Shown here: positions 1-64,000 of the stretch, one piece after another | How the letters are laid out: every line of letters begins with the position of its first letter | How positions within the stretch are numbered: position 1 is the stretch's first letter | DNA from: Candidatus Latescibacterota bacterium | Lineage (GTDB): Bacteria; Latescibacterota; UBA2968; UBA8231 | Length of the DNA stretch: 64,000 nt | Reading direction: 5' to 3' | Assembly: GCA_965219385.1 (NCBI GenBank) | Contig: CBDCNM010000002.1 | Coordinates: 4,164,305 to 4,228,304 of the forward strand | Position numbers and translations under genes: made by a program | The notes under the pieces: generated by a model | The model's database searches: none | What the model saw: only the letters and a program-made list of their open reading frames with translations | Told to the model about the DNA's origin: nothing

Positions 1-1
1 G

Positions 2-586
2 GCACACTACGTCGCACCTGGAAACAGCCGAAAATTATTGTTCGGGAGGCTTGACGGCGAGGATGATATTCACTCCGAGTTATTTCCGAGGTTTTGGTGT
101 TTGTTTGAAAGTGAGGATGAATGGAAAAGGACCATCCTACGAACAATAGATTGGTATCTTCAAAGCAATGAAAGTTCACCATACGTCGGACTTATTCTCA
201 CTTTGGCAGCCCTGGAACGATTGTCTTTCCAGGTACTTGGAAGAAGCAAGGAGAAGAAAGAACTCACAGGCGAATTCATCGAAAATGCCCTGAAGAAGTT
301 GAACATAGAATCAGACCTTCCCAACAGTTGTAAAAAACTAAAGGAAGTCAAAAATTGGGAAAATGGTCCACATGCGTTGACTGAGGTCCGGAACGATTTG
401 GTGCATCCCAAGGAAAAGCTTGGAAATTTGTCCCACTATGTTCATCATGAAGCATGGAATCTGGGACAGTGGTACATTGAAATGATGTTGCTGAATAAAC
501 TTGGTTACGAAGGATCGTACGTAAATCGTCTATCGGATTGGAGTGAACAAGGTCAGGTGATTCAGCGTGTGCCGTGGGCTCAATAG
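2..586 (+). CDS. HEPN-domain (ApeA-like) protein, 5'-partial
   Basis: Frame is open to the window edge. It has an ALERL helix and the RNDLVH (R-x4-H) HEPN motif, and lower GC than its surroundings. Confidence 0.55.
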   Translation, partial: AHYVAPGNSRKLLFGRLDGEDDIHSELFPRFWCLFESEDEWKRTILRTIDWYLQSNESSPYVGLILTLAALERLSFQVLGRSKEKKELTGEFIENALKKLNIESDLPNSCKKLKEVKNWENGPHALTEVRNDLVHPKEKLGNLSHYVHHEAWNLGQWYIEMMLLNKLGYEGSYVNRLSDWSEQGQVIQRVPWAQ

Positions 587-596
587 AGTCGAATCT

Positions 597-655
597 ATGA
601 CACCGTCACAGAGGCTGATGTCGAAGCCTCGGCGATAGCCTGGCTTGAGGGCCCG
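597..655 (+). pseudogene. hsdR: hsdR 5'-end remnant 1
   Basis: With a 1-nt shift it reads MT..VTEADVEASAIAWLEG, matching the HsdR-like start at 1815. Confidence 0.55.
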
Positions 656-719
656 GCCGGGGTAACGACTGAGAAATCCATAGATGAATCCCGACGATGA
701 GCTACGATATGAATTTAAG

Positions 720-932
720 ATGCATAAGTACGAGATTATCATCTACTGGAGCAATGAAGACAGCGCCTTTGTAGCCGAGGCCCCGGAGCTTCCCGGATGC
801 GCGGCCCACGGCGATACTCAGGAGGCGGCACTGGAGCACATCAACCAGGCCGTGAAGCTGTGGATTGAAACGGCTCGGGAGTTCGGAGACCCCATTCCGG
901 AACCCAAGGGCGAACGCCTGATGCTGGCGTAG
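720..932 (+). CDS. hicB: HicB family antitoxin (no adjacent hicA)
   Basis: MHKYEIIIYWSNEDSAFVAEAPELPGCAAHGDTQEAAL...IPEP is a typical short HicB. Confidence 0.85.
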   Translation: MHKYEIIIYWSNEDSAFVAEAPELPGCAAHGDTQEAALEHINQAVKLWIETAREFGDPIPEPKGERLMLA

Positions 933-941
933 GACCCCTCA

Positions 942-1047
942 ATGACCACCCTCACCGAAGCCGAAGTTGATGTTGAAGAAGCGGCCGTGGGCTGGCTGGA
1001 GGGCGTCGGCTGGGCGTATTGCCCTTGGCCCGGACATCGCCCCGGAT
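942..1047 (+). pseudogene. hsdR: hsdR 5'-end remnant 2
   Basis: MTTLTEAEVDVEEAAVGWLEGVGW, then a frameshift to GPDIAPD. Homologous to 1815 onward. Confidence 0.65.
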
Positions 1048-1123
1048 TTCTCTTGCCAGCTTGCCTGACGGACAGTCATAGTCTATTATAGACTACATCA
1101 ATCTTTCTCAAGGGAGACCAACC

Positions 1124-1402
1124 ATGTTTGCCTCCGAACCCCGCCGCGTTTGGACGGTTGCCGAGGCCAAGGCTCGGCTATCCGAAATCCTGCGTCTTGC
1201 CGAAACGCAAGGACCTCAGCGCATCGGTACCCGGCGACCGTTCATCGTAGTCCCCGAGCAGGTATGGCAGGCTCGAGCGCCGGAGCCCATGCCCTTGGGC
1301 CAGTGGCTCGTTGAAAATACCCCACGCGGCACCAACCTTGAAATCCCGAGTTGCCGCAAGAGTAGCCGCAAAATCCCGTTTATTGACGAAGCAGACGAAT
1401 GA
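1124..1402 (+). CDS. Phd/YefM family antitoxin
   Basis: WTVAEAKARLSEILRLAETQGPQRI motif, GGAG RBS, and an ATGA overlap with the PIN toxin. Confidence 0.85.
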   Translation: MFASEPRRVWTVAEAKARLSEILRLAETQGPQRIGTRRPFIVVPEQVWQARAPEPMPLGQWLVENTPRGTNLEIPSCRKSSRKIPFIDEADE

Positions 1403-1818
1403 GCGGTTATCTCCTGGACACCAATGTGGTTTCGGAATTGACCAGGGAGAATCCGAACCCGGGTGTCATGGACTATCTGAACGCCCAGGAAAATCTGTGG
1501 CTGCCGGCCATCGTCGTTGAGGAGCTTGAATTCGGTCTGCAACTTCTCCCTGAGGGCCGCCGCCGCGATAGTTTGAGGGAATGGCTGTCTCTGCTTCTGG
1601 CGGACTTTGAGGGGCGAATATCGCCGATTGGGAGGCGGGAAGCCGAGTGGGCGGCTGTATTCCAGGCGCGCGTACATCGGAGTGGTGGAAAGTTAGAACT
1701 CGGCGACGCGCTTATCGCAGGAACCGCAATGGCCAACGGTATGGCGATAGTCACACGTAATGTGAGGGACTTCGAAAGCTTGAATGTCGAGCTCGTCAAC
1801 CCTTGGGACTCGCCATGA
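1399..1818 (+). CDS. vapC: VapC/PIN-domain toxin
   Basis: YLLDTNVVSE, DALIAGTA and IVTRNVRDF PIN motifs. Confidence 0.92.
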   Translation: MSGYLLDTNVVSELTRENPNPGVMDYLNAQENLWLPAIVVEELEFGLQLLPEGRRRDSLREWLSLLLADFEGRISPIGRREAEWAAVFQARVHRSGGKLELGDALIAGTAMANGMAIVTRNVRDFESLNVELVNPWDSP

Positions 1819-2350
1819 CCCCCCTCACCGAAACCGACGTTGAAGAGGCCGCCCTGGCCTGGCTCTCCGACGTCGGCTGGCAAGTCGCACACGGACAGGA
1901 CATCGCCCCTGACACGCCCAACGCCGAGCGCGCCGACTATACGGTAGGACATCGCCCCTGACACGCCCAACGCCGAGCGCGCCGACTATACGGTCAGGTC
2001 GTCCTGGAGCCGCGGCTGCGGGACGACCTGGCTGGCTTGAATCCGGACTTGCCCTCCGATGCGCTGGACGACGCCCTCCGCAAGTTGATCCGTCCCGAAG
2101 GTTCGACTCTCGAAGCCCGCAACCGGGCGGAGACCCAGGGGACCGCCGCATCGGGGTGGTCTGGCACACCCAGGGGTCCGGCAAGAGCCTGACCATGGCC
2201 TTCTACACCGGGGCCATCATCCGCGAGCCGGCCATGGAGAACCCCACCGTGGTGGTGCTCACCGACCGCAACGACCTGGACGACCAGCTCTTCGGCACCT
2301 TCTCCCCGTGCTGGAACAGGCGGAGGTGCTGTCAGCGGGCTGGGCGATAG
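1815..2350 (+). pseudogene. hsdR: Type I restriction subunit R pseudogene with large internal deletions
   Basis: The N-terminus (MTPLTETDVEEAALAWL...LNPDLP...LEARNRA) is joined to helicase motif I ([15 protein letters not shown]...[17 protein letters not shown]) and then to a C-terminus-like [14 protein letters not shown]. Confidence 0.85.
1897..1994. repeat. Perfect 49-bp tandem duplication
   Basis: aggacatcgcccctgacacgcccaacgccgagcgcgccgactatacggt occurs at 1897-1945 and 1946-1994. Confidence 0.95.
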
Positions 2351-2482
2351 CGTGAGCCGCTGCGACACCCTTCACACCTAAACCTCCAACCTAAATCTCA
2401 ATACGAAGGTTCTTGACGATGCCGCGCCCGCCGCCGTCCTCCCAGGCGTCATCGCATTTTATCTCCCTTGTGCGCCCGGGCC

Positions 2483-3313
2483 TCACTCGACGATCCGCTT
2501 CAGCACCTCTTGCTCGAGTGCTGAGAGCGTCTCGTAGAAGCTGCGCCGCACGGGATTGTGGTACCTGAGACTGATCATCCTATACCAGGCTCTTTCAAAG
2601 GCAAACACGGCGACGGGACGGGGGGTATCGGTCGTATTGGGGGTGCCGCGATGCAGGCACCGGGGATCGCGGATCAACACATCGCCGACCTTCAACAGTA
2701 GCTTGCGCAGCGGCACATCGCCCTTCTCGATTCTCTCCAGGGCCTCTGGACGCGGCAGCAGATGCGTGCCGTCGGCCACCTCGAAAGGGCCGTTGTCCTC
2801 GCGCACATCGACCATGGCAAAGTTCACCGTGACGATGGCCGGCGGCGGCACGTGCCCGGGCTCCTCGGAAAACAGCGGCGGCACATCGCCGTGCCATTCC
2901 TGGTACACGCTGCCTTTGGCCGGCGTGTCCGTCGCGTACTGGACCATCTCGGCATCATCTCCGAGCAGTCGCCGGACAATGGCGATGATGCCGGGATCGC
3001 CGTGAATGCCGGACTGATAAAAAGGAGCTTCAAAGGGCAACTGTATGTAGTGCCGCATTGGACCCCGGTTGGGCTTGGTGCGGATTTCGTCGAGGTGGTC
3101 CTTGTACACGGGCGCAAAGGCCGCGGCAACCGCTGCTACCGCGTCTCCACGGGTAGGTGCTGTTCGAGAACAGTGTAGCCGGTTTGGCGCACCCGGGCCG
3201 CGTGCTCTGCGACCTGCTCTTGGGTCATTCCCGCGATTCTGGCCATGCCAATCTCCGGGTTGCGGGGGTGGAGTTGCCGCGGTCGGGTAGGGGATCCGGC
3301 GCGTTGTCGCCAT
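2483..3313 (-). CDS. Phytanoyl-CoA dioxygenase (PhyH) family protein; start uncertain, possibly 5'-truncated near 3140
   Basis: QEWHGD (HxD), NGPFEVADGTH and GDVLIRDPRCLHRG motifs. The first ~55 aa of the ORF look non-homologous. Confidence 0.75.
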   Translation of the reverse strand: MATTRRIPYPTAATPPPQPGDWHGQNRGNDPRAGRRARGPGAPNRLHCSRTAPTRGDAVAAVAAAFAPVYKDHLDEIRTKPNRGPMRHYIQLPFEAPFYQSGIHGDPGIIAIVRRLLGDDAEMVQYATDTPAKGSVYQEWHGDVPPLFSEEPGHVPPPAIVTVNFAMVDVREDNGPFEVADGTHLLPRPEALERIEKGDVPLRKLLLKVGDVLIRDPRCLHRGTPNTTDTPRPVAVFAFERAWYRMISLRYHNPVRRSFYETLSALEQEVLKRIVE

Positions 3314-3325
3314 TGTGGGCGAATT

Positions 3326-6001
3326 TTACCTCTCCGCCCCGGCGTAGACCGTTATAAAACCCCGCGTGCGAATCTCGGCCTCGGCGACCTCGGGGTTGAG
3401 CCGCCGCACCTCGAATCCCAGGGTCGTGGTCAGGCGATAGCCCTGGTATTCGGATATATTGCTCATCTGCACCGTCGTGGTCAAGCCGGTGAAGCTGTCC
3501 TCGGCCCCGGGGGGCGTCGGCGCCTCCAGTTGTTTGAACCACTCGTATTCCAGGCCGCTCTCTATGAAGCTTTGCCGCATGACCGGAACGCGCCCAATCA
3601 ACATGAGCAACTCGGTCAGTTCCCGCCGCTTGCTTTCCTCCCGGCGCACGGGCACCTGGCGGCGGAACTCGCTTTTCCAGCGCGGTGTCAGGGTCCAGGG
3701 GCCCAGGTCCAACCGGTACTCGGCCTTGTTGATCAGGCCCAGGAACGAGGCCTGTTGGCGCTGGCGGCGCAGGGCCCGCTCGATGCGGCCATCCAGCTGG
3801 TGGTAGAGGATCCACTTGAGCTTGTGGGCCGTGCGCAACCCCGGGCGCCACTCCTGGTCCAGGCCCAGATAGGTGGTGTTGATCCAGGTGTTGGGCGCCG
3901 GCCGCGCATCGCTCACCAGGTGCAGGCCGCCCCGGGTATTGGGCAGTTGCCGCCACTGCAACAGGTCGTCCACGATGGTGTCTTTGACCTTGCGCAGATC
4001 CTGGAACACCCGCATCCGGCCCAGCCGGGCGTGGTCCTGGTCGGCGACCACCAGCAGGTAAGTGGCGCGGTTGTGGCGCGCCTCGGTCAACTGGCGCACC
4101 CGCATCCGGCCCAGGGTCAGGCGCACGGCCGGATGGACAAAGGCTCCGGCGTACAGATTGTAGCCCCTCCGGTCCGGCTCGTACGGGTAGTCGGCTTCCT
4201 CGTCGTTTTCAAAGCGGTCGATCCACCCGTTGTGGTTCATGTCCACGCCATAGAGGAACTCCGGCCGATCCGCGTGGAAGCGCAGGAAGGGCTCTTCGTA
4301 GTCGGGGATGAGGTTGGGGCTGTCCTCGTTGTCGTTCTGGTTGAAGTCGGAGATGAAATCGTTGTTTTCGTCCCAGCCCGGAAAGATCTCGTCGTCTCCA
4401 GGGCCCCAGCCCTTGCGCCGCCAGTCCGGCCGGCGGTCCTGGTCGTCGTTGTCCTCGACGAACTCGTAGCGCTGAAACGGATTGCCGTAGTCCAGCACTC
4501 CGTCCGCACGGGCGACCACGATGTCGGTGGCATAGCGAGGGCTGATGCCGAAGGCCTCGCCAAAGACAAAGAAGGGGTAGGCCACCTTCGACCCATTGGC
4601 CAGCCAGGCCAGGCCCTCGTCGCGGGCGGCGTGGTGGCGCTTGATATTGGGGTTGGGGAATTGCCGGTAGTGGTGGTTGAAATCGATCTCCACATACCCT
4701 TCGACCCCCTCCAAGTCGGTCAACTCCAGGGTGAAACCGCCGATGTGGTTGGCCGTGGGCAGGCCGTAGTCAAAGACCAGGACGCGCTGGTTGGAGCCGT
4801 CCACCACATTGCCGCGAGCCTGGGCCACGGGCAGGAAGACCATGTTCTCCCGGGCGTCCAGTTGGCGGTCGGAGGCCACTTCGATGCGGTAGTCGTTGGC
4901 GATGACCAGCTCGATCTGGAGGCGCGCGATCTCGGTCGGGTCCGGGCCGGTGTAGGTGAGGTTGGCCAGATCGTAGCGCACCAGGATGCGCTCGGTGCCG
5001 TCGGCGGCCAGAAAGCCCCGGCGCTGGAACCCGCCTTCGATGAGGGGACGGAAGCCGATTTCGCTGACCCGGGTCTGGTTGCCCTCCAGGTCGTAGATGA
5101 TCAGGTCGCTGGAAAAGAGCGCCCCGCCGCCCTCGCCATCGGCCGGGGAGTCGTCGGTAATGGCGATTTCGATGAGGGTGATGGGAGAGAAATTCTGCGC
5201 CTCGGTGAGCTGTCCCTTGAAGATATCGCCGCTGAGGGTCTCCAGCTGGGTCTGGGCGTGGTGCGCATTGATCAGGGTACCGCCCACCCGGGCAAAATCC
5301 CCGATCTGCACGACCACGCGCCCGCCAAACAGGTTGGTGTTGTTGGTGCGCTGATCCGATCTGCCGCCCGGGGAATTGGGCTCGCTGATGCGGGAGAGCA
5401 GAAGGGTGGCGGTGTACTTGTCCGAGGCAAAGTCCCATTGCAGGCCGTTGAACAGCGGTTTGGAAAAGGTCATCGGCGTCAGGGTGGTGCGGATCTGGTT
5501 GCCTATGGTGAGGGTGTAGTGGTACTGGCCCTTGTGGTCGGCGGCCACGATTAGGTTGTTAAACCACTGGGAAAAGTGCTGGCTTTTCTCCACGCCGCTG
5601 CCAAAGGGCTGGGGGTTTTCCTGGCGCCAGTCGTAGATGAGCCAGCCGCGGGTGAGGAAATTGCCGTAGAGGTCGTAGAAGTAGTCGCCTTCGAGGGCCA
5701 CCGAGACATAGCGCTGGTATTCCTTGCGGGCGTAGTTGGAGTACTCCCACTGCTTCCAGCGGTATTCGGCGTAGAGTTCCTGGGGCACGTACCACTTGCG
5801 CACGGTCGGGTCCACGGCGTCGAAGAGCACCCCCGGACCGGTGGGCTCAAAGCTGACGCGGCCCCCGCGCTGGATCTGGCCCAGGCGGACCCCGTAGTCC
5901 TGGGCCGCAAGCGGCGAGAGGAGCAGGGCGCCAAGCGCGCATCCCGTCAGCCCCGCGAGCATAGACCACGGCCAGGGCGCATTTTTAGTGGACAGTGACA
6001 A
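3326..6001 (-). CDS. Large secreted, probably outer-membrane hypothetical protein (891 aa) with Asp-rich motifs
   Basis: Signal peptide (...PLAA|QD), DxNxD-type motifs and amphipathic beta-strand-like C-terminal third. Paralog of 26351..29023. Confidence 0.8.
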   Translation of the reverse strand: MSLSTKNAPWPWSMLAGLTGCALGALLLSPLAAQDYGVRLGQIQRGGRVSFEPTGPGVLFDAVDPTVRKWYVPQELYAEYRWKQWEYSNYARKEYQRYVSVALEGDYFYDLYGNFLTRGWLIYDWRQENPQPFGSGVEKSQHFSQWFNNLIVAADHKGQYHYTLTIGNQIRTTLTPMTFSKPLFNGLQWDFASDKYTATLLLSRISEPNSPGGRSDQRTNNTNLFGGRVVVQIGDFARVGGTLINAHHAQTQLETLSGDIFKGQLTEAQNFSPITLIEIAITDDSPADGEGGGALFSSDLIIYDLEGNQTRVSEIGFRPLIEGGFQRRGFLAADGTERILVRYDLANLTYTGPDPTEIARLQIELVIANDYRIEVASDRQLDARENMVFLPVAQARGNVVDGSNQRVLVFDYGLPTANHIGGFTLELTDLEGVEGYVEIDFNHHYRQFPNPNIKRHHAARDEGLAWLANGSKVAYPFFVFGEAFGISPRYATDIVVARADGVLDYGNPFQRYEFVEDNDDQDRRPDWRRKGWGPGDDEIFPGWDENNDFISDFNQNDNEDSPNLIPDYEEPFLRFHADRPEFLYGVDMNHNGWIDRFENDEEADYPYEPDRRGYNLYAGAFVHPAVRLTLGRMRVRQLTEARHNRATYLLVVADQDHARLGRMRVFQDLRKVKDTIVDDLLQWRQLPNTRGGLHLVSDARPAPNTWINTTYLGLDQEWRPGLRTAHKLKWILYHQLDGRIERALRRQRQQASFLGLINKAEYRLDLGPWTLTPRWKSEFRRQVPVRREESKRRELTELLMLIGRVPVMRQSFIESGLEYEWFKQLEAPTPPGAEDSFTGLTTTVQMSNISEYQGYRLTTTLGFEVRRLNPEVAEAEIRTRGFITVYAGAER

Positions 6002-6016
6002 TTTTCCCGCTTCTCC

Positions 6017-7939
6017 TTAATAGGCCACGGCCAGCACGCCGCTGTGGCGTTCCTCAAAGGCATCGGCCTGGATGCTCAGGACCCAGATGTAGGCGCCCGG
6101 CGCCACCAGGCGGCCGTCGCTGAGGCGGCCGTCCCAGGTATGGGCCACCTCGCCGATGCGGTGTTCGACCTCAAAGACGCGGCGCACCCGCCGGCCCTGC
6201 AGGTCGTAAATGTCCAGGCGAACGGGCGCCGGACGGAGCAGCTGCAGCAGATTGAAAGAGAGTTCAAAGCGATCGTTGACCCCGTCGCCGTTGGGGGTGA
6301 AGACGCGGCTCTGCAGGGCGATGGCGCCCACCAGCTTGCCGATTTGTTGTTTGGGGATGGCCACGGCCAGACCAGACAACTCGTCCACGTCCGCCGGTTC
6401 AAAGCGCACGACCTGTCCTGGCTCCAAACGCTGGGGCACGGCGTTGAAGCGGCTGTTGTAGGCGCGGCCCGAAAAGGTGGTGCCAAAGCGGAAGATGGGC
6501 AGGTCAAAGGTAAACTCCAACACGGCGCCGTCGGTCTGGATCAGCGGGAAGCTGAGGCAAAATTCCTCCTCGCGGATGAATTCCACCTTGAAGTCCTCTA
6601 CCGGCTCGCCGTCGAGCTTGACCTGGCGGATGTGGGCGGCCGGCGCGTTGGTGTCCACCTCGAGGCGATCGTAGCCCTGGATGGGGCCGTTCCCTTTGAG
6701 CAGTACGGCGTAGCGGAAGGTGGCCGGCTTTTCGGCGGCGGCCAGGCGAGGAAAGATCTCGGCCCGCAAGACATCGGCGATGGGGGGTATGAGGTAGTCG
6801 AATTCAAGGCGGTCCACCTCCCGGGTAGCAAAGAGCCCGCCCTTGAAGTGCAAGCGGAACTGGAGGTAGCGCCTTGGGGTGGGCGCCGGATTCAGGCTGT
6901 GGTTTTCCGCTGATTTCCACGGACTCCAGTTTTTGGTGTCGTCCTCCAGCAGGACCCTTTCACGGGGTTCCAGGGTCCAATACTCGGCCCCACTGACTTC
7001 CACAATGGCCGGGGGCGCCAAGCTACCTTCCACGAAGATGCGCTTTTGGTAGAGGATAGGGGTATCGTCGAGCCCGCTGCGCACCTGCGCGGACAGGTCT
7101 GAAAACGGGGCCTCGCCCACCAGGCCCTCCACCCAGCGCACCAGGCCCACCGTGGCCGGCGCCCCCAGGTCGATCAGGTCCGATTGGTAGATGCCCGAGT
7201 CGAGGTACCCGGCCCCGTAGACCTCGATCTCGTCTATTTCAAAGGGCCTTTCCGCCAGCGAACGCAGCTTGATCAGGCGCACGTACTGGGGGACCACCTC
7301 CACGTCGACCACGGGCTCCTGGTTGCCGAGCACGCGCTCCACCAGCTGGTCCGGGGCCCCTTCAATGGTGCTGGTCAGACGCTGGTTGATCCACACCTCG
7401 TAGCCGCGCAGAAAGTCGTTGTGGAAGGGCTTTCTCGGATTGGCCGCCACGGTATTGCGCGGGTAGAAGCGCACCCGCTGGACCCCGACCAGGCGGCCAA
7501 AGTCCAGCTCTACCCAGATCCCATAGGTGGCCACCTCGCGGTTGAAGGAGGTGGGTTTGCGCTCAAAGGCCACATCGTGGTCGCCGTTGACCGTGCCCTC
7601 TAATTGCGTTTTGAGCAAGGAGATGCTCACCGAAATGAGGTTGGGCGCTTTGATCGAGCCGCCCTCCTCGAGGACGAGCGCGGCGATATTGGTGCTGCCG
7701 TCGAAGAAGCGCGGGCTGATCCATCCGTCCTTGTGGTCGAATTCAATGGCATTGCCCGGCGTATTGCTGGTATCCACCCGGGCGCTGAAGCGGTCGCCCG
7801 CCAGGAATTCGGGATCGATGCCGTCGCCCCCGCCGCGCCAGGGGTGGTCCCCTTCCCCCAGGGTGAAGGTGCGCACCTCGGCGCTACAGGGCACGGCCAG
7901 AATCGCAATGAGCGCAATGCACAAGGCGGATGTATTCAC
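6017..7939 (-). CDS. Secreted protein with discoidin-like region and C-terminal FTPNGDG/FlgD-Ig domain
   Basis: AGGAGG precedes a GTG at 7939. Signal peptide. C-terminus VFTPNGDGVND...IYDLQGRRVR...WDGR...PGAY. Confidence 0.8.
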   Translation of the reverse strand: MNTSALCIALIAILAVPCSAEVRTFTLGEGDHPWRGGGDGIDPEFLAGDRFSARVDTSNTPGNAIEFDHKDGWISPRFFDGSTNIAALVLEEGGSIKAPNLISVSISLLKTQLEGTVNGDHDVAFERKPTSFNREVATYGIWVELDFGRLVGVQRVRFYPRNTVAANPRKPFHNDFLRGYEVWINQRLTSTIEGAPDQLVERVLGNQEPVVDVEVVPQYVRLIKLRSLAERPFEIDEIEVYGAGYLDSGIYQSDLIDLGAPATVGLVRWVEGLVGEAPFSDLSAQVRSGLDDTPILYQKRIFVEGSLAPPAIVEVSGAEYWTLEPRERVLLEDDTKNWSPWKSAENHSLNPAPTPRRYLQFRLHFKGGLFATREVDRLEFDYLIPPIADVLRAEIFPRLAAAEKPATFRYAVLLKGNGPIQGYDRLEVDTNAPAAHIRQVKLDGEPVEDFKVEFIREEEFCLSFPLIQTDGAVLEFTFDLPIFRFGTTFSGRAYNSRFNAVPQRLEPGQVVRFEPADVDELSGLAVAIPKQQIGKLVGAIALQSRVFTPNGDGVNDRFELSFNLLQLLRPAPVRLDIYDLQGRRVRRVFEVEHRIGEVAHTWDGRLSDGRLVAPGAYIWVLSIQADAFEERHSGVLAVAY

Positions 7940-8038
7940 CGGCTCCTCCTGGCGCCACAAGGGCGGATCAGTGGAGTGGAACGGATTGGTGTTTGAGATG
8001 CGGTCATGTCCTCGGCCCCGGCTGGCCTTCGCTGAGGG

Positions 8039-9109
8039 CTACCCTCTCAGCCACCCCACCAGCTCAATCAGCGGCGGCACCAGATTGCCCGCGAAAAACG
8101 CCGTCACGACCACCCCACCGGTTATAAACGGTACAAAGGGCATGGACTGTTCGACGGCCACCACCCCACCCCCTGACAAGCGCCCCTCCCGGGCCAGCGC
8201 CTGCACCCGGCGCACCTGCTGCCCGGTAAGCGGCCGGCCCGCCTCGCAAACAAGGGCCTCCTCCGCTGCCCCTGCTGCAAACAGCGCCTGACGAGGGATA
8301 GCCCCTGCTTGTAACAAACCCACCGGAAAGGATTGCACGAACGCCCGGCTATACCGGTGCCGCACCTGCCCATACGCCACCTCGAGCAGCCAGACCGCCC
8401 CCCACATCAGCACGTATTCTTGCCAGCCGCCGGTAGCCTGACCCAGATAGAGCAACGCGACCAGACCCGGCACCAGCACCACCGGCCAGTAGCGCACCTC
8501 CAGCCCCCGCTCCAACAGCCGGTAGCCGATCACCAGCGCCCCCAGCATCTCCAGGTAGCTCAGCGGTCGTTCCAGCACCAGCACGGCAAGGCTCAAGGCC
8601 CACCCCAGCAGCCCGGCCAGGCCCCAGGCCGCCAGCAGCCACGGCCGGCCTTCAGGCCGGTCCTGCTCCGGGGCTTGCTGCCACGCCCGCTGCCACACCG
8701 GCACCAGCAACAAGACCAGCAAATAGCCCAGCAGCGCATTGACGACCAGCGCCACAGGGGCCGCCTGCAGCGAGAAGGGGTCCGTAGAAGGACACAGGGT
8801 GGGGGGCAGGGCTAGGGCGGCGGCCCAGTAGAGCTTGGCGTCGCCCGGCGACCAGAAGCCCAACAAGGTCAGGCCAAAGGCTATGGCCAGCGCGGTGAGC
8901 AGCAGCGCGACGACCCGGCTCAGGGAAGTAACGTCCAGGAAAATCATGGTGAGCTGTCCGGCCAGGCCGATGGCCAAGAGCGCGAAGGTGTAGCGATTGG
9001 GCACCCGTCGTAGTTTCAGGTCGGTATAGCTGGTATACAAGCCCACCGTCAGCACCGCGGAGAGCATGACCAGCTCTACCAGAAAAACCGGATCGGTGAA
9101 AAGGTTCAT
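8039..9109 (-). CDS. A24 family (prepilin/preflagellin-type) aspartic peptidase, copy 1
   Basis: SYTDLKLRRVPN and GDAKL catalytic Asp motifs, multiple TM segments, and MPFVPFI near the C-terminus. Confidence 0.85.
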   Translation of the reverse strand: MNLFTDPVFLVELVMLSAVLTVGLYTSYTDLKLRRVPNRYTFALLAIGLAGQLTMIFLDVTSLSRVVALLLTALAIAFGLTLLGFWSPGDAKLYWAAALALPPTLCPSTDPFSLQAAPVALVVNALLGYLLVLLLVPVWQRAWQQAPEQDRPEGRPWLLAAWGLAGLLGWALSLAVLVLERPLSYLEMLGALVIGYRLLERGLEVRYWPVVLVPGLVALLYLGQATGGWQEYVLMWGAVWLLEVAYGQVRHRYSRAFVQSFPVGLLQAGAIPRQALFAAGAAEEALVCEAGRPLTGQQVRRVQALAREGRLSGGGVVAVEQSMPFVPFITGGVVVTAFFAGNLVPPLIELVGWLRG

Positions 9110-9167
9110 TTTATTCTATTTCCCTCGAAGTGGGCACCTGGGCCCCGGCCGGCCTCTGCCGAGGGCC

Positions 9168-10136
9168 TCACCGCACAAAGGTCGCCTTGATCCGGCTCCA
9201 GGTCACGCTCTCCACCGCTGAGTCGGGGAGCTCACCCCCAGGACCCACCAGCAGTCCCCGGACGAAGTTGTCGGCATTCCGGAATATAACCGACGAGTAA
9301 TCTCCCTCCGCAATAAAATGCGTAATAAAATGCATGCCTTCCGGCTGGATTCCCGCGTCGTCATGATCTAGAATTGTGAGGGAAAACCCGATCAGCGTCC
9401 CAGGCGACAACGCCGACACCACACTCTCCTCCGGGCTGTTCCAAATCAACCGATCAAAGGGTGTCACGTAGAATTCCGTCACCGAAAACGTGGGATGCTC
9501 GCCGAAAGAAGCCCCACCTCCCTCCACATACGGCGGCAGATTGAACCAGTCCTCGTCGCCATATAGACTCTGAGGGAACAAGCATACATGGGGGCCGCCG
9601 CCGACGATGTCACCCAGGACATGGTAGCCTTGAGCATGTTGATTCATCAGCAGTCGGCGCTCCTCATCGAACGAGCCGCCCACGATGACTGGGGGCATGA
9701 AGAAGTATTCCCCGCCACTGGCGTCGCCGTCCACTATGAAGCCTACATAAGAATCATGCCGCGCCATCTGAATACATGATGAGGAGATCGTTCCATCATA
9801 TTCATAGGTATTGATATATATATCATCGGAGCGCTCGACCGCCCCATAGATGCGCTGGGTGGCCCCGTGCCAGGCCAGCCAGACGCGGTAATCCATATCG
9901 GCCGGATTATACGGGGCCAGATCGGGACGGGTCTGAAAGTCCAGGGCAGTCAGGGTGGGTTCGCCCAGCAGGTCCACCCACTCGTCGATGGACCCATCGG
10001 TCACGTCAATCTGGGCCAGGTCCGCGTCGGTCAACTCGACGAAGGGATAGATCCTTTCGCTCTCCTGTGCCTCGGCGCCATGGAGTAGCCCCACCACCAG
10101 GCCGATAATGGGTAGGAAACGCTTTACCAGGTTCAT
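9168..10136 (-). CDS. Array paralog A6: secreted CBM9/DOMON-like protein (322 aa)
   Basis: Sec signal (AEA|QES), DGSIDEW, WLAW, TEFYVTPFD, GTLIGF and tail SAVESVTWSRIKATFVR. Confidence 0.85.
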   Translation of the reverse strand: MNLVKRFLPIIGLVVGLLHGAEAQESERIYPFVELTDADLAQIDVTDGSIDEWVDLLGEPTLTALDFQTRPDLAPYNPADMDYRVWLAWHGATQRIYGAVERSDDIYINTYEYDGTISSSCIQMARHDSYVGFIVDGDASGGEYFFMPPVIVGGSFDEERRLLMNQHAQGYHVLGDIVGGGPHVCLFPQSLYGDEDWFNLPPYVEGGGASFGEHPTFSVTEFYVTPFDRLIWNSPEESVVSALSPGTLIGFSLTILDHDDAGIQPEGMHFITHFIAEGDYSSVIFRNADNFVRGLLVGPGGELPDSAVESVTWSRIKATFVR

Positions 10137-10208
10137 CGTGGTCCTTCCTTAGGTTGAATTTCCATTGAAGTGGTCCCCTGGGCCCCGGCCGGCCGCCGGT
10201 CTGGCACC

Positions 10209-11168
10209 TCACCGGACAAACATCGCCTTGATCCGGCCCCAGGTCACGCTCTCCACCGCCGAATCTGGTACCTCACCCCCAGGACCCACCAGCAGCCCCC
10301 GGGCAAAGGTGTCGGCGTTCGTGGTATCGGACCAATAGTCCTGGCCCACAATAGAATGGGCAGTTTCCGCCCGCCAGGCGCCTTCCTCGTCAAGATCTGC
10401 AATGGTCAGGATAAACCCGATCAGGGTCCCACGCGACAACGTCGACACCACACTCTCCTCGGGGCTGTCCTGAATCAACCGATCAAAGGGCGTCACGTAG
10501 AATTCCGTCACCGATAGTGTGGGCTGCTCGCCGAAAGAAGCCCCACCCCCCTCCGCATACGGCGACAGATTGAACCAATCTTCGTCGTTATATAGACTCT
10601 GATCAACCAAGCATACATGGGGGCCGCCGCCGACGATGTCACCCAGGACGATGTAGTCTTGAGCGTGTTGATTTATCCGCAGCCGGAGTTCCTCATCGAA
10701 CCCGGCGCCTATATTGATACTGCCCTCCGAGAAGCGGCGGTATTCCCCGCCGCTGGCGTCGCCGTCCACACCGAAGAATACCGAAGAATCATGCTCGTTC
10801 ATCCAAATACATGAACGGATCGTTCCATCATATTCATACTTATTGATATATATATCATCGGCGCGCTCGACCGCCACATAGAGGCGCTGGGTGGCCCCGT
10901 GCCAGGCCAGCCAAGCGCGGTGATCCATATCGGCCGGATCATACGGTGGCCGATCGGGACGGATCTGAAAGTCCAGGGCGGTCAGGGTGGGTTCGCCCAG
11001 CAGGTCGATCCACTCGTTGACGGACCCATCGGTCACGTCGATTTGGGCCAGGTCCGCGTCGGTCAACTCGACGAAGGGATAGATCCTTTCGCTTTCCTGT
11101 GCCTCGGCACCATGGAGTAGCCCCGCCACCAGGCCGATAATGGGTAGGGACCTCTTTATTAGGTTCAT
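10209..11168 (-). CDS. Array paralog A5 (319 aa)
   Basis: Same scaffold as A6, intact ORF with GGAGG RBS. Confidence 0.85.
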   Translation of the reverse strand: MNLIKRSLPIIGLVAGLLHGAEAQESERIYPFVELTDADLAQIDVTDGSVNEWIDLLGEPTLTALDFQIRPDRPPYDPADMDHRAWLAWHGATQRLYVAVERADDIYINKYEYDGTIRSCIWMNEHDSSVFFGVDGDASGGEYRRFSEGSINIGAGFDEELRLRINQHAQDYIVLGDIVGGGPHVCLVDQSLYNDEDWFNLSPYAEGGGASFGEQPTLSVTEFYVTPFDRLIQDSPEESVVSTLSRGTLIGFILTIADLDEEGAWRAETAHSIVGQDYWSDTTNADTFARGLLVGPGGEVPDSAVESVTWGRIKAMFVR

Positions 11169-11588
11169 CCTAGTCCTCCCTTAGGTTGAATTTCCATTGA
11201 GGTGGTCATATATCCGTTGGGCCGCCATAAAGGCCGGCGATCCAACGGACAGGTTCACGCCATTGGACTCCGAGCACTCCGTGCGCTTCATCCAACCGCG
11301 CCAACTCGCTGCCTCAGTAATGGTTAGCCGCCGGCCAGCGCCTCACCGGACAACCGTTGCCTTGATCCGGCCCCAGGGTGATACGGGCACGGGTTCAGCG
11401 CGAGGGAAAACATTCGTTCTTTCAAGCAAAACCAACACGTTGCGCGGCGGTGCAAAAACCACCATAACCCGTCAATTCTTCAGATAGATAGCGATTTTCC
11501 CCTCTACTGAACCCGTGCCACCATGTACAACGGCGTAGCTTAAGTACCAAGCCGCTCAAGACCGTGAATCTTTATACCTTGAGCGTCA
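11169..11588. repeat. ~420-bp array leader, duplicated at 39611..40017
   Basis: Long near-identical stretches shared with 39611-40017, e.g. gatccaacggacaggttcacgccattggactccgagcactccgtgc. Confidence 0.9.
11386..11519. mobile_element. 134-bp MITE-like element, copy 1
   Basis: 13-bp perfect terminal inverted repeats GGCACGGGTTCAG (11386-11398) and CTGAACCCGTGCC (11507-11519), extending imperfectly to GGGAAAA. No target-site duplication seen. Confidence 0.5.
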
Positions 11589-11685
11589 ATAGCAATAGCA
11601 AAGATCTTCGTCATACACGGAACACATGTACCTAGAGCATTTTGCCCCGTGGGCGCAAATATGGGCACAGCCCTGCTCATTCTGA

Positions 11686-11978
11686 ACATAGATGCGGTGG
11701 GTGGCCCCGTGCCAGGCCAGCCAGACGCGGTAATCCATATCGGCCGGATCATACGGTGCCCGATCGGGACGGGTCTGAAAGTCCAGGGCGGTCAGGGTGG
11801 GTTCGCCCAGCAGGTCAATCCACTCGTCAATCGAGCCATCGGTCACGTCGATCTGGTCCAGGTCCGCGTCGGTCAACTCGACGAAGGGATAGAGCCTTTC
11901 GCTTTCCTGCGCCTCGGCGCCACCAAGCAGCCCCACCACCAGGCCGATAATGGGTAGGGACCTCTTTATTAGGTTCAT
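11686..11978 (-). pseudogene. Array paralog A4, 3'-truncated
   Basis: Family homology ends at ATHRIYV. The ORF continues in unrelated sequence to a stop at 11586. Confidence 0.85.
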
Positions 11979-12045
11979 CGGGGTCCTCCCTTAGGTTGAA
12001 TTTCCATTGAGGCGGTCACTGCGGCCACGCCCGGCGTCTTTGCGC

Positions 12046-12992
12046 TTAGCGGACAAACATCGCCTTGATCCGGCTCCAGGTCACGCTCTCCACCGCTGGG
12101 TCGGGGATCTCGCTCCCAGGACCCACCAGCAGCCCCCGGGCGAAGTCGTCGGCGTTCCGGAGACCGGTCCACTGGTCCTGGCCGCTAATAAAATGGAGCC
12201 CTCCCCGCAGCTCGCCTTCCACGTCAAAATCACGAATGGACAGGATAAACCCGATCAGGGTCCCACGCGACAACGCCGACACTACACTCTCCGCCGGGCT
12301 GTTCCAAATCAACCGATCAAAGGGCGTCACGTAGAATTCCGTCACCGATAGCGTGGGCTGGGCCCCGAAAGAGGCCCCACCCCCCTCCGCATACGGCGGT
12401 AGCTCAAACCAATCTTCCTCTGGGCTGGAAAACCCCAAGCATACATGGGGGTCGCTGCCAGAGATGTCACCCAGGACGATGTAGGTTTGAGCGTGTTGAT
12501 AATTCAGCAACCGGTGTTCATCCCGGTCCTCGATCTCGTTGTTCAAGAAGAAGTATTTTCCGCCGCTGGCGTCGCCGTCCACATCGAACACTACAGAAGA
12601 ATCATGCACCAACATCGAAATACATGGGAAGCTCGCATCACCACCTTCCGCAGCATCACCCTCTTCATAGTTATATATATATCATCGGCGCGCTCGACCG
12701 CCACATAGAGGCGCTGGGTGGCCCCGTGCCAGGCCAGCCAGACGCGGTAATCCATATCGGCCGGATCATACGGTGCCCGGGGATGGGCCTGAAAGTCCAG
12801 GGCGGTCAGGGTGGGTTCGCCCAGCAGTTCCACCCACTCGTCAATCGAGCCATCGGTCACGTCGATTTGGGCCAGGTCCGCGTCGGTCAACTCGACGAAA
12901 GGATAGAGCCTTTCGCTTTCCTGTGCCTCGGCGCCACCAAGCAGCCCCAACACCAGGCCGATAATGGGTAGGAAACGCTTTATTGTTTTCAT
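12046..12992 (-). pseudogene. Array paralog A3, frameshifted in the (AT)n run
   Basis: Split into 12591..12992 and 12046..12615. Removing one AT unit at ~12672-12682 restores DDIYNYEEGDAAEGG. Confidence 0.85.
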
Positions 12993-13033
12993 CGGGGTCT
13001 TCTTTTAGGTTGCATGGCCCTCGATCTTGCGCC

Positions 13034-13967
13034 TCACCGCACAAACGTCGCCTTGATGCGGCTCCAGGTCACGCTCTCCACCGCTGAATCTGGTACCTCA
13101 CCCCCAGGGCCCACCAGCAGCCCCCGGGCGAAGGTGTCGGCGTTCAAGGGACTACCGGTCCACTGGTCCTGGGCCCTAATAGAATGGTACCCCTGCCGCT
13201 CGCCTTCCTTGTCATAATCTGGAATTGACAGGATAAACCCGATCAGGGTCCCACGCGACAACGTCGACACCACACTCTCCTCCGGGCTGTTCCAAATGAA
13301 CCGATCAAAGGGCGTCACGTAGAATTCCGTCACCGATAGCGTGGGATGAGCCCCGAAAGAGGCCCCGCCCCCCTCCGCATACGGCGGCCGCTGAAACCAA
13401 TCTTCCTCTGGGCTGGAAAACCCCAAGCATACATGGGGGCCGCCGCCGAAGATTTCACCCAGGACGAGGTAGATTTGAGCGTGTTGATTCTTCAGCAACC
13501 GGCGTTCCTCGTCGTCCTCGATCTCGTTGTTCAAGAAGAAGTATTTTCCGCCGCTGGCGTCGCCGTCCACACCGAAGAATACCGAAGAATCATGCCCCAG
13601 CATCGCATCACATAAAGCTCTCGCATCACTACCTTCATAATTATTAATATATATCATCCGCGCGCTCGACCGCTACATAGAGGCGCTGGGTGGCCCCGTG
13701 CCAGGCCAGCCAGACGCGGTGATCCATATCGGCCGGATCATACGGTGCCTCATCGGGATCGGTCTGAAAGTCCAGGGCGGTCAGGGTGGGTTCGCCCATC
13801 AGGTCGACCCACTCGTCAATCGAGCCATCGGTCACGTCGATCTGGGCCAGGTCCGCGTCGGTCAACTCGACGAAAGGATAGAGCCTTTCGCTTTCCTGCG
13901 CCTCGGCTTCATAGAGCAGCCCCACCACCAGGCCGATAAGTTGTAGGAAACGCTTTCTTGTTTTCAT
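13034..13967 (-). pseudogene. Array paralog A2, frameshifted in the (AT)n run
   Basis: Split into 13644..13967 and 13034..13657. Adding one AT unit at ~13647-13654 restores DDIYINNYEG. Confidence 0.85.
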
Positions 13968-14008
13968 CGGGGTCTTCTTTTAGGTTGCATGGCCCTCGAT
14001 CTTGCGCC

Positions 14009-14944
14009 TCACCGGACAAACGTCGCCTTGATGCGGCTCCAGGTCACGCTCTCCACCGCTGAATCTGGTACCTCACCCCCAGGACCCACCAGAAGGCCCC
14101 GGGCAAAGGTGTCGGCGTTCCAGATACTGGACCGCCGGTCCTGGGCCATAATAGAATGGGCAGTTTCCGCCCGCCAGGCACCTTCTTCGTCAATATCTGG
14201 AATTGCCAGGATAAACCCGATCAGGGTCCCACGCGACAACGTCGACACCACACTCTCCGCCGGGCTGTTCCAAATGAACCGATCAAAGGGCGTCACGTAG
14301 AATTCCGTCACCGATAGCGTGGGATGAGCCCCGAAAGAGGCCCCACCTCCCTCCGCATACGGCGGCCGCTGAAACCAATCTTCATCGTTATATCCACTCT
14401 GAGCCCACAAGCATACATGGGGGCCGCCGAAGGTTTCCCCCAAGACGAAGTACCCTTGAGCGTGTTGATTGGTCAGCAGCCGGTATTCATCCGGGTCATC
14501 GATCTCGTCGCTGAAGAAGAAGTATTTCCCGCCGCTGGCGTCGCCATCCACATTGAACATTACATAAGAATCATGCCTATCCATCAAATCACATGAACGG
14601 ATCGTTCCATCATATTCATAATTATTGATATATATATCATCCGCGCGCTCGACCGCCACATAGATACGATTGGTGGCCCCGTGCCAAGCCAGCCAGACGC
14701 GGTGATCCATATCCGCCGGATCATACCCCGCGAGACCGGTCTGAAAGTCCAGGGGGGTCAGAGTGGGTTCACCCAGCAGGTTGACCCACTCGTTGACGGA
14801 CCCATCGGTCACGTCGATCTGGTCCAGGTCCGCGTCGGTCAACTCGACGAAGGGATAGAGCCTTTCGCTTTCCTGTGCCTCGGCTCCATGGAGCAGCCCC
14901 ACCACCAGGCCGATAATGGGTAGGAAACGCTTTACTGTTTTCAT
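14009..14944 (-). CDS. Array paralog A1 (311 aa)
   Basis: Start MKTVKRFLP at 14944 by homology. Intact to TWSRIKATFVR. Confidence 0.85.
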   Translation of the reverse strand: MKTVKRFLPIIGLVVGLLHGAEAQESERLYPFVELTDADLDQIDVTDGSVNEWVNLLGEPTLTPLDFQTGLAGYDPADMDHRVWLAWHGATNRIYVAVERADDIYINNYEYDGTIRSCDLMDRHDSYVMFNVDGDASGGKYFFFSDEIDDPDEYRLLTNQHAQGYFVLGETFGGPHVCLWAQSGYNDEDWFQRPPYAEGGGASFGAHPTLSVTEFYVTPFDRFIWNSPAESVVSTLSRGTLIGFILAIPDIDEEGAWRAETAHSIMAQDRRSSIWNADTFARGLLVGPGGEVPDSAVESVTWSRIKATFVR

Positions 14945-15015
14945 CGCGGCCTTCTCGTATGTTGCATGGGCCTCAAGACGGTCACCTGGGCCCCGGCCGG
15001 CCTCTGGCGAACGCC

Positions 15016-15248
15016 TCACCGGACAAAGGTCGCCTTGATGCGGCTCCAGGTCACGCTCTCCACCGCCGAGTCGGGGAGCTCACCCCCAGGGCCCACCAGC
15101 AGCCCCCGGGCAAAGGTGTCGGCGTTCGAGCTGTCGGACCAATAGTCCTGGCCCACAATAGAATGGACAGTTTCCGCCCGCCCGGGCGCCTTCCTCGTCA
15201 ATATCTCCAATGGTCAGGAAAAACCCGATCAGATCGCCACGCGACAAC
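15016..15248 (-). pseudogene. Array paralog A0, 3' fragment only
   Basis: AETVHSIVGQDYWSDSSNADTFARGLLVGPGGELPDSAVESVTWSRIKATFVR. The 5' part is missing. Confidence 0.85.
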
Positions 15249-15364
15249 CCTCCTTGAGCACCTCAATCCGGTCAATGGCAATGGATGGCATGACATTGAC
15301 AAAGCGACCGCCGAACAAACGCGCCGGGCAGCGCTCGTGGAGCGGAGAGTGGCCGACAGCCCCA

Positions 15365-15766
15365 TCACTCCGCCACGTAGCTCAGGACGAGATCGCGCAA
15401 AGTCACCATGCCGAGCGGGTTGCGCTCGTAGTCGACGACCACGGCGCGGGAGAGTTCAAAGCGCACGAGCAAGCGCACCGCGTAGCGGGCGAGCATGCCC
15501 GACGGCAGGGTCAACACCGGCTTTGACATGATTTCGTACACGTTGACGCGCTCGGGCGCGCGGTTTTTGGCGATCACCTCGCGTGCAATGTCCGCGACCA
15601 CGAGCAAGCCGAACTCGTCGTCGTCGTCGCGCCGGTTGACGGCGAGCGAACTGATCTCGTAGCGCTTCATGAGTGCCATGGCCTCGGCCACGGTCGCAAG
15701 CCTGTCGATAGTGTAGAGTTTGGAGCCCATGACGTCTCCGACCCGGATGGTGTGTTTCTCGCTCAT
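15365..15766 (-). CDS. CBS domain-pair protein
   Basis: VGDVMGSKLYTI...VYEIMSKPVLTL...LGMVTLRDL. Confidence 0.9.
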   Translation of the reverse strand: MSEKHTIRVGDVMGSKLYTIDRLATVAEAMALMKRYEISSLAVNRRDDDDEFGLLVVADIAREVIAKNRAPERVNVYEIMSKPVLTLPSGMLARYAVRLLVRFELSRAVVVDYERNPLGMVTLRDLVLSYVAE

Positions 15767-16113
15767 ATTTCGTCATCCACTTCTTCTAGGATGGTGGGAA
15801 GTTGGGTGGTGAGACCGACGGCGTCCTCAATCGGGATCTGGAAGGCAATGCCAGCGCCGGGGTCTTGCTCAAAGCGTCCGGCATCGCGGATGCGCTCCAA
15901 AATGTCGCGCGCTCGCGTCTCGACCACCAGGAACAGGACGACATCGCGACGGGCCGCCAGGTCGAGACCGAAAAAGGTTTTCTGCGGCTTCAGCCCTTCG
16001 CCGCGCACGCCAGTGATAATCGTCGCGCCGGTCGCACCGCCGGCGCGCGCAGCATCGACCACGGTATCGGTCTTGTCGTCGCTGACCAAGGCGATGATCA
16101 ACTTCAGTTTCAT
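15763..16113 (-). CDS. P-II family regulator
   Basis: KLIIALV, AGATGATI..RGEG and GIAFQIPIEDAVG motifs. Confidence 0.88.
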   Translation of the reverse strand: MKLKLIIALVSDDKTDTVVDAARAGGATGATIITGVRGEGLKPQKTFFGLDLAARRDVVLFLVVETRARDILERIRDAGRFEQDPGAGIAFQIPIEDAVGLTTQLPTILEEVDDEI

Positions 16114-16116
16114 GGC

Positions 16117-16902
16117 TCAAGTCTCCTCGGAATGGTTGGCGTTCCGCCGGCGACTCACCCAGGATACTACCATAGCATAGCCCAGCACGGACATGATGGG
16201 AAAGACGCTGGCGAACGCGATGAGGCCGAATCCGTCGATCAGCGGGCTGCGCCCGGGAACAGTGGCGGCGAGCCCCAAGCCCAGTGCGGCGACCACTGGC
16301 ACCGTGACGGTCGACGTGGTGACGCCGCCGCTGTCGTAGGCGAGCGGCACAATGGTCCGGCCCGACCGGAAGGTCTGGACGATCACCACGACATATGCGG
16401 CAATGATGTACCAGGGCAGGGGCGTGCCAGTGACGATGCGAAAGCAGCCCAGCGCCACCCCCACGGCGACCCCGAGCGCCACGGCGATTCTGAGGCCCCA
16501 GGAGTGGATCGCGCCGCCCGAGACCTCCTCGGCCTTGAGCGCGACCGCGATGAGCGAGGGTTCGGCCACTGTCGTCGCAAAGCCGATCGCCGCGGCAAAG
16601 GCGTAGACCAGCAGGTAGTCGTACCAGTCGACGCCGTCAGCCAGACTCCCCTTCCCAATGGTCTCGGGCGCGGTGAGTTGGCGCGCCATGGTCTCGCCGA
16701 TGGGGAAGAGCGCCTCCTCCAGGCCAATGAGGAAGAGCGTGAGTCCCAACAGGACGAAGACAAACCCGGTCGCGATCCGGCGCAGGTTTGGCAGGTTGCG
16801 GCGCAGCACCGCAACCTGGAACAGAACGAGGATGCCGACAATAGGCGCCACATTGAGCGCGGTGGAAACCGCGGTGACGGCAAAAGTGAGCAGGAACTCC
16901 AC
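16117..16902 (-). CDS. DUF1538 family membrane protein
   Basis: [26 protein letters not shown] and [10 protein letters not shown]. Probable GTG start at 16902. Confidence 0.88.
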   Translation of the reverse strand: MEFLLTFAVTAVSTALNVAPIVGILVLFQVAVLRRNLPNLRRIATGFVFVLLGLTLFLIGLEEALFPIGETMARQLTAPETIGKGSLADGVDWYDYLLVYAFAAAIGFATTVAEPSLIAVALKAEEVSGGAIHSWGLRIAVALGVAVGVALGCFRIVTGTPLPWYIIAAYVVVIVQTFRSGRTIVPLAYDSGGVTTSTVTVPVVAALGLGLAATVPGRSPLIDGFGLIAFASVFPIMSVLGYAMVVSWVSRRRNANHSEET

Positions 16903-16903
16903 C

Positions 16904-17638
16904 TCAGACCACCATGCCATAGGCCAGTACAAAGATTATGGGCGTCAGGCTGGCAAAGGCGATGAGCCCAAAGCCGTCGACCATTGGATTGCGTCCCCGG
17001 ATTGACGTTGCGAGCCCGACACCCAACGCGGTGACGAGCGGCACTGTGATCGTGCTGGTGGTGACGCCACCGGAATCGTAGGCCACGCCAATGATCTCTG
17101 CGGGCGCAAACGCGGTCATTGCGGTCACCAGCGCATAGCCCCCGATGATCAGCCGGTGGATCGGCCACCCCTTGAGGATGCGTAGCACGCCGAGCACGAT
17201 TGCCGTGCCGACTGAGACCGCCACCACCATGCGCAACTCAAAGGCGTACGCAGCGCGCACCTCATCGTCGTCGGCAATGGCACCGGCTTCCGCGGCGACT
17301 TCGGCCGCCTCCGCGGCAACGGCGATCAGGGCCGGCTCCGCGACCGTGGTGCCAAAACCCAAGCAAAAGGCAAAGGCCAACAGCGCGGTCGCGCTCCCCT
17401 TGCGCGCAAAGGCCTGCGCAATGGCCTCGCCGAGGGGAAAGAGACCGCTTTCGAGTCCCTGGATGAAGAGCGTCAGGCCGGCGATCACGCAGACCAGCCC
17501 AACGGCGACGCGCTCGAGATTCGGAAAGGGCTGCTGCAACACCGCGATTTGGAAGAACGCGATGACGATGATGATGGGCACCAAATCGCGCAGCGCGTCG
17601 ATGATCCGCCGCAATATCGCGCTCAGGGCTCTGGTCAC
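16904..17638 (-). CDS. DUF1538 family membrane protein
   Basis: [26 protein letters not shown] and [10 protein letters not shown]. Confidence 0.88.
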
Positions 17639-17648
17639 AATATCTCTC

Positions 17649-18430
17649 TCACAGGGCCGCGGCTGCGGAGTAACTGAGGCCGAGATCGAATTGGGCGTCC
17701 CGAGCCGCGACCTGAAGATCGCGCGTGACCGACCCGGCGATGCGCCCAGTACGGGATTGACGGCTCAGGGAGCGTCCAGGCCCTTCATTGCCAACCAGGC
17801 GACCATAGAAGTACCAGTCGTTTGCGAGGCAGTCTTCCAGAGATGCAAACCCCGCCGTCTCGTAGCTCGAACTGCAGAACGCTCGCCGCCCCGGGTGGTT
17901 GGCCCCAACGACTTGATTGCCGTTGAACAGCGTGATAGGCGGGAAAGAAGGCGTCGTGGTGTAATGGGGTATATAGGCGTCGGCCCACATGAACTCCAGA
18001 TGATACTTTGCGTTGTCGCCCCAAGGCCCGTTGATTTCGGAGAAGGTGCGGAGATGGCGCTGTTGCTCGATCAGAATATCCCAGGGTTGGTAGCGGAAGC
18101 GGCACGTCGAACTTTCGGCATGGCCGCCGAGAGCCTGGCAATTAGGATCGATAAAGCGGCGGGCATCGACGAGCGCCTGAACGAATTCATCCTTGTTTTC
18201 CGCGCCCGACAGCGCCGGCACGAGGAACGCACCAGGGTTGCCAGTCCCCGGACCATCTTATCCGCAATTCGACGGTCGTGGTCTGCCCGGCCTTCACCTC
18301 GACTGGTCGCGCTCGCCCGCGAGTAGCCGATCAATTCGGCCCTCACTTCGTGCGCGCCCACCGGCACGTCGAGAATGGTGAACCGGCCCTGCTCGCCCGA
18401 CAAGCCGCCCAGTTCCAGGGCTGCACATAC
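17649..18430 (-). pseudogene. Remnants of a second TonB-dependent receptor
   Basis: GLSGEQGRFTILDVPVGAHEVRAELIGY (~18310-18420) and TCRFRYQ...FSEING...YTTTPSFPP...HPGRRAFC (17680-18110) match segments of 18536..21718. Confidence 0.8.
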
Positions 18431-18535
18431 CAGAATCGGAATATACCTGCTCTAAAGCTGCACAGGACTTCCTCCTTTTGTCAGGCGCGTGTGCGTGCAG
18501 CAGGCTCGCAACCGGCTTGTCTTTGCGCCGGCCCT

Positions 18536-21500
18536 TTAAAGCCCCAGTTGATAGGTAACCCCCAGCTTCACCCGCCGGCCCTTGGGGTCGTGCGTGAAGC
18601 CGTCGTACGCCTGCTCGATGTTGACCAGGGGTGGCCGGGTGTCGAGCAGGTTCATCCCCGAGAGCACCATGTTGGCGCCCCTGGTCAGGCTCCACAGAAA
18701 GCTCACGTCCAAAGTGACGAAGGGGTCGATGGTACCGAACAGGTCCTTGATGGCAGCATTGCCGGAGGCCATCGATCCCCGGTCCTCGTAGGACGAGATG
18801 TAGTTCAGGTAGCTCACGATGCTGTAGGTCTTCCAGTGATAGCCTGCCGAGGCCCGCCCCTTGATCTTGGGAAGCGAGGTCGCAATGGGATTGCCGAAGT
18901 TCAGATAGCCGGCCGCGTCAGCGGCCTCCTGCAGTTCCAGATCGCCCAGCACCAAGGCCTTGGTCTCGTACGCCAGGATATAGCTGCCGTCCAGACTGGC
19001 GGCGACCTGGCCCGGGCCCGCGGGCATCCGCGTGCCCAGGTGCATGTCGATTCCCGAGGTCTTCACCCCCGGCCAATTGACGATATCGACACGCACCCGC
19101 TCGAGCTCCGAGGCCTCGCAGGTGCCCGTCCCGGGCCCGTCCGGGCAGACGATGAACTGTTTCAGGGCTTCCTTGTTTGCATCATCGGCATACAGTTCGG
19201 TGATTCTCCCGTGCGGCATGGCACCGATGACATCCTTGAAATCGTAGCTCCAGTAGTCGAAGGTCGCTTCATGGCCCGCCTCGGTGATCAGGGCGAGGCC
19301 CGCATTGTAGGTGAATGCCTGTTCGGGTTTGAGGTCCTTGCTTCCGATTCGGTCCACCGTCTGATAGGCGCCCGTCTCGTTGATCCACTCGAGCGTCGAA
19401 AGTGGGCTTTCGTTCACATCGTCCAGGGATGGAGTGCGGAACGTCGTCTGCACCGAGCCGCGCAGGAACAGGGACTGGGTGGAGGATTCGGCCAGCTGAT
19501 AGCGCCACCCGAACTTGGGATCGAAACTGCTCGCCACATCGTGGAACTCGTAGTTGGCGGCGAGCTGGGTGTCGAAGCGCGACCCCAGGCTCAGGGGAAT
19601 CTCGGCGAAGATGCGGTGCACCGTCTGCGATTCATCATACGGCCGATTCACATTGGTGAACGCATAGGGGCCGAACCTGTCCTCGGCTGAGCAGTTCATA
19701 TCGCCCACGACCGGACAGGGGTTGATGGTCACGTCGCCCTCGTCGTTGGGATCGCCGCTGGCATTGAGCAGACGGAACTGGTACCCGCCCGCGTAGCTGG
19801 CGACGTCCTCGATCCAGGTCCCGCTCAGCGTCGCGTCGGCCACCAGCACATCCGCGGTGCTCTGCAGATCGACTTCATTATCTGCCAGCCAGTGCCGCAA
19901 CTCGGGGCTGTTGGCAAGGTTGGCACGGTAAGAGGGATTCGCCTGGGTTACAAAATCCGAGCCATGTTGATCCGTGAACTCGATGGCGTTGCTGAAGGGG
20001 TTGTAGTACTGGCAGTCCCCCTGACCCGCCACCTGGCCGTTGAGCGCGCCGAGCCGCATCCCGGCAAGGGATGTGGGATCTGGATCTGCCTCCACGCCAA
20101 CGCCGCAATCCGGCCCTCCAAAACCGCGGAAGCCGAGGAAGATCCGCTCGATGTACACCCCCGGCAGGTTGTAGTTGCCCTCGGTGCGCGAATAGGACAG
20201 ACCCAGGTCGTAATGGGTCTCTCGACCACCGAATGACGCAAAGTCCCCATTCGCCGAAGCCGCCAGGCGCCAGGTGCTGGAGTCGCGGCCCAGGATGCGC
20301 CCGGGACCCGAGTTGCCGAAGGGGCGGCCGTTGAAGTACCAGTTCTCGCCGCCCTGGCACTCGGCGTAGTAGAGGTCGCCGTCCGCGGCGCCGTAGTCCT
20401 CGCAGAAGGCCTGCCGGCCCGGGTGGTCGGGCGCGACCTCCTGGATACTCGTGTCCGTCAGTGGGAAGGGAGGGTACGAAGGGGTGGTGTACCAGTTGGG
20501 AATCTCAGCCTCGGCCCACAGGCCCTCGAAGTGATACTCCGTGCCATTGTCCAGCGCACCGTTGATCTCGGCAAAGGCACGGGTATGGCTCATCTCCTCG
20601 ATCAGGTTCTCGTACTGCTGATAGCGGAAACGGCAGGTCCAGGATTCCCGGAAGCCGCCAAATTCCTCGCAACGAGGAGCGTGGATGGCAGCGGTCCAGG
20701 GGGCCGGAGCGCCAACGGCGAAGGTGCCCGGATTCCCCAGGCTCGACCATCCGAGGCGCTGCCCGCCGCCATGCCACGGCTGCAGCAGGTAGTCCCTGTC
20801 GGTGGACGGCAACTCTCCGCGTCTTCGCCATTCCCCGGCCACAACCGCATGGGCCCCGCCGAGTTGGCCGCCCCATATCGCGCCGGCGTCGCTGTCCCCC
20901 GCACCGGCCAGATACTCGTGCGAGGCCGAGACTTCGAACCCCGTGAAGTCGGAGCGGGTCAGGAAGTTGGCGACCCCGGCCACCGCATCCGATCCATAGA
21001 TGGCCGCAGCCCCCTCCTTGAGCACCTCGACCCGGTCCAGGGCGATGGAAGGGATGGCATTCACGTCGACGAAGCGCCCCCCGATCAAGCGCGCCGGGAC
21101 ATAGGTCTGGCGGCGGCTGTTGATCAACACCAGCGTCCGCGAGGCGCCCAGACCGCGCAGATTGACATTGGCAATGCTCTCGGAAAGGGTGGCGGCCTGG
21201 TTGGCGTTGTACCAACTGCTGCGCTCGCCGATCACTCCGTGGCTGGCGCTCAAGTTCTTGAAGAAATCAACCGCCTGCGGCGACCCTTGTTCGGCCATCT
21301 TTGCCCGGCCAGTCACCGCGACTGCGTAGGGCAAGTTGATGGGAGATTCCTTAAAGGCGGTGCCGGTCACTGCCGTCTCTTCAAGGAGGATCGCCGCGGG
21401 TTTTAGGCGCACCTCAACGGCCGTGGTCTGCCCGGCCTGCACCTGAACGGCGGCGGTCGCGCGCCCGTAGCCGATCAATTCGGCCGTCAGCTCGTGCGCA

Positions 21501-21718
21501 CCGGCGGGCACGCCGGTAATGGTGAAGCGGCCCTGCCCGTCCGACAATCCGCCCAGTTCCAGGGCCGGGATGTAGACCAGGGCTGCTTCCAGCGCGTCTC
21601 CGCTGTCGTCGTCGACCACGGTGACGGCGACGGCACCGGTCGTTTGCGCCTGCACCGGCGCGGCCCAGAGCAAGGCCGCGCCGACCAGCGTCGAAATGGA
21701 CGTGTTCCAAAATCTCAT
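18536..21718 (-). CDS. TonB-dependent receptor with N-terminal carboxypeptidase-regulatory-like domain
   Basis: Signal peptide and plug motifs NLRGLGASRTLVLIN and RVEVLKEGAAAIYGSDAVAGVANF. C-terminal GRRVKLGVTYQ. Confidence 0.93.
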   Translation of the reverse strand: MRFWNTSISTLVGAALLWAAPVQAQTTGAVAVTVVDDDSGDALEAALVYIPALELGGLSDGQGRFTITGVPAGAHELTAELIGYGRATAAVQVQAGQTTAVEVRLKPAAILLEETAVTGTAFKESPINLPYAVAVTGRAKMAEQGSPQAVDFFKNLSASHGVIGERSSWYNANQAATLSESIANVNLRGLGASRTLVLINSRRQTYVPARLIGGRFVDVNAIPSIALDRVEVLKEGAAAIYGSDAVAGVANFLTRSDFTGFEVSASHEYLAGAGDSDAGAIWGGQLGGAHAVVAGEWRRRGELPSTDRDYLLQPWHGGGQRLGWSSLGNPGTFAVGAPAPWTAAIHAPRCEEFGGFRESWTCRFRYQQYENLIEEMSHTRAFAEINGALDNGTEYHFEGLWAEAEIPNWYTTPSYPPFPLTDTSIQEVAPDHPGRQAFCEDYGAADGDLYYAECQGGENWYFNGRPFGNSGPGRILGRDSSTWRLAASANGDFASFGGRETHYDLGLSYSRTEGNYNLPGVYIERIFLGFRGFGGPDCGVGVEADPDPTSLAGMRLGALNGQVAGQGDCQYYNPFSNAIEFTDQHGSDFVTQANPSYRANLANSPELRHWLADNEVDLQSTADVLVADATLSGTWIEDVASYAGGYQFRLLNASGDPNDEGDVTINPCPVVGDMNCSAEDRFGPYAFTNVNRPYDESQTVHRIFAEIPLSLGSRFDTQLAANYEFHDVASSFDPKFGWRYQLAESSTQSLFLRGSVQTTFRTPSLDDVNESPLSTLEWINETGAYQTVDRIGSKDLKPEQAFTYNAGLALITEAGHEATFDYWSYDFKDVIGAMPHGRITELYADDANKEALKQFIVCPDGPGTGTCEASELERVRVDIVNWPGVKTSGIDMHLGTRMPAGPGQVAASLDGSYILAYETKALVLGDLELQEAADAAGYLNFGNPIATSLPKIKGRASAGYHWKTYSIVSYLNYISSYEDRGSMASGNAAIKDLFGTIDPFVTLDVSFLWSLTRGANMVLSGMNLLDTRPPLVNIEQAYDGFTHDPKGRRVKLGVTYQLGL

Positions 21719-21812
21719 AAGAGCACCTCCGCTTTAAGGGTTTTTGGAACGTTTGCTTCGTCGACGTATCTGCATTCTGTTATATCCGACCGCCTGATAT
21801 TCTCATAGCGAA

Positions 21813-23369
21813 TCAGTGCGATTCACGCGTTTCGCTGCGAAGCCCTATCCAGACGCAGACTGCCATTCCCAATAGGACAATGGCGAACGGGAAGCCGGTT
21901 GCGAGCGAGGCCGCCTGCAACGAATTCAGCCCTCCACCAAGTAGGAGTGCTATAGCGACTAGCCCCTCAATAGTACACCAGAAAATACGTTGCGCTACTG
22001 GGGTGTCAACCTTGCCGCCGGCTGCGATGGTATCAATAATCAACGATCCGGAGTCCGACGAGGTAACGAAAAATACGATGGTCAGCAGTATCGCCACAGA
22101 TGAAAGTAATTTCGTCATCGGGAGTTTGTCAAGCATTTTGAACAATGCGATTTCCAGCTTCCACGCCGCAACATTTTCGGTTACACCAGTATAGCCCTCA
22201 ACCATGTGCTGGTGGAGGGCAGTGCCGCCAAAGGTACCAAACCACAGTAAACATAACACCACCGGCGGGGTGAGTACAAAAATCATGAATTCGCGAACCG
22301 TGCGGCCCTTTGAAATGCGGGCGATGAAGGTGCCGACGAAGGGTGCCCAGGCAAGCCACCAGGCCCAGTAGAATGTCGTCCAACCGTGCAGGAAATCCGT
22401 GTCCTCGCGTCCTATCCAGTTGCTGAGCGGCACAATTTTTGCAAGATAGCTACCAAGCCCAGCGAACATACTGCGGAAAATGTAGGACGTCGGACCGAGT
22501 ATGATAATACTCAACAGCAACAAAAACGCGAGAATTATGTTGAACTGGCTAAGACGCTTGATACCAACATTAATACCCATCAGCACCGATATCAGCGCGA
22601 TGGACGTAATCACCACAATCAGCACCACCATGGTGGTGTTAGTCGCGGGAACATCAAACAGATAATTCAAACCGGAGGTCACCTGTTGAACCCCCAAGCC
22701 GAGCGAGGTGGCGAGCCCAAACAGACCTGCGAATATGGCGAACGTATCGATGATATGGCCAGGCCAGCCCCAGATGCGGTCGCCGAACAAGGGATAGAAC
22801 GCCGAGCGGATGGTGAGGGGCAGTCCCCGGTTGTAGGCGAAGTACCCGAGGGCGAGTCCAACGACTCCGTAAATGCCCCAACCGTGTAGCCCCCAGTGAA
22901 AAACTGTTGCCGCTATGCCGACGGTGGCGGCCTCCTCTGTTCCGGCGGTAATGCCGAGGGGCGGGCTCTGAAAGTAGTAGACCGGCTCCGCCACCCCGTA
23001 AAACAGCAGACCTATGCCCACGCCCGCTGCAAAGAGCATGGAGAACCAGGTTAAGTTGGAGTACTCGGGTTTTGTATCGGCCTCCCCGAGGCGCACCTTG
23101 CCGAGGGGCGAGAATGCCACATACAGACAAAAGAGCAAGATGAGGTTAGCAGTAATCATGAAAAACCAATCGAGGTTCGTAGTGAGCCACTCGCGGATAT
23201 TTTTGAAAACCTCCGTCGCGGCTTCCTGGAAGACAAGTGCCCCAATGAGAAAGGCGACGATGGTGATACTGGAAATCACGAACACTGGAGTCAGGTGGAT
23301 ATCTAAACCGAATAGCTTCCGGTACTCCTTGTCATCCGGCAGTTGTGGTTGTTTTCCTTCTTCACGCAT
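21813..23369 (-). CDS. BCCT family (betaine/carnitine/choline) transporter
   Basis: WFSMLFAAGVGIGL, FHWGLHGW, WTTFYWAWWLAWAPFVGTFIARISKGRT and FFVTSSDSG. Start uncertain (23369 or 23396). Confidence 0.93.
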   Translation of the reverse strand: MREEGKQPQLPDDKEYRKLFGLDIHLTPVFVISSITIVAFLIGALVFQEAATEVFKNIREWLTTNLDWFFMITANLILLFCLYVAFSPLGKVRLGEADTKPEYSNLTWFSMLFAAGVGIGLLFYGVAEPVYYFQSPPLGITAGTEEAATVGIAATVFHWGLHGWGIYGVVGLALGYFAYNRGLPLTIRSAFYPLFGDRIWGWPGHIIDTFAIFAGLFGLATSLGLGVQQVTSGLNYLFDVPATNTTMVVLIVVITSIALISVLMGINVGIKRLSQFNIILAFLLLLSIIILGPTSYIFRSMFAGLGSYLAKIVPLSNWIGREDTDFLHGWTTFYWAWWLAWAPFVGTFIARISKGRTVREFMIFVLTPPVVLCLLWFGTFGGTALHQHMVEGYTGVTENVAAWKLEIALFKMLDKLPMTKLLSSVAILLTIVFFVTSSDSGSLIIDTIAAGGKVDTPVAQRIFWCTIEGLVAIALLLGGGLNSLQAASLATGFPFAIVLLGMAVCVWIGLRSETRESH

Positions 23370-23607
23370 CGAGAAAGTCAGCACCCCCTTCGCCATCTAA
23401 AGCCAGTATGTCGGCCATGGATTTACCGCTGACGGATTGACTGATTACCAATACCCCTTCGTCCCCAAACAGCAGCTTCGGGTTCTTTTTCATCCAGTTC
23501 TCCAAATCCTTTTCGCAAAGGTTCAACTCTGATGCCGACTTACTCCTGAACGTCTGAATGGTTTTCTCTTCTTCGAGGTTAAGTCTGCATAGCATCTGCG
23601 CCTCCAT
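23362..23607 (-). pseudogene. NucS-like PD-(D/E)XK nuclease 5' fragment
   Basis: EKDLENWMKKNPKLLF...VISQ...ADILALDGEG, breaking off before the expected ExK motif. Confidence 0.55.
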
Positions 23608-23798
23608 CGAATCTTGCGGTTTGTGTCACCTGTCACCAGTGCTAGGCGATACCGCCCTATAAGCTGGCCTCTGCTCCCCGTTCGGTCCTTTCGGCATGTA
23701 TACTCCCTGTCAAGATATTTATAATATCGGCTAATCCCAGTATATTTCAACCTGAGACACCACCTAAGGATACCTGATGCCAAGCGTTTCTTGGTGCC

Positions 23799-24947
23799 TC
23801 AAAATCTGATGCGCATCAATTCCACCTTCACTTCGCGCACCGGCGTGCCCTTTTCCTCCCGGCGAATGGCCTCCGGGAAAAGCGGCACCACCGGCATGGA
23901 CAGGCCCCGAGCCATCCCCTCCCGTCCAGCGCTCGGCGAATGGCCCGCATCCCGCCAGGCGGAATACTCCTGCGCAACCTCGTAGTGCCGGGTTAAATAC
24001 GTCCCGGCTCCGAGCCCCAGGATCCCCCCGGCCAGCATCATGGCGAAAGTGGGTTGGGCCTGGTGGTGCCTATCAGCCAGGACCGCGGTCCCCAGGCCGT
24101 ACAGAGTGCCGATGATCCCACCGAGATTGATCAGCCGGGCCCTTCCTCCGCTCATTCCCACACGAGGGGCGAGAGTGCCCATTTTCACCAGCCCCAGATT
24201 GCCTCCGGCCATGGCGCTGGTGAGAAGCGCATCGCTGTCTGTCACCCCCAGGATTTTGCCGGCGCACAACGCGAACCAGGTGCCCCATATACCCCCGAAG
24301 TTGATCAGGGTCGCCTCGCCCGCGCTCACGTAGCGCCGGACCACGACGTTGGAGGCGGCCAGCAGCCCCAGGGCGCCGCCGGCCATGCTGGCCGCGGTTA
24401 CCCCCTTGTAGCCGCTGCCGGCCAGGATCGCCGCCCCGGTTCCCTGCCACGTGCCCCAGGCCCCGCCGAGGGCGAGCAGGGAGGCCTGCCCGTTGCTGAT
24501 GGGTGCTTCCCGGGTTTGGACGAGAGTGGTGCTCAGGCCGAGCATGGGCCCCGCGATCATCCCCATGTAGACCAGTTCCGCCGATTCGGCCAGGATGCCG
24601 GTGCCCATGCCTACCCAGGTCGCGTACAGGGTGCCGAAGACGGCCAGCCCCACTCTGGCCGGTGGGCTGATGGTCACCTCCACGCCCTCCCTGCGGCGGA
24701 TCTCCTTCCTCCTCTGGCGGGCCAGGACGGCGTACACACTCTCTTTGTAGTTCGCGGTGATCCAGTCGAAGCGCCGCAGGGCTCTGTCGTATTCCCCTTG
24801 GTTCATCAGTCCGGTCGTGGCCTCGTACATGATCCTGGCTTCCAGACCCCTGAGTTGCTCTTTTTCTTCCTGAGCGCAGAGCAGACCGGGCGCCATGCAC
24901 ACCGCGCACAGACCCAATATCGCCATCCTGTTCCATCTCGAGATCAT
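23799..24947 (-). CDS. Hypothetical exported protein: TPR-like N-terminus plus three Gly-rich hydrophobic repeats
   Basis: Start MISRWNR with signal peptide. Repeats G.A.L...GG.WGTW. Ends VELMRIRF. Confidence 0.75.
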   Translation of the reverse strand: MISRWNRMAILGLCAVCMAPGLLCAQEEKEQLRGLEARIMYEATTGLMNQGEYDRALRRFDWITANYKESVYAVLARQRRKEIRRREGVEVTISPPARVGLAVFGTLYATWVGMGTGILAESAELVYMGMIAGPMLGLSTTLVQTREAPISNGQASLLALGGAWGTWQGTGAAILAGSGYKGVTAASMAGGALGLLAASNVVVRRYVSAGEATLINFGGIWGTWFALCAGKILGVTDSDALLTSAMAGGNLGLVKMGTLAPRVGMSGGRARLINLGGIIGTLYGLGTAVLADRHHQAQPTFAMMLAGGILGLGAGTYLTRHYEVAQEYSAWRDAGHSPSAGREGMARGLSMPVVPLFPEAIRREEKGTPVREVKVELMRIRF

Positions 24948-24958
24948 GGTTTTTTCCT

Positions 24959-26128
24959 TCAGAATCTGATTTTCACCAGAGTGGCGCGGATTGCCACCGA
25001 AGGATGTGCCGGGCGCCCCCCTTTCAACCTGCCGGCCGCGGCGGGGGCAAATACCCCCAGGGCAGGGGCTGGCCAGCCCCATTCTGCCACCACCCGTACG
25101 CTTCTCTGGCCGGAAGCGCCAGATGGGAGATCGCGCTCCCTGGTTCGGACACCGTCCCAAAGCCCGGCAACACCCCCGGCCATGATGAGGCCCATAGGCA
25201 CCGTGGCATTATCGAAGATACCCTCCAGAGCCAGCAGCCCCACGAAGCCGCTGGCCACAAAGGTGGCGGCCAGTCCCCGCAGGTTGATCAGGCGGGCGTG
25301 CTCCGGGCTCAGCTCGACCCGGGGGATCAGCATCGCCATGGCCACAAGGCCCAGATTCCCGCCCAGCAGGGCATTCCTCAAATTCCAGTCACCATCCGCT
25401 TCGGCCATGACCGAAGCGCAGAATCCAAACCACGTACCCCAGCCTCCCGCATGGTTCAGGAGACTGGCGTCGCCCCTGCTTATGTCGGTGTAGCGGGTGA
25501 GGGCCCCACTGCCGGCGATGCCCGCCAGCCCGCCCGCCATGGCCGCGGCGGTCAGGCGCCGGCCGGAGCGCTCATCGGCCGCGACCATCCATCCGTAGCC
25601 CTGCCAGGTACCCCAGAGACCGCCGAGCTTGATGAGGGTTGTCTGCCCTGGACTCAGGGCGGTATCCCGGGTGAGGAGATGGGTGGTGAGCAGACCGGCA
25701 GGGGCGCCGATCATCATGCCCGCGGCCAGGGCCTGATCCGAGTCCGCACCCGCGACGATGGCCGTGCCCACGCCCAGCCAGGTGGAGTAGAGCGTGCCGA
25801 ATATCAGGGCGCCGATACGGCCCCCCTGGTCAATGGGCCTGCGGCCAACCCGATACAGGCCCAGTTCTTCGAGGCGTTTTTTCCTCTCGGCCGCCGAGGT
25901 GGCGTACAGGGTTCCGGGGTACTGGTTGGTTATGTCGGTCAGGTAGTTGTACGCCGGGCCGTACTGCCCTTTGACGAGGGCTGTAAAGGCCGTCTCGTAC
26001 AGCTTTTGGGCCTGTGTTTCACCTGCGGCTTCTTCCTGGGCCCAGAGCGTGTCGCCCAGGAGTATGAGCGCGGCAACACAAACCCGCAGCATGAAGGGTA
26101 CACCAGGCATTAGGTCGATCTTTGTCAT
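24959..26128 (-). CDS. Paralog of 23799..24947
   Basis: Same architecture (FGTLYSTWLG, GGLWGTWQG, GGWGTWFG). Ends LVKIRF. Confidence 0.75.
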   Translation of the reverse strand: MTKIDLMPGVPFMLRVCVAALILLGDTLWAQEEAAGETQAQKLYETAFTALVKGQYGPAYNYLTDITNQYPGTLYATSAAERKKRLEELGLYRVGRRPIDQGGRIGALIFGTLYSTWLGVGTAIVAGADSDQALAAGMMIGAPAGLLTTHLLTRDTALSPGQTTLIKLGGLWGTWQGYGWMVAADERSGRRLTAAAMAGGLAGIAGSGALTRYTDISRGDASLLNHAGGWGTWFGFCASVMAEADGDWNLRNALLGGNLGLVAMAMLIPRVELSPEHARLINLRGLAATFVASGFVGLLALEGIFDNATVPMGLIMAGGVAGLWDGVRTRERDLPSGASGQRSVRVVAEWGWPAPALGVFAPAAAGRLKGGRPAHPSVAIRATLVKIRF

Positions 26129-26350
26129 GGCAATTTCCCTCGTCGATGGACACGTAGCCCTCGGACGGGTCGTATGTAGAAGCTGCTGCAGCAACCCGGT
26201 GCTGGTGCTCTCACGGGGTTGTCCCCGTGAAACCTGCTCGCATGGACGGGGGCAAACGATGTGCTATCGTCCGTATTTGTGCCGGGCTATGGCACCACGG
26301 CCAGCTTGCTGATCGGTGAGACCCCCCCGGGCGCCCGGAGGGAGTTGCGC

Positions 26351-29023
26351 CTAATCCAACCCTGCATGGACGGTCATAAACAGGCTGGTGGCGCGCTGCT
26401 CTTCGCCGCGGGCAAAGCGGCGCCGGGTCCACTGCACCCCGGCGCGCGACACCAGCTGGTACCCGGTATAGGCCACCCGGTTGGTCAACTGCGCCAGCAG
26501 CGTCCGGCCGCTGAAGTCCTGGTCGATCTGTTGGCGCCGGCCCTGGAGCATCCAGAAGCGGGTCCATTCTACCCCTACCTGCAACTGGGTATTGAAAAGC
26601 TGCTTGCCGTAGCGCGGAAAGTAATTCACCCGGGAGCGTTCGGCCATGAGCGGCTGGATCCACAAAAAGAGGACGGTCTCTTCCAGGCTGGTGGCGGTGG
26701 ATTGGCGGGTGCTGAAGGGCCGGTCCCGGCGGAACTCGCTTTTGAGGCGCGGTTTGAGCAGGCCCAGGCCGATGGGGAGGGCCCATTCGCCTTTGTTGAT
26801 CAGCCCGGTAAAACCGGCTCGCTTGCGGCCCTCCCGCAGGCGCAGCTGGGGGCGCGCATCGCGCTGCCGCACAACCTCCCACTTGAAGCGGTGCTGCAGA
26901 CGCAGGCCCTCGGCCAGACGTTGATCCAGATCCAGGTACAGAGTGTTTTTCCAGGTGTCTTGTGCCGGCAGCGTATCAAAGACATCCTGCATGCGCCCGA
27001 TGCCGCCGATGGGCTGGACCCACTGGTGCAGGTCGTCGCGGATATTGTCTTTGACCAGGGCGCTGAAATCGAAAAAGCGCAGCCGTCCCCAGCCCGGCCA
27101 AGACCGGGTCCAGGTCACCATGCTGTACACGGAATGGGTGCGCCCGTCCCCCAGGATCAGGCCCATGCGCTGGCCCCCGAGCAGGAAGAGCAGATCCGGA
27201 CTCACGTGCGCCTGGATATAGGCGTTGAAGCCGCGATGATCCCTCTTGTAGGGGTAGTCGGGCGACACGTCATTCTCAAAGCGGTCGATGGCGCCGTTGT
27301 GGTTCAGGTCCGTCCCGAATAAAAACTCGGGCCGATCCGAATAAAAGCGCAGGAAGGGCTCTTCGTAGTCGGGGATGAGGTTGGCGTTCTGGTTGTGGTC
27401 GTAGAGAAAGTCCCCGTTCTCGTCGTAGCCCGGCCAGGCCACCTGGCGGGTGGAGAGTTGAAAGGGCCGTTCCCATTCGGGGATGGCGTTGTGATCGTCG
27501 TCGTCCTCGACGAATTCGTACAGATCCGGCACCGGCGCTTTGAAGCGGATCTGGCCGTTGTTCTGGGTCAGCCAGTACCGGGTCGAGTACCCATCGGCTA
27601 TGGAGAAGGCCTCGCCGAAAACCTTCCAGGGATAGCGGTTGTAGGCCAGGTTTGCGTACGCGGCCCCGTCCTGATCGACCACGAGGTGGTGGTGGGCCTC
27701 GTCCGGTCCGGGGTACTTACTGTAGCGCCGGTTGAGCACGGCTTCGCCCTGCAGGGACAGGCCCTTCCACTCCACCAAGTCCCAGTTGAAACCGAGCAGT
27801 TCATTGGCCGTGGGCAGGCCGTAGTCCAGGCGCAGCAGGCGGCCATTGCTCTCGTCCCGCACATTGCCCTCGGCGCGGCGCCGGGTGATAAAAACGGTTT
27901 CTGGAGTGAAACGGTCGCCGTTGGTCTGCAAATTCGAAGCCATTTCAATGCGGTAATCATTGGCCACGACCAGTTCCACATGGGCCTGTTGCACCGCCCC
28001 GGACTCGACGATTTCGGGGTCCAGGCTGTTCAGATCGTATTCGAGCAGGATGCTCTCCAGGCCATCGGCCACCAGGGCGCCTTCGCGGCTGCGCCCGCCC
28101 TCGATCCGGGGCTGCAGACCGCGCAGTTCGCGGCCGCTGGTGTCAATCAGGACAATGTCGTGCCGGAACAGGGTGGCTCCGCCCTGGCCGTCTTCGGGCG
28201 AATCGTCGCGCAGCTGCACCCAGATTTTTTCCAGCGGCTGGTTCTGCGCCGTGGTCAGGGTGCCGCGCAAAGCATTGCCGTAGCTGAAGTCCACCTGGGT
28301 CTGGGCGTTGTGGGCGTTGACATAGGTAAATCCCACCTTGGTCAGATCGCCGGCCTGGAGGGCGAGATGGCCGGCCAGGAAATGGGTGGTATTGTTGCGG
28401 CGGCCCCCGCCCGGATTGCTGGGGCGCGCCAGCAGCAGGGAGGTGGCGTAGCGCTCCCTGGTGTAGTCCAGGCGCATGCCGTCGAAATTGGGTTTGTACA
28501 GCGTCAGGGGGGTAAAGCTGGAGAAGATGCGGTCCCCAATCATCAGGCGGTAGGTGCCGCGCCCGTCCCCATCCGAGGAGATGACCAGGTTCTGGAAGAA
28601 TTGTCGATACGCGTTGGTCCGGCCCAGGCTGGTCGGGCCTTTGGACAGGAAACTGCCGTTGCGCTGGACCTGCACCTGCTCCCAGGTATAGACCAGCCAG
28701 CCCCTCCCCAGCGGGTTGCCGAAGGTATCGTACCATTCATCCCCTTCGAGGAGTAGATCCACGTAGCGCCTGTACAACTGGCGCGCGTAGCGGGCATCGG
28801 TGACGTACCAGGGCCGCACGTAGCTCTCTGCCAGGTGGCGCGGGGCGTACCACTTGTGTACTTCGGGTGCGATGCGCTCCAGGCCAAAGCCGGGCGCACT
28901 CGGGTGGTCTACGGCCCGGCCGAGCAAGGTCCGGTCCACCGACAGGCTTTGAGCCCGGGTACTCTGCGGCCCCGGGAGCGTCAGCAGGAGGCCGATGCCG
29001 GCCAAGTATGCAAGTGCGTGCAT
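26351..29023 (-). CDS. Large secreted, probably outer-membrane hypothetical protein (890 aa)
   Basis: Start MHALAYL. Shares KWY.P, RGWL.Y, NAH.AQTQ, LIPDYEEPFLRF and D.NHNG.IDRFEND with 3326..6001. Confidence 0.8.
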   Translation of the reverse strand: MHALAYLAGIGLLLTLPGPQSTRAQSLSVDRTLLGRAVDHPSAPGFGLERIAPEVHKWYAPRHLAESYVRPWYVTDARYARQLYRRYVDLLLEGDEWYDTFGNPLGRGWLVYTWEQVQVQRNGSFLSKGPTSLGRTNAYRQFFQNLVISSDGDGRGTYRLMIGDRIFSSFTPLTLYKPNFDGMRLDYTRERYATSLLLARPSNPGGGRRNNTTHFLAGHLALQAGDLTKVGFTYVNAHNAQTQVDFSYGNALRGTLTTAQNQPLEKIWVQLRDDSPEDGQGGATLFRHDIVLIDTSGRELRGLQPRIEGGRSREGALVADGLESILLEYDLNSLDPEIVESGAVQQAHVELVVANDYRIEMASNLQTNGDRFTPETVFITRRRAEGNVRDESNGRLLRLDYGLPTANELLGFNWDLVEWKGLSLQGEAVLNRRYSKYPGPDEAHHHLVVDQDGAAYANLAYNRYPWKVFGEAFSIADGYSTRYWLTQNNGQIRFKAPVPDLYEFVEDDDDHNAIPEWERPFQLSTRQVAWPGYDENGDFLYDHNQNANLIPDYEEPFLRFYSDRPEFLFGTDLNHNGAIDRFENDVSPDYPYKRDHRGFNAYIQAHVSPDLLFLLGGQRMGLILGDGRTHSVYSMVTWTRSWPGWGRLRFFDFSALVKDNIRDDLHQWVQPIGGIGRMQDVFDTLPAQDTWKNTLYLDLDQRLAEGLRLQHRFKWEVVRQRDARPQLRLREGRKRAGFTGLINKGEWALPIGLGLLKPRLKSEFRRDRPFSTRQSTATSLEETVLFLWIQPLMAERSRVNYFPRYGKQLFNTQLQVGVEWTRFWMLQGRRQQIDQDFSGRTLLAQLTNRVAYTGYQLVSRAGVQWTRRRFARGEEQRATSLFMTVHAGLD

Positions 29024-29052
29024 GTGGTATGCCCTAGGTGCTGGGCGCGTTA

Positions 29053-31581
29053 TTAGTAAACCAGGTGGACGATGCGCACCACTTCGGTGTCCCCGGCGCC
29101 AACATCCGTTGAAAAAGCCACGCGCGCCAGGTAGGTGCCCGGCGCCACCCGGGCGCCGCTCTGGTCGCAGCCATCCCAGGCCACCGCGTGCAGGCCGCTG
29201 GGATGGGCGCGGACAATGGAAAGGTCGCGTACCCGGTGGCCGCCGAGGTCGTAGATCCCGACGCGGAGCAGGCGCTCGCCTTTGAGCCGGAAAACGGCAA
29301 ACCGGATCTGGGCCACATCGTTGATGCCATCCCCATTGGGGGTGAATACCGGGGGCGTCACTTCCACCGCATCGAGCAGGGGCGCCCCCTCCAGGTCGGC
29401 CACGACCACCAGGGACTGGCTCTCGATCAGGTCGGTCGCCTCGCCGGCGCTGACGATCTGGACCACCCCGGGCCGACTTGCCCGGGTCAGTTCGAGCTGA
29501 AAGGTGGTGCCGCTGAGAAAGACCTGGGTGCGGAAGGTGGCCGCGTAAATCGAGCTGCCCCGGGTGGCGGGCCGGGACAAGGCGATTTCGATACCACCTT
29601 CCTCCAGTTCGCGCAACGTTGCGGAGCCCGGCCACAAGCTCTGTCCCGCGCCGGCTCGAAGGGCCCCCTCCGCGCCGGCGCGCAGGCTCTGCAAGTGGAT
29701 TGGGGCCGACGACGACGAACGCAGCCGCAAGCGGTCAAAGCCCGGGTCCCCGGCTCTGAATTTCGGCTGGAAGTACAGGGTGAATTCCTCCTCGGCGCCG
29801 GGTCGCACCCCATCCACGGGCCAGATCTCGGCAAAGACCTGGTCGATGAGGGGCGGTTCCAGACCCAGCTGCAGGCGGCGGATGAAGGCCGTGCGCAGAG
29901 GATTGCGCGTGAGCAGACGCACCTGCACCATGGCCACCTTGCGCGGGCTGGGGGATTTGAACAGCTCTCCGGACCCCTGGTACAACGCGCTCCAGTTGCT
30001 CCACTGGGGACCGGGAAACTCCTGGGCGATCACCTCCCCGCGGTTGCGCTCGGTAGTGGACTCCCACTGCTCCTGACTGATTTCGCGGCCAAAGCGGTCG
30101 AAGTACTGCGCGGTGCGCAGCACATCGTCGCCGCTGCGGGTGCGGATCTCCAGGTGGGTATCCACCGGGGCTTCGCCTTCCCACTCCACTGTGGTGAACA
30201 TGCGCGAGCCCTGCAGCTGGATCATGGGTGAGGTCAGGGTGACTTCGGACACGTAGCCTTCGCCGTAGGCCTGGATCTCGCTCAAGCTGCCGGTCTCTTC
30301 CCGGGCCCCGATCAACTCCAGGCGTCGCAACTCGATGAAGCGCACTTCCTGGATCGGGAAGCGCTCTTCCAATTGCAGGAAGGCCTCTTTGTTGAGACGC
30401 TCGTCCAGGACGTTCCAGAGCATGGTGCCACCCGGATCCAGGGCGCCGTCGGAGAGGCGCACCTGGTACGCGGTCAACGGCTCCTCGGGGGTGATCAGGC
30501 GGATGCGCTCCAGCCAGTACTTGGCCCCCAGGTCGATCTCCAGTTGGCCGCGGTGGCGCAGGGGATCGTAGACCCTCAGGGGGTAGAGAGAAGCGAACAG
30601 GCCATCGGTCGACAGGACCAGCGCCGGGTTGGAAAAAAGATCGGATTCCTGGTTGAGGATGCGCTGGGTCAGGCTGATGATGTTGTCGCCCAGAGCGTAG
30701 ACTTCGATTTCGGCGAGCCGGGGCCGTTCGTGGCGAAAGTAGCGGATGGGGCCTCTTTCCTCGGAGGGCAGGACCTCGTAGGTCTCCTGGTCGATGGGGA
30801 TGTGGCGGCCGGCTATGGTCTGGCGGAAGTACTCGACGGCACCTCGGTCCGCAAGCGCCAAGCCCTGATAGGTGGTGGAGTCCACTTGCGCGCCCCAGGG
30901 GCCGTCCGTATCCAGGGCCTCAAAGCGCAACAACTGCACGACTTCGCCCTCCACACCTGCGGGCACAGGGCGCTGGGTCGGCACCTCAAAGACGAATTCG
31001 CGCCGGGTCTTGTTGGGCCGGGTCATCTGGCCGGCGCGGAAGAACCGGGGTTCCCCTGGCCGACCGCCGGTATGGAGGGCGCGCCCGTCGGAGAGCACCA
31101 CCCGGAACTTGAGGAAGGGATCCCCGCTCCCCTCTTCGACAAACCGCACCACGACCCGGCGGGCGATGACGGCGCGGCCCAGGTTGATTTCCACGAACCA
31201 GTTGGCCAAGGAGTCCGCCCGGTCGGGTTCCCAGAAGGTGGTCGGGTCTCCGTCCATCACTCGATGAGCCGTCTCCAGGTTGCTGCCCGCGTCCTGGAGA
31301 CCGCCGAAGATGGTATCCCCTCCGGCCGCCACGACGGTCTCGAATTCGTCGGCGTTGAGCAGGGCGTTGATGTCGCGGCGGACAAAGCGCGGCTGCACCC
31401 GGCCGTCTTCCTGGATCAGGTACGAGCCGATGGCCCCCTCCCAGGCGGTCCAGTGCTCGGGCCGGTCGATCGCGATCTGGTCGCGGGTGAGCCGGTAGCC
31501 CTCCTGGGCGAGGACGGGCAGGCCACTGACGGCGATGAGCAGCCCCACCAGCGGCAGGGTATGGGGGAGGGCCGTCCACAT
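29053..31581 (-). CDS. Secreted protein with discoidin-like regions and C-terminal FTPNGDG/FlgD-Ig domain (842 aa)
   Basis: Signal peptide and VFTPNGDGIND...IYDLGGHRVR...WDG...APGTY. Confidence 0.8.
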   Translation of the reverse strand: MWTALPHTLPLVGLLIAVSGLPVLAQEGYRLTRDQIAIDRPEHWTAWEGAIGSYLIQEDGRVQPRFVRRDINALLNADEFETVVAAGGDTIFGGLQDAGSNLETAHRVMDGDPTTFWEPDRADSLANWFVEINLGRAVIARRVVVRFVEEGSGDPFLKFRVVLSDGRALHTGGRPGEPRFFRAGQMTRPNKTRREFVFEVPTQRPVPAGVEGEVVQLLRFEALDTDGPWGAQVDSTTYQGLALADRGAVEYFRQTIAGRHIPIDQETYEVLPSEERGPIRYFRHERPRLAEIEVYALGDNIISLTQRILNQESDLFSNPALVLSTDGLFASLYPLRVYDPLRHRGQLEIDLGAKYWLERIRLITPEEPLTAYQVRLSDGALDPGGTMLWNVLDERLNKEAFLQLEERFPIQEVRFIELRRLELIGAREETGSLSEIQAYGEGYVSEVTLTSPMIQLQGSRMFTTVEWEGEAPVDTHLEIRTRSGDDVLRTAQYFDRFGREISQEQWESTTERNRGEVIAQEFPGPQWSNWSALYQGSGELFKSPSPRKVAMVQVRLLTRNPLRTAFIRRLQLGLEPPLIDQVFAEIWPVDGVRPGAEEEFTLYFQPKFRAGDPGFDRLRLRSSSSAPIHLQSLRAGAEGALRAGAGQSLWPGSATLRELEEGGIEIALSRPATRGSSIYAATFRTQVFLSGTTFQLELTRASRPGVVQIVSAGEATDLIESQSLVVVADLEGAPLLDAVEVTPPVFTPNGDGINDVAQIRFAVFRLKGERLLRVGIYDLGGHRVRDLSIVRAHPSGLHAVAWDGCDQSGARVAPGTYLARVAFSTDVGAGDTEVVRIVHLVY

Positions 31582-33422
31582 CAGTAGACCACCCCCACCA
31601 CGCCCTGCCGGCGCTCGGCGCCCCCATCCGCCCCCACCTGTACCTCGTACAGATACAACCCGGGAGGGACCTGCCGGCCCTGGGCATCCAGGCCGTCCCA
31701 GGTGCGGGTGTAGCGACCGTTGTCGTCGGCCCCTTCGTACACCAGCCGCACCCGACGCCCACTCAGGTCGTAGATGGCGACGAATACGGCCGCCGGCACC
31801 ACCAGCTTGAGCAGGCTGTAGCTGAGCACGAACTCATCGTTGAGGCCATCCCCATTGGGGGTAACCAGGGACAAGTTGGGCTGCACGTCCGCGATGAGGG
31901 GGAAACGTCCCTCCTCGGCGTCCAGCCGCACCACCAAGCTACCGCCGGGCAACTCCTGGTCGATATCCGCGGCTCGCGCCACTTGAAAGGCCTCGTCCAC
32001 CCCCTCGTCGGTGGTCCGCCGATCCAGGGCCCCGACCTCGAAGCGGGTGTGGTCGCGGAAGACGCGGCCAGTGAAGACGAGCTGCACGAAACTGCCGTTT
32101 TGCTCAATGCGGCGGAGCAGATTGACCGTGAAGCCCTGCCCGGGATGGTAGGTGGTGGTGGAAAACACCGGCTGGTCGTCGACGAGCGCCTGTTCCACGG
32201 CCAAGATTTCCGCGTCCGTGCCCACCCGGACATGGGTGAAGCCGGTGTCCCTGGGGTTGTAAAAGGTGCTGGTAGTCTTCAGGTGCACCTGCATGGACAG
32301 GGTGAAGCGGGTTTGCGCGCCGGGCGCCACCACCGGGGGGTGGATCTCGGCGGCGAGGTCCCGGGCCACCGGGGGCCGCAGGTATTCGAAAATCAGTTGT
32401 TTCAATTGGGTCCCTGGCAGGGAGAGGGACACGCGGAACTGCAGGTAGGGCTGCAGGCTGGGGGACCGGATCAGTCCATCGGTGACGGTCGCCCAGGCGC
32501 TCCATGCCGGATTGGGTTTGACCGGCCCCCTTTCGTCATCCTCCAGTCTCCGGTAGACTACTTCGTCGACGCGTTCGAACTCGTCTACGCCCACTACCGG
32601 CCGGCGGAAGAAGTGCAGGGGCTCGTCGTCGGGACCGGTGCGGGTCTGCACCACCATGGAGGCTTGCGAGAGATCGCCCCCTTCAAAGTACACCTTGCCC
32701 CAGACGATATTCGACCAGCTCGCCCGTATGGGCCTGGAGACGTACTCGCCCACCGGTACGGTGCCGTCGCCGTAGACTTCCAGTTCGGCGATCTCCCAGG
32801 CCCGCTCCGTGGTAGGGCTGAGGCGGATGAAGCGCACGTCCCGGCTGCTAAAGTGCCGGTCCAGCACGGGCTCGGTGTTGGGACGATGCGACGGAAAATC
32901 GAGGAGCGGCTCAAAACCCTCTGGTGTGCTCACGGAGTTGGTGGCGATGCTGAACTCCTGGAGGAAGCGACGCCGGTGTTTCCGGTCCAGGCGCGGGAAA
33001 AAGCGGAGTCGGTTGACGCGGAAGGCGCCGCCCAAGTCGAGGTACAGGGGCTCGGTGCGCGGCAGGAGCGCGCCCTCCGGATCAAAGGCCGTGCCCAGAT
33101 CGCCGTCGTAGAGCAACTCCCCCCCCTCCACGGAGTACACGTGCGATCCTGAACCTAGTATCCGCTCCACCCGGTGCAGGCCCCCATCCCGCTCCGGGAT
33201 GCCGGCGGACAGGTTGGCATTGGGGGCTACAGCCCACATCCAGATGGAATCGCGGCTGACCGCCATGAACCGGGACGACTCCCGGACCTGAGTCCAGGAC
33301 CCCCTGTTGTTGTCTGAGCCCACGATCAGGCTGTCAAGCGCTGGCAGCACCGCGACGGACCCCAGGAGGAAAAGGGCGCTTAGGCTTAGACTGAGTAAGG
33401 ACAGGCTGGTCCGCACACGCAT
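31581..33422 (-). CDS. Secreted protein with C-terminal TPNGDG/FlgD-Ig domain (613 aa)
   Basis: Signal peptide, LDLGG...RFFPR, and TPNGDGLND...IYDLSGRRVR...WDG...PPGLY. Stop/start overlap with the next gene. Confidence 0.8.
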   Translation of the reverse strand: MRVRTSLSLLSLSLSALFLLGSVAVLPALDSLIVGSDNNRGSWTQVRESSRFMAVSRDSIWMWAVAPNANLSAGIPERDGGLHRVERILGSGSHVYSVEGGELLYDGDLGTAFDPEGALLPRTEPLYLDLGGAFRVNRLRFFPRLDRKHRRRFLQEFSIATNSVSTPEGFEPLLDFPSHRPNTEPVLDRHFSSRDVRFIRLSPTTERAWEIAELEVYGDGTVPVGEYVSRPIRASWSNIVWGKVYFEGGDLSQASMVVQTRTGPDDEPLHFFRRPVVGVDEFERVDEVVYRRLEDDERGPVKPNPAWSAWATVTDGLIRSPSLQPYLQFRVSLSLPGTQLKQLIFEYLRPPVARDLAAEIHPPVVAPGAQTRFTLSMQVHLKTTSTFYNPRDTGFTHVRVGTDAEILAVEQALVDDQPVFSTTTYHPGQGFTVNLLRRIEQNGSFVQLVFTGRVFRDHTRFEVGALDRRTTDEGVDEAFQVARAADIDQELPGGSLVVRLDAEEGRFPLIADVQPNLSLVTPNGDGLNDEFVLSYSLLKLVVPAAVFVAIYDLSGRRVRLVYEGADDNGRYTRTWDGLDAQGRQVPPGLYLYEVQVGADGGAERRQGVVGVVY

Positions 33423-33466
33423 TGCTCCTCATAGCGTGGTTTTAAAGCTGGGAAACACGCCCTCGA

Positions 33467-34402
33467 CTAGCGGACAAAGGTCGCCTTGATCCGGCTCCAG
33501 GTCATGCTCTCCACCGCCGAGTCGGGGAGCTCACCCCCAGGACCCACCAGAAGGCCCCGGGCGAAGATGTCGGCGTTCCAGAGACTGTCCCACTGGTCCT
33601 GGGCCCTAATAGAATGGATAGTTTCCGCCCGGCCTTCCTCGTCAAGATCTGCAATTGCCAGGTAAAACCCGATCAGGGTCCCAGGCGACAACGTCGACAC
33701 TACACTCTCCTCTGGGCTGTTCCAAATGAACCGATCAAAGGGCGTCACGTAGAATTCCGTCACCGATAGCGTGGGATGCTCGCCGAAAGAAGCCCCACCC
33801 CCCTCCGCATACGGCGGCAGATGGAACCAATCTTCTTCGTCTCCACTCTGAGCTACTAAGCATACATGGGGGCCGCCGCCGAAGATGTCACCCAGGACGA
33901 TGTAGCTTTGAGCGTGTTGATTCGTCCGCAACCGGCGTTCCTCGTCGTCCTTGATCTCGTTGCGATTGAAGTAGTATTGCCCGCCGCTGGCATCTCCGTC
34001 CACCCTGAAGTTTACCGCAGAATCATGCTGCTCCATAAAAACACATGCACGGATCTTTTCAGCACCTTCATAATTATTGATATATATATCATCGGAGCGC
34101 TCGATGGCCACATAGAGGCGCTGGCTGGCCCCGTGCCAGGCCAGCCAGACACGGTAATCCATATCGGCCGGATCATACGGTGGCCGATTGGGAGGGATCT
34201 GAAAGTCCAGGGCAGTCAGGGTGGGTTCGCCCAGCAGGTCGACCCACTCGTCGACGGACCCATCGGTCACGTCAATCTGGGCCAGGTCCGCGTCGGTCAA
34301 CTCGACGAAGGGATAGAGCCTTTCGCTTTCCTGCGCCTCGGCGCCACCAAGCAGCCCCACCACCAGGCCGATAATGGGTAGGAAACGTTTTACCAGGTTC
34401 AT
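33467..34402 (-). CDS. Array paralog B5 (311 aa)
   Basis: Same scaffold, tail SAVESMTWSRIKATFVR. Confidence 0.85.
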   Translation of the reverse strand: MNLVKRFLPIIGLVVGLLGGAEAQESERLYPFVELTDADLAQIDVTDGSVDEWVDLLGEPTLTALDFQIPPNRPPYDPADMDYRVWLAWHGASQRLYVAIERSDDIYINNYEGAEKIRACVFMEQHDSAVNFRVDGDASGGQYYFNRNEIKDDEERRLRTNQHAQSYIVLGDIFGGGPHVCLVAQSGDEEDWFHLPPYAEGGGASFGEHPTLSVTEFYVTPFDRFIWNSPEESVVSTLSPGTLIGFYLAIADLDEEGRAETIHSIRAQDQWDSLWNADIFARGLLVGPGGELPDSAVESMTWSRIKATFVR

Positions 34403-34452
34403 CGGGGTCCTTCCTTAGGTTGAATTTCCATTGAGGCCGCCTTCGCTGAGGG

Positions 34453-35526
34453 CTACCCTCTCAGCCACCCCACCCACTCAATCAGCGGCGGCACCAGATT
34501 GCCCGCGAAAAACGCCGTCACGACTACTCCACCGGTTATAAACGGTACAAAGGGCATGGACTGTTCGACGGCCACCACCCCACCCCCTGACAAGCGCCCC
34601 TCCCCTGCCAGCTTCTGCACCCGGCGCACCTGCTGCTCAGAAAGCGGCCGGCCCGCCTCGCAGATAGGGGCCTCCTCTGCCTCTGCCCCTGCTGCAAACA
34701 GCGCCTGACGAGGGATAGCCCCTGCTTGTAACAAACCCACCGGAAAGGATTGCACGAACGCCCGGCTATACCGGTGCCGCACCTGCCCATAAGCCAGCTC
34801 GAGCAGCCAGACCGCCCCCCACATCAGCACATAGGCTTGCCAGCCGCCGGTAGCCTGACCCAGGTAGAGCAACGCGACCAGACCCGGCACCAGCACCACC
34901 GGCCAGTAGCGCACCTCCAGCCCCCGCTCCAACAGCCGGTAGCCGATCACCAGCGCCCCCAGCATCTCCAGGTAGCTCAGCGGTCGTTCCAGCACCAGCC
35001 AGGCAAGGCTCAAGGCCCACCCCAGCAGCCCGGCCAGGCCCCAGGCCGCCTTGAGCCACGGCCGGCCTTCAGGCCGGTCCTGCTCCGGGGCTTGCTGCCA
35101 CGCCCGCTGCCACACCGGCACCAGCAACAAGACCAGCAAATAGCCCAGCAGCGCATTGACGACCAGCGCCACAGGGGCCGCCTGCAGCGAGAAGGGGTCC
35201 GTAGAAGGACACAGGGTGGGGGGCAAGGCTAGGGCGGCGGCCCAGTAGAGCTTGGCGTCGCCCGGCGACCAGAAGCCCAACAGGGTCAGGCCAAAGGCTA
35301 TGGCCAGTGCGGTGAGCAGCAGGGCGACGACCCGGCTCAGGGAAGTAACGTCCAGGAAAATCATGGTGAGCTGTCCGGCCAGGCCGATGGCCAAGAGCGC
35401 GAAGGTGTAGCGATTGGGCACCCGTCGTAGTTTCAGGTCGGTATAGCTGGTATACAAGCCCACCGTCAGCACCGCGGAGAGCATGACCAGCTCTACCAGA
35501 AAAACCGGATCGGTGAAAAGGTTCAT
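34453..35526 (-). CDS. A24 family peptidase, copy 2
   Basis: Near-identical to 8039..9109 (by eye about 11 substitutions and one inserted residue). Confidence 0.85.
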   Translation of the reverse strand: MNLFTDPVFLVELVMLSAVLTVGLYTSYTDLKLRRVPNRYTFALLAIGLAGQLTMIFLDVTSLSRVVALLLTALAIAFGLTLLGFWSPGDAKLYWAAALALPPTLCPSTDPFSLQAAPVALVVNALLGYLLVLLLVPVWQRAWQQAPEQDRPEGRPWLKAAWGLAGLLGWALSLAWLVLERPLSYLEMLGALVIGYRLLERGLEVRYWPVVLVPGLVALLYLGQATGGWQAYVLMWGAVWLLELAYGQVRHRYSRAFVQSFPVGLLQAGAIPRQALFAAGAEAEEAPICEAGRPLSEQQVRRVQKLAGEGRLSGGGVVAVEQSMPFVPFITGGVVVTAFFAGNLVPPLIEWVGWLRG

Positions 35527-35584
35527 TTTATTCTATTTCCCTCGAAGTGGGCCCCTGGGGCCCGGCCGGCCGCCGGCCAGTGCC

Positions 35585-36544
35585 TCACCGGACAAAGGTC
35601 GCCTTGATCCGGCTCCAGGTCACGCTCTCCACCGCTGAGTCGGGGAGCTCACCCCCAGGACCCACCAGCAGTCCCCGGACGAAGTTGTCGGCATTCTGGT
35701 GTGCAGTCGACGAGTAATCTCCCTCCATAATAAAATGCATGCCTTCCGTCTGGAGTTGGTCCGCGTCGTCATGATCTAGAATTGTGAGGGAAAACCCGAT
35801 CAGCGTCCCAGGCGACAACGCCGACACCACACTCTCCTCCGGGCTGTTCCAGATCAACCGGTCAAAGGGTGTCACGTAGAATTCCGTCACCGAAAACGTG
35901 GGATGCTCGCCGAAAGAAGCCCCACCTCCCTCCACATACGGCGGCAGATTGAACCAGTCCTCGTCGCCATATAGACTCTGAGTCCACAAGCATACATGGG
36001 GGCCGCCGCCGACGATGTCACCCAGGACACGGTAGCCTTGAGCATGTTGATTCATCAGCAGTCGGCGCTCCTCATCGAACGGGCCGCCCACACGGATGAC
36101 TGGGGGCATGAAGTAGTATTCCCCGCCACTGGCGTCGCCGTCCACCCTGAAGAGTACAAAAGAATCATGCCCCACCATCTGAATACATGAACGGATCGTT
36201 CCATCATCTTCATAGGTATTGATATATATATCATCGGAGCGCTCGACCGCCCCATAGATGCGCTGGGTGGCCCCGTGCCAGGCCAGCCAGACGCGGTAAT
36301 CCATATCCGACGGATCATACGGTGCCTTATCGGGATGGGTCTGAAAGTCCAGGGGGGTCAGGGTGGGTTCGCCCAGCAGATCGACCCACTCGTCAATCGA
36401 GCCATCGGTCACGTCGATTTGGGCCAGGTCCGCGTCGGTCAACTCGACGAAGGGATAGACCCTTTCGCTTTCCTGCGCCTCGGCACCATGGAGCAGCCCC
36501 ACCACCAGGCCGATAATGGGTAGGAAACGCTTTACCAGGTTCAT
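35585..36544 (-). CDS. Array paralog B4 (319 aa)
   Basis: Same scaffold. Closest to A6, which occupies the same position upstream of the peptidase. Confidence 0.85.
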   Translation of the reverse strand: MNLVKRFLPIIGLVVGLLHGAEAQESERVYPFVELTDADLAQIDVTDGSIDEWVDLLGEPTLTPLDFQTHPDKAPYDPSDMDYRVWLAWHGATQRIYGAVERSDDIYINTYEDDGTIRSCIQMVGHDSFVLFRVDGDASGGEYYFMPPVIRVGGPFDEERRLLMNQHAQGYRVLGDIVGGGPHVCLWTQSLYGDEDWFNLPPYVEGGGASFGEHPTFSVTEFYVTPFDRLIWNSPEESVVSALSPGTLIGFSLTILDHDDADQLQTEGMHFIMEGDYSSTAHQNADNFVRGLLVGPGGELPDSAVESVTWSRIKATFVR

Positions 36545-36616
36545 CGTGGTCCTTCCTTAGGTTGAATTTCCATTGAAGTGGGCCCCTCGGCCCCGGCCGG
36601 TCGCCGGTCTGGCACC

Positions 36617-37573
36617 TCACCGGACAAAGGTCGCCTTGATCCGGCTCCAGGTCACGCTCTCCACCGCTGAGTCGGGGAGCTCACCCCCAGGACCCACCAG
36701 CAGTCCCCGGACGAAGTTGTCGGCATTCCGGAATATAGCCGACGAGTAATCTCCCTCCGCAATAAAATGCGTAATAAAATGGAACCCTTCCGCCGGGCTT
36801 TCCGCGTCGTCATGATCTAGAATTGTGAGGGAAAACCCGATCAGCGTCCCAGGCGACAACGTCGACACCACACTCTCCTCCGGGCTGTTCCAAATCAACC
36901 GGTCAAAGGGTGTCACGTAGAATTCCGTCACCGAAAACGTGGGATGCTCGCCGAAAGAAGCCCCACCTCCCTCCGCATACGGCGGCAGATTGAACCAGTC
37001 CTCGTCGCCATATAGACTCTGAGGGGACAAGCATACATGGGGGCCGCCGACGACGATGTCACCCAGGACGACGTAGCTTTGAGCGTGTTGATTCTCCAGC
37101 AACCGGTGTTCATCCCGGTCCTTGATCTCTTCAAGAGAGAAGGCGTATTTCCCGCCGCTGGCGTCGCCGTCCACCCTGAAGCTTACCATAGAATCATGCC
37201 CCAGCATCGCAGCACATATAGGTCTCGCATCACCACCTTCATAATAATTAATGTATATATCATCGGAGCGCTCGACCGCCCCATAGATGCGCTGGGTGGC
37301 CCCGTGCCAGGCCAGCCAGACGCGGTAATCCATATCGGCCGGATCATACGGGGCCCGATCGAGACGGGTCTGAAAGTCCAGGGCAGTCAGGGTGGGTTCG
37401 CCCAGCAGGTCCTTCCACTCGTCAATCGAGCCATCCGTCACGTCAATCTGGGCCAGGTCGTCGTCGGTCAACTCGACGAAGGGATAGAGCCTTTCGCTTT
37501 CCTGCGCCTCGGCGCCACGCAGCAGCCCCACCACCAGGCCGATCATGGGTAGGGACCTCTTTATTAGGTTCAT
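36617..37573 (-). CDS. Array paralog B3 (318 aa)
   Basis: Same scaffold, intact. Confidence 0.85.
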   Translation of the reverse strand: MNLIKRSLPMIGLVVGLLRGAEAQESERLYPFVELTDDDLAQIDVTDGSIDEWKDLLGEPTLTALDFQTRLDRAPYDPADMDYRVWLAWHGATQRIYGAVERSDDIYINYYEGGDARPICAAMLGHDSMVSFRVDGDASGGKYAFSLEEIKDRDEHRLLENQHAQSYVVLGDIVVGGPHVCLSPQSLYGDEDWFNLPPYAEGGGASFGEHPTFSVTEFYVTPFDRLIWNSPEESVVSTLSPGTLIGFSLTILDHDDAESPAEGFHFITHFIAEGDYSSAIFRNADNFVRGLLVGPGGELPDSAVESVTWSRIKATFVR

Positions 37574-37640
37574 CCTGGTCCTCCCTTAGGTTGAATTTCC
37601 CTTGAGGCGGTCACTGCGGCCACGCCCGACGTCTTTGCGC

Positions 37641-38585
37641 TTAGCGGACAAAGGTCGCCTTGATCCGGCTCCAGGTGATATTCTCCACCGCTGAGTCGGG
37701 GATCTCGCCCCCAGGGCCCACCAGCAGCCCCCGGGCGAAGCCGTCGGCGTTCGAGGGACTACCGGACCACTGGTCGCCCCTAATAGCATGCCAGCCTTCC
37801 GGCAATGCGGCGCCTTCCTCGTCAAAATCTGCAATTGACAGGATAAACCCGATCAGAGTCCCACGCGACAACGTCGACACCACACTCTCCTCGGGGCTGT
37901 TCCAGATCAACCGATCAAAGGGCGTCACGTAGAATTCCGTCACCGATAGCGTGGGATGAGCCCCGAAAGAGGCCCCACCCCCCTCCGCATACGGCGGGAG
38001 CTGAAACCAATCTTCGTCGCCATATAGAGTCTGAAACCCCAAGCATACATGGGGGCCGCCGACGACGATGTCACCCAGGACGACGTAGCTTTGAGCGTGT
38101 TGATTCTCCAGCAACCGGTGTTCATCCCGGTCCTTGATCTCTTCAAGAGAGAAGGCGTATTTCCCGCCGCTGGCGTCGCCGTCCACCCTGAAGCTTACCA
38201 TAGAATCATGCCCCAGCATCGCAGCACATATAGGTCTCGCATCACCACCTTCATAATAATTAATGTATATATCATCGGCGCGCTCGACCGCCACATAGAT
38301 GCGCCGGGTGGCCCCGTGCCAGGCCAGCCAGACGCGGTAATCCATATCGGCCGGATCATACGGTGCCCGACCGGGACGGGTCTGAAAGTCCAGGGCGGTC
38401 AGGGTGGGTTCGCCCAGCAGGTCCTTCCACTCGTCAATCGAGCCATCGGTCACGTCAATCTGGGCCAGGTCGTCGTCGGTCAACTCGACGAAGGGATAGA
38501 GCCTTTCGCTTTCCTGCGCCTCGGCGCCACGCAGCAGCCCCACCACCAGGCCGATCATGGGTAGGAAACGCTTTATTAGGTTCAT
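37641..38585 (-). CDS. Array paralog B2 (314 aa)
   Basis: Same scaffold, intact. Confidence 0.85.
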   Translation of the reverse strand: MNLIKRFLPMIGLVVGLLRGAEAQESERLYPFVELTDDDLAQIDVTDGSIDEWKDLLGEPTLTALDFQTRPGRAPYDPADMDYRVWLAWHGATRRIYVAVERADDIYINYYEGGDARPICAAMLGHDSMVSFRVDGDASGGKYAFSLEEIKDRDEHRLLENQHAQSYVVLGDIVVGGPHVCLGFQTLYGDEDWFQLPPYAEGGGASFGAHPTLSVTEFYVTPFDRLIWNSPEESVVSTLSRGTLIGFILSIADFDEEGAALPEGWHAIRGDQWSGSPSNADGFARGLLVGPGGEIPDSAVENITWSRIKATFVR

Positions 38586-38656
38586 CCTAGTCCTCCCTTA
38601 TGCGGCATTTCCCTCGAAGTGGGCACCTGGGCCCCGGCCGGCCTCTGGCCAGCGCC

Positions 38657-39610
38657 TCACCGGACAAAGGTCGCCTTGATCCGGCTCCAGGTCACGCTCT
38701 CCACCGCTGGGTCGGGGATCTCGCTCCCAGGACCCACCAGAAGGCCCCGGGCGAAGTCGTCGGCGTTCCGGAGACCGGTCCACTGGTCCTGGCCGCTAAT
38801 AAAATGGAGCCCTCCCCGCAGCTCGCCTTCCACGTCAAAATCACGCATGGACAGGATAAACCCGATCAGGGTCCCACGCGACAACGCCGACACTACACTC
38901 TCCGCCGGGCTGTTCCAAATCAACCGATCAAAGGGCGTCACGTAGAATTCCGTCACCGATAGCGTGGGCTGGGCCCCGAAAGAGGCCCCACCCCCCTCCG
39001 CATACGGCGGTAGCTCAAACCAATCTTCGTCGCCATGTAGAGACTGAAGCCCCAAGCATACATGGGGGTCGCTGCCAGAGATGTCACCCAGGACGATGTA
39101 GGTTTGAGCGTGTTGATAATTCAGCAACCGGTGTTCATCCCGGTCCTTGACCTCGTTGCTACTGAAGGAGTATCTCCCGCCGCTGGCGTCGCCGTCCACA
39201 TCGAACACTACAGAAGAATCATGCACCAACATCGAAATACATGGGAAGCTCGCATCACCACCTTCCGCAGCATCACCCTCTTCATAGGTATTATATATAT
39301 CATCGGAGCGCTCGACCGCCACATAGAGGCGCTGGGTGGCCCCGTGCCAGGCCAGCCAGACGCGGTAATCCATATCCACCGGATCATACGGTGCCCGGGG
39401 ATGGGCCTGAAAGTCCAGGGCGGTCAGGGTGGGTTCGCCCAGCAGTTCCACCCACTCGTCGACGGACCCATCGGTCACGTCGATTTGGGCCAGGTCCGCG
39501 TCGGTCAACTCGACGAAGGGATAGAGCCTTTCGCTTTCCTGCCCCTCGGCGCCACGGAGTAGCCCCACCACCAGGCCGATAATGGGTAGGGACCTCTTTA
39601 CTAAGTTCAT
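38657..39610 (-). CDS. Array paralog B1 (317 aa)
   Basis: Same scaffold. Closest to frameshifted A3. Confidence 0.85.
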   Translation of the reverse strand: MNLVKRSLPIIGLVVGLLRGAEGQESERLYPFVELTDADLAQIDVTDGSVDEWVELLGEPTLTALDFQAHPRAPYDPVDMDYRVWLAWHGATQRLYVAVERSDDIYNTYEEGDAAEGGDASFPCISMLVHDSSVVFDVDGDASGGRYSFSSNEVKDRDEHRLLNYQHAQTYIVLGDISGSDPHVCLGLQSLHGDEDWFELPPYAEGGGASFGAQPTLSVTEFYVTPFDRLIWNSPAESVVSALSRGTLIGFILSMRDFDVEGELRGGLHFISGQDQWTGLRNADDFARGLLVGPGSEIPDPAVESVTWSRIKATFVR

Positions 39611-40017
39611 CCTGGTCCTCCCTTATGTTGAATTTCCCTAGATGCGGTTATATACCCGTTGGGCCGCCATAAAGCCGGCGATCCAACGGACAGGTTCACG
39701 CCATTGGACTCCGAGCACTCCGTGCTCTTCATCCTCGCCGTTTCAGTAATGGCCGACCGCCGGTCTTGCGCCTCACCGGACAAAGGTCGCTTTGAGGCGG
39801 CCCCAGGTGATACAGGCACGGGTTCAGCGCGAGGGAAAACACTCGTTCTTTCAAGCAAAACCAACACGTTGCGTGGCGGTGCAAAAACCATCGTAACCTG
39901 CCGATCCTTCAGATAGATAGCGATTTTCCCCTCTACTGAACCCGTGCCACCATGTATAACGGCGTAGCTTACGTACCAAGCCGCTCAAGACCGTGAATCT
40001 TTATACCTTGAGCATCA
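39611..40017. repeat. Array leader, second copy
   Basis: Homologous to 11169..11588. Confidence 0.9.
39815..39948. mobile_element. 134-bp MITE-like element, copy 2
   Basis: Same 13-bp terminal inverted repeats and same length as copy 1. Confidence 0.5.
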
Positions 40018-40149
40018 GCTACAAACGCACTCATCATACTCCTCGTCATACTTACTGTATTTACAGTAGCCGCTGGAGCAGCCTGCTACCCCCTTCGTCG
40101 CAATACTGGGCACATCCCTGTGGATCACAGATCGGCCAATTAAACTGCT

Positions 40150-40370
40150 CATCACAAGTGGCCACGTCCGGCGCGGTGCGGCTGGAGATTCGCAACCTCC
40201 TCGGGCAACCCATACGCACACTGGTCGATCAAGTCCAAGCCGCCGGCTCCTATCAGGTGCCCTGGGACGCCCGCGATCAGCGCGGTGCGACTGTGGCAGC
40301 GGGGGTATATCTGGTGCGCCTGCACTATCCGGGCGGCGTGCAGACCCAGCGTCTGCTCTATCTCAAGTAG
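40150..40370 (+). pseudogene. Orphan FlgD-Ig C-terminal domain fragment
   Basis: VRLEIRNLLGQPIRTLVD...WDARDQRGATVAAGVYLVRL...LLYLK, with no plausible upstream coding body. Confidence 0.7.
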
Positions 40371-40391
40371 GCTCCACCCTTCGACACCTGC

Positions 40392-40428
40392 AAAGCGCCC
40401 AATGTCTCGCTGGCATCGGGCGCTTTTT
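40392..40428 (+). terminator. Rho-independent terminator, possibly bidirectional
   Basis: aaagcgcccaatgtc-loop-ggcatcgggcgcttttt between convergent genes. Confidence 0.7.
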
Positions 40429-40458
40429 CATGCGCCGACAGCGCGTGGTCAATAGTCC

Positions 40459-40709
40459 TTACAGACCAACCATCCTGTCGTAGTCGGCATGACTGCCAAT
40501 CCATACCCATATGAAGTCGTCTCCATCTTCAACGGCGAGGGCACGATAGGAACGCCCGATCCGGACTGACCAGAGCCGACTTTCTTGAATCGCAATGAAG
40601 CATGTCTTGGATTCTCCTTGAGATGCTCGAAATTGCGTCTTGCGACTCTCCGGGCTGCTTCGGATAGCCGTTTGAAATGCGACCAGAAAGCGGGTGTCGT
40701 CCTATGCAC
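40459..40709 (-). pseudogene. RelE/ParE-like toxin, frameshifted
   Basis: GTG start overlaps the upstream stop. HRTTPAFW...NPRHASLRFKKVG, then a frameshift at ~40573 to WSVRIGRSYRALAV...WVWIGSHADYDRM. Confidence 0.75.
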
Positions 40710-40909
40710 TACAGGTCTTCCAGCGTGCCATGTCGTTTGGCTTCCGTGGCCTGAGCTACCAAGAAGTCCAACTTCCCGTCGTCCGAATCCGCTTCGATCT
40801 GCTGATCCCACTCTTCCCAGTCGTATTCATTGAGCCAGCGCCTCAGTTGAGCGTAGTCGGATTTAGAAAGGCTTATGATCGCCTGCTGAATCTCCGCTAT
40901 GGTTGACAT
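40709..40909 (-). CDS. Putative antitoxin (66 aa)
   Basis: IAEIQQAI..L...WDQQIEAD...GKLDFL, translationally coupled to the toxin pseudogene. Confidence 0.7.
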   Translation of the reverse strand: MSTIAEIQQAIISLSKSDYAQLRRWLNEYDWEEWDQQIEADSDDGKLDFLVAQATEAKRHGTLEDL

Positions 40910-40949
40910 CGGTCAAGCTCCTTCTATGGGTAACGACGTCTTGTTGACG

Positions 40950-41241
40950 CTACGATACCAACTCCACGCTTAAGCTCTTCGGCTTCACCCGCCGGCCCTT
41001 AGGATCGTGCGTGAAGCCGTCGTACGCTTGCTCGATGTTGACCAGAGGGGGCCTGGTGTCGAGCAGGTTTATCCCCGAAAGCGCGATGTTGACGTCCCTG
41101 GACAAGTTCCACAGAAAGCTCACATCCCACGTGACGAACGGGTCAATGGTACCGGATAATTCTTTAATGGTAGAATTACCGGAGTCCCTTGATCCCCGGT
41201 CCTCGTACGACGAGATGTAGTTCAGAAAGCTCACGAGATGG
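40950..41241 (-). pseudogene. TonB-dependent receptor C-terminal fragment
   Basis: LNYISSYEDRGS...IDPFVT.DVSFLW...LLDTRPPLVNIEQAYDGFTHDPKGRRVK is nearly the same as the end of 18536..21718. Confidence 0.85.
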
Positions 41242-41958
41242 TTATTCCGCTTCCAGGACGTCCGGATCCAGTTGATACCAGAGCACTTCTCCGGATTCGA
41301 TGCGGCCCTGTATCCGGTCATCTAGGCGCAGACCGGCGATGGCGGTATAGGAGCGCTTACCGGTGAATCTCGTCAGAAACCCGGCGTTGCGGAGGGCCCG
41401 CGTGGTGTCCCGTCCGTTGGCGGTGAAGGAGATTTCCACGGCGATGTAGCAGGTTTCGCCGTCCGGGTCGGTGGCCTCCATAATCAGGTCGGCCCGGCGA
41501 AAGCTTCTCAACTCGTTTGCAGGAATATCCGACGGGTCGGCGAGGTCGGTCAGCGCCCAGAGATCGTCCTGGGTGAGGTTTTTCGTCCGCTGGAGGCCCA
41601 TGTCTCTGGCGATGGAGGTGGCCTCTCTAAGAGCGGCGCTCCGGGCGTGGGCCCCTTTGAGTAGGCCTACGTCATCCTGGATAGACTTCACGCTGGTTTC
41701 GAGGGTGTCAAAGCGCTTGTTCGTGGCCTCGACGAACTTGTTCATCTCGGCGACGAACTTGTTCATCTCGGCGATGAACTGATCCAGTCGCCGTTCGAGG
41801 GTGTCAAAGCGCTTGTTCGTGGCCTCGACGAACTCGGCGAATTTTTCGGGCAACTTGAGCAACTCGGGGGAGAGCAACCGGGCGCGCAGGGCGTCGACCC
41901 ACTCGGGCTTTTCGTCTAGCACGCGAAGCAGGTCTTCTATGGTATGGATGGTGCTCAT
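41242..41958 (-). CDS. Hypothetical protein: heptad-repeat coiled coil plus PD-(D/E)XK-like C-terminal domain
   Basis: FVEATNKRFDTLE x2, F.AEMNK x2, and ADLIM...YIAVEISFT. Confidence 0.75.
   Translation of the reverse strand: MSTIHTIEDLLRVLDEKPEWVDALRARLLSPELLKLPEKFAEFVEATNKRFDTLERRLDQFIAEMNKFVAEMNKFVEATNKRFDTLETSVKSIQDDVGLLKGAHARSAALREATSIARDMGLQRTKNLTQDDLWALTDLADPSDIPANELRSFRRADLIMEATDPDGETCYIAVEISFTANGRDTTRALRNAGFLTRFTGKRSYTAIAGLRLDDRIQGRIESGEVLWYQLDPDVLEAE
41698..41834. repeat. Intragenic 41-bp direct repeat and 21-bp tandem repeat
   Basis: ttcgagggtgtcaaagcgcttgttcgtggcctcgacgaact at 41698 and 41794. cgacgaacttgttcatctcgg x2 at 41730-41771. Confidence 0.9.
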
Positions 41959-42295
41959 GCCTTTTCCTCGATTGCCGTTTTATCAACCGTCCGATCAGCG
42001 CAGCGCTCGTGTTGTCGCAAGTGCATCGAGTGGCTCTTCAAAGGTGTGCCCTCTCGCGTAATTTTCAGCCCGTGGAGCAAATGAGGCTCCATGCCGAACG
42101 GACGGGAAATTCTTCGAGAGATGAAACATTTAAATCTATCCCGCTCACCTTTTGAAGTCAAGTAGCCATTCGGATCAACGCCCGCCGGTATAGACCCGAA
42201 TTCGATCGCGGGTCGGGCCGCCGCTTTTGTATGGCACAAGGCAGCCAATGCGCTCGGGTTCGAGGCGCACCAGGAATTTTAAAAAGGCTTCTTAC

Positions 42296-44302
42296 TCAGT
42301 TCAAGAATGAACCGAGAACGTTACCCTGCGTGCCGGTGCAGAAGTCGATGATCAGCCAGAATCCGGCCGTGACGATTTCGCCCAGTATCAGGCCGAGAAA
42401 AAACGGGGTCGTCCTGCGATAGAGCAGGGCTCCGCCGTACTTGAGCACGGTGCTCTTGACCAGCATCGCTATCAGGACACTGAACCACATCTGGCCGAAG
42501 GCGGAGCTGATGGGGAAGCCGAGGGGGTGGAAGGGCCACCAGACCCAGCGGTAGTGGGCAAGGCCCAGAAGCAGCATGGTCACCCCGCCCCCGGCCATCT
42601 GCACCAGGCCGTCCACGTGCGGTCCTACGGGGGAGGTGACCACGTCGTGCAAGAACCGGTAGGGGTACTGCGCGGCGTTTTCGGCGTAGTACCGGTTCAG
42701 GTTTATGGCTCCATGGGTATAGGCGGCATCGAGGCGCATCCACAGGGAGAGCACGATGGTGACTACGATGGTGGCCACGATGGCCCAGAACAGCCGGCGC
42801 AAGCGCCTGCCAATCAGATCGGCCAGCTTCAACCCGTTGCTGCAGGAGGTCATCAGGAGCACCAGGGGATCCGTGCCCCAGACGTAGGTCATGGCCATGC
42901 CGCTCCCCCCAAAGGGGCCGAGAAACCGGGTCCCCAGGGCGCTGGCGGCAAAGTCGGGACCGACCATGGGCGGGAACATCACGGCCACCCCTCCTTCGAC
43001 GACGACCCTCGTGATGGTGAGGAAGACGACGAAACAACCGCAGAACAGCAGGCCGATGGCCAGCGGGGGCATCCCGGCCCGCCCCAACCAGATGCCCATG
43101 ACCAGCAGGCCGAAAAGCAGGCCGAGCACCGCCTGGCGGCAGGACATCATCTCCCCAGCGTCGTCCACCTCTTCGGCTCCGGCCAGGGTCCGGCGCGCCA
43201 CCTGCAGTAGATGATGGCGGGCCGTCCACAAGCCCATCAGCACCAGGACGATCATCGCCCCCATGGCCTGGTACATCATGATGGGAACCGCGTAGTGGCC
43301 GTAGGCGCCTACCGGACCGGCGTCGATGCTGATTCCCAGGATGCCGAGGATTCCCTTCTCCACGAGACCGAGCAGGTAGAAGAAACAGAGGCTGGCGCCG
43401 ACGTTGCGACTGATGAGGTAGGAGAACCCGATCATGGTGAAACTGAGATAGAACTGCACCGATATGGTCCCGCGCAACAAGGAGAGCTGGCCGACGACGG
43501 TGTCCACCGACGGAAACTGGGCAAAGTAGTGGTGCAGACCGTTGAGACAGACGATGATGCAGGGCAGGGCGAACCCGATCCACACGGACCTCTGCTTGAA
43601 GAAGGGGCCAAGGCGCGAGGCGGACCCGTCTTCCTGGAGCATGTGCAGGGGCAACTGCATCATCGGGTAGACCAGTCGTTCGTGCTCTACCCACTGCTTG
43701 CGCAGGATCACGGAGACCGAGACCATCACCAGATACAGGGCGAAGGCGAACAGGATCCAGTAGACGATGGGGCCCACCCATTGGTCCCAGGGAATGGTCG
43801 GGTTGTCGAGGTCTCCCTCGTAGAACCGCACCACCGCCGCTTCGTCGTCGATCACGGCCCAGCGGGGAAGAAAGGGGTGGATCAGCTCCTTCCAGTTGTT
43901 TTCGGGACTGGCGTAGTAGAACGCGCCGGTGGCCACGGGGGGAAGGTAGCCGGAGAAGCCGCGGGCCGGCAGGGTATTGGCGACCAGGAGCATGATGTAG
44001 ACCACGGCCAACTCGCTCCGGTCCAGGGCCAGGCCGCGGTGCAGGGTCCCGGCGATGACGTTGAGGATGGCGACGATGACGAAGAACAGGAAGATGGAAG
44101 CCGGGTTGGTGTTCCATATTCCCATCTGGGACCCCTTGAGGACCATGTCGCCGTAGGGAATGGCGACGGCCATGAAGGCCGCGGCGATCAGACCGACGGC
44201 GACGGCGCGGGCGCTGCAGCCCTGGTAGACGCCCGAGCCGGAAGCGGCGGGAGGTGAGATGGCGTGCTCCTGCTGGACCGAAGAATTGTTGACCATCGTC
44301 AT
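42296..44302 (-). CDS. Polytopic membrane protein, DUF6785/DUF6784-like (putative peptide transporter)
   Basis: Many TM segments, ILRKQWVEHERLVYPMMQLP, WWPFHPLGF and PFFLGLILGE. Confidence 0.7.
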   Translation of the reverse strand: MTMVNNSSVQQEHAISPPAASGSGVYQGCSARAVAVGLIAAAFMAVAIPYGDMVLKGSQMGIWNTNPASIFLFFVIVAILNVIAGTLHRGLALDRSELAVVYIMLLVANTLPARGFSGYLPPVATGAFYYASPENNWKELIHPFLPRWAVIDDEAAVVRFYEGDLDNPTIPWDQWVGPIVYWILFAFALYLVMVSVSVILRKQWVEHERLVYPMMQLPLHMLQEDGSASRLGPFFKQRSVWIGFALPCIIVCLNGLHHYFAQFPSVDTVVGQLSLLRGTISVQFYLSFTMIGFSYLISRNVGASLCFFYLLGLVEKGILGILGISIDAGPVGAYGHYAVPIMMYQAMGAMIVLVLMGLWTARHHLLQVARRTLAGAEEVDDAGEMMSCRQAVLGLLFGLLVMGIWLGRAGMPPLAIGLLFCGCFVVFLTITRVVVEGGVAVMFPPMVGPDFAASALGTRFLGPFGGSGMAMTYVWGTDPLVLLMTSCSNGLKLADLIGRRLRRLFWAIVATIVVTIVLSLWMRLDAAYTHGAINLNRYYAENAAQYPYRFLHDVVTSPVGPHVDGLVQMAGGGVTMLLLGLAHYRWVWWPFHPLGFPISSAFGQMWFSVLIAMLVKSTVLKYGGALLYRRTTPFFLGLILGEIVTAGFWLIIDFCTGTQGNVLGSFLN

Positions 44303-44442
44303 GGGCGAAAAAACCTGAGTATTATAAAACCGGAAGCCAGGCAATGCAAAGAGCCGCTTGATGCCGGTCGGGAAAATGTGAATATTATGGGCGGCTATCG
44401 AGCAATGAGGTTCATGCCATTTTGCCTGAGAGGAGAAAAATC

Positions 44443-46869
44443 ATGCCCGAGGCGCAGACGCATCCGGCGGCGAAAGGATATGTTACCGAGTGGCTGGTGT
44501 GCGGGCCCTTTCCCGCCGGGCCCGACATGTTCTACACAGACCACTTGCAGGGGGTGGGGGGAGAGGAAAACATCAGACCCCAGGAGGGGCTGGAGGTCGA
44601 AAGGGCGGATGGAGAGAAGCTGCAGTGGGCAGCGCACACCGCCGGGGAAAGCGGTCTGGTTGACTTCCAGGGTGTCTTCGGCGTTGGCTTCGTCGATTTC
44701 TGGAAGCTTCCGAACCGGGTGGGCTACGCCTATGCCCGCATCGAAACCGAAGAGGCCCAGAGGCTCCTCCTGGCCATGGGCAGCGAGGACCAGATCCAGA
44801 TCTGGCTCAACGGCGAATTGATTCACCTGAGTCTGGCCAGCCGGAGCGTGCGGCCGGCCCAGGAGATCGTGGTGGCCGACTTCGCCAAGGGGACCAACCA
44901 CCTCCTGGTCAAGGTGGCCCGCCGGAGCGGGGGCTGGGGATTTTACCTGGAGACGCTGGTGCCCGCAAGCAAGTTGTTCATCAATAAGACGGAACTGACG
45001 GGCGGCAGTACCCACATGGAAGAGCAGTATCTTTACCTGCCCGACCTCTATGTGGGTGAGAAGACGGATGCCTGGGGCTATGTGCCGGTGACCAATACTA
45101 CGACCCGGCCTCTGGAGGGGGTGTCCGCCACCGTGCGGGAAAACCAGATCCTGGATTCCACCGTCTCCGAGACGGATGCGATTATGCCGGGAGAGACCCG
45201 GCTGTTGCCTTTCCGACTGTGCTCCCGCGGGGTAATCGGAGCGGCCGACAGCACCCAGGTCGAGCTTGGAATCCAGGTCGAGGATGAGATCCACACCCTT
45301 GCGTTGAAGCCCAGACTGAGGTCGCCGGGGGAGTACTTTGCCACTTCTTATCTTTCCAAGGTGGACGGCTCGATCCAGCCCTTCCGCGTGATCGCGCCCC
45401 GGGACTACGACCCCGAAAAATCCTATGCCCTGGTCCTGAACATGCACGGCTACAAAGGAGACAACGCCTACGAGTCCTTTTCCTCCCGGCCCTGGGTGTT
45501 CGTGGCGGCGGCCAATGCCCGCGGGGAAGTGCCCTATGCCGAAGCGGGCCTGTGGGATGTGCTGGAAATGATGGAGGCGATGCAGGCGCGCTACCCCATC
45601 GACGCGGCGCGCATCTTTCTCACCGGCCACTCCATGGGGGGCCGCGGCAGCTGGCATATCGGTCTGCGCAAACCCGACCTGTTCGCTGCCATCGCCCCTT
45701 TTGCCGGCGACAACAGCAGGGCTTTGCCGGTGGCGGAGAACGGGCTCAACCTGCCCACGTTCGTGTTCCACGGGGCCGAAGACAATGTCGTCGCCGTCGA
45801 GAATTCCCGGGAAATCGTGAAAGTCTTTGAAGAGCTGGGCAATCCGGTCCGCTACCACGAGGAGCCCGGGGCGGGTCACTGGTGGTTTCTGGACGACGAG
45901 CATATTACTGCCTGCGTCGACGATCCGCAGCTTTTCGACTTCTTCAGCCGGCACCGGCGCCATCTGTACCCACACGAGGTGATTTACCAGACCGAGTCGC
46001 TCCGCTTCAACAAGGCCTACTGGACGCGGATCGACCAGCTGGCCCGGCACGGGCAGATGGCGCGCCTGCAGGCCACGGTCCTGGGGGGCAACCGGGTGCA
46101 GGTGGAGGTGGAAAACGTCTCGTGCTACACCCTGGCGCTGAACGACAGCCTGGTGAATATGGCCGAGCCGCTCGCGATTGAAACCAACGGGGTGCAGAGC
46201 TTTGCGGGTAAGGCGCCGGACCAAGTGACGATCGCCCGTAGCGAAGAGAAGTGGCTCCCTGTCTCAGCCAGTGAGGAGCAGGCGAGCCCTCTGGGCAAGC
46301 GCCCGGAGTTGTGCGGCCCCATCATAGATGCCTTCAACGCGCCCTTCCTCCTGGTCTACGGCACCGGTGGAGACGCGGCGGAGACAGAAATCAACTGGAA
46401 AGAGGCCCGGTGGACCCAGGTGTGGTGGCAGATCTGGGCCAGCGGCCACTGCCGGGTGCAGGCCGACAGCGCCGTCACCCCCGAGGACATAGAGAACTTC
46501 AACCTGATTCTCTACGGCAATGCTGGGTCGAACGAGATCGTGGCGCGCATTAATGACGATCTCCCGGTCCGCTTTGACGGGCGTGCCGTGGTCGCCGGCG
46601 CGGAGCGATTCGAGGGGGAGGATGTGGCCCTGCAGATGATCTACGCCAACCCTCTTAATCCCGCAAGGTACGCGTTGATCAACGGCGGGGGCACCCACAA
46701 AGGCACGGCCAATATCCACAAGACCGGCCTGGACGTCGCATTGGAGGAGTTCTTTCCTTGCTCGGCCGGGTACGACTACGTGATTTTCGACGACACTTTT
46801 CTGGGAAAAACCGAGGATCGGTATTTGCAGGCCGGACACTTCGACGGACTCTGGCAGCTGCAGCCGTGA
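44443..46869 (+). CDS. Multi-domain alpha/beta serine hydrolase (prolyl-oligopeptidase/esterase-like), no signal peptide
   Basis: GHSMGG nucleophile, FHGAED and GHWW. AGGAG RBS before ATG 44443. Confidence 0.85.
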   Translation: MPEAQTHPAAKGYVTEWLVCGPFPAGPDMFYTDHLQGVGGEENIRPQEGLEVERADGEKLQWAAHTAGESGLVDFQGVFGVGFVDFWKLPNRVGYAYARIETEEAQRLLLAMGSEDQIQIWLNGELIHLSLASRSVRPAQEIVVADFAKGTNHLLVKVARRSGGWGFYLETLVPASKLFINKTELTGGSTHMEEQYLYLPDLYVGEKTDAWGYVPVTNTTTRPLEGVSATVRENQILDSTVSETDAIMPGETRLLPFRLCSRGVIGAADSTQVELGIQVEDEIHTLALKPRLRSPGEYFATSYLSKVDGSIQPFRVIAPRDYDPEKSYALVLNMHGYKGDNAYESFSSRPWVFVAAANARGEVPYAEAGLWDVLEMMEAMQARYPIDAARIFLTGHSMGGRGSWHIGLRKPDLFAAIAPFAGDNSRALPVAENGLNLPTFVFHGAEDNVVAVENSREIVKVFEELGNPVRYHEEPGAGHWWFLDDEHITACVDDPQLFDFFSRHRRHLYPHEVIYQTESLRFNKAYWTRIDQLARHGQMARLQATVLGGNRVQVEVENVSCYTLALNDSLVNMAEPLAIETNGVQSFAGKAPDQVTIARSEEKWLPVSASEEQASPLGKRPELCGPIIDAFNAPFLLVYGTGGDAAETEINWKEARWTQVWWQIWASGHCRVQADSAVTPEDIENFNLILYGNAGSNEIVARINDDLPVRFDGRAVVAGAERFEGEDVALQMIYANPLNPARYALINGGGTHKGTANIHKTGLDVALEEFFPCSAGYDYVIFDDTFLGKTEDRYLQAGHFDGLWQLQP

Positions 46870-46918
46870 TTGCACCTATTGCACCAGCCTGAAAGGGCAT
46901 CAGGAGAAAGGCACTCTT

Positions 46919-48157
46919 ATGAAAGTCACCGAGATCGAAGTCCACGAGATTGCGCTCGAGTACGTCGACTGGATCGCCTACCAGCTCAACCACTACTATG
47001 GTCCAACCCGCCGCACGGTCTACGTCGCCCACACGGACGATGGGCTGATCGGACTGGGCGAGAGCGGCACCGCGGACCCCCAGGACGTCATCGATCAGTA
47101 CATCGGCACCAATCCGTTCGACTGGATGGGCGACGAACTTTCACTGGGGCTCGGAACCGCCATGTACGACCTGATGGGCAAGGCGGCGGGCGTGCCCGTG
47201 TACAAACTGTTCGGCCAGAAATATCGCTCGTGGGTGCCGGTGGGGAGCTGGACGGTCTCCACCCATCCCGACCGCATGGCCGAGGCGGTCGAGCAATACG
47301 CCGCGCAGGGCTATACGTGGTTGAAGTATCACCTTTCGCCCTTCGAGAATGTGTTCGACCAGACGGAAGCAATGGAAAAAGTCGCGCCCGAAGGCTTCAA
47401 AATCCACTACGATTTCACCATGCACGGCACCGACGATCACATGCCCGAACTGCTGGAGAAACTGTCGCACTACCGGATTGCCGGCTGCTTCGAGGACGCC
47501 TTGCCGGCGCAGGATATCGAAGGCTACATCGACCTGCGCAAGCGCATCAACCTGCCGATCGTGCTCCACCATTGCCCTCTGGGCGCGACCTACGAGGTCG
47601 CTATGGGCGCGGCGGATATTTATATGCTGGGTCATGCAAAGATCGGGGATGCCATGCGCCGCGCCGGGCTGTTCGCCGCCGCCAACACCCCGTTCATGCT
47701 GCAAAACGTCGGCACCATGATCACGCGGGCCATGACCACCCACATGATGGCGGCCTTTCCATCGGCCATCTTCCACTTCTTCTGCGATGTCGAAACCTGG
47801 AAGGACTATCCGGTGAAGGAACGGCTGGAGCCGATCAACGGATTCCTGCGCGTGCCCGAAGAGCCCGGCTTGGGCGTAACCCTCGATCGCGACGAACTCG
47901 AGCGCCTAAAAAATCTGGAGCTTCCCGAACAGGAGAAGTGGATTCTCAAGGCGAGCTTTGAGAACGGCGCGAAGATGTACATGATCATCGGGCCGCCCGA
48001 CTCCATCTTGATGGTGCGGCCCGACCGGGATCGCCACATCCCCATGAGTTACGCCGCGCCGATCTCCAGCGAATACTGGGACGACGACGGCACCCCTGAA
48101 TACAAGGCGATGTTCGCACGGCTCGAACGGGAGGGCCTGGTACTGGAGCGAGGGTGA
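46919..48157 (+). CDS. Mandelate racemase/muconate lactonizing enzyme (enolase superfamily) protein
   Basis: MKVTEIE, GLIGLGE, AMYDLMGKAAGVPVYKLFG and VPEEPGLGVTLD. Confidence 0.88.
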   Translation: MKVTEIEVHEIALEYVDWIAYQLNHYYGPTRRTVYVAHTDDGLIGLGESGTADPQDVIDQYIGTNPFDWMGDELSLGLGTAMYDLMGKAAGVPVYKLFGQKYRSWVPVGSWTVSTHPDRMAEAVEQYAAQGYTWLKYHLSPFENVFDQTEAMEKVAPEGFKIHYDFTMHGTDDHMPELLEKLSHYRIAGCFEDALPAQDIEGYIDLRKRINLPIVLHHCPLGATYEVAMGAADIYMLGHAKIGDAMRRAGLFAAANTPFMLQNVGTMITRAMTTHMMAAFPSAIFHFFCDVETWKDYPVKERLEPINGFLRVPEEPGLGVTLDRDELERLKNLELPEQEKWILKASFENGAKMYMIIGPPDSILMVRPDRDRHIPMSYAAPISSEYWDDDGTPEYKAMFARLEREGLVLERG

Positions 48158-48344
48158 GCACTGGTACTGTTCTCCGGCGCCGGCAGCTTGATCTATCAAC
48201 CGGCCTGGACGCGCCGGCTCGCCTCAGGAGAACAGGCCATGACTGAGACGGCTTCTAAGATCGTCCTGCGGCTGCGGCGCGGAAAGACTTTTGCCGTGGG
48301 CACCACCCGCTGGTACCCACGGCTCACTGGGAAAAGGACAGCCC

Positions 48345-50828
48345 CTAATCCTGCAATTGCCAGCTGCCGTCGAAATGACCCGCCTTGAGGAAGCGGTCCT
48401 CGGTTTTTCCCAGAAAAGTGTCGTCGAAGATGACATAGTCGTAGTCCGCCGAGTTGGGGAACTGGGGGGCAGCGATGTCGAGTCCGGTCATGTGGATGTT
48501 GGCCGTGCCTTTGTGGGTGACGCCGCCGCCGATGAGGACATAGCGGTCCGGGTTGAGGGGATTCGGGTAGATCATGTGAACCGCCACGTCGGCCCCGGCA
48601 AAGCGCTGGTCGCCGGCGGCGATGGCGTCGCTGGCGAAGCGGACGGGCAGATGCCTGTTGATCTGCGCGATGATCCGGTTGGAGCCGGGGTTGCCGAACA
48701 GGATCAGGTTGCGCTCTTCGATGTCGGCCGCGGTCACCGCCGTGTCGGCCACCACGCGGCACTCGCCGTTGGCCCAGATCTGCCACCAGAGCTGGGCCCA
48801 GCGGGCCTGCTTGAAGTTGGCCTCGGCCTCTTCCGCCGAACCACCGCTGCCGTAGACGATGAGGAACGGGGAGTTGAAGGCCTCGAAAATGGGGCCGGCC
48901 ATCATCCCATGCTTCTGCAGGGCCGACGACATGGCATCGGCTGACGCGGTCGACCAGGCACCGTTCTTGCTCCCGACCGTCACTTCGTCCCGCGCGGGCC
49001 CAGAGTAACTCTCGATCCCGTTGGTGGTGATCACCACCGGCTCGTCCATGTTCACGAGCATTTCGTCCAGCTTCAGGGTGTAGCGGGAGACGTTCTCTGC
49101 CTCCACCTCGACCTTGTTGCCCGGGACGACCCTGGCGTGCAGCTCGGCCTCCTCCCCGTGCCGGCTCAGCTGGTCAATGCGGGTCCAGTAGGCTTTGTTG
49201 AAGCGCAGGTCTTCGGTCCTGTAGATCACCTCGTGGGGGTAGGCGTGGAGCCGGTGTCGGCGGAAGAAGTCGAAAAGCTGCGGGTCGTCAATGCAGGCCT
49301 GGATCCTCGCCTCGTCGAGCCACCACCAGTGGGTGGCGCCGGGAGGTTCGTGGTAGTGGACGGTGTAGTCCAGTTCTCTGAGGATCTTCACGACTTCCCG
49401 GGAGTTCTCCACGTCCACGACCTTGTCTGCGGCCCCGTGGAAGACGAAGGTCGGCAGGTTCAGCGCGTTCTCGATTACCGGCAGGGCCCAGGAGTTGCCG
49501 CCGGCAAAGGGGGCCATGGCGGCGAACAGATGCGGTAGGCGCAGCCCGATGTACCAGCTGCCCCGGCCGCCCATGGAGTGGCCGTAGAGGTAGATGCGCT
49601 CCGCGTCGATGGGGTAGCGCTTTTTCATCGCCTCCATCATCTCGAGCACGTCCCACGTGCCCGCCTCCTTGTAGGGCATCTCGCCGCGGGCGTTGGCCGC
49701 CGCCACGAAGACCCAGGGCCTTGAGGAGATGGATTCGTAGGCGTTGTCGCCCTTGTAGCCGTGCATGTTCAGCGCCAGGGCATAGGCCCTTTCCGGGTCG
49801 TATTTCCGGGGCGCGATGATGCGGAAAGGCTGGACCGAGCCGTCGAGCCGCGAGCGATAGGAGGTGGCGAAGTATTCTCCCCGGGCACGCAGTCTGGGCT
49901 GGAGCTGGAAGCGCTGGACCTCGTCCTCGACGGTGACGACCAGCTCCAGGCCGGTGCTGTCGGCCGGCCCGATCACCTCCTTCGAGCGCAGGCGGAAGGG
50001 CAGCTGATGGGTGACGCCGGGCATGATCGAGTCGAGTTCCTCCTCCGTGGCCTCCAGGACGTCGTTCCCTTCCACCGCGGCGCGGATCCCCCTCAGGGAG
50101 CGGGTGGTGAGGTTGGTCACGTTGATGGTGCCCAGTACGTCCAGCCGCTCGCCGACCACCAGGTCGGGCAGGAAGAGGTACTGTTCCTCCCAGGTCTCGC
50201 CCGCCGGGGTCAGGTCGGTAGCGTTGACGAACAGCTTGGTCTCGGGCTCGTGAACGGCCAGGGAGAACTTCCACGCGCAGCAACGGCGGCCGCCCTTCAC
50301 CAGGATGCGGTTGGCGCCCTTCTGCAGCTCGACCGGAAACAGCTCCTGGAACGGTTTGATATAGCGGCTGGCCAGGCTCAAATGGACCAGTTCGCCGTTG
50401 AGCCGGATCGCCATCTGGTCCTCGCCGCCCATGGCCAGGAACACCCTTCTGGCCCCTTCGCTTTCTATCTCGGCATAGGCGTAGCCCACCCGGCGGCGCG
50501 TCTCCCTGCTCTCACCGGTGGGATTGGGAAGCTTGAGAAAGTCTACATAGCCGTTTTCGGCCGCCTCCTGGCCCTGGCAGCCGACGGTTTCGCCGTCGGC
50601 GCGTTCAAATTCCATGCCCTCTCCGAGTCGGGCCTCGGCTTCGCCGCCCACCCCCTTCAGGTAATCGATGTAGAGCATGTCGGGCTCGGCCAGAAAGGGG
50701 CCGCACAGGGTCCAGTCGGTGATGTAGCCCTGCTCGGCGGCCGGATGGGGCTCAGCGCCGCAGGGGCTGGAAATCACCAGGATCGACAGGAGCAAGAAAA
50801 GCGTTAGAGCTGAATATCGAGTCTGCAC
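48345..50828 (-). CDS. Multi-domain alpha/beta serine hydrolase, secreted paralog of 44443..46869
   Basis: Signal peptide, GHSMGG, and long shared blocks (LNMHGYKGDNAYES, LRFNKAYWTRIDQL). Confidence 0.85.
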   Translation of the reverse strand: MQTRYSALTLFLLLSILVISSPCGAEPHPAAEQGYITDWTLCGPFLAEPDMLYIDYLKGVGGEAEARLGEGMEFERADGETVGCQGQEAAENGYVDFLKLPNPTGESRETRRRVGYAYAEIESEGARRVFLAMGGEDQMAIRLNGELVHLSLASRYIKPFQELFPVELQKGANRILVKGGRRCCAWKFSLAVHEPETKLFVNATDLTPAGETWEEQYLFLPDLVVGERLDVLGTINVTNLTTRSLRGIRAAVEGNDVLEATEEELDSIMPGVTHQLPFRLRSKEVIGPADSTGLELVVTVEDEVQRFQLQPRLRARGEYFATSYRSRLDGSVQPFRIIAPRKYDPERAYALALNMHGYKGDNAYESISSRPWVFVAAANARGEMPYKEAGTWDVLEMMEAMKKRYPIDAERIYLYGHSMGGRGSWYIGLRLPHLFAAMAPFAGGNSWALPVIENALNLPTFVFHGAADKVVDVENSREVVKILRELDYTVHYHEPPGATHWWWLDEARIQACIDDPQLFDFFRRHRLHAYPHEVIYRTEDLRFNKAYWTRIDQLSRHGEEAELHARVVPGNKVEVEAENVSRYTLKLDEMLVNMDEPVVITTNGIESYSGPARDEVTVGSKNGAWSTASADAMSSALQKHGMMAGPIFEAFNSPFLIVYGSGGSAEEAEANFKQARWAQLWWQIWANGECRVVADTAVTAADIEERNLILFGNPGSNRIIAQINRHLPVRFASDAIAAGDQRFAGADVAVHMIYPNPLNPDRYVLIGGGVTHKGTANIHMTGLDIAAPQFPNSADYDYVIFDDTFLGKTEDRFLKAGHFDGSWQLQD

Positions 50829-50849
50829 GGTACTCCTCCTCTCAGTGTT

Positions 50850-50913
50850 GTCGTCGAAGATGACATAGTCGTAGTCCGCCGAGTTGGGGAAATGGGGGAC
50901 AGCGACTTCGAGT
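50850..50913 (-). repeat. 64-bp remnant of the hydrolase 3' region
   Basis: Matches 48420-48483, with the first ~42 bp identical. Encodes ...FPNSADYDYVIFDD. Confidence 0.85.
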
Positions 50914-52356
50914 TCACTTGCGGTAGTCGAGCGGCGGTTTGCGATCCCCGAGCAGAGGCCGGTAGTGGAAGTCGGGCCCTCGTTTGTCTTCGAATTCCTC
51001 GCGCGCCTTTTCCAGCAGGGGTGGATCCTCGAAAAGATCCACCGCGCTCATGGCCAGGGTTTTGGCGGCCATGAGCATGCCCTTCTCACCGATGCTCGTG
51101 CCGCCAGCGGCAGTGGCCTGCCAGCTGTGGGCCGCGGTTCCGGGGACCCAGGTCGCGGTGACTAGACCGGCTGTGGGGACGGTCCAGCTCACATCCCCCA
51201 CGTCGGTGGAACCCTTTCCGTGCCAGAGCTGGTAGGGCATGATCTCCTCCTCCGATCCCAGGCCGCGCTCGGTAGCCCCCAGGGTGGCGTGGATGGCCCG
51301 GGCAAAGGCCATCTCTTCGGGGGTGTATTTCATGCCCCCGACCAGGCGCAGGTTTTTATCCACCAGTCTGGACATGACTTCATTTGGCAGCAGGCTGTGG
51401 TTGCCGTGGATGACTTCGTGCTCCACGCGGGTTCCGGTGCCCTGGGCCGCCCCTTCCGCGGCGCTGACGACCCGCGGCCATATTTCATTCAAGATCTTGG
51501 CCTCGGGGTGGCGGACATAGTAGTAGACCTCGGCGAAATCCGGCACTATATTGGGCGCTGCACCCCCGCGGGTGATCACGTAGTGGACGCGGGAAACCGG
51601 GGGGATGTGCTCCCGCATCAGGTTGACCATGAAGTTCATGGCTTCGACCCCGTCGAGGGCTGAACGGCCTCTTTCGGGGGCGGCGGCAGCATGGGTCGAT
51701 ATGCCGTAAAAGCGGAACTTGGCCGACTTGTTGGCCACCGAGGTTTTGGGGCTGGCATTGTTGCGGTCCCGGGGATGCCAGTGGAAGGCTGCGTGGACAT
51801 CGTCGAACAGGCCGGCCCGTACCATGTAGACCTTCCCGGAGCCGCCCTCTTCGGCAGGGGTGCCGTAGAGCCGTATGGTGCCGGCCTTTCCCGAGGTTTT
51901 CAGCCACTCCTTCACGGCAACGGCCGCGGCCATGGATCCGGTGCCGAACAAATGGTGCCCGCAGGCGTGTCCCGCCCCGTCCGGCACCCGGGGTTGCCGT
52001 TCGGGGACCGCGGCCTGCGACATGCCGGGCAGGGCATCGAACTCGGCCAGGATCCCGATGACCGGCTCGCCCTGGCCATAGCTTGCTACAAAGGCCGTGG
52101 GGATCTCGGCGACCCCGGCCTCGATGGCAAACCCGGCATCGCGGAGATGGGATTGAAGCAGGGAGGAACTCTGCTCTTCCTGGTAGCCCAGTTCGGGATG
52201 GCTCCAGATCTGTCGAGCGATACCGCCGTACTCAGAGCGGCTGGCCTCGATCGAGGCCATTATCTGACCCCTGGCATCCTGAGCTGTGGTTTGCGTTGTA
52301 GCCGAGAAGACGAGAGCAAGGCCGACAAAGGCTGTGCGGGAAAGCGATCCGGGCAT
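50914..52356 (-). CDS. M20 amidohydrolase (AbgB-like), secreted
   Basis: HPELGYQE, AEFDALPG, GHACGHH, GTPAEEGG and GSTDVGDVSW. Confidence 0.9.
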   Translation of the reverse strand: MPGSLSRTAFVGLALVFSATTQTTAQDARGQIMASIEASRSEYGGIARQIWSHPELGYQEEQSSSLLQSHLRDAGFAIEAGVAEIPTAFVASYGQGEPVIGILAEFDALPGMSQAAVPERQPRVPDGAGHACGHHLFGTGSMAAAVAVKEWLKTSGKAGTIRLYGTPAEEGGSGKVYMVRAGLFDDVHAAFHWHPRDRNNASPKTSVANKSAKFRFYGISTHAAAAPERGRSALDGVEAMNFMVNLMREHIPPVSRVHYVITRGGAAPNIVPDFAEVYYYVRHPEAKILNEIWPRVVSAAEGAAQGTGTRVEHEVIHGNHSLLPNEVMSRLVDKNLRLVGGMKYTPEEMAFARAIHATLGATERGLGSEEEIMPYQLWHGKGSTDVGDVSWTVPTAGLVTATWVPGTAAHSWQATAAGGTSIGEKGMLMAAKTLAMSAVDLFEDPPLLEKAREEFEDKRGPDFHYRPLLGDRKPPLDYRK

Positions 52357-52799
52357 GGGGACAACTCCTGGAATAAGAGGGCTTGATTGGGAAACGAAAA
52401 ATACTAAAAATCCGGCAATTCCTGCAAGCTTTGCTGTCCATCCTGCCCGCTCTCGGCGACGCGCAGGCGCTGCCGTACCCTGGCTGCGGAGTCCCTGACT
52501 CTCTCGACAGAGCTGGCTTGTTCCAGGGCCTCGTAGGCATCTGCGAAGCGGCCCTGTTTACCGTAAAGAATGGCGAGCTCAACCGCTACCTCACCCAGTC
52601 CGGGGGCGTGCTTTAGACCTCTCCGATAGATGCGTTCGAAGCGACCGGTTTTTTCTGCTTGCGAAGCGTCGACTCAGCCCACGCTAGAATCAGGTTGCGA
52701 TAGCGTTTCTGCAGAAGGGCTGAATGGGGGCCGTAGGGAGTGCGGCTGAGCAGGACCGGGAATTTTCCCGAAACCGCCTCCCCATTTCGGGCCGGCCGT

Positions 52800-52944
52800 C
52801 ATCGCGCACGGGGACCATGAAATTCTTGGCGATCACCACTTCCTCATAGGCGACCGGCGGGGTCTGGGCAAAGAGGGGAAGTCCCACCGGCAAGGTCCAT
52901 ATGGCCGCGGGCGCGGACAAAGATTGAGGTGAAATTCCGTTCAC
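52800..52944 (-). pseudogene. Possible CocE/NonD hydrolase 5' remnant
   Basis: Signal-like segment followed by VVIAKNFMVPVRDDG, resembling the VMVPMRDG start. Homology is then lost. Confidence 0.35.
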
Positions 52945-53056
52945 GGCGCATTCCTCTCTAAGAAGGCTTCTGAGGTTTGTGTTCGGTGGTGAATTTCGCT
53001 AGGTTTAACTGCGAGTTCTGCATACGAGAATATCGGGAAACCAAGAGGGTGGATCA

Positions 53057-55600
53057 ATGGGGACGAAAGGCTTGAGAGCATTTGTCGGCGGAGTGCCGTT
53101 ATGGCTCCTAATAGGAGGGGCGCTTTTTCAGGCTATTCCTGTCAGCGCGGAGATTATGGTCGAGAAATGGCAGATCGCCGGGCCTTTTATGGCGCCTCAT
53201 TACTGGAGGAATTCCAACCTGGACTACCTGGTGCCCCACGGAGGAGAAGAGGCCATTATTGCTTCGCCGTCTCAGGTGTTTTACGCGGAACAGCCGGATG
53301 GAGGAGAGGTGCGGTGGTTCGAGCTGGAAGCCGAAGAGCCGCACGTCAAGGTCATCTATCCCAATACCCACTGGGAAAATATAAAAGAAAAGTTCGGTCG
53401 GCGGTGGACCAGAAATATCGGCTATGCCTACGCCGAGATCGAAAGCCCTGAAAGAAAGCATGTTCTGGTGTACACCCAGTATGTCCTGCACTTTTACATC
53501 GATTCCATCCGTTACGAGGGAGAGCACTACTACAAAACCTACCACGGGGTTCCCGCGACCCTGAAAAAGGGGAAGAATCGGGTTCTGGTAAAATTCAGCG
53601 GCAGCGCCGAACCCCGGTTCAGTTTTAAAGTCGTTCCGGTTGCAGAGGATGTGGTTTTTCTCGACGACTACGAAACGCCGGATCTGATCGAAGGGGAAAT
53701 CCTCGAGAGTGGCTCCATGGGCATTCCTCTGGTCAATACGACAGAGGAGTGGCTGCGCAACATCGAGGTCGTGGTGCAGGGCGATGAGCATTTCAAAACA
53801 CAGGCCACTCCAGTGCCTCCTCTGGCGCCCCAGTCCATCACCAAAGTGCCGGTGAGGTTCACCCAGCAGAGCCTGGTGGAGAAAGGCGAAGAGGACCAGG
53901 GATACGAACTCGACCTGGAGGTTGTGGCCGGGGAGGGCATTCTCTACAGCGGCAAGATCCCCCTGAGGATCAGAACGGCTTCAGACCATCGCAAGATCAC
54001 CTTTGTTTCAAAGGTAGACGGTTCTGTCCAGTATTTTGCCCTCCATTACCCGAAGAACTACGATCCGGATAGAGAATACGCCCTTATTTTCTACCTCCAC
54101 GGAGGTGGTGACAGGGCCTGGGATGTGGTGGGGTTGAATTCGCCCAAAGACTGGGCCTTTGTCGTCGCTCCGACCAATCGTCGCCCTCATGGCTGGAACT
54201 GGTGGGACTTTGCGCGCTTCAATGTCTACGAGACCATGGCCCTAGTGAAAGAGCGCTTCAATATCGACGAAAAGCGGATCTATATGACCGGGGCCTCCAA
54301 TGGGGGGCAGGGGACCTGGTACCATATCCTGCACAATCCCTCCATCTTCGCGGCCGCAGCCCCGCTGGCGGCGTGGACCAGTTACGCTCTCTACCTGCCG
54401 CGGTTTTTTGATGCCGATGACCTGTTTTCCGCGCCGGACTTGCGCGCCATAAGAAACAGGGTGGAAAGAGAGTTCCAGACCCCAAACTATGTCATAAATG
54501 CAGCAAACCTCCCCGTCATATCCACCCAAGGAGGTGATGACACGGTCGTGCTGCCCATAAACCAAAGGCTGTTCCGAAAATTGATGCAGAACTACGGCAA
54601 TGAGATTGTCTACCGGGAGTTCCCGGGCAGACCCCACTTCTGGCACGAGCCGCGGGTGGATGGCGTTGGGGCGGATTGTATCGACAACCCTGAAATTTCC
54701 GCTTTTTTGCGATCCCGCACCCTGAATCCCTATCCGCAACGGGTGGTATTCAAGCTTTGCGACCTTTCGGTCAACAACAGATTTTACTGGGTGACGGTCA
54801 AAGAGCAGAAACAAGTCTACTACGACACCGAGGTCGAGGCTGAAGTTACAGGGAATACCGTGGCGATCAGCAGTTCGAATGTGGAGGCCCTGGAGCTCTA
54901 CCTGCCCGAGGAACTGGTCCCGGGAAACCAGGTCGAAATTTCGTGGAACGACGCGCGTGAAAAGGTTGCGCTCGACGACAGCAGAAAGGTTTCTCTCGGC
55001 TCTGTGCAAGAGCAAAAATCACTGCGCAAGACGCCGGAATTGTACGGGCCGCTCAAGGCCGCCTTTTTCAAACCTTCCATCTTTGTTTGCGGGACCAGGG
55101 GAACCAGGGAAGAAAGCGATATCCTGCTCCACAATGCGCGGGCGGCGGCCCATCGCTTCTGGAGGAAGGGGAATGGATATGCCAGGATGGTTCGCGATAT
55201 CGAGGTAGACGAGCAGATGATTGCAAGCTACAACCTCATTCTCTTTGGCTCTCCCGAGAGGAATCACCTGACTGCGAGGATAATGAAAAAACTCCCGATC
55301 CAGATAGAAAAAGGAAAGGTCTTCCTGGGAGATACCCTTATGAAGGGCAGTCTGGCCGTAGAGATGATCTACCCGAATCCGCTGAATGCCAAACGTTTTG
55401 TCGCCGTGTTTGCCGGATCGACCAAGGAGGCGGAGAAGATCTCGTTCTACTTCAATCCCTTTCTTCCGGGAGAACCCATTCCCGACTTCCTGATCTTCGG
55501 CGAAGCAGTGAAGACCTATGGCTGGGGAGGCGTGGAGGCCGCGGGATTTTTTTCAAAAGATTGGGATTTGAGCAACGAAGACTATTATATCAATGAGTGA
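53057..55600 (+). CDS. Multi-domain alpha/beta serine hydrolase, third and more distant paralog, secreted
   Basis: Signal peptide, SKVDGSVQ, YLHGGG, GASNGG and IYPNPLN. Confidence 0.85.
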   Translation: MGTKGLRAFVGGVPLWLLIGGALFQAIPVSAEIMVEKWQIAGPFMAPHYWRNSNLDYLVPHGGEEAIIASPSQVFYAEQPDGGEVRWFELEAEEPHVKVIYPNTHWENIKEKFGRRWTRNIGYAYAEIESPERKHVLVYTQYVLHFYIDSIRYEGEHYYKTYHGVPATLKKGKNRVLVKFSGSAEPRFSFKVVPVAEDVVFLDDYETPDLIEGEILESGSMGIPLVNTTEEWLRNIEVVVQGDEHFKTQATPVPPLAPQSITKVPVRFTQQSLVEKGEEDQGYELDLEVVAGEGILYSGKIPLRIRTASDHRKITFVSKVDGSVQYFALHYPKNYDPDREYALIFYLHGGGDRAWDVVGLNSPKDWAFVVAPTNRRPHGWNWWDFARFNVYETMALVKERFNIDEKRIYMTGASNGGQGTWYHILHNPSIFAAAAPLAAWTSYALYLPRFFDADDLFSAPDLRAIRNRVEREFQTPNYVINAANLPVISTQGGDDTVVLPINQRLFRKLMQNYGNEIVYREFPGRPHFWHEPRVDGVGADCIDNPEISAFLRSRTLNPYPQRVVFKLCDLSVNNRFYWVTVKEQKQVYYDTEVEAEVTGNTVAISSSNVEALELYLPEELVPGNQVEISWNDAREKVALDDSRKVSLGSVQEQKSLRKTPELYGPLKAAFFKPSIFVCGTRGTREESDILLHNARAAAHRFWRKGNGYARMVRDIEVDEQMIASYNLILFGSPERNHLTARIMKKLPIQIEKGKVFLGDTLMKGSLAVEMIYPNPLNAKRFVAVFAGSTKEAEKISFYFNPFLPGEPIPDFLIFGEAVKTYGWGGVEAAGFFSKDWDLSNEDYYINE

Positions 55601-55653
55601 GAGAATATGGCCATTGGATCCTTGTAGGGTTGCCAGCGAGAAGAAGGAACCTG

Positions 55654-56595
55654 TCATTGAATACGGTCATTTTGAATTTTCTGCAATCTCCTCATCGGTC
55701 CGTACAGATCCACCAGCCTGGCGAATTCCTTCTCGTCGTAGAAAGCACATTGGTCTTCGGTAAAGGCTTTGCCGACTTCCAGACAGAACCGGGCGGCCTC
55801 TTCGACGTCTGTTTCTCTGTTGGCGCCGGTCGCGCAGCCGGGCACGGGCATTTCTGTCGTGAGCGCAACGCCGACCACGGGCGCCGAGGTTACTACAGAC
55901 GGCTGCATGATGCTGTTGAGGTGGTAGATACCGTTGCCGTACGGGGTGATGTCCTGCATGGTTATCGGGCACACATACGGCAGAGCACCCGTGGTCCGCT
56001 GCATGAGATCGAGCAGGTCTTCGCTGAGGCGCAGGATATATCCTTGCCTGACCGTCGGAGTTATGGCAAATCCCCTGTGGTTTGCGATTCTGTTGCCGCG
56101 GGTCGTATCGACCGAAAGCAAGGCGTCCATCTCGTCCGCGACCAGCTTTTCTACCAGCGCGGTTTGCGCCACCGGCGCTTCCATGAACGGCACCGGATCG
56201 TGCGGTTTTGTCGGTGCATCCGGGCAAATGTGGGTCGTGATGATGATATCTCCCCGCAGAAAATCGCCTTTTTTTCGCATAGCGGCCAGTTTAAAGGCGC
56301 ACGCAAGCGCTGCCACGGCCCCCTCCGCATCCGAGACCATGCCGATCCGCTCGGGCCGGGCTCCAATGCCGCCGACTTTGCCGATTATTCCCAGGGTTTT
56401 TGCGCTACCACCCGCTGTTTTTCCACCTTGTCCGGGAATCCTGATAACGACGACGTCGGTTCGGGTTTTTTCTCCCTGGAGGGGCTCGACTGCGACCCTA
56501 TCGAGCCCCCGCTCGTTTAGACTTTGCGCCACGACTTTCCCGGTGACGCGGGCATCGTCGAGGATTTCGTGCGCTTCGATAACCTGCTTCAGCAT
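55654..56595 (-). CDS. DUF1177 family protein
   Basis: MLKQVIE, GGIGARP...VSDAEGA, HDPVPFM, DITPYGNGIYHLNSIMQP and VPGCATGA. Confidence 0.85.
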   Translation of the reverse strand: MLKQVIEAHEILDDARVTGKVVAQSLNERGLDRVAVEPLQGEKTRTDVVVIRIPGQGGKTAGGSAKTLGIIGKVGGIGARPERIGMVSDAEGAVAALACAFKLAAMRKKGDFLRGDIIITTHICPDAPTKPHDPVPFMEAPVAQTALVEKLVADEMDALLSVDTTRGNRIANHRGFAITPTVRQGYILRLSEDLLDLMQRTTGALPYVCPITMQDITPYGNGIYHLNSIMQPSVVTSAPVVGVALTTEMPVPGCATGANRETDVEEAARFCLEVGKAFTEDQCAFYDEKEFARLVDLYGPMRRLQKIQNDRIQ

Positions 56596-56610
56596 AAGTA
56601 TCCAACCTGT

Positions 56611-57255
56611 TTATTGAACCGTCCTGTACCAGGCGGCAAGTCCCGCGGCCTCGAGCGCGTCGACAACCGGTATGCGGGTCTCTTTTTCGATCCATTCAGC
56701 GAGCCCGAATACCGCGTACCCCGTACAGGCAAGGCATATTACATCCGGGTTGTGGCTGCCTAGCCTTTCAATTGTTTTCAAGGATGCCTCGCGGCCGCTA
56801 TCCGTCCGCAAGTCGGCCGCCGTTAAGACCCCTTCCGGCCGCACCTGAGCCAGCAGGTGGGCCCCCAGTACTTGCTGCATAATCGCCGGGGCGTTGTCCC
56901 TGATCCCGAGGGTTGCGATTCTCGACCCGGTGGCCAAAGCCAGTCCTGCGGCGGCGCTGCCGGCGCCGATTATGGGGACATCCGCGATTTGCCTGAGTTT
57001 GGCCACGCCCGGATCGGAGGCGCAGTTCACGATCAGAGCATCGAAGCCTTCCTCCGCCATGCTCTGGCCCAGATCCACGATTTTAGGGACGGCTTTTTGT
57101 TCGGATTGGCTGTCGTGGACGCCCTCGTACTGGTCGGGGATGCAGCGGTATGCGACCTCGAGTCCGGGGAAGCGGCGCATGAGGATAGCGGCCCGGGGTT
57201 CGGGTTGCCCTTCCTTCAGGGTCAAGATATTCAGTAAACCGATCCTTTTTTTCAT
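56611..57255 (-). CDS. Asp/Glu/hydantoin racemase family protein
   Basis: IVNCASDPG and CLACTG two-Cys motifs. Confidence 0.85.
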   Translation of the reverse strand: MKKRIGLLNILTLKEGQPEPRAAILMRRFPGLEVAYRCIPDQYEGVHDSQSEQKAVPKIVDLGQSMAEEGFDALIVNCASDPGVAKLRQIADVPIIGAGSAAAGLALATGSRIATLGIRDNAPAIMQQVLGAHLLAQVRPEGVLTAADLRTDSGREASLKTIERLGSHNPDVICLACTGYAVFGLAEWIEKETRIPVVDALEAAGLAAWYRTVQ

Positions 57256-57487
57256 AGTCGGTACCTGGTGAAATGGGCGGCCGACCGAAAGGGGACCTTG
57301 TCTCTGGCGTTTCGTGAGTCCCCCAGATGGTGGAGTGACCTTTTGCTGGTGGTCGGGCTCGCCTCAGGGGATGTCCCGAAAATCGGTTGGCCTCCTTCGT
57401 CTCTTCCTCTCCACCACCACCCTGCGCAAAACGCCTCCGGCAACATCCCCTTCCTGCCTTGAGCCGGGTATGGTCACGCGGTTCCGT

Positions 57488-59101
57488 TCAGCGGGCCCTG
57501 AGGGTGGCTGTGCCGAAACTGCACAGCGCCGATCCGGCGATGAAACCGCCGGCCAGGATGTGCAGTACACCGTCGAAATTTGCTCCGTATCTTCTCTTGA
57601 GAATCGCGCGCACTGAAAGGGCGGCAAACACGGTCCAGCCGGCCGCGGGGTTTAAAATCAGCATGCCCGTCGCGAAGAGAACGCCCAGTTGGCGGGCCGA
57701 ACCTCCGGCGAGCTGAATCAGGGCACCTGGAAGCGCCCAGATCAATAAATATCGAGCTATGCCGCTGTCGGCGCCCGCTTCTATGGTCGAGGCGAATACC
57801 CGGTCGACGGGCGGCAAGAGATCGGCGTTGAAATACACCTTAAAAATAAACGCAGTAAAGGCGGCCGCGATGGTGAATCCGAGTAGTTCGGCATAGTACT
57901 GTTGTCGCCTGCCCAGGCCCTCGTAGCCTGCGAAACGGCCGCTGCCCCTGAGAATCCAGCCCGACTTCAGATCATACCCCATGTCGGCAAAGGCCGGGCC
58001 GGTCGAGGCCGTAAAGCCGGCCAGAAGCGCCAGCGGAACACCTTTGAAGCCGAGCAGCATGCCGAGTACGAGAAAGATCAGGGTTGTGGCGAAGGCGGGG
58101 AACCAGCCCGAATGCATCGCGGCTATCCCGACGATCAATTCCGAACACAGCGCCGCCAGGGCGGCGAAGAGGACGAAGCCCACCAGTTGTTCAAAGGGCA
58201 TTTCCGCGTAGAGACCCGAGGAAAACGCCAGCAGGGAGGCCGCCAGGACAAAGGCTCCATAGCCACCGGCCAGCGAACCTATAAATCCAGGTGTTGCCGG
58301 TTTGTTGCCCTCGTCGCGGTGGGTGCGCTTCCCGTTCCCCAGGATCGAAACGGCTATCTGCAACAAGGCGACGACCCCGGCGCCGATCATGACCCCGTGC
58401 GGCATGTACCACTCTTTGATGTCGACAGCGAAAAGGGCGGGCGAGTAGGCGCGGAGCAGCAAGCCGGTGCCGAGGGCGGCAATGGCCGAGGCATTCCCGA
58501 TCCATGCAACGCCAAAGATCTCCATGGGGATGCCGAAGAATTTGCCGGTGGCGCCGGCCAGCCCGCCCAGGCCGAGGAGCCGGGCGCGCTTTCCGCCGCG
58601 GTCCCCGGCGATGATGCATTCCGCCGCTGCCACCCCCTGAGGCCAGGTCCCGCGCGCGGGAAAGATGCGGGTATCGAAGAGGCGATAAAGCATGGTCGCA
58701 TCGATCAGCAGACCGAGGGCGGCGCCGGCCAGCATGGCCGGCACGAGCTCTGGGCCGCCGACCAACCAGATGATCCCGGCGGGCACCAGGATCGCATTCG
58801 CCCCTCCGAATGTCGCCCCCGAAATCACCGTCTGCATCAGGTTCTGCCGCGCCGTATCCCGAAAAGTAGCGAAGACTTCCGACGGTATGCGCGCTAGGGC
58901 CAGCGCGATCAGGGCGCCGACGATGGAGGTATTGGGCGTGATGCCCACGCGGGTCTGTAGCTCGAGCCCGATGATCGCGCCGAGCAGGCCCAGCAACACC
59001 GCCAGAACAACGGTTTTCGCTTCGAACAGTCGCGGAATCTGCTCGGGCACCTCGGTCACTTCATAGCGCTCGATCAGGTCCTCGGCGCGGCTACTGGACA
59101 T
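57488..59101 (-). CDS. OPT/YSL-like oligopeptide transporter
   Basis: GITPNTSIVGAL, RQNLMQTVISGATF, AAMHSGWFPAFA and GPAFADMGYDLK. Start MSSS at 59101. Confidence 0.82.
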   Translation of the reverse strand: MSSSRAEDLIERYEVTEVPEQIPRLFEAKTVVLAVLLGLLGAIIGLELQTRVGITPNTSIVGALIALALARIPSEVFATFRDTARQNLMQTVISGATFGGANAILVPAGIIWLVGGPELVPAMLAGAALGLLIDATMLYRLFDTRIFPARGTWPQGVAAAECIIAGDRGGKRARLLGLGGLAGATGKFFGIPMEIFGVAWIGNASAIAALGTGLLLRAYSPALFAVDIKEWYMPHGVMIGAGVVALLQIAVSILGNGKRTHRDEGNKPATPGFIGSLAGGYGAFVLAASLLAFSSGLYAEMPFEQLVGFVLFAALAALCSELIVGIAAMHSGWFPAFATTLIFLVLGMLLGFKGVPLALLAGFTASTGPAFADMGYDLKSGWILRGSGRFAGYEGLGRRQQYYAELLGFTIAAAFTAFIFKVYFNADLLPPVDRVFASTIEAGADSGIARYLLIWALPGALIQLAGGSARQLGVLFATGMLILNPAAGWTVFAALSVRAILKRRYGANFDGVLHILAGGFIAGSALCSFGTATLRAR

Positions 59102-59312
59102 TGCTGCTCTCCGGAGTTTTTGGTGTATGGGTGCCTTAAAATAAAAAGATGGGTTGCAAAGGCAAATTGGCGTCGGTTGATCGACTTGCGCCGGCATTCT
59201 CTTGTGTTTAATCTTAGAAGCCGTCTCAAAACCCCCGCCGGCCAGCACAGCCAAGCGACGCCAGGCAGGGGTTTTCGTCTAGGTTCTTGGACGAGGTGTA
59301 CGGAGGGGGACT

Positions 59313-60290
59313 ATGGATATGTCCAGAAGACGGTTTATCGCCCGGACCGGGCTGACCGCGGCCGGGAGCGCGATTCTGGGCTGGATGGGCTGTGGTGCGG
59401 AGAGGGGCAGAAAGCCCCTGATCGTCTCCACCCACCCCTTTGGCCGGGCCGCCAACCAGGTCGCCCTGGAGGTGATCCACAATGGCGGCACGGCCCTGGA
59501 CGCGGTGGAGCAGGGGGCCTGGGTGACCGAGGCCGATCCGACCAATGCCACGGTCGGCATCGGCGGTAGCCCCAATGCCGAAGGGGTGGTGCAGCTCGAT
59601 GCGGCCATCATGTGGGGACCGGGATCCCAAAGCGGCAGCGTGGCCGCGCTGGAAGGCTTTCTGCATCCGATATCGGTGGCGCGCCGGGTCATGGAGGAGA
59701 GCCCGCACGTGATGCTGGCCGGCGAGGGGGCCCGTCGCTTTGCCCTGGAACAGGGGTTCGAGGAGGTAGAGTTGCTCACCCAAGAGCGGCGGCAGGAGTG
59801 GCTCACGTGGAAGGCCGAGCACGCGCCCCAGGTCCCTCAAGTCGGACCCGACAACCACGATACCCTGGCCCTGCTGGCCATGGATGCGGACGGCAATATA
59901 GCCGCGGCCTGCACCACCAGTGGGTGGGCTTACAAGCTGCCGGGCCGGGTGGGCGATTCGCCGATCATCGGCGCTGGTCTCTACGTGGACAATGCGGTCG
60001 GCGCGGCCGGAGCCACCGGGCTGGGGGAAAACATCCTGCGCTACTGTAGCTCCTTTCTCGTGGTGGAGTACATGCGCCAGGGGCTGAATCCGGCCGCTGC
60101 CTGTGCCAGGACGATCAGGCGTATCGCACGCAAGGATCCAAAGGGGACAGAGGTCGCTATCGATCTCGTGGCCCTGGACAAGCGGGGTCGCTACGGCGCG
60201 GCCGGCACCTCCAGGCATTTCGAGTATGCCGTGACCACGGAGGAAGAAAGCCGGATATTGCCGGCCGCATTTGTGGGCGATCCGGGTTAA
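59313..60290 (+). CDS. Glycosylasparaginase / N4-(beta-N-acetylglucosaminyl)-L-asparaginase (Ntn hydrolase), Tat-exported
   Basis: SRRRFI Tat motif, HD|T autocleavage site and GRVGDSPIIGAG. Confidence 0.88.
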   Translation: MDMSRRRFIARTGLTAAGSAILGWMGCGAERGRKPLIVSTHPFGRAANQVALEVIHNGGTALDAVEQGAWVTEADPTNATVGIGGSPNAEGVVQLDAAIMWGPGSQSGSVAALEGFLHPISVARRVMEESPHVMLAGEGARRFALEQGFEEVELLTQERRQEWLTWKAEHAPQVPQVGPDNHDTLALLAMDADGNIAAACTTSGWAYKLPGRVGDSPIIGAGLYVDNAVGAAGATGLGENILRYCSSFLVVEYMRQGLNPAAACARTIRRIARKDPKGTEVAIDLVALDKRGRYGAAGTSRHFEYAVTTEEESRILPAAFVGDPG

Positions 60291-60312
60291 AGTTAAAATG
60301 GAGACACAGAGC

Positions 60313-61155
60313 ATGACGAGTAAATACGGCTATTCGGAAGAGGGTTTGAAGCACTATACCAGCTACCGGGCAAAGGGCCCGATCGCGGTGGACGGACACC
60401 TCGACGAGGAATCGTGGCAATTGGTGACCAAATCGCCGCGTTTCGAGGACCTGGAGGAGCCGGGCCGGCCCGCCCTTTTCGACACCCGGGCCGCGGTGCT
60501 GTGGGACGACGAGTACCTCTACGTGGGTTTCTGGCTGGAGGAACCGGATGTGCAGGCGACCTATACCACGCGCGATTCCATGATCTGCGAGGAGAACGAC
60601 GTGGAGGTCTTCATCGCCGGGGAGGACGGCTATTACGAATTCGAGATGAATGCCCTGGGTACCATCATGGAGCGGTTCTACATCTGGCAGGACGCCTATA
60701 TCGAGGCCGGGTACGCCAAGCTGCCCGAATTCGATCTGCTGGACAACCGGCTGGTGGATACCCTGGGTGGACCGCAGTCCGGATTCAAGCACCCGCGCGG
60801 GCGGCGCTGGGCCTTCCGGGAGTGGGATATGCCGGGTTTGCAATGGGCCGTGCAGGTGGACGGCACCATCAATGATTCCAGCGACACCGACCGGGGCTGG
60901 ACCGCCGAAATTGCCTTTCCCTGGCAGGGCCTCGAGCACCTGGCGGACGGGCGCTCGCTGCCGGCCCGGGAGGGGGATGTATGGCGCATGGATTTTTCGC
61001 GCTTCCAGTGGATCGAGGAGGGCGGCACGCGGGTGTGTCCGGGGTGGGCCTGGACCAGCCACGGGACCTACGATTCGCACATTCCAGATCGCTTCAGTGT
61101 GATCCACTTTTCCGCAAAGGTGGTGGGCGAGGAAGGAGAGGGCAATGATGAGTGA
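60313..61155 (+). CDS. Carbohydrate-binding family 9-like protein
   Basis: VDGHLDEESW, LWDDEYLYVGF, YYEFEMNALG and GWTAEIAFPW. Confidence 0.85.
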   Translation: MTSKYGYSEEGLKHYTSYRAKGPIAVDGHLDEESWQLVTKSPRFEDLEEPGRPALFDTRAAVLWDDEYLYVGFWLEEPDVQATYTTRDSMICEENDVEVFIAGEDGYYEFEMNALGTIMERFYIWQDAYIEAGYAKLPEFDLLDNRLVDTLGGPQSGFKHPRGRRWAFREWDMPGLQWAVQVDGTINDSSDTDRGWTAEIAFPWQGLEHLADGRSLPAREGDVWRMDFSRFQWIEEGGTRVCPGWAWTSHGTYDSHIPDRFSVIHFSAKVVGEEGEGNDE

Positions 61156-61972
61156 AAAGACCGCGTTCTCCACAGAGGAGACCGCGCGCTACACCTGCCA
61201 TAGGACCGGGGACGCCATTGCCGTGGACGGCCGTCTGCAAGAGGAGGCCTGGGCCCGGGCGCAGCGCTCCCCGCGCTTCGGGGATCACACCGGGCAGCGA
61301 TCGCTTTTCGATACCCGGGCGGCCATGCTGTGGGACGACCAGAACCTCTACGTGGGCTTCTGGCTGGAAGATCGCGATGTGTGGGGCACGCAGGAGGAGG
61401 CTTCGCCGTTGGTCCGGCAGGACAACAACGTGGGGGTGCTCCTCGTCGGTCGGGGAGCGTATTACGAACTGGCGGTCAATCCGCTGGGCGCGACCTCGGA
61501 AATGTTCTACATCTGGAAGGAGGCCTATCAGCGCGGCGGCCGCTACGACGTGCCGGAGTTCGATCTGGCGGTGCACCGGCCCGAGGTCCTGGGCGGGGGC
61601 TCGAGGTCCGACTATGGCGCCATGCGCTGGGCTTTTTCTCACTGGCGCTTCCCCGGACTGCAGGTCGGGGTGCAGGTCGAGGGCACCCTGAACAAACGGG
61701 ATGATATCGATCAGGGCTGGAGCGTGGAACTGGCCTTTCCCTGGGAGGGGTTGAAAAGGCTGGCGGAGGCGCAAAGCCGGCCGCCGCCGGCCGGCGATGT
61801 ATGGCGTATTGGGCTGGTGCGGCGCCAACTCATCGACCAGCGCGCCAGTCGGCGGCAGGTCGCGTGGACCTGGCGGCCCCTGATCGAAAGCGACCTGCAT
61901 GTGCCCGAGACCCATCTTGAGGTGGAATTTTCCCGCGTGCCGCCGGGCGAACCCTCCTCCAATTCAGCGTAG
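61145..61972 (+). CDS. Carbohydrate-binding family 9-like protein, tandem paralog
   Basis: VDGRLQEEAW, LWDDQNLYVGF and GWSVELAFPW. Confidence 0.85.
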   Translation: MMSEKTAFSTEETARYTCHRTGDAIAVDGRLQEEAWARAQRSPRFGDHTGQRSLFDTRAAMLWDDQNLYVGFWLEDRDVWGTQEEASPLVRQDNNVGVLLVGRGAYYELAVNPLGATSEMFYIWKEAYQRGGRYDVPEFDLAVHRPEVLGGGSRSDYGAMRWAFSHWRFPGLQVGVQVEGTLNKRDDIDQGWSVELAFPWEGLKRLAEAQSRPPPAGDVWRIGLVRRQLIDQRASRRQVAWTWRPLIESDLHVPETHLEVEFSRVPPGEPSSNSA

Positions 61973-63098
61973 GCGCCCCCTGTCGACAGGATTGCTTCCC
62001 CTGTCGATCTATTGCTTGCTGTTGGTGCTCATCCTGTTGAGCGTCCACGCCCGTTCCCAGGAAGCGCGGCCCCGGGCTCGCGATGTCGGCATTATCATCG
62101 GCGCTAGGCCGACCGGCGCGCTAAATGCGATCACGGATGTGGCCGGCGTGCGGGTGGGGCATTCCACTCTGGTCGAAGGCGACTCGGTGCGCACCGGGGT
62201 CACCGTGGTGTTGCCGCACGAGGGCAATCTCTTGCGTGCAAAGGTTCCGGCCGCCGTTTGCGTGGGCAATGCCTACGGCAAGTTGATCGGCTCTACCCAG
62301 GTCGAGGAACTGGGCAATATCGAAAGCCCCATCGCCCTGACCAATACCCTGAACGTGGGCAAGGTGGCCGATGCCTTGGTGGAGTACATGCTGGAGCAGC
62401 CGGGCAACCAGCAGGTCCGCTCCATCAACGTGGTGGTCGGCGAGACCAACGACGGAAGCCTGAACGATATCCGCGGCCGGCACGTGGACAAAGAGCATGT
62501 ATTCGCCGCGCTGGCACAGGCGGCGGGCGGGCCGGTGGAAGAAGGTTCGGTGGGCGCGGGTACGGGCACGGTGTGTTTGGGCTGGAAGGGCGGGATCGGT
62601 ACCTCTTCGCGCCGGGTAGACGGGTACACCGTGGGGGTCTTGGTGCAGGCGAATTTCGGCGGTGCTCTCACGATCGCGGGGACGCCGGTCTACAGGGAGC
62701 TGTCTCCTGAGCAGGAGGAAGATTCCGGTGACGGCTCCTGCATGATCGTGGTGGCCACGGATGCCCCCCTGGACAGCAGGAATCTCAAGCGCCTGGCATG
62801 GCGGGCCCTGGCCGGCATGGCGCGCACCGGATCGCACTTTTCCGACGGTAGCGGCGACTATGTGATCGCCTTTTCCACGGCGCCGCAGTTGCGGATCCGC
62901 GAGGATGGTTCGGCCCAGACCGGGGGACCGGTGCTGAAAAACGCCGCGGCCAGCCTGTTGTTCCAGGCGGTGATCGAAGCCACCGAGGAGGCGATTGTCA
63001 ATGCGCTTTTCAAGGCCGCGCCCGTCTCCAGCCGTTTCGGCGCGGTCAGGGGGCTACCGGTCGAAGAGGTTGTAAAAATTGTCGAGCGCTTTAATTAG
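61899..63098 (+). CDS. DmpA/P1 (S58) family aminopeptidase; true start probably after 61972
   Basis: NAITDVAGVRVGH, RTGVT, VGETNDG, EEGSVGAGTG, KGGIGTSSR and DG|SCMIVVATDAP. Confidence 0.88.
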   Translation: MCPRPILRWNFPACRRANPPPIQRRRPLSTGLLPLSIYCLLLVLILLSVHARSQEARPRARDVGIIIGARPTGALNAITDVAGVRVGHSTLVEGDSVRTGVTVVLPHEGNLLRAKVPAAVCVGNAYGKLIGSTQVEELGNIESPIALTNTLNVGKVADALVEYMLEQPGNQQVRSINVVVGETNDGSLNDIRGRHVDKEHVFAALAQAAGGPVEEGSVGAGTGTVCLGWKGGIGTSSRRVDGYTVGVLVQANFGGALTIAGTPVYRELSPEQEEDSGDGSCMIVVATDAPLDSRNLKRLAWRALAGMARTGSHFSDGSGDYVIAFSTAPQLRIREDGSAQTGGPVLKNAAASLLFQAVIEATEEAIVNALFKAAPVSSRFGAVRGLPVEEVVKIVERFN

Positions 63099-63887
63099 TG
63101 CCTGGCCGAAAAGCACTTCATCTACATAGCCCATGTGAAGCATGTCGATGATCCTGCAAAGGTATGACCTCCCCTGTTCCCACCATGTATCGTAGGCGTC
63201 CACAACCAAAAGATGCTGAACGTCAAATCCCAGACTCTCTCGGGCCTCCGCAATCTCGTATCCGCCAAGCAGGGTTTCATAGACTCCGTCTGCAACTCGG
63301 CTGCCGAACGTGGTTGTGTAGTAGTATTCCTTGATCTCCCACGCGGCGATCGGATTGACTGTCCCGGGGAAGCAGCCGTCGAGGCGGCGGGACAGAGTGC
63401 GGGCCGGTTTTTCCCCTTGTGTCAGTGTCGTGAATCGTCTAGGATCGTAGTTGCAAGGCAGGCCTTTGGTCCCAACCTCGACTAGCATGTTCACGATGCA
63501 CGTCAAGAAGTTGTGCGCCTTCATGGCACCCTTCTGCTTGTTCATTGGGAGCGGACAGCGCGGTGAGAGCTTCGATCGGAGGTGCTCGAACGTATCGCGA
63601 GCCCGGTTGGCATCCATCAGCCGAGGTTCGACGTATTCGTTCAGGACCTCAGCACGGTGCTTGAAATAGTCACGGAGGTCCTTCGCGAATGCGGTCCTAT
63701 TGCCGTTTTGGTCGACCAAATGTTCGTACTCCAATCCGAGAGTCAGCATTGCCTCGATCATGTTGCCCAGTGAATAGATCCGGATCATCTTGGTGCGCCT
63801 TACAGCATAGCCAAGTGTTTCACTGATGGACCGCACGTTCGCCCAGAAGGCGAGATCCAAGCCGCTGAATCGAGCGTCTGCCTTCAA
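63054..63887 (-). CDS. Putative restriction-endonuclease-like PD-(D/E)XK protein, possibly 3'-truncated
   Basis: RRLDGCFP...AWEIKEYYYTTTFGSRVADGVYET. Lower GC. The end overlaps the convergent peptidase stop. Confidence 0.6.
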   Translation of the reverse strand: MKADARFSGLDLAFWANVRSISETLGYAVRRTKMIRIYSLGNMIEAMLTLGLEYEHLVDQNGNRTAFAKDLRDYFKHRAEVLNEYVEPRLMDANRARDTFEHLRSKLSPRCPLPMNKQKGAMKAHNFLTCIVNMLVEVGTKGLPCNYDPRRFTTLTQGEKPARTLSRRLDGCFPGTVNPIAAWEIKEYYYTTTFGSRVADGVYETLLGGYEIAEARESLGFDVQHLLVVDAYDTWWEQGRSYLCRIIDMLHMGYVDEVLFGQALIKALDNFYNLFDR

Positions 63888-64000
63888 TTGGCCTCCTTCA
63901 CCCCAACGAGTTTCCGTTCAAACAACGCAATCACGTGCTCAAGCGTGCACTCTAGGGCAACACATATTCTGCGCAGTTCGACGATGTCAATACGACGCTC
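63884..64000 (-). CDS. XRE-family HTH regulator, 3' part
   Basis: Reverse strand reads ERRIDIVELRRICVALECTLEHVIALFERKLVGVKEAN*. TTGA overlap with the nuclease-like gene. Confidence 0.7.
   Translation of the reverse strand, partial: ERRIDIVELRRICVALECTLEHVIALFERKLVGVKEAN

Follow-up and report, generated by a model that had tools for sequence, protein, structure and literature searches.

Gene content of the window

The window analysed here is a stretch of 64,000 nucleotides from the genome of Candidatus Latescibacterota bacterium (assembly GCA_965219385.1, contig CBDCNM010000002.1, positions 4,164,305 to 4,228,304). It contains two arrays of paralogous genes, hereafter termed copies, all located on the minus strand (Table 1). 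The eight intact, two frameshifted and two partial copies counted in the first-pass annotation were found again, with two corrections. The partial open reading frame in array 1 does hold the N-terminal half of a copy, but this half is joined to the terminal part of a cysteine-rich peptide gene; array 2 is real, but its run of copies is interrupted by a gene for an A24 peptidase.

Table 1. Features of the window discussed in the text.
Feature	Position	Strand	Remarks
Downstream module	3326-7960	-	647-aa protein with FlgD/CHU_C tail; ~890-aa protein without family assignment
A24 prepilin-type peptidase	8039-9109	-	Pfam PF01478, E 1.8e-8; Asp30, Asp90 (SPGD)
Intact CBM9-fold (predicted) copy	9168-10136	-	last of array 1
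Intact CBM9-fold (predicted) copy	10209-11168	-	array 1
Intergenic element, ~415 bp	11169-11585	-	between peptide precursor and first copy
Fusion ORF	11586-11978	-	C-terminal half of peptide core (11586-11684) and N-half of copy (11687-11978); broken precursor
Partial copy, N-half	11687-11978	-	part of the fusion ORF
Frameshifted copy	12046-12992	-	break in AT run near 12680
Frameshifted copy	13034-13967	-	break in AT run near 13650
Intact CBM9-fold (predicted) copy	14009-14944	-	array 1
Partial copy, C-terminal fragment	15016-15248	-	array 1
Second module	26351-33422	-	613-aa and 842-aa FlgD-tail proteins; ~850-aa protein
Intact CBM9-fold (predicted) copy	33467-34402	-	array 2, downstream of A24 peptidase gene
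Second A24 peptidase	34453-35526	-	96% identical to the first
Intact copy, modelled	35585-36544	-	array 2; reference for residue numbering
Intact mosaic copy	36617-37573	-	array 2
Intact copy	37641-38585	-	array 2
Intact copy	38657-39610	-	first of array 2
Intergenic element, second copy	39613-40014	-	next to peptide remnant
Broken Cys-rich peptide remnant	40015-40160	-	broken precursor; leader missing, frame broken

The eight intact window copies share pairwise identities of 73-91% (mean 77%) and display the conserved blocks and variable patches noted earlier. Retention of two cysteines extends to the whole genome, where exactly two occur in the mature part of all 19 intact copies. In total, 31 close copies (12 of them broken) are present at 9 loci. 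Both frameshifts in the window lie in an AT-dinucleotide run in the coding sequence under the DDIY motif. The copies carry a short C-terminal tail, AVESxTWxRIK, for which no Pfam or NCBIfam model was matched; searches of these two collections also assigned no family to the copies themselves, the peptide precursor or the ~890-aa neighbour. Both arrays end at modules encoding FlgD-tail proteins, a type that also flanks single-copy orthologs of the copies.

Mis-assembly of the copies in tandem was rejected, because they differ by 3-25% at the DNA level, the spacers between them are mostly unlike one another, and other long contigs encode multi-copy sets of their own. The broken alleles also recur in other sequencing runs: the 13650 frameshift in contigs of public run X3, the 12680 allele in a contig of run X1 (extending only 11 bases past the AT run), and the 11685 junction in both X1 and X4 contigs (which cover ~30 bases on its shorter flank). 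Length variation of the AT run as a phase switch is unsupported, since identical broken alleles recur elsewhere and no length variant appeared among the contigs listed, which drop rare variants.

Peptide precursor and its cassette

The copies form part of a cassette, missed in the first-pass annotation, which occurs in three genera and comprises an FMN_bind-like CxxC gene, two TlpA/ResA-like thioredoxins, the A24 peptidase, a peptide precursor and the copies. The two aspartates of the peptidase presumably represent the two-Asp motif of this family, and we infer that the enzyme encoded at 8039-9109 is the leader peptidase of the precursor. The latter encodes a variable core of 40-50 residues with eight cysteines; CxxxC is present in all 16 aligned precursors and CxC in the 15 complete ones. 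The genome has 3 intact precursors, among them those at C2:1450452-1450727 and 4113134-4113421, and 19 intact copies, and the window holds two broken precursors. Long matches to the intergenic element occur at 7 places in the genome. A genome scan with query A1 found one locus, and metagenome scans with the precursor gave no match.

In the precursor leader, a hydrophobic helix is preceded by F..sEsG and K/RxG-F/L motifs, which are akin to those of Flp/type IV prepilins. The adjoining A24 peptidase likewise recalls a prepilin with its TadV-like peptidase, but the helix is followed by an AxA site. A pilin role of the peptide is disfavoured, because no match to the assembly ATPase PF00437 exceeded the cut-off in this 94% complete genome, whereas 13 of 14 control genomes had one. 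The model predicted for the peptide (beta-alpha-beta-beta; pLDDT 65) had its best fold matches mostly among cysteine-stabilised alpha/beta defensins and scorpion-type peptides. The core is thus predicted to have a defensin fold, although the structural matches are weak (Foldseek E no better than 0.37; Z at most 5.3), as are the profile scores.

In this genome, each of the seven precursor genes or remnants has a copy no more than 1.4 kb away, a zone making up 1.1% of the genome. In genera g1, g16 and g18, a copy follows directly after 19 of 24 precursors and lies within ~2 kb of 22. Among 76 related genomes searched, the precursor was detected in 30 (up to 15 matches each) and peptidase and precursor together in 28, namely in 28/28 peptidase genomes and 28/30 precursor genomes. 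All eight genomes with 9 or more close copy matches, which represent only three genera, possess both genes; the 46 genomes without the precursor have 6 or fewer such matches. A lineage-specific expansion of the copies is supported.

Of the four ligand sources listed in the first-pass annotation (glycans, host, phage and competitors), the linked peptide cassette favours competitors. Our leading explanation, to which we give slightly less than even odds (about 0.45), is that the copies, some cognate and some orphan, serve as immunity proteins that protect against the polymorphic peptides of kin. The A24 peptidase would trim the prepilin-like leader, signal peptidase would then free the 8-Cys core, and the thioredoxins would set its disulfides. 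The peptides may harm competing relatives; the hypervariable predicted cleft of the signal-peptide-bearing copies would sequester them, and the copies in surplus over the precursors would guard against peptides of other strains. Two traits of immunity arrays are seen here: a surplus of recombining, non-identical paralogs and, if the peptide is a toxin, a gene directly downstream of it. Several observations count against an immunity function. Two precursors in g16 and g18 have no copy nearby, one genome (G015) has 73 copy matches, many of them away from its 3 precursors, and the net charge of the cores ranges from -9 to +5 and is mostly acidic, unlike that of cationic defensins.

Predicted fold and ligand cleft

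The relationship to CBM9/DOMON domains suggested by the first reading of the sequence agrees well with the predicted model of copy 35585-36544 (pLDDT 85), which was superposed on TmCBM9-2 (1i82) with Z 17.3 (rmsd 2.7; 188/189 aligned) and matched CkCBM9.3 (7nwn) in Foldseek with E 4.5e-9. PF06452 was present in 37%, 13% and 94% of the members of the three nearest Atlas clusters. A heme-binding DOMON was rejected: all 41 close homologs have Met123 and His270, whereas among 69 distant homologs just 49 and 48, respectively, retain them, and the model scored lower against DOMON folds that bind heme (Z ~10). Besides the predicted fold, the family shares with CBM9 Asp-rich motifs at likely calcium sites and the position of the cleft. 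It differs from CBM9 in that the copies are stand-alone proteins, ~90 residues longer, multicopy and mosaic, with one conserved Cys pair and a hypervariable cleft, and Pfam CBM9_1 matched 0 of 110 family members at E up to 1.

The expected concentration of variability at the ligand cleft was borne out by the model, in which the variable sites map onto the CBM9 sugar cleft. The two-aromatic clamp of CBM9 is formed by Trp71 and Trp175 (PMC8280721). By a mapping from a weak HMM alignment (E 0.072), accurate to ~1 residue, 11 single-copy orthologs from other genera have identities of 0.77 in the framework and 0.86 in the cleft, as opposed to 0.91 and 0.21 in the 19 expanded copies, and both clamp Trp residues are present in 11/11 orthologs and 0/19 expanded copies. 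W124, E131, Q170 and W282 are invariant in the orthologs. The predicted pocket thus appears to be the most variable part of the expanded copies. The repertoire proposed earlier stands as far as the variable cleft is concerned; a glycan ligand is weakened by loss of the clamp that the orthologs have fixed.

These data bear on a peptide-independent reading, according to which the copies are a lectin-like surface repertoire for glycans of host or food and their link to the peptide cassette is mere hitch-hiking. The predicted CBM9 fold and the CBM9-type clamp kept by the ancestral ortholog agree with it, as do the position of this ortholog at the head of a secreted-protein operon at 11 of the 20 loci retrieved, the secreted-protein modules at the ends of both window arrays, and the many dispersed copies in g16. 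However, the expanded copies have lost the aromatic clamp, their expansion goes together with the peptide cassette both among genomes and inside g18, and in g13 the slot is taken by an unrelated family. We regard this reading as rather unlikely.

Recombination and selection

Modular shuffling was supported, the copies being mosaics of exchanged patches (neighbouring-site incompatibility 0.34 versus 0.46 in shuffled data; p 0.0005). In copy 36617-37573, for example, patches V2-V3 are identical to those of copy 37641, and V4-V5 are 97% like those of copies 9168 and C2:210983. Exchange runs through the near-identical framework blocks. A diversity-generating retroelement, which would share a fixed scaffold and variable ligand-binding residues, was rejected, because the substitutions are not adenine-specific and no template repeat was found; none of 3 reverse transcriptase neighbourhoods showed homology to the copy family.

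The selection check suggested in the first-pass annotation gave pN/pS values of 0.26 for the framework and 1.16 for the patches (95% bootstrap 0.96-1.41). Since this interval includes 1, the patches as a whole are not clearly above 1. Such values could also arise by amplification under relaxed constraint, with gene conversion homogenising the framework and the cleft drifting neutrally after loss of a sugar ligand. The broken state of 12/31 copies, insertion sequences at several loci and the AT-rich patch V2 are in line with drift. The low framework pN/pS speaks against it, as do invariant core-facing residues alternating with the most variable ones, co-variation of non-adjacent patches (V2-V4 0.55; V3-V5 0.43) and recurrence of the expansion in three genera; we consider neutral drift improbable.

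Possible pairing of peptides and partners

Co-variation between the core and the next copy was negligible both in the genome under study (rho 0.01; 6 pairs) and in g16 (0.12; 6 pairs). The value of 0.85 in g18 (7 pairs) is explained by linkage, because the framework co-varies equally (0.86). Co-folding of a single pair, one core with its adjacent copy, scored 0.02 against a mark of 0.32 and carries no weight for or against binding. In genus g13, the slot of the copy is filled by an unrelated FG-GAP protein, ~1:1 with the peptides, which tracks the core (partial rho 0.51; 25 pairs), a signal that linkage could also explain. Three g13 loci with a peptidase-linked peptide have neither partner alongside, which counts against immunity. 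We give somewhat less than even odds to the wider proposal that a new class of ribosomal disulfide peptides, matured by prepilin-type peptidase and private thioredoxins, drives an arms race in Latescibacterota symbionts, answered by an antibody-like, recombining library of cleft patches on a repurposed CBM9 scaffold and, in the sister genus, by the FG-GAP protein.

At its C-terminus, the g13 partner carries a T9SS type A sorting domain (33.7 bits; cut-off 23), and a T9SS-type tail is also joined directly to some of the Cys-rich domains of g13. This fits a different role, in which the copies bind the folded peptides either as carriers for type IX secretion or as receptors for a signal from kin or host; the plant SCR/SRK ligand-receptor pair is a model for the receptor variant. 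The linkage data serve this role equally, SprA is over cut-off in the genome, no ABC exporter gene is present in any of its three complete cassettes, and the acidity of the cores is easier to reconcile with a ligand than with a membrane lytic agent. A carrier, however, has no need of a sixfold surplus of variants, and the copies lack a recognisable signalling domain, their tail having no Pfam/NCBIfam match. We judge a carrier or receptor function unlikely.

Comparison with known systems

For the immunity reading, a close parallel is provided by the tandem T7SS immunity genes esaG and tipC, which, according to PMC9484751, evolve through block recombination of non-identical paralogs. Conserved blocks driving recombination, gain and loss among strains and a surplus over the toxin gene are shared; here, a T7SS is not involved, a disulfide peptide of 40-50 residues is the putative toxin and the putative immunity binder has a predicted lectin fold. 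As described in PMC6989792 (actifensin) and PMC11561630 (five classes), bacterial cis-defensins resemble the peptides in having a CxxxC...CxC framework, degenerate cores encoded by several genes per genome and a conserved leader. The peptides here differ by their eight cysteines and mostly acidic charge, and a prepilin-like leader with signal peptide, dedicated A24 peptidase and thioredoxins takes the place of the GA-leader and ABC transporter. The main text of PMC11561630 makes no mention of Latescibacterota, Poribacteria or sponges. A search of literature listings and the opening lines of abstracts found no description of the cassette, and this peptide-and-binder system is apparently undescribed.

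If the immunity reading is correct, these genes would reveal an unrecognised bacterial family of disulfide-rich peptides, defensin-like ones among them, whose maturation follows a new route. A sugar-binding fold would have been turned into a recombining peptide-binding repertoire, for which the conserved single-copy ortholog is a built-in control. Uncultured symbionts would thereby gain a mechanism, open to testing, by which strains compete or kin are recognised, and matched peptide/binder pairs are small and expressible, permitting a direct test.

Occurrence in sequencing runs

Near-identical pieces were found in a run labelled sponge metagenome, and the source bacterium is likely a sponge symbiont. 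The copies might then be decoys for cysteine-stabilised antimicrobial peptides of the host, the bacterial peptides being directed against host cells as mimics or modulators. An 8-Cys ASABF-type sponge peptide with the same motif is described in PMC3210614. The turnover seen at the strain level fits kin conflict equally well, and we hold the decoy role to be very improbable. Matches in RNA data comprised only 19 short low-depth contigs, all from one RNA run, and are not taken as a sign of expression.

Copy inventory and peptide cassette

The genome under study (G000; 5.8 Mb, two contigs, C1 and C2, 94% complete) contains, within the window (G000:C2:4164305-4228304), all 12 units of an exported protein that the first-pass annotation had listed, in two minus-strand arrays: eight intact, two frameshifted and two partial. 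Genome-wide, 31 close units, 19 of them intact, occupy nine loci, and about eight more distant paralogs share 22–29% identity.

Three loci outside the window combine an FMN_bind-like CxxC gene, two TlpA/ResA-like thioredoxin genes and a peptide precursor gene, followed by copies of the exported-protein gene, whose product has a predicted CBM9 fold; an A24 peptidase gene stands after the copies at two of them and is absent from the third. The precursor (91–95 aa) comprises a conserved leader, a hydrophobic helix, an AxA site and a variable core with 8–9 cysteines. The core is predicted to be beta-alpha-beta-beta. Cysteine-stabilised alpha/beta defensins and peptides of the scorpion type make up most of the top fold matches of the precursor model, whose scores are weak. 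Each of the seven precursors or remnants in the genome has a copy no more than 1.4 kb away, and such a gene or remnant is present at seven of the nine copy loci. The cassette, which the first-pass annotation had missed, points to competitors, one of the targets proposed there.

Each component has a known relative; for the whole assembly no description was found. The text searched in PMC11561630, PMC6989792, PMC12426817 and PMC12993501 does not describe the cassette, nor did literature searches at the level of titles and abstracts, mainly in open-access journals, yield a description.

Distribution among related genomes

Relatives carry the label Candidatus Latescibacterota. Among 76 genomes of the family, the precursor was matched in 30 and the peptidase in 28, all within those 30. 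With up to 29 candidates scored per genome, at least nine close matches to the CBM9-fold gene were found in eight genomes, from three genera only and all with precursor and peptidase; the 46 genomes without a precursor, several of them fragmented assemblies, had six at most. In genera g1 (which includes G000), g16 and g18, the CBM9-fold gene directly follows the precursor in 19 of 24 cases and lies within about 2 kb in 22. In genus g13 it was found within 1.5 kb of the precursor at none of 20 loci. There, an unrelated FG-GAP protein of about 700 aa with a T9SS tail comes directly after the precursor at 13 loci; the others are three precursor–T9SS-tail fusions, three with neither partner and one with an intervening gene. 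The precursor–partner pairs of g13 are organised as tandem arrays; the more alike two cores are, the more alike their partners, once the leader is allowed for (partial rho 0.51, p = 0.002, computed on 25 pairs with one mis-trimmed core).

Tandem pairs of Cys-rich peptides and FG-GAP/T9SS-tail proteins at loci L070–L074 (relatives G058, G055 and G071) have several different cysteine frameworks. At L050, L058 and L059 the same leader precedes a series of Cys-rich repeats that are fused to a T9SS-like tail. A PD40/TolB-like propeller gene, possibly a third partner, lies between precursor and CBM9-like gene, and also among arrays, in relative G034 (L067:11439–12500, L075, L076).

Predicted fold and ligand cleft

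The resemblance to CBM9 first noticed in sequence motifs holds for the AlphaFold2 model of a copy (pLDDT 85), for which CBM9 is the best predicted fold match (Foldseek E 4.5e-9; VIA Z 17.3, rmsd 2.7, 188/189 residues). The CBM9 binding site includes Glu77 and Gln151. Trp71, Gln96, Ile164, Asn172 and Trp175 also belong to it, according to PMC8280721. Cleft positions were mapped by strand alternation and by aligning a profile with 1i82, a weak match (E 0.072). Their entropy is 2.0–3.3 bits, a level reached overall at 40 of 281 positions; that of their core-facing neighbours is 0–0.5.

A single-copy ortholog is the best control for cleft variability. Of 20 loci retrieved from relatives, 11 have it at the head of an operon with genes for two FlgD-tail proteins and a protein of about 900 aa. 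Across these 11 orthologs (four genera) the cleft sites are the most conserved part (identity 0.86; framework 0.77), and Trp124, Glu131, Gln170 and Trp282 are invariant. The 19 intact copies show the reverse pattern, with 0.91 in the framework and 0.21 in the cleft, the latter partly circular because the sites were picked with the variable ones known; the conservation in the orthologs is free of that circularity. Both Trp are retained in none of these copies, and we regard it as unlikely that the copies form a glycan-binding repertoire. In a tree the 19 copies are one clade (100/99), and the expanded lineages of the three genera cluster together with weaker support (94/90).

Possible function

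The copies may be cognate and orphan immunity proteins for peptide toxins, a reading to which we assign a probability of about 0.45. The slot after the peptide gene is filled by two unrelated polymorphic exported proteins, the sugar clamp is lost in the copies, and copies outnumber peptides by about 6:1; toxin genes with cognate and orphan immunity genes are laid out in this way. Against it, peptide and next copy do not co-vary in this genome or in g16, their co-variation in g18 is no greater than that of the framework, the cores are mostly acidic, some peptide loci have no partner, and g16 has dispersed copies. The 1:1 peptide/partner pairs of g13 and the T9SS translocon SprA encoded in the genome fit a role as carriers or receptors of the peptides, which would be the next most probable one.

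Diversification of the copies

Framework pN/pS is 0.26 (0.18–0.35) and patch pN/pS 1.16 (0.96–1.41), the latter no proof of positive selection because variability defined the patches; with the framework at this value, we consider it improbable that the copies are products of drift. The copies are mosaics. The nearest neighbour of a copy switches between patches, and copies 36617 and 37641, 89% identical overall, have 239 identical bases in common. Compatibility is higher between nearby sites than after shuffling (incompatibility 0.34 vs 0.46, p = 0.0005), and V2 and V4, the two patches with Cys, vary together across the one that separates them (rho 0.55). Patches are often mixed in 27 homologs from other contigs; none of these exceeds 94% identity to a G000 copy, in a database whose clustering at 90% hides closer ones. 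Tandem esaG immunity genes undergo the same block recombination, according to PMC9484751.

Substitutions among the copies are not adenine-specific, and none of the RT loci in the genome shows homology to the copy family. A probable DGR separate from that family encodes a 310-aa RT with YMDD; 18 of 27 mismatches between its repeats fall at A of the first, and an insertion sequence begins directly after the second.

Genome context

Features of the window and of genome G000 (bare coordinates are window positions)
Feature	Position	Remark
ORF with fused precursor remnant	11586-11978	
Precursor remnant	40015-40160	upstream of array 2
CBS protein, PII-like protein, two DUF1538 membrane proteins	15365-17638	directly upstream of array 1
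TonB-dependent receptor	18536-21718	
Fragment	40950-41321	78% identical to end of the receptor
S9-type alpha/beta hydrolases (three, ~820-850 aa)	44422-46869, 48345-50828, 53057-55600	first two: 75% identity over 1.7 kb, opposite orientation
Repeated ~900-aa/FlgD-tail module	3326-7960, 26351-33422	
Same module, about 10 more loci	G000:C2:85773-104428, 503243-521856, 2814274-2827804	examples
Truncated copies	G000:C2:209481-209806, 1116532-1116834	
Probable DGR	G000:C1:868203-870531	repeats 869155-869271 and 870415-870531

A small part of the region is found in two sequencing runs that carry the label sponge metagenome, as short near-identical pieces in the one examined, so a sponge habitat is likely for the bacterium. 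The copies might serve as decoys for host peptides (compare PMC3210614), a role that we consider very improbable.

Contigs from other runs also carry both window frameshifts and the junction at 11685. In two further copies elsewhere in G000 the truncation falls at the AT run where the window frameshifts also lie; this run is a breakage hotspot. The resemblance of a fragment to the receptor end suggests that the surroundings of the two arrays go back to an old segmental duplication.

The repeated module consists of a ~900-aa protein without Pfam or NCBIfam match, FlgD/CHU_C-tail proteins and one distant CBM9-like gene, and may be a surface glycan-capture complex. A C-terminal AVE..TW..IK tail, matched by none of the family models searched, occurs in 37 ORFs genome-wide, namely the CBM9-fold family and a few other proteins; most have signal-peptide-like starts, and the tail is possibly a short sorting signal.
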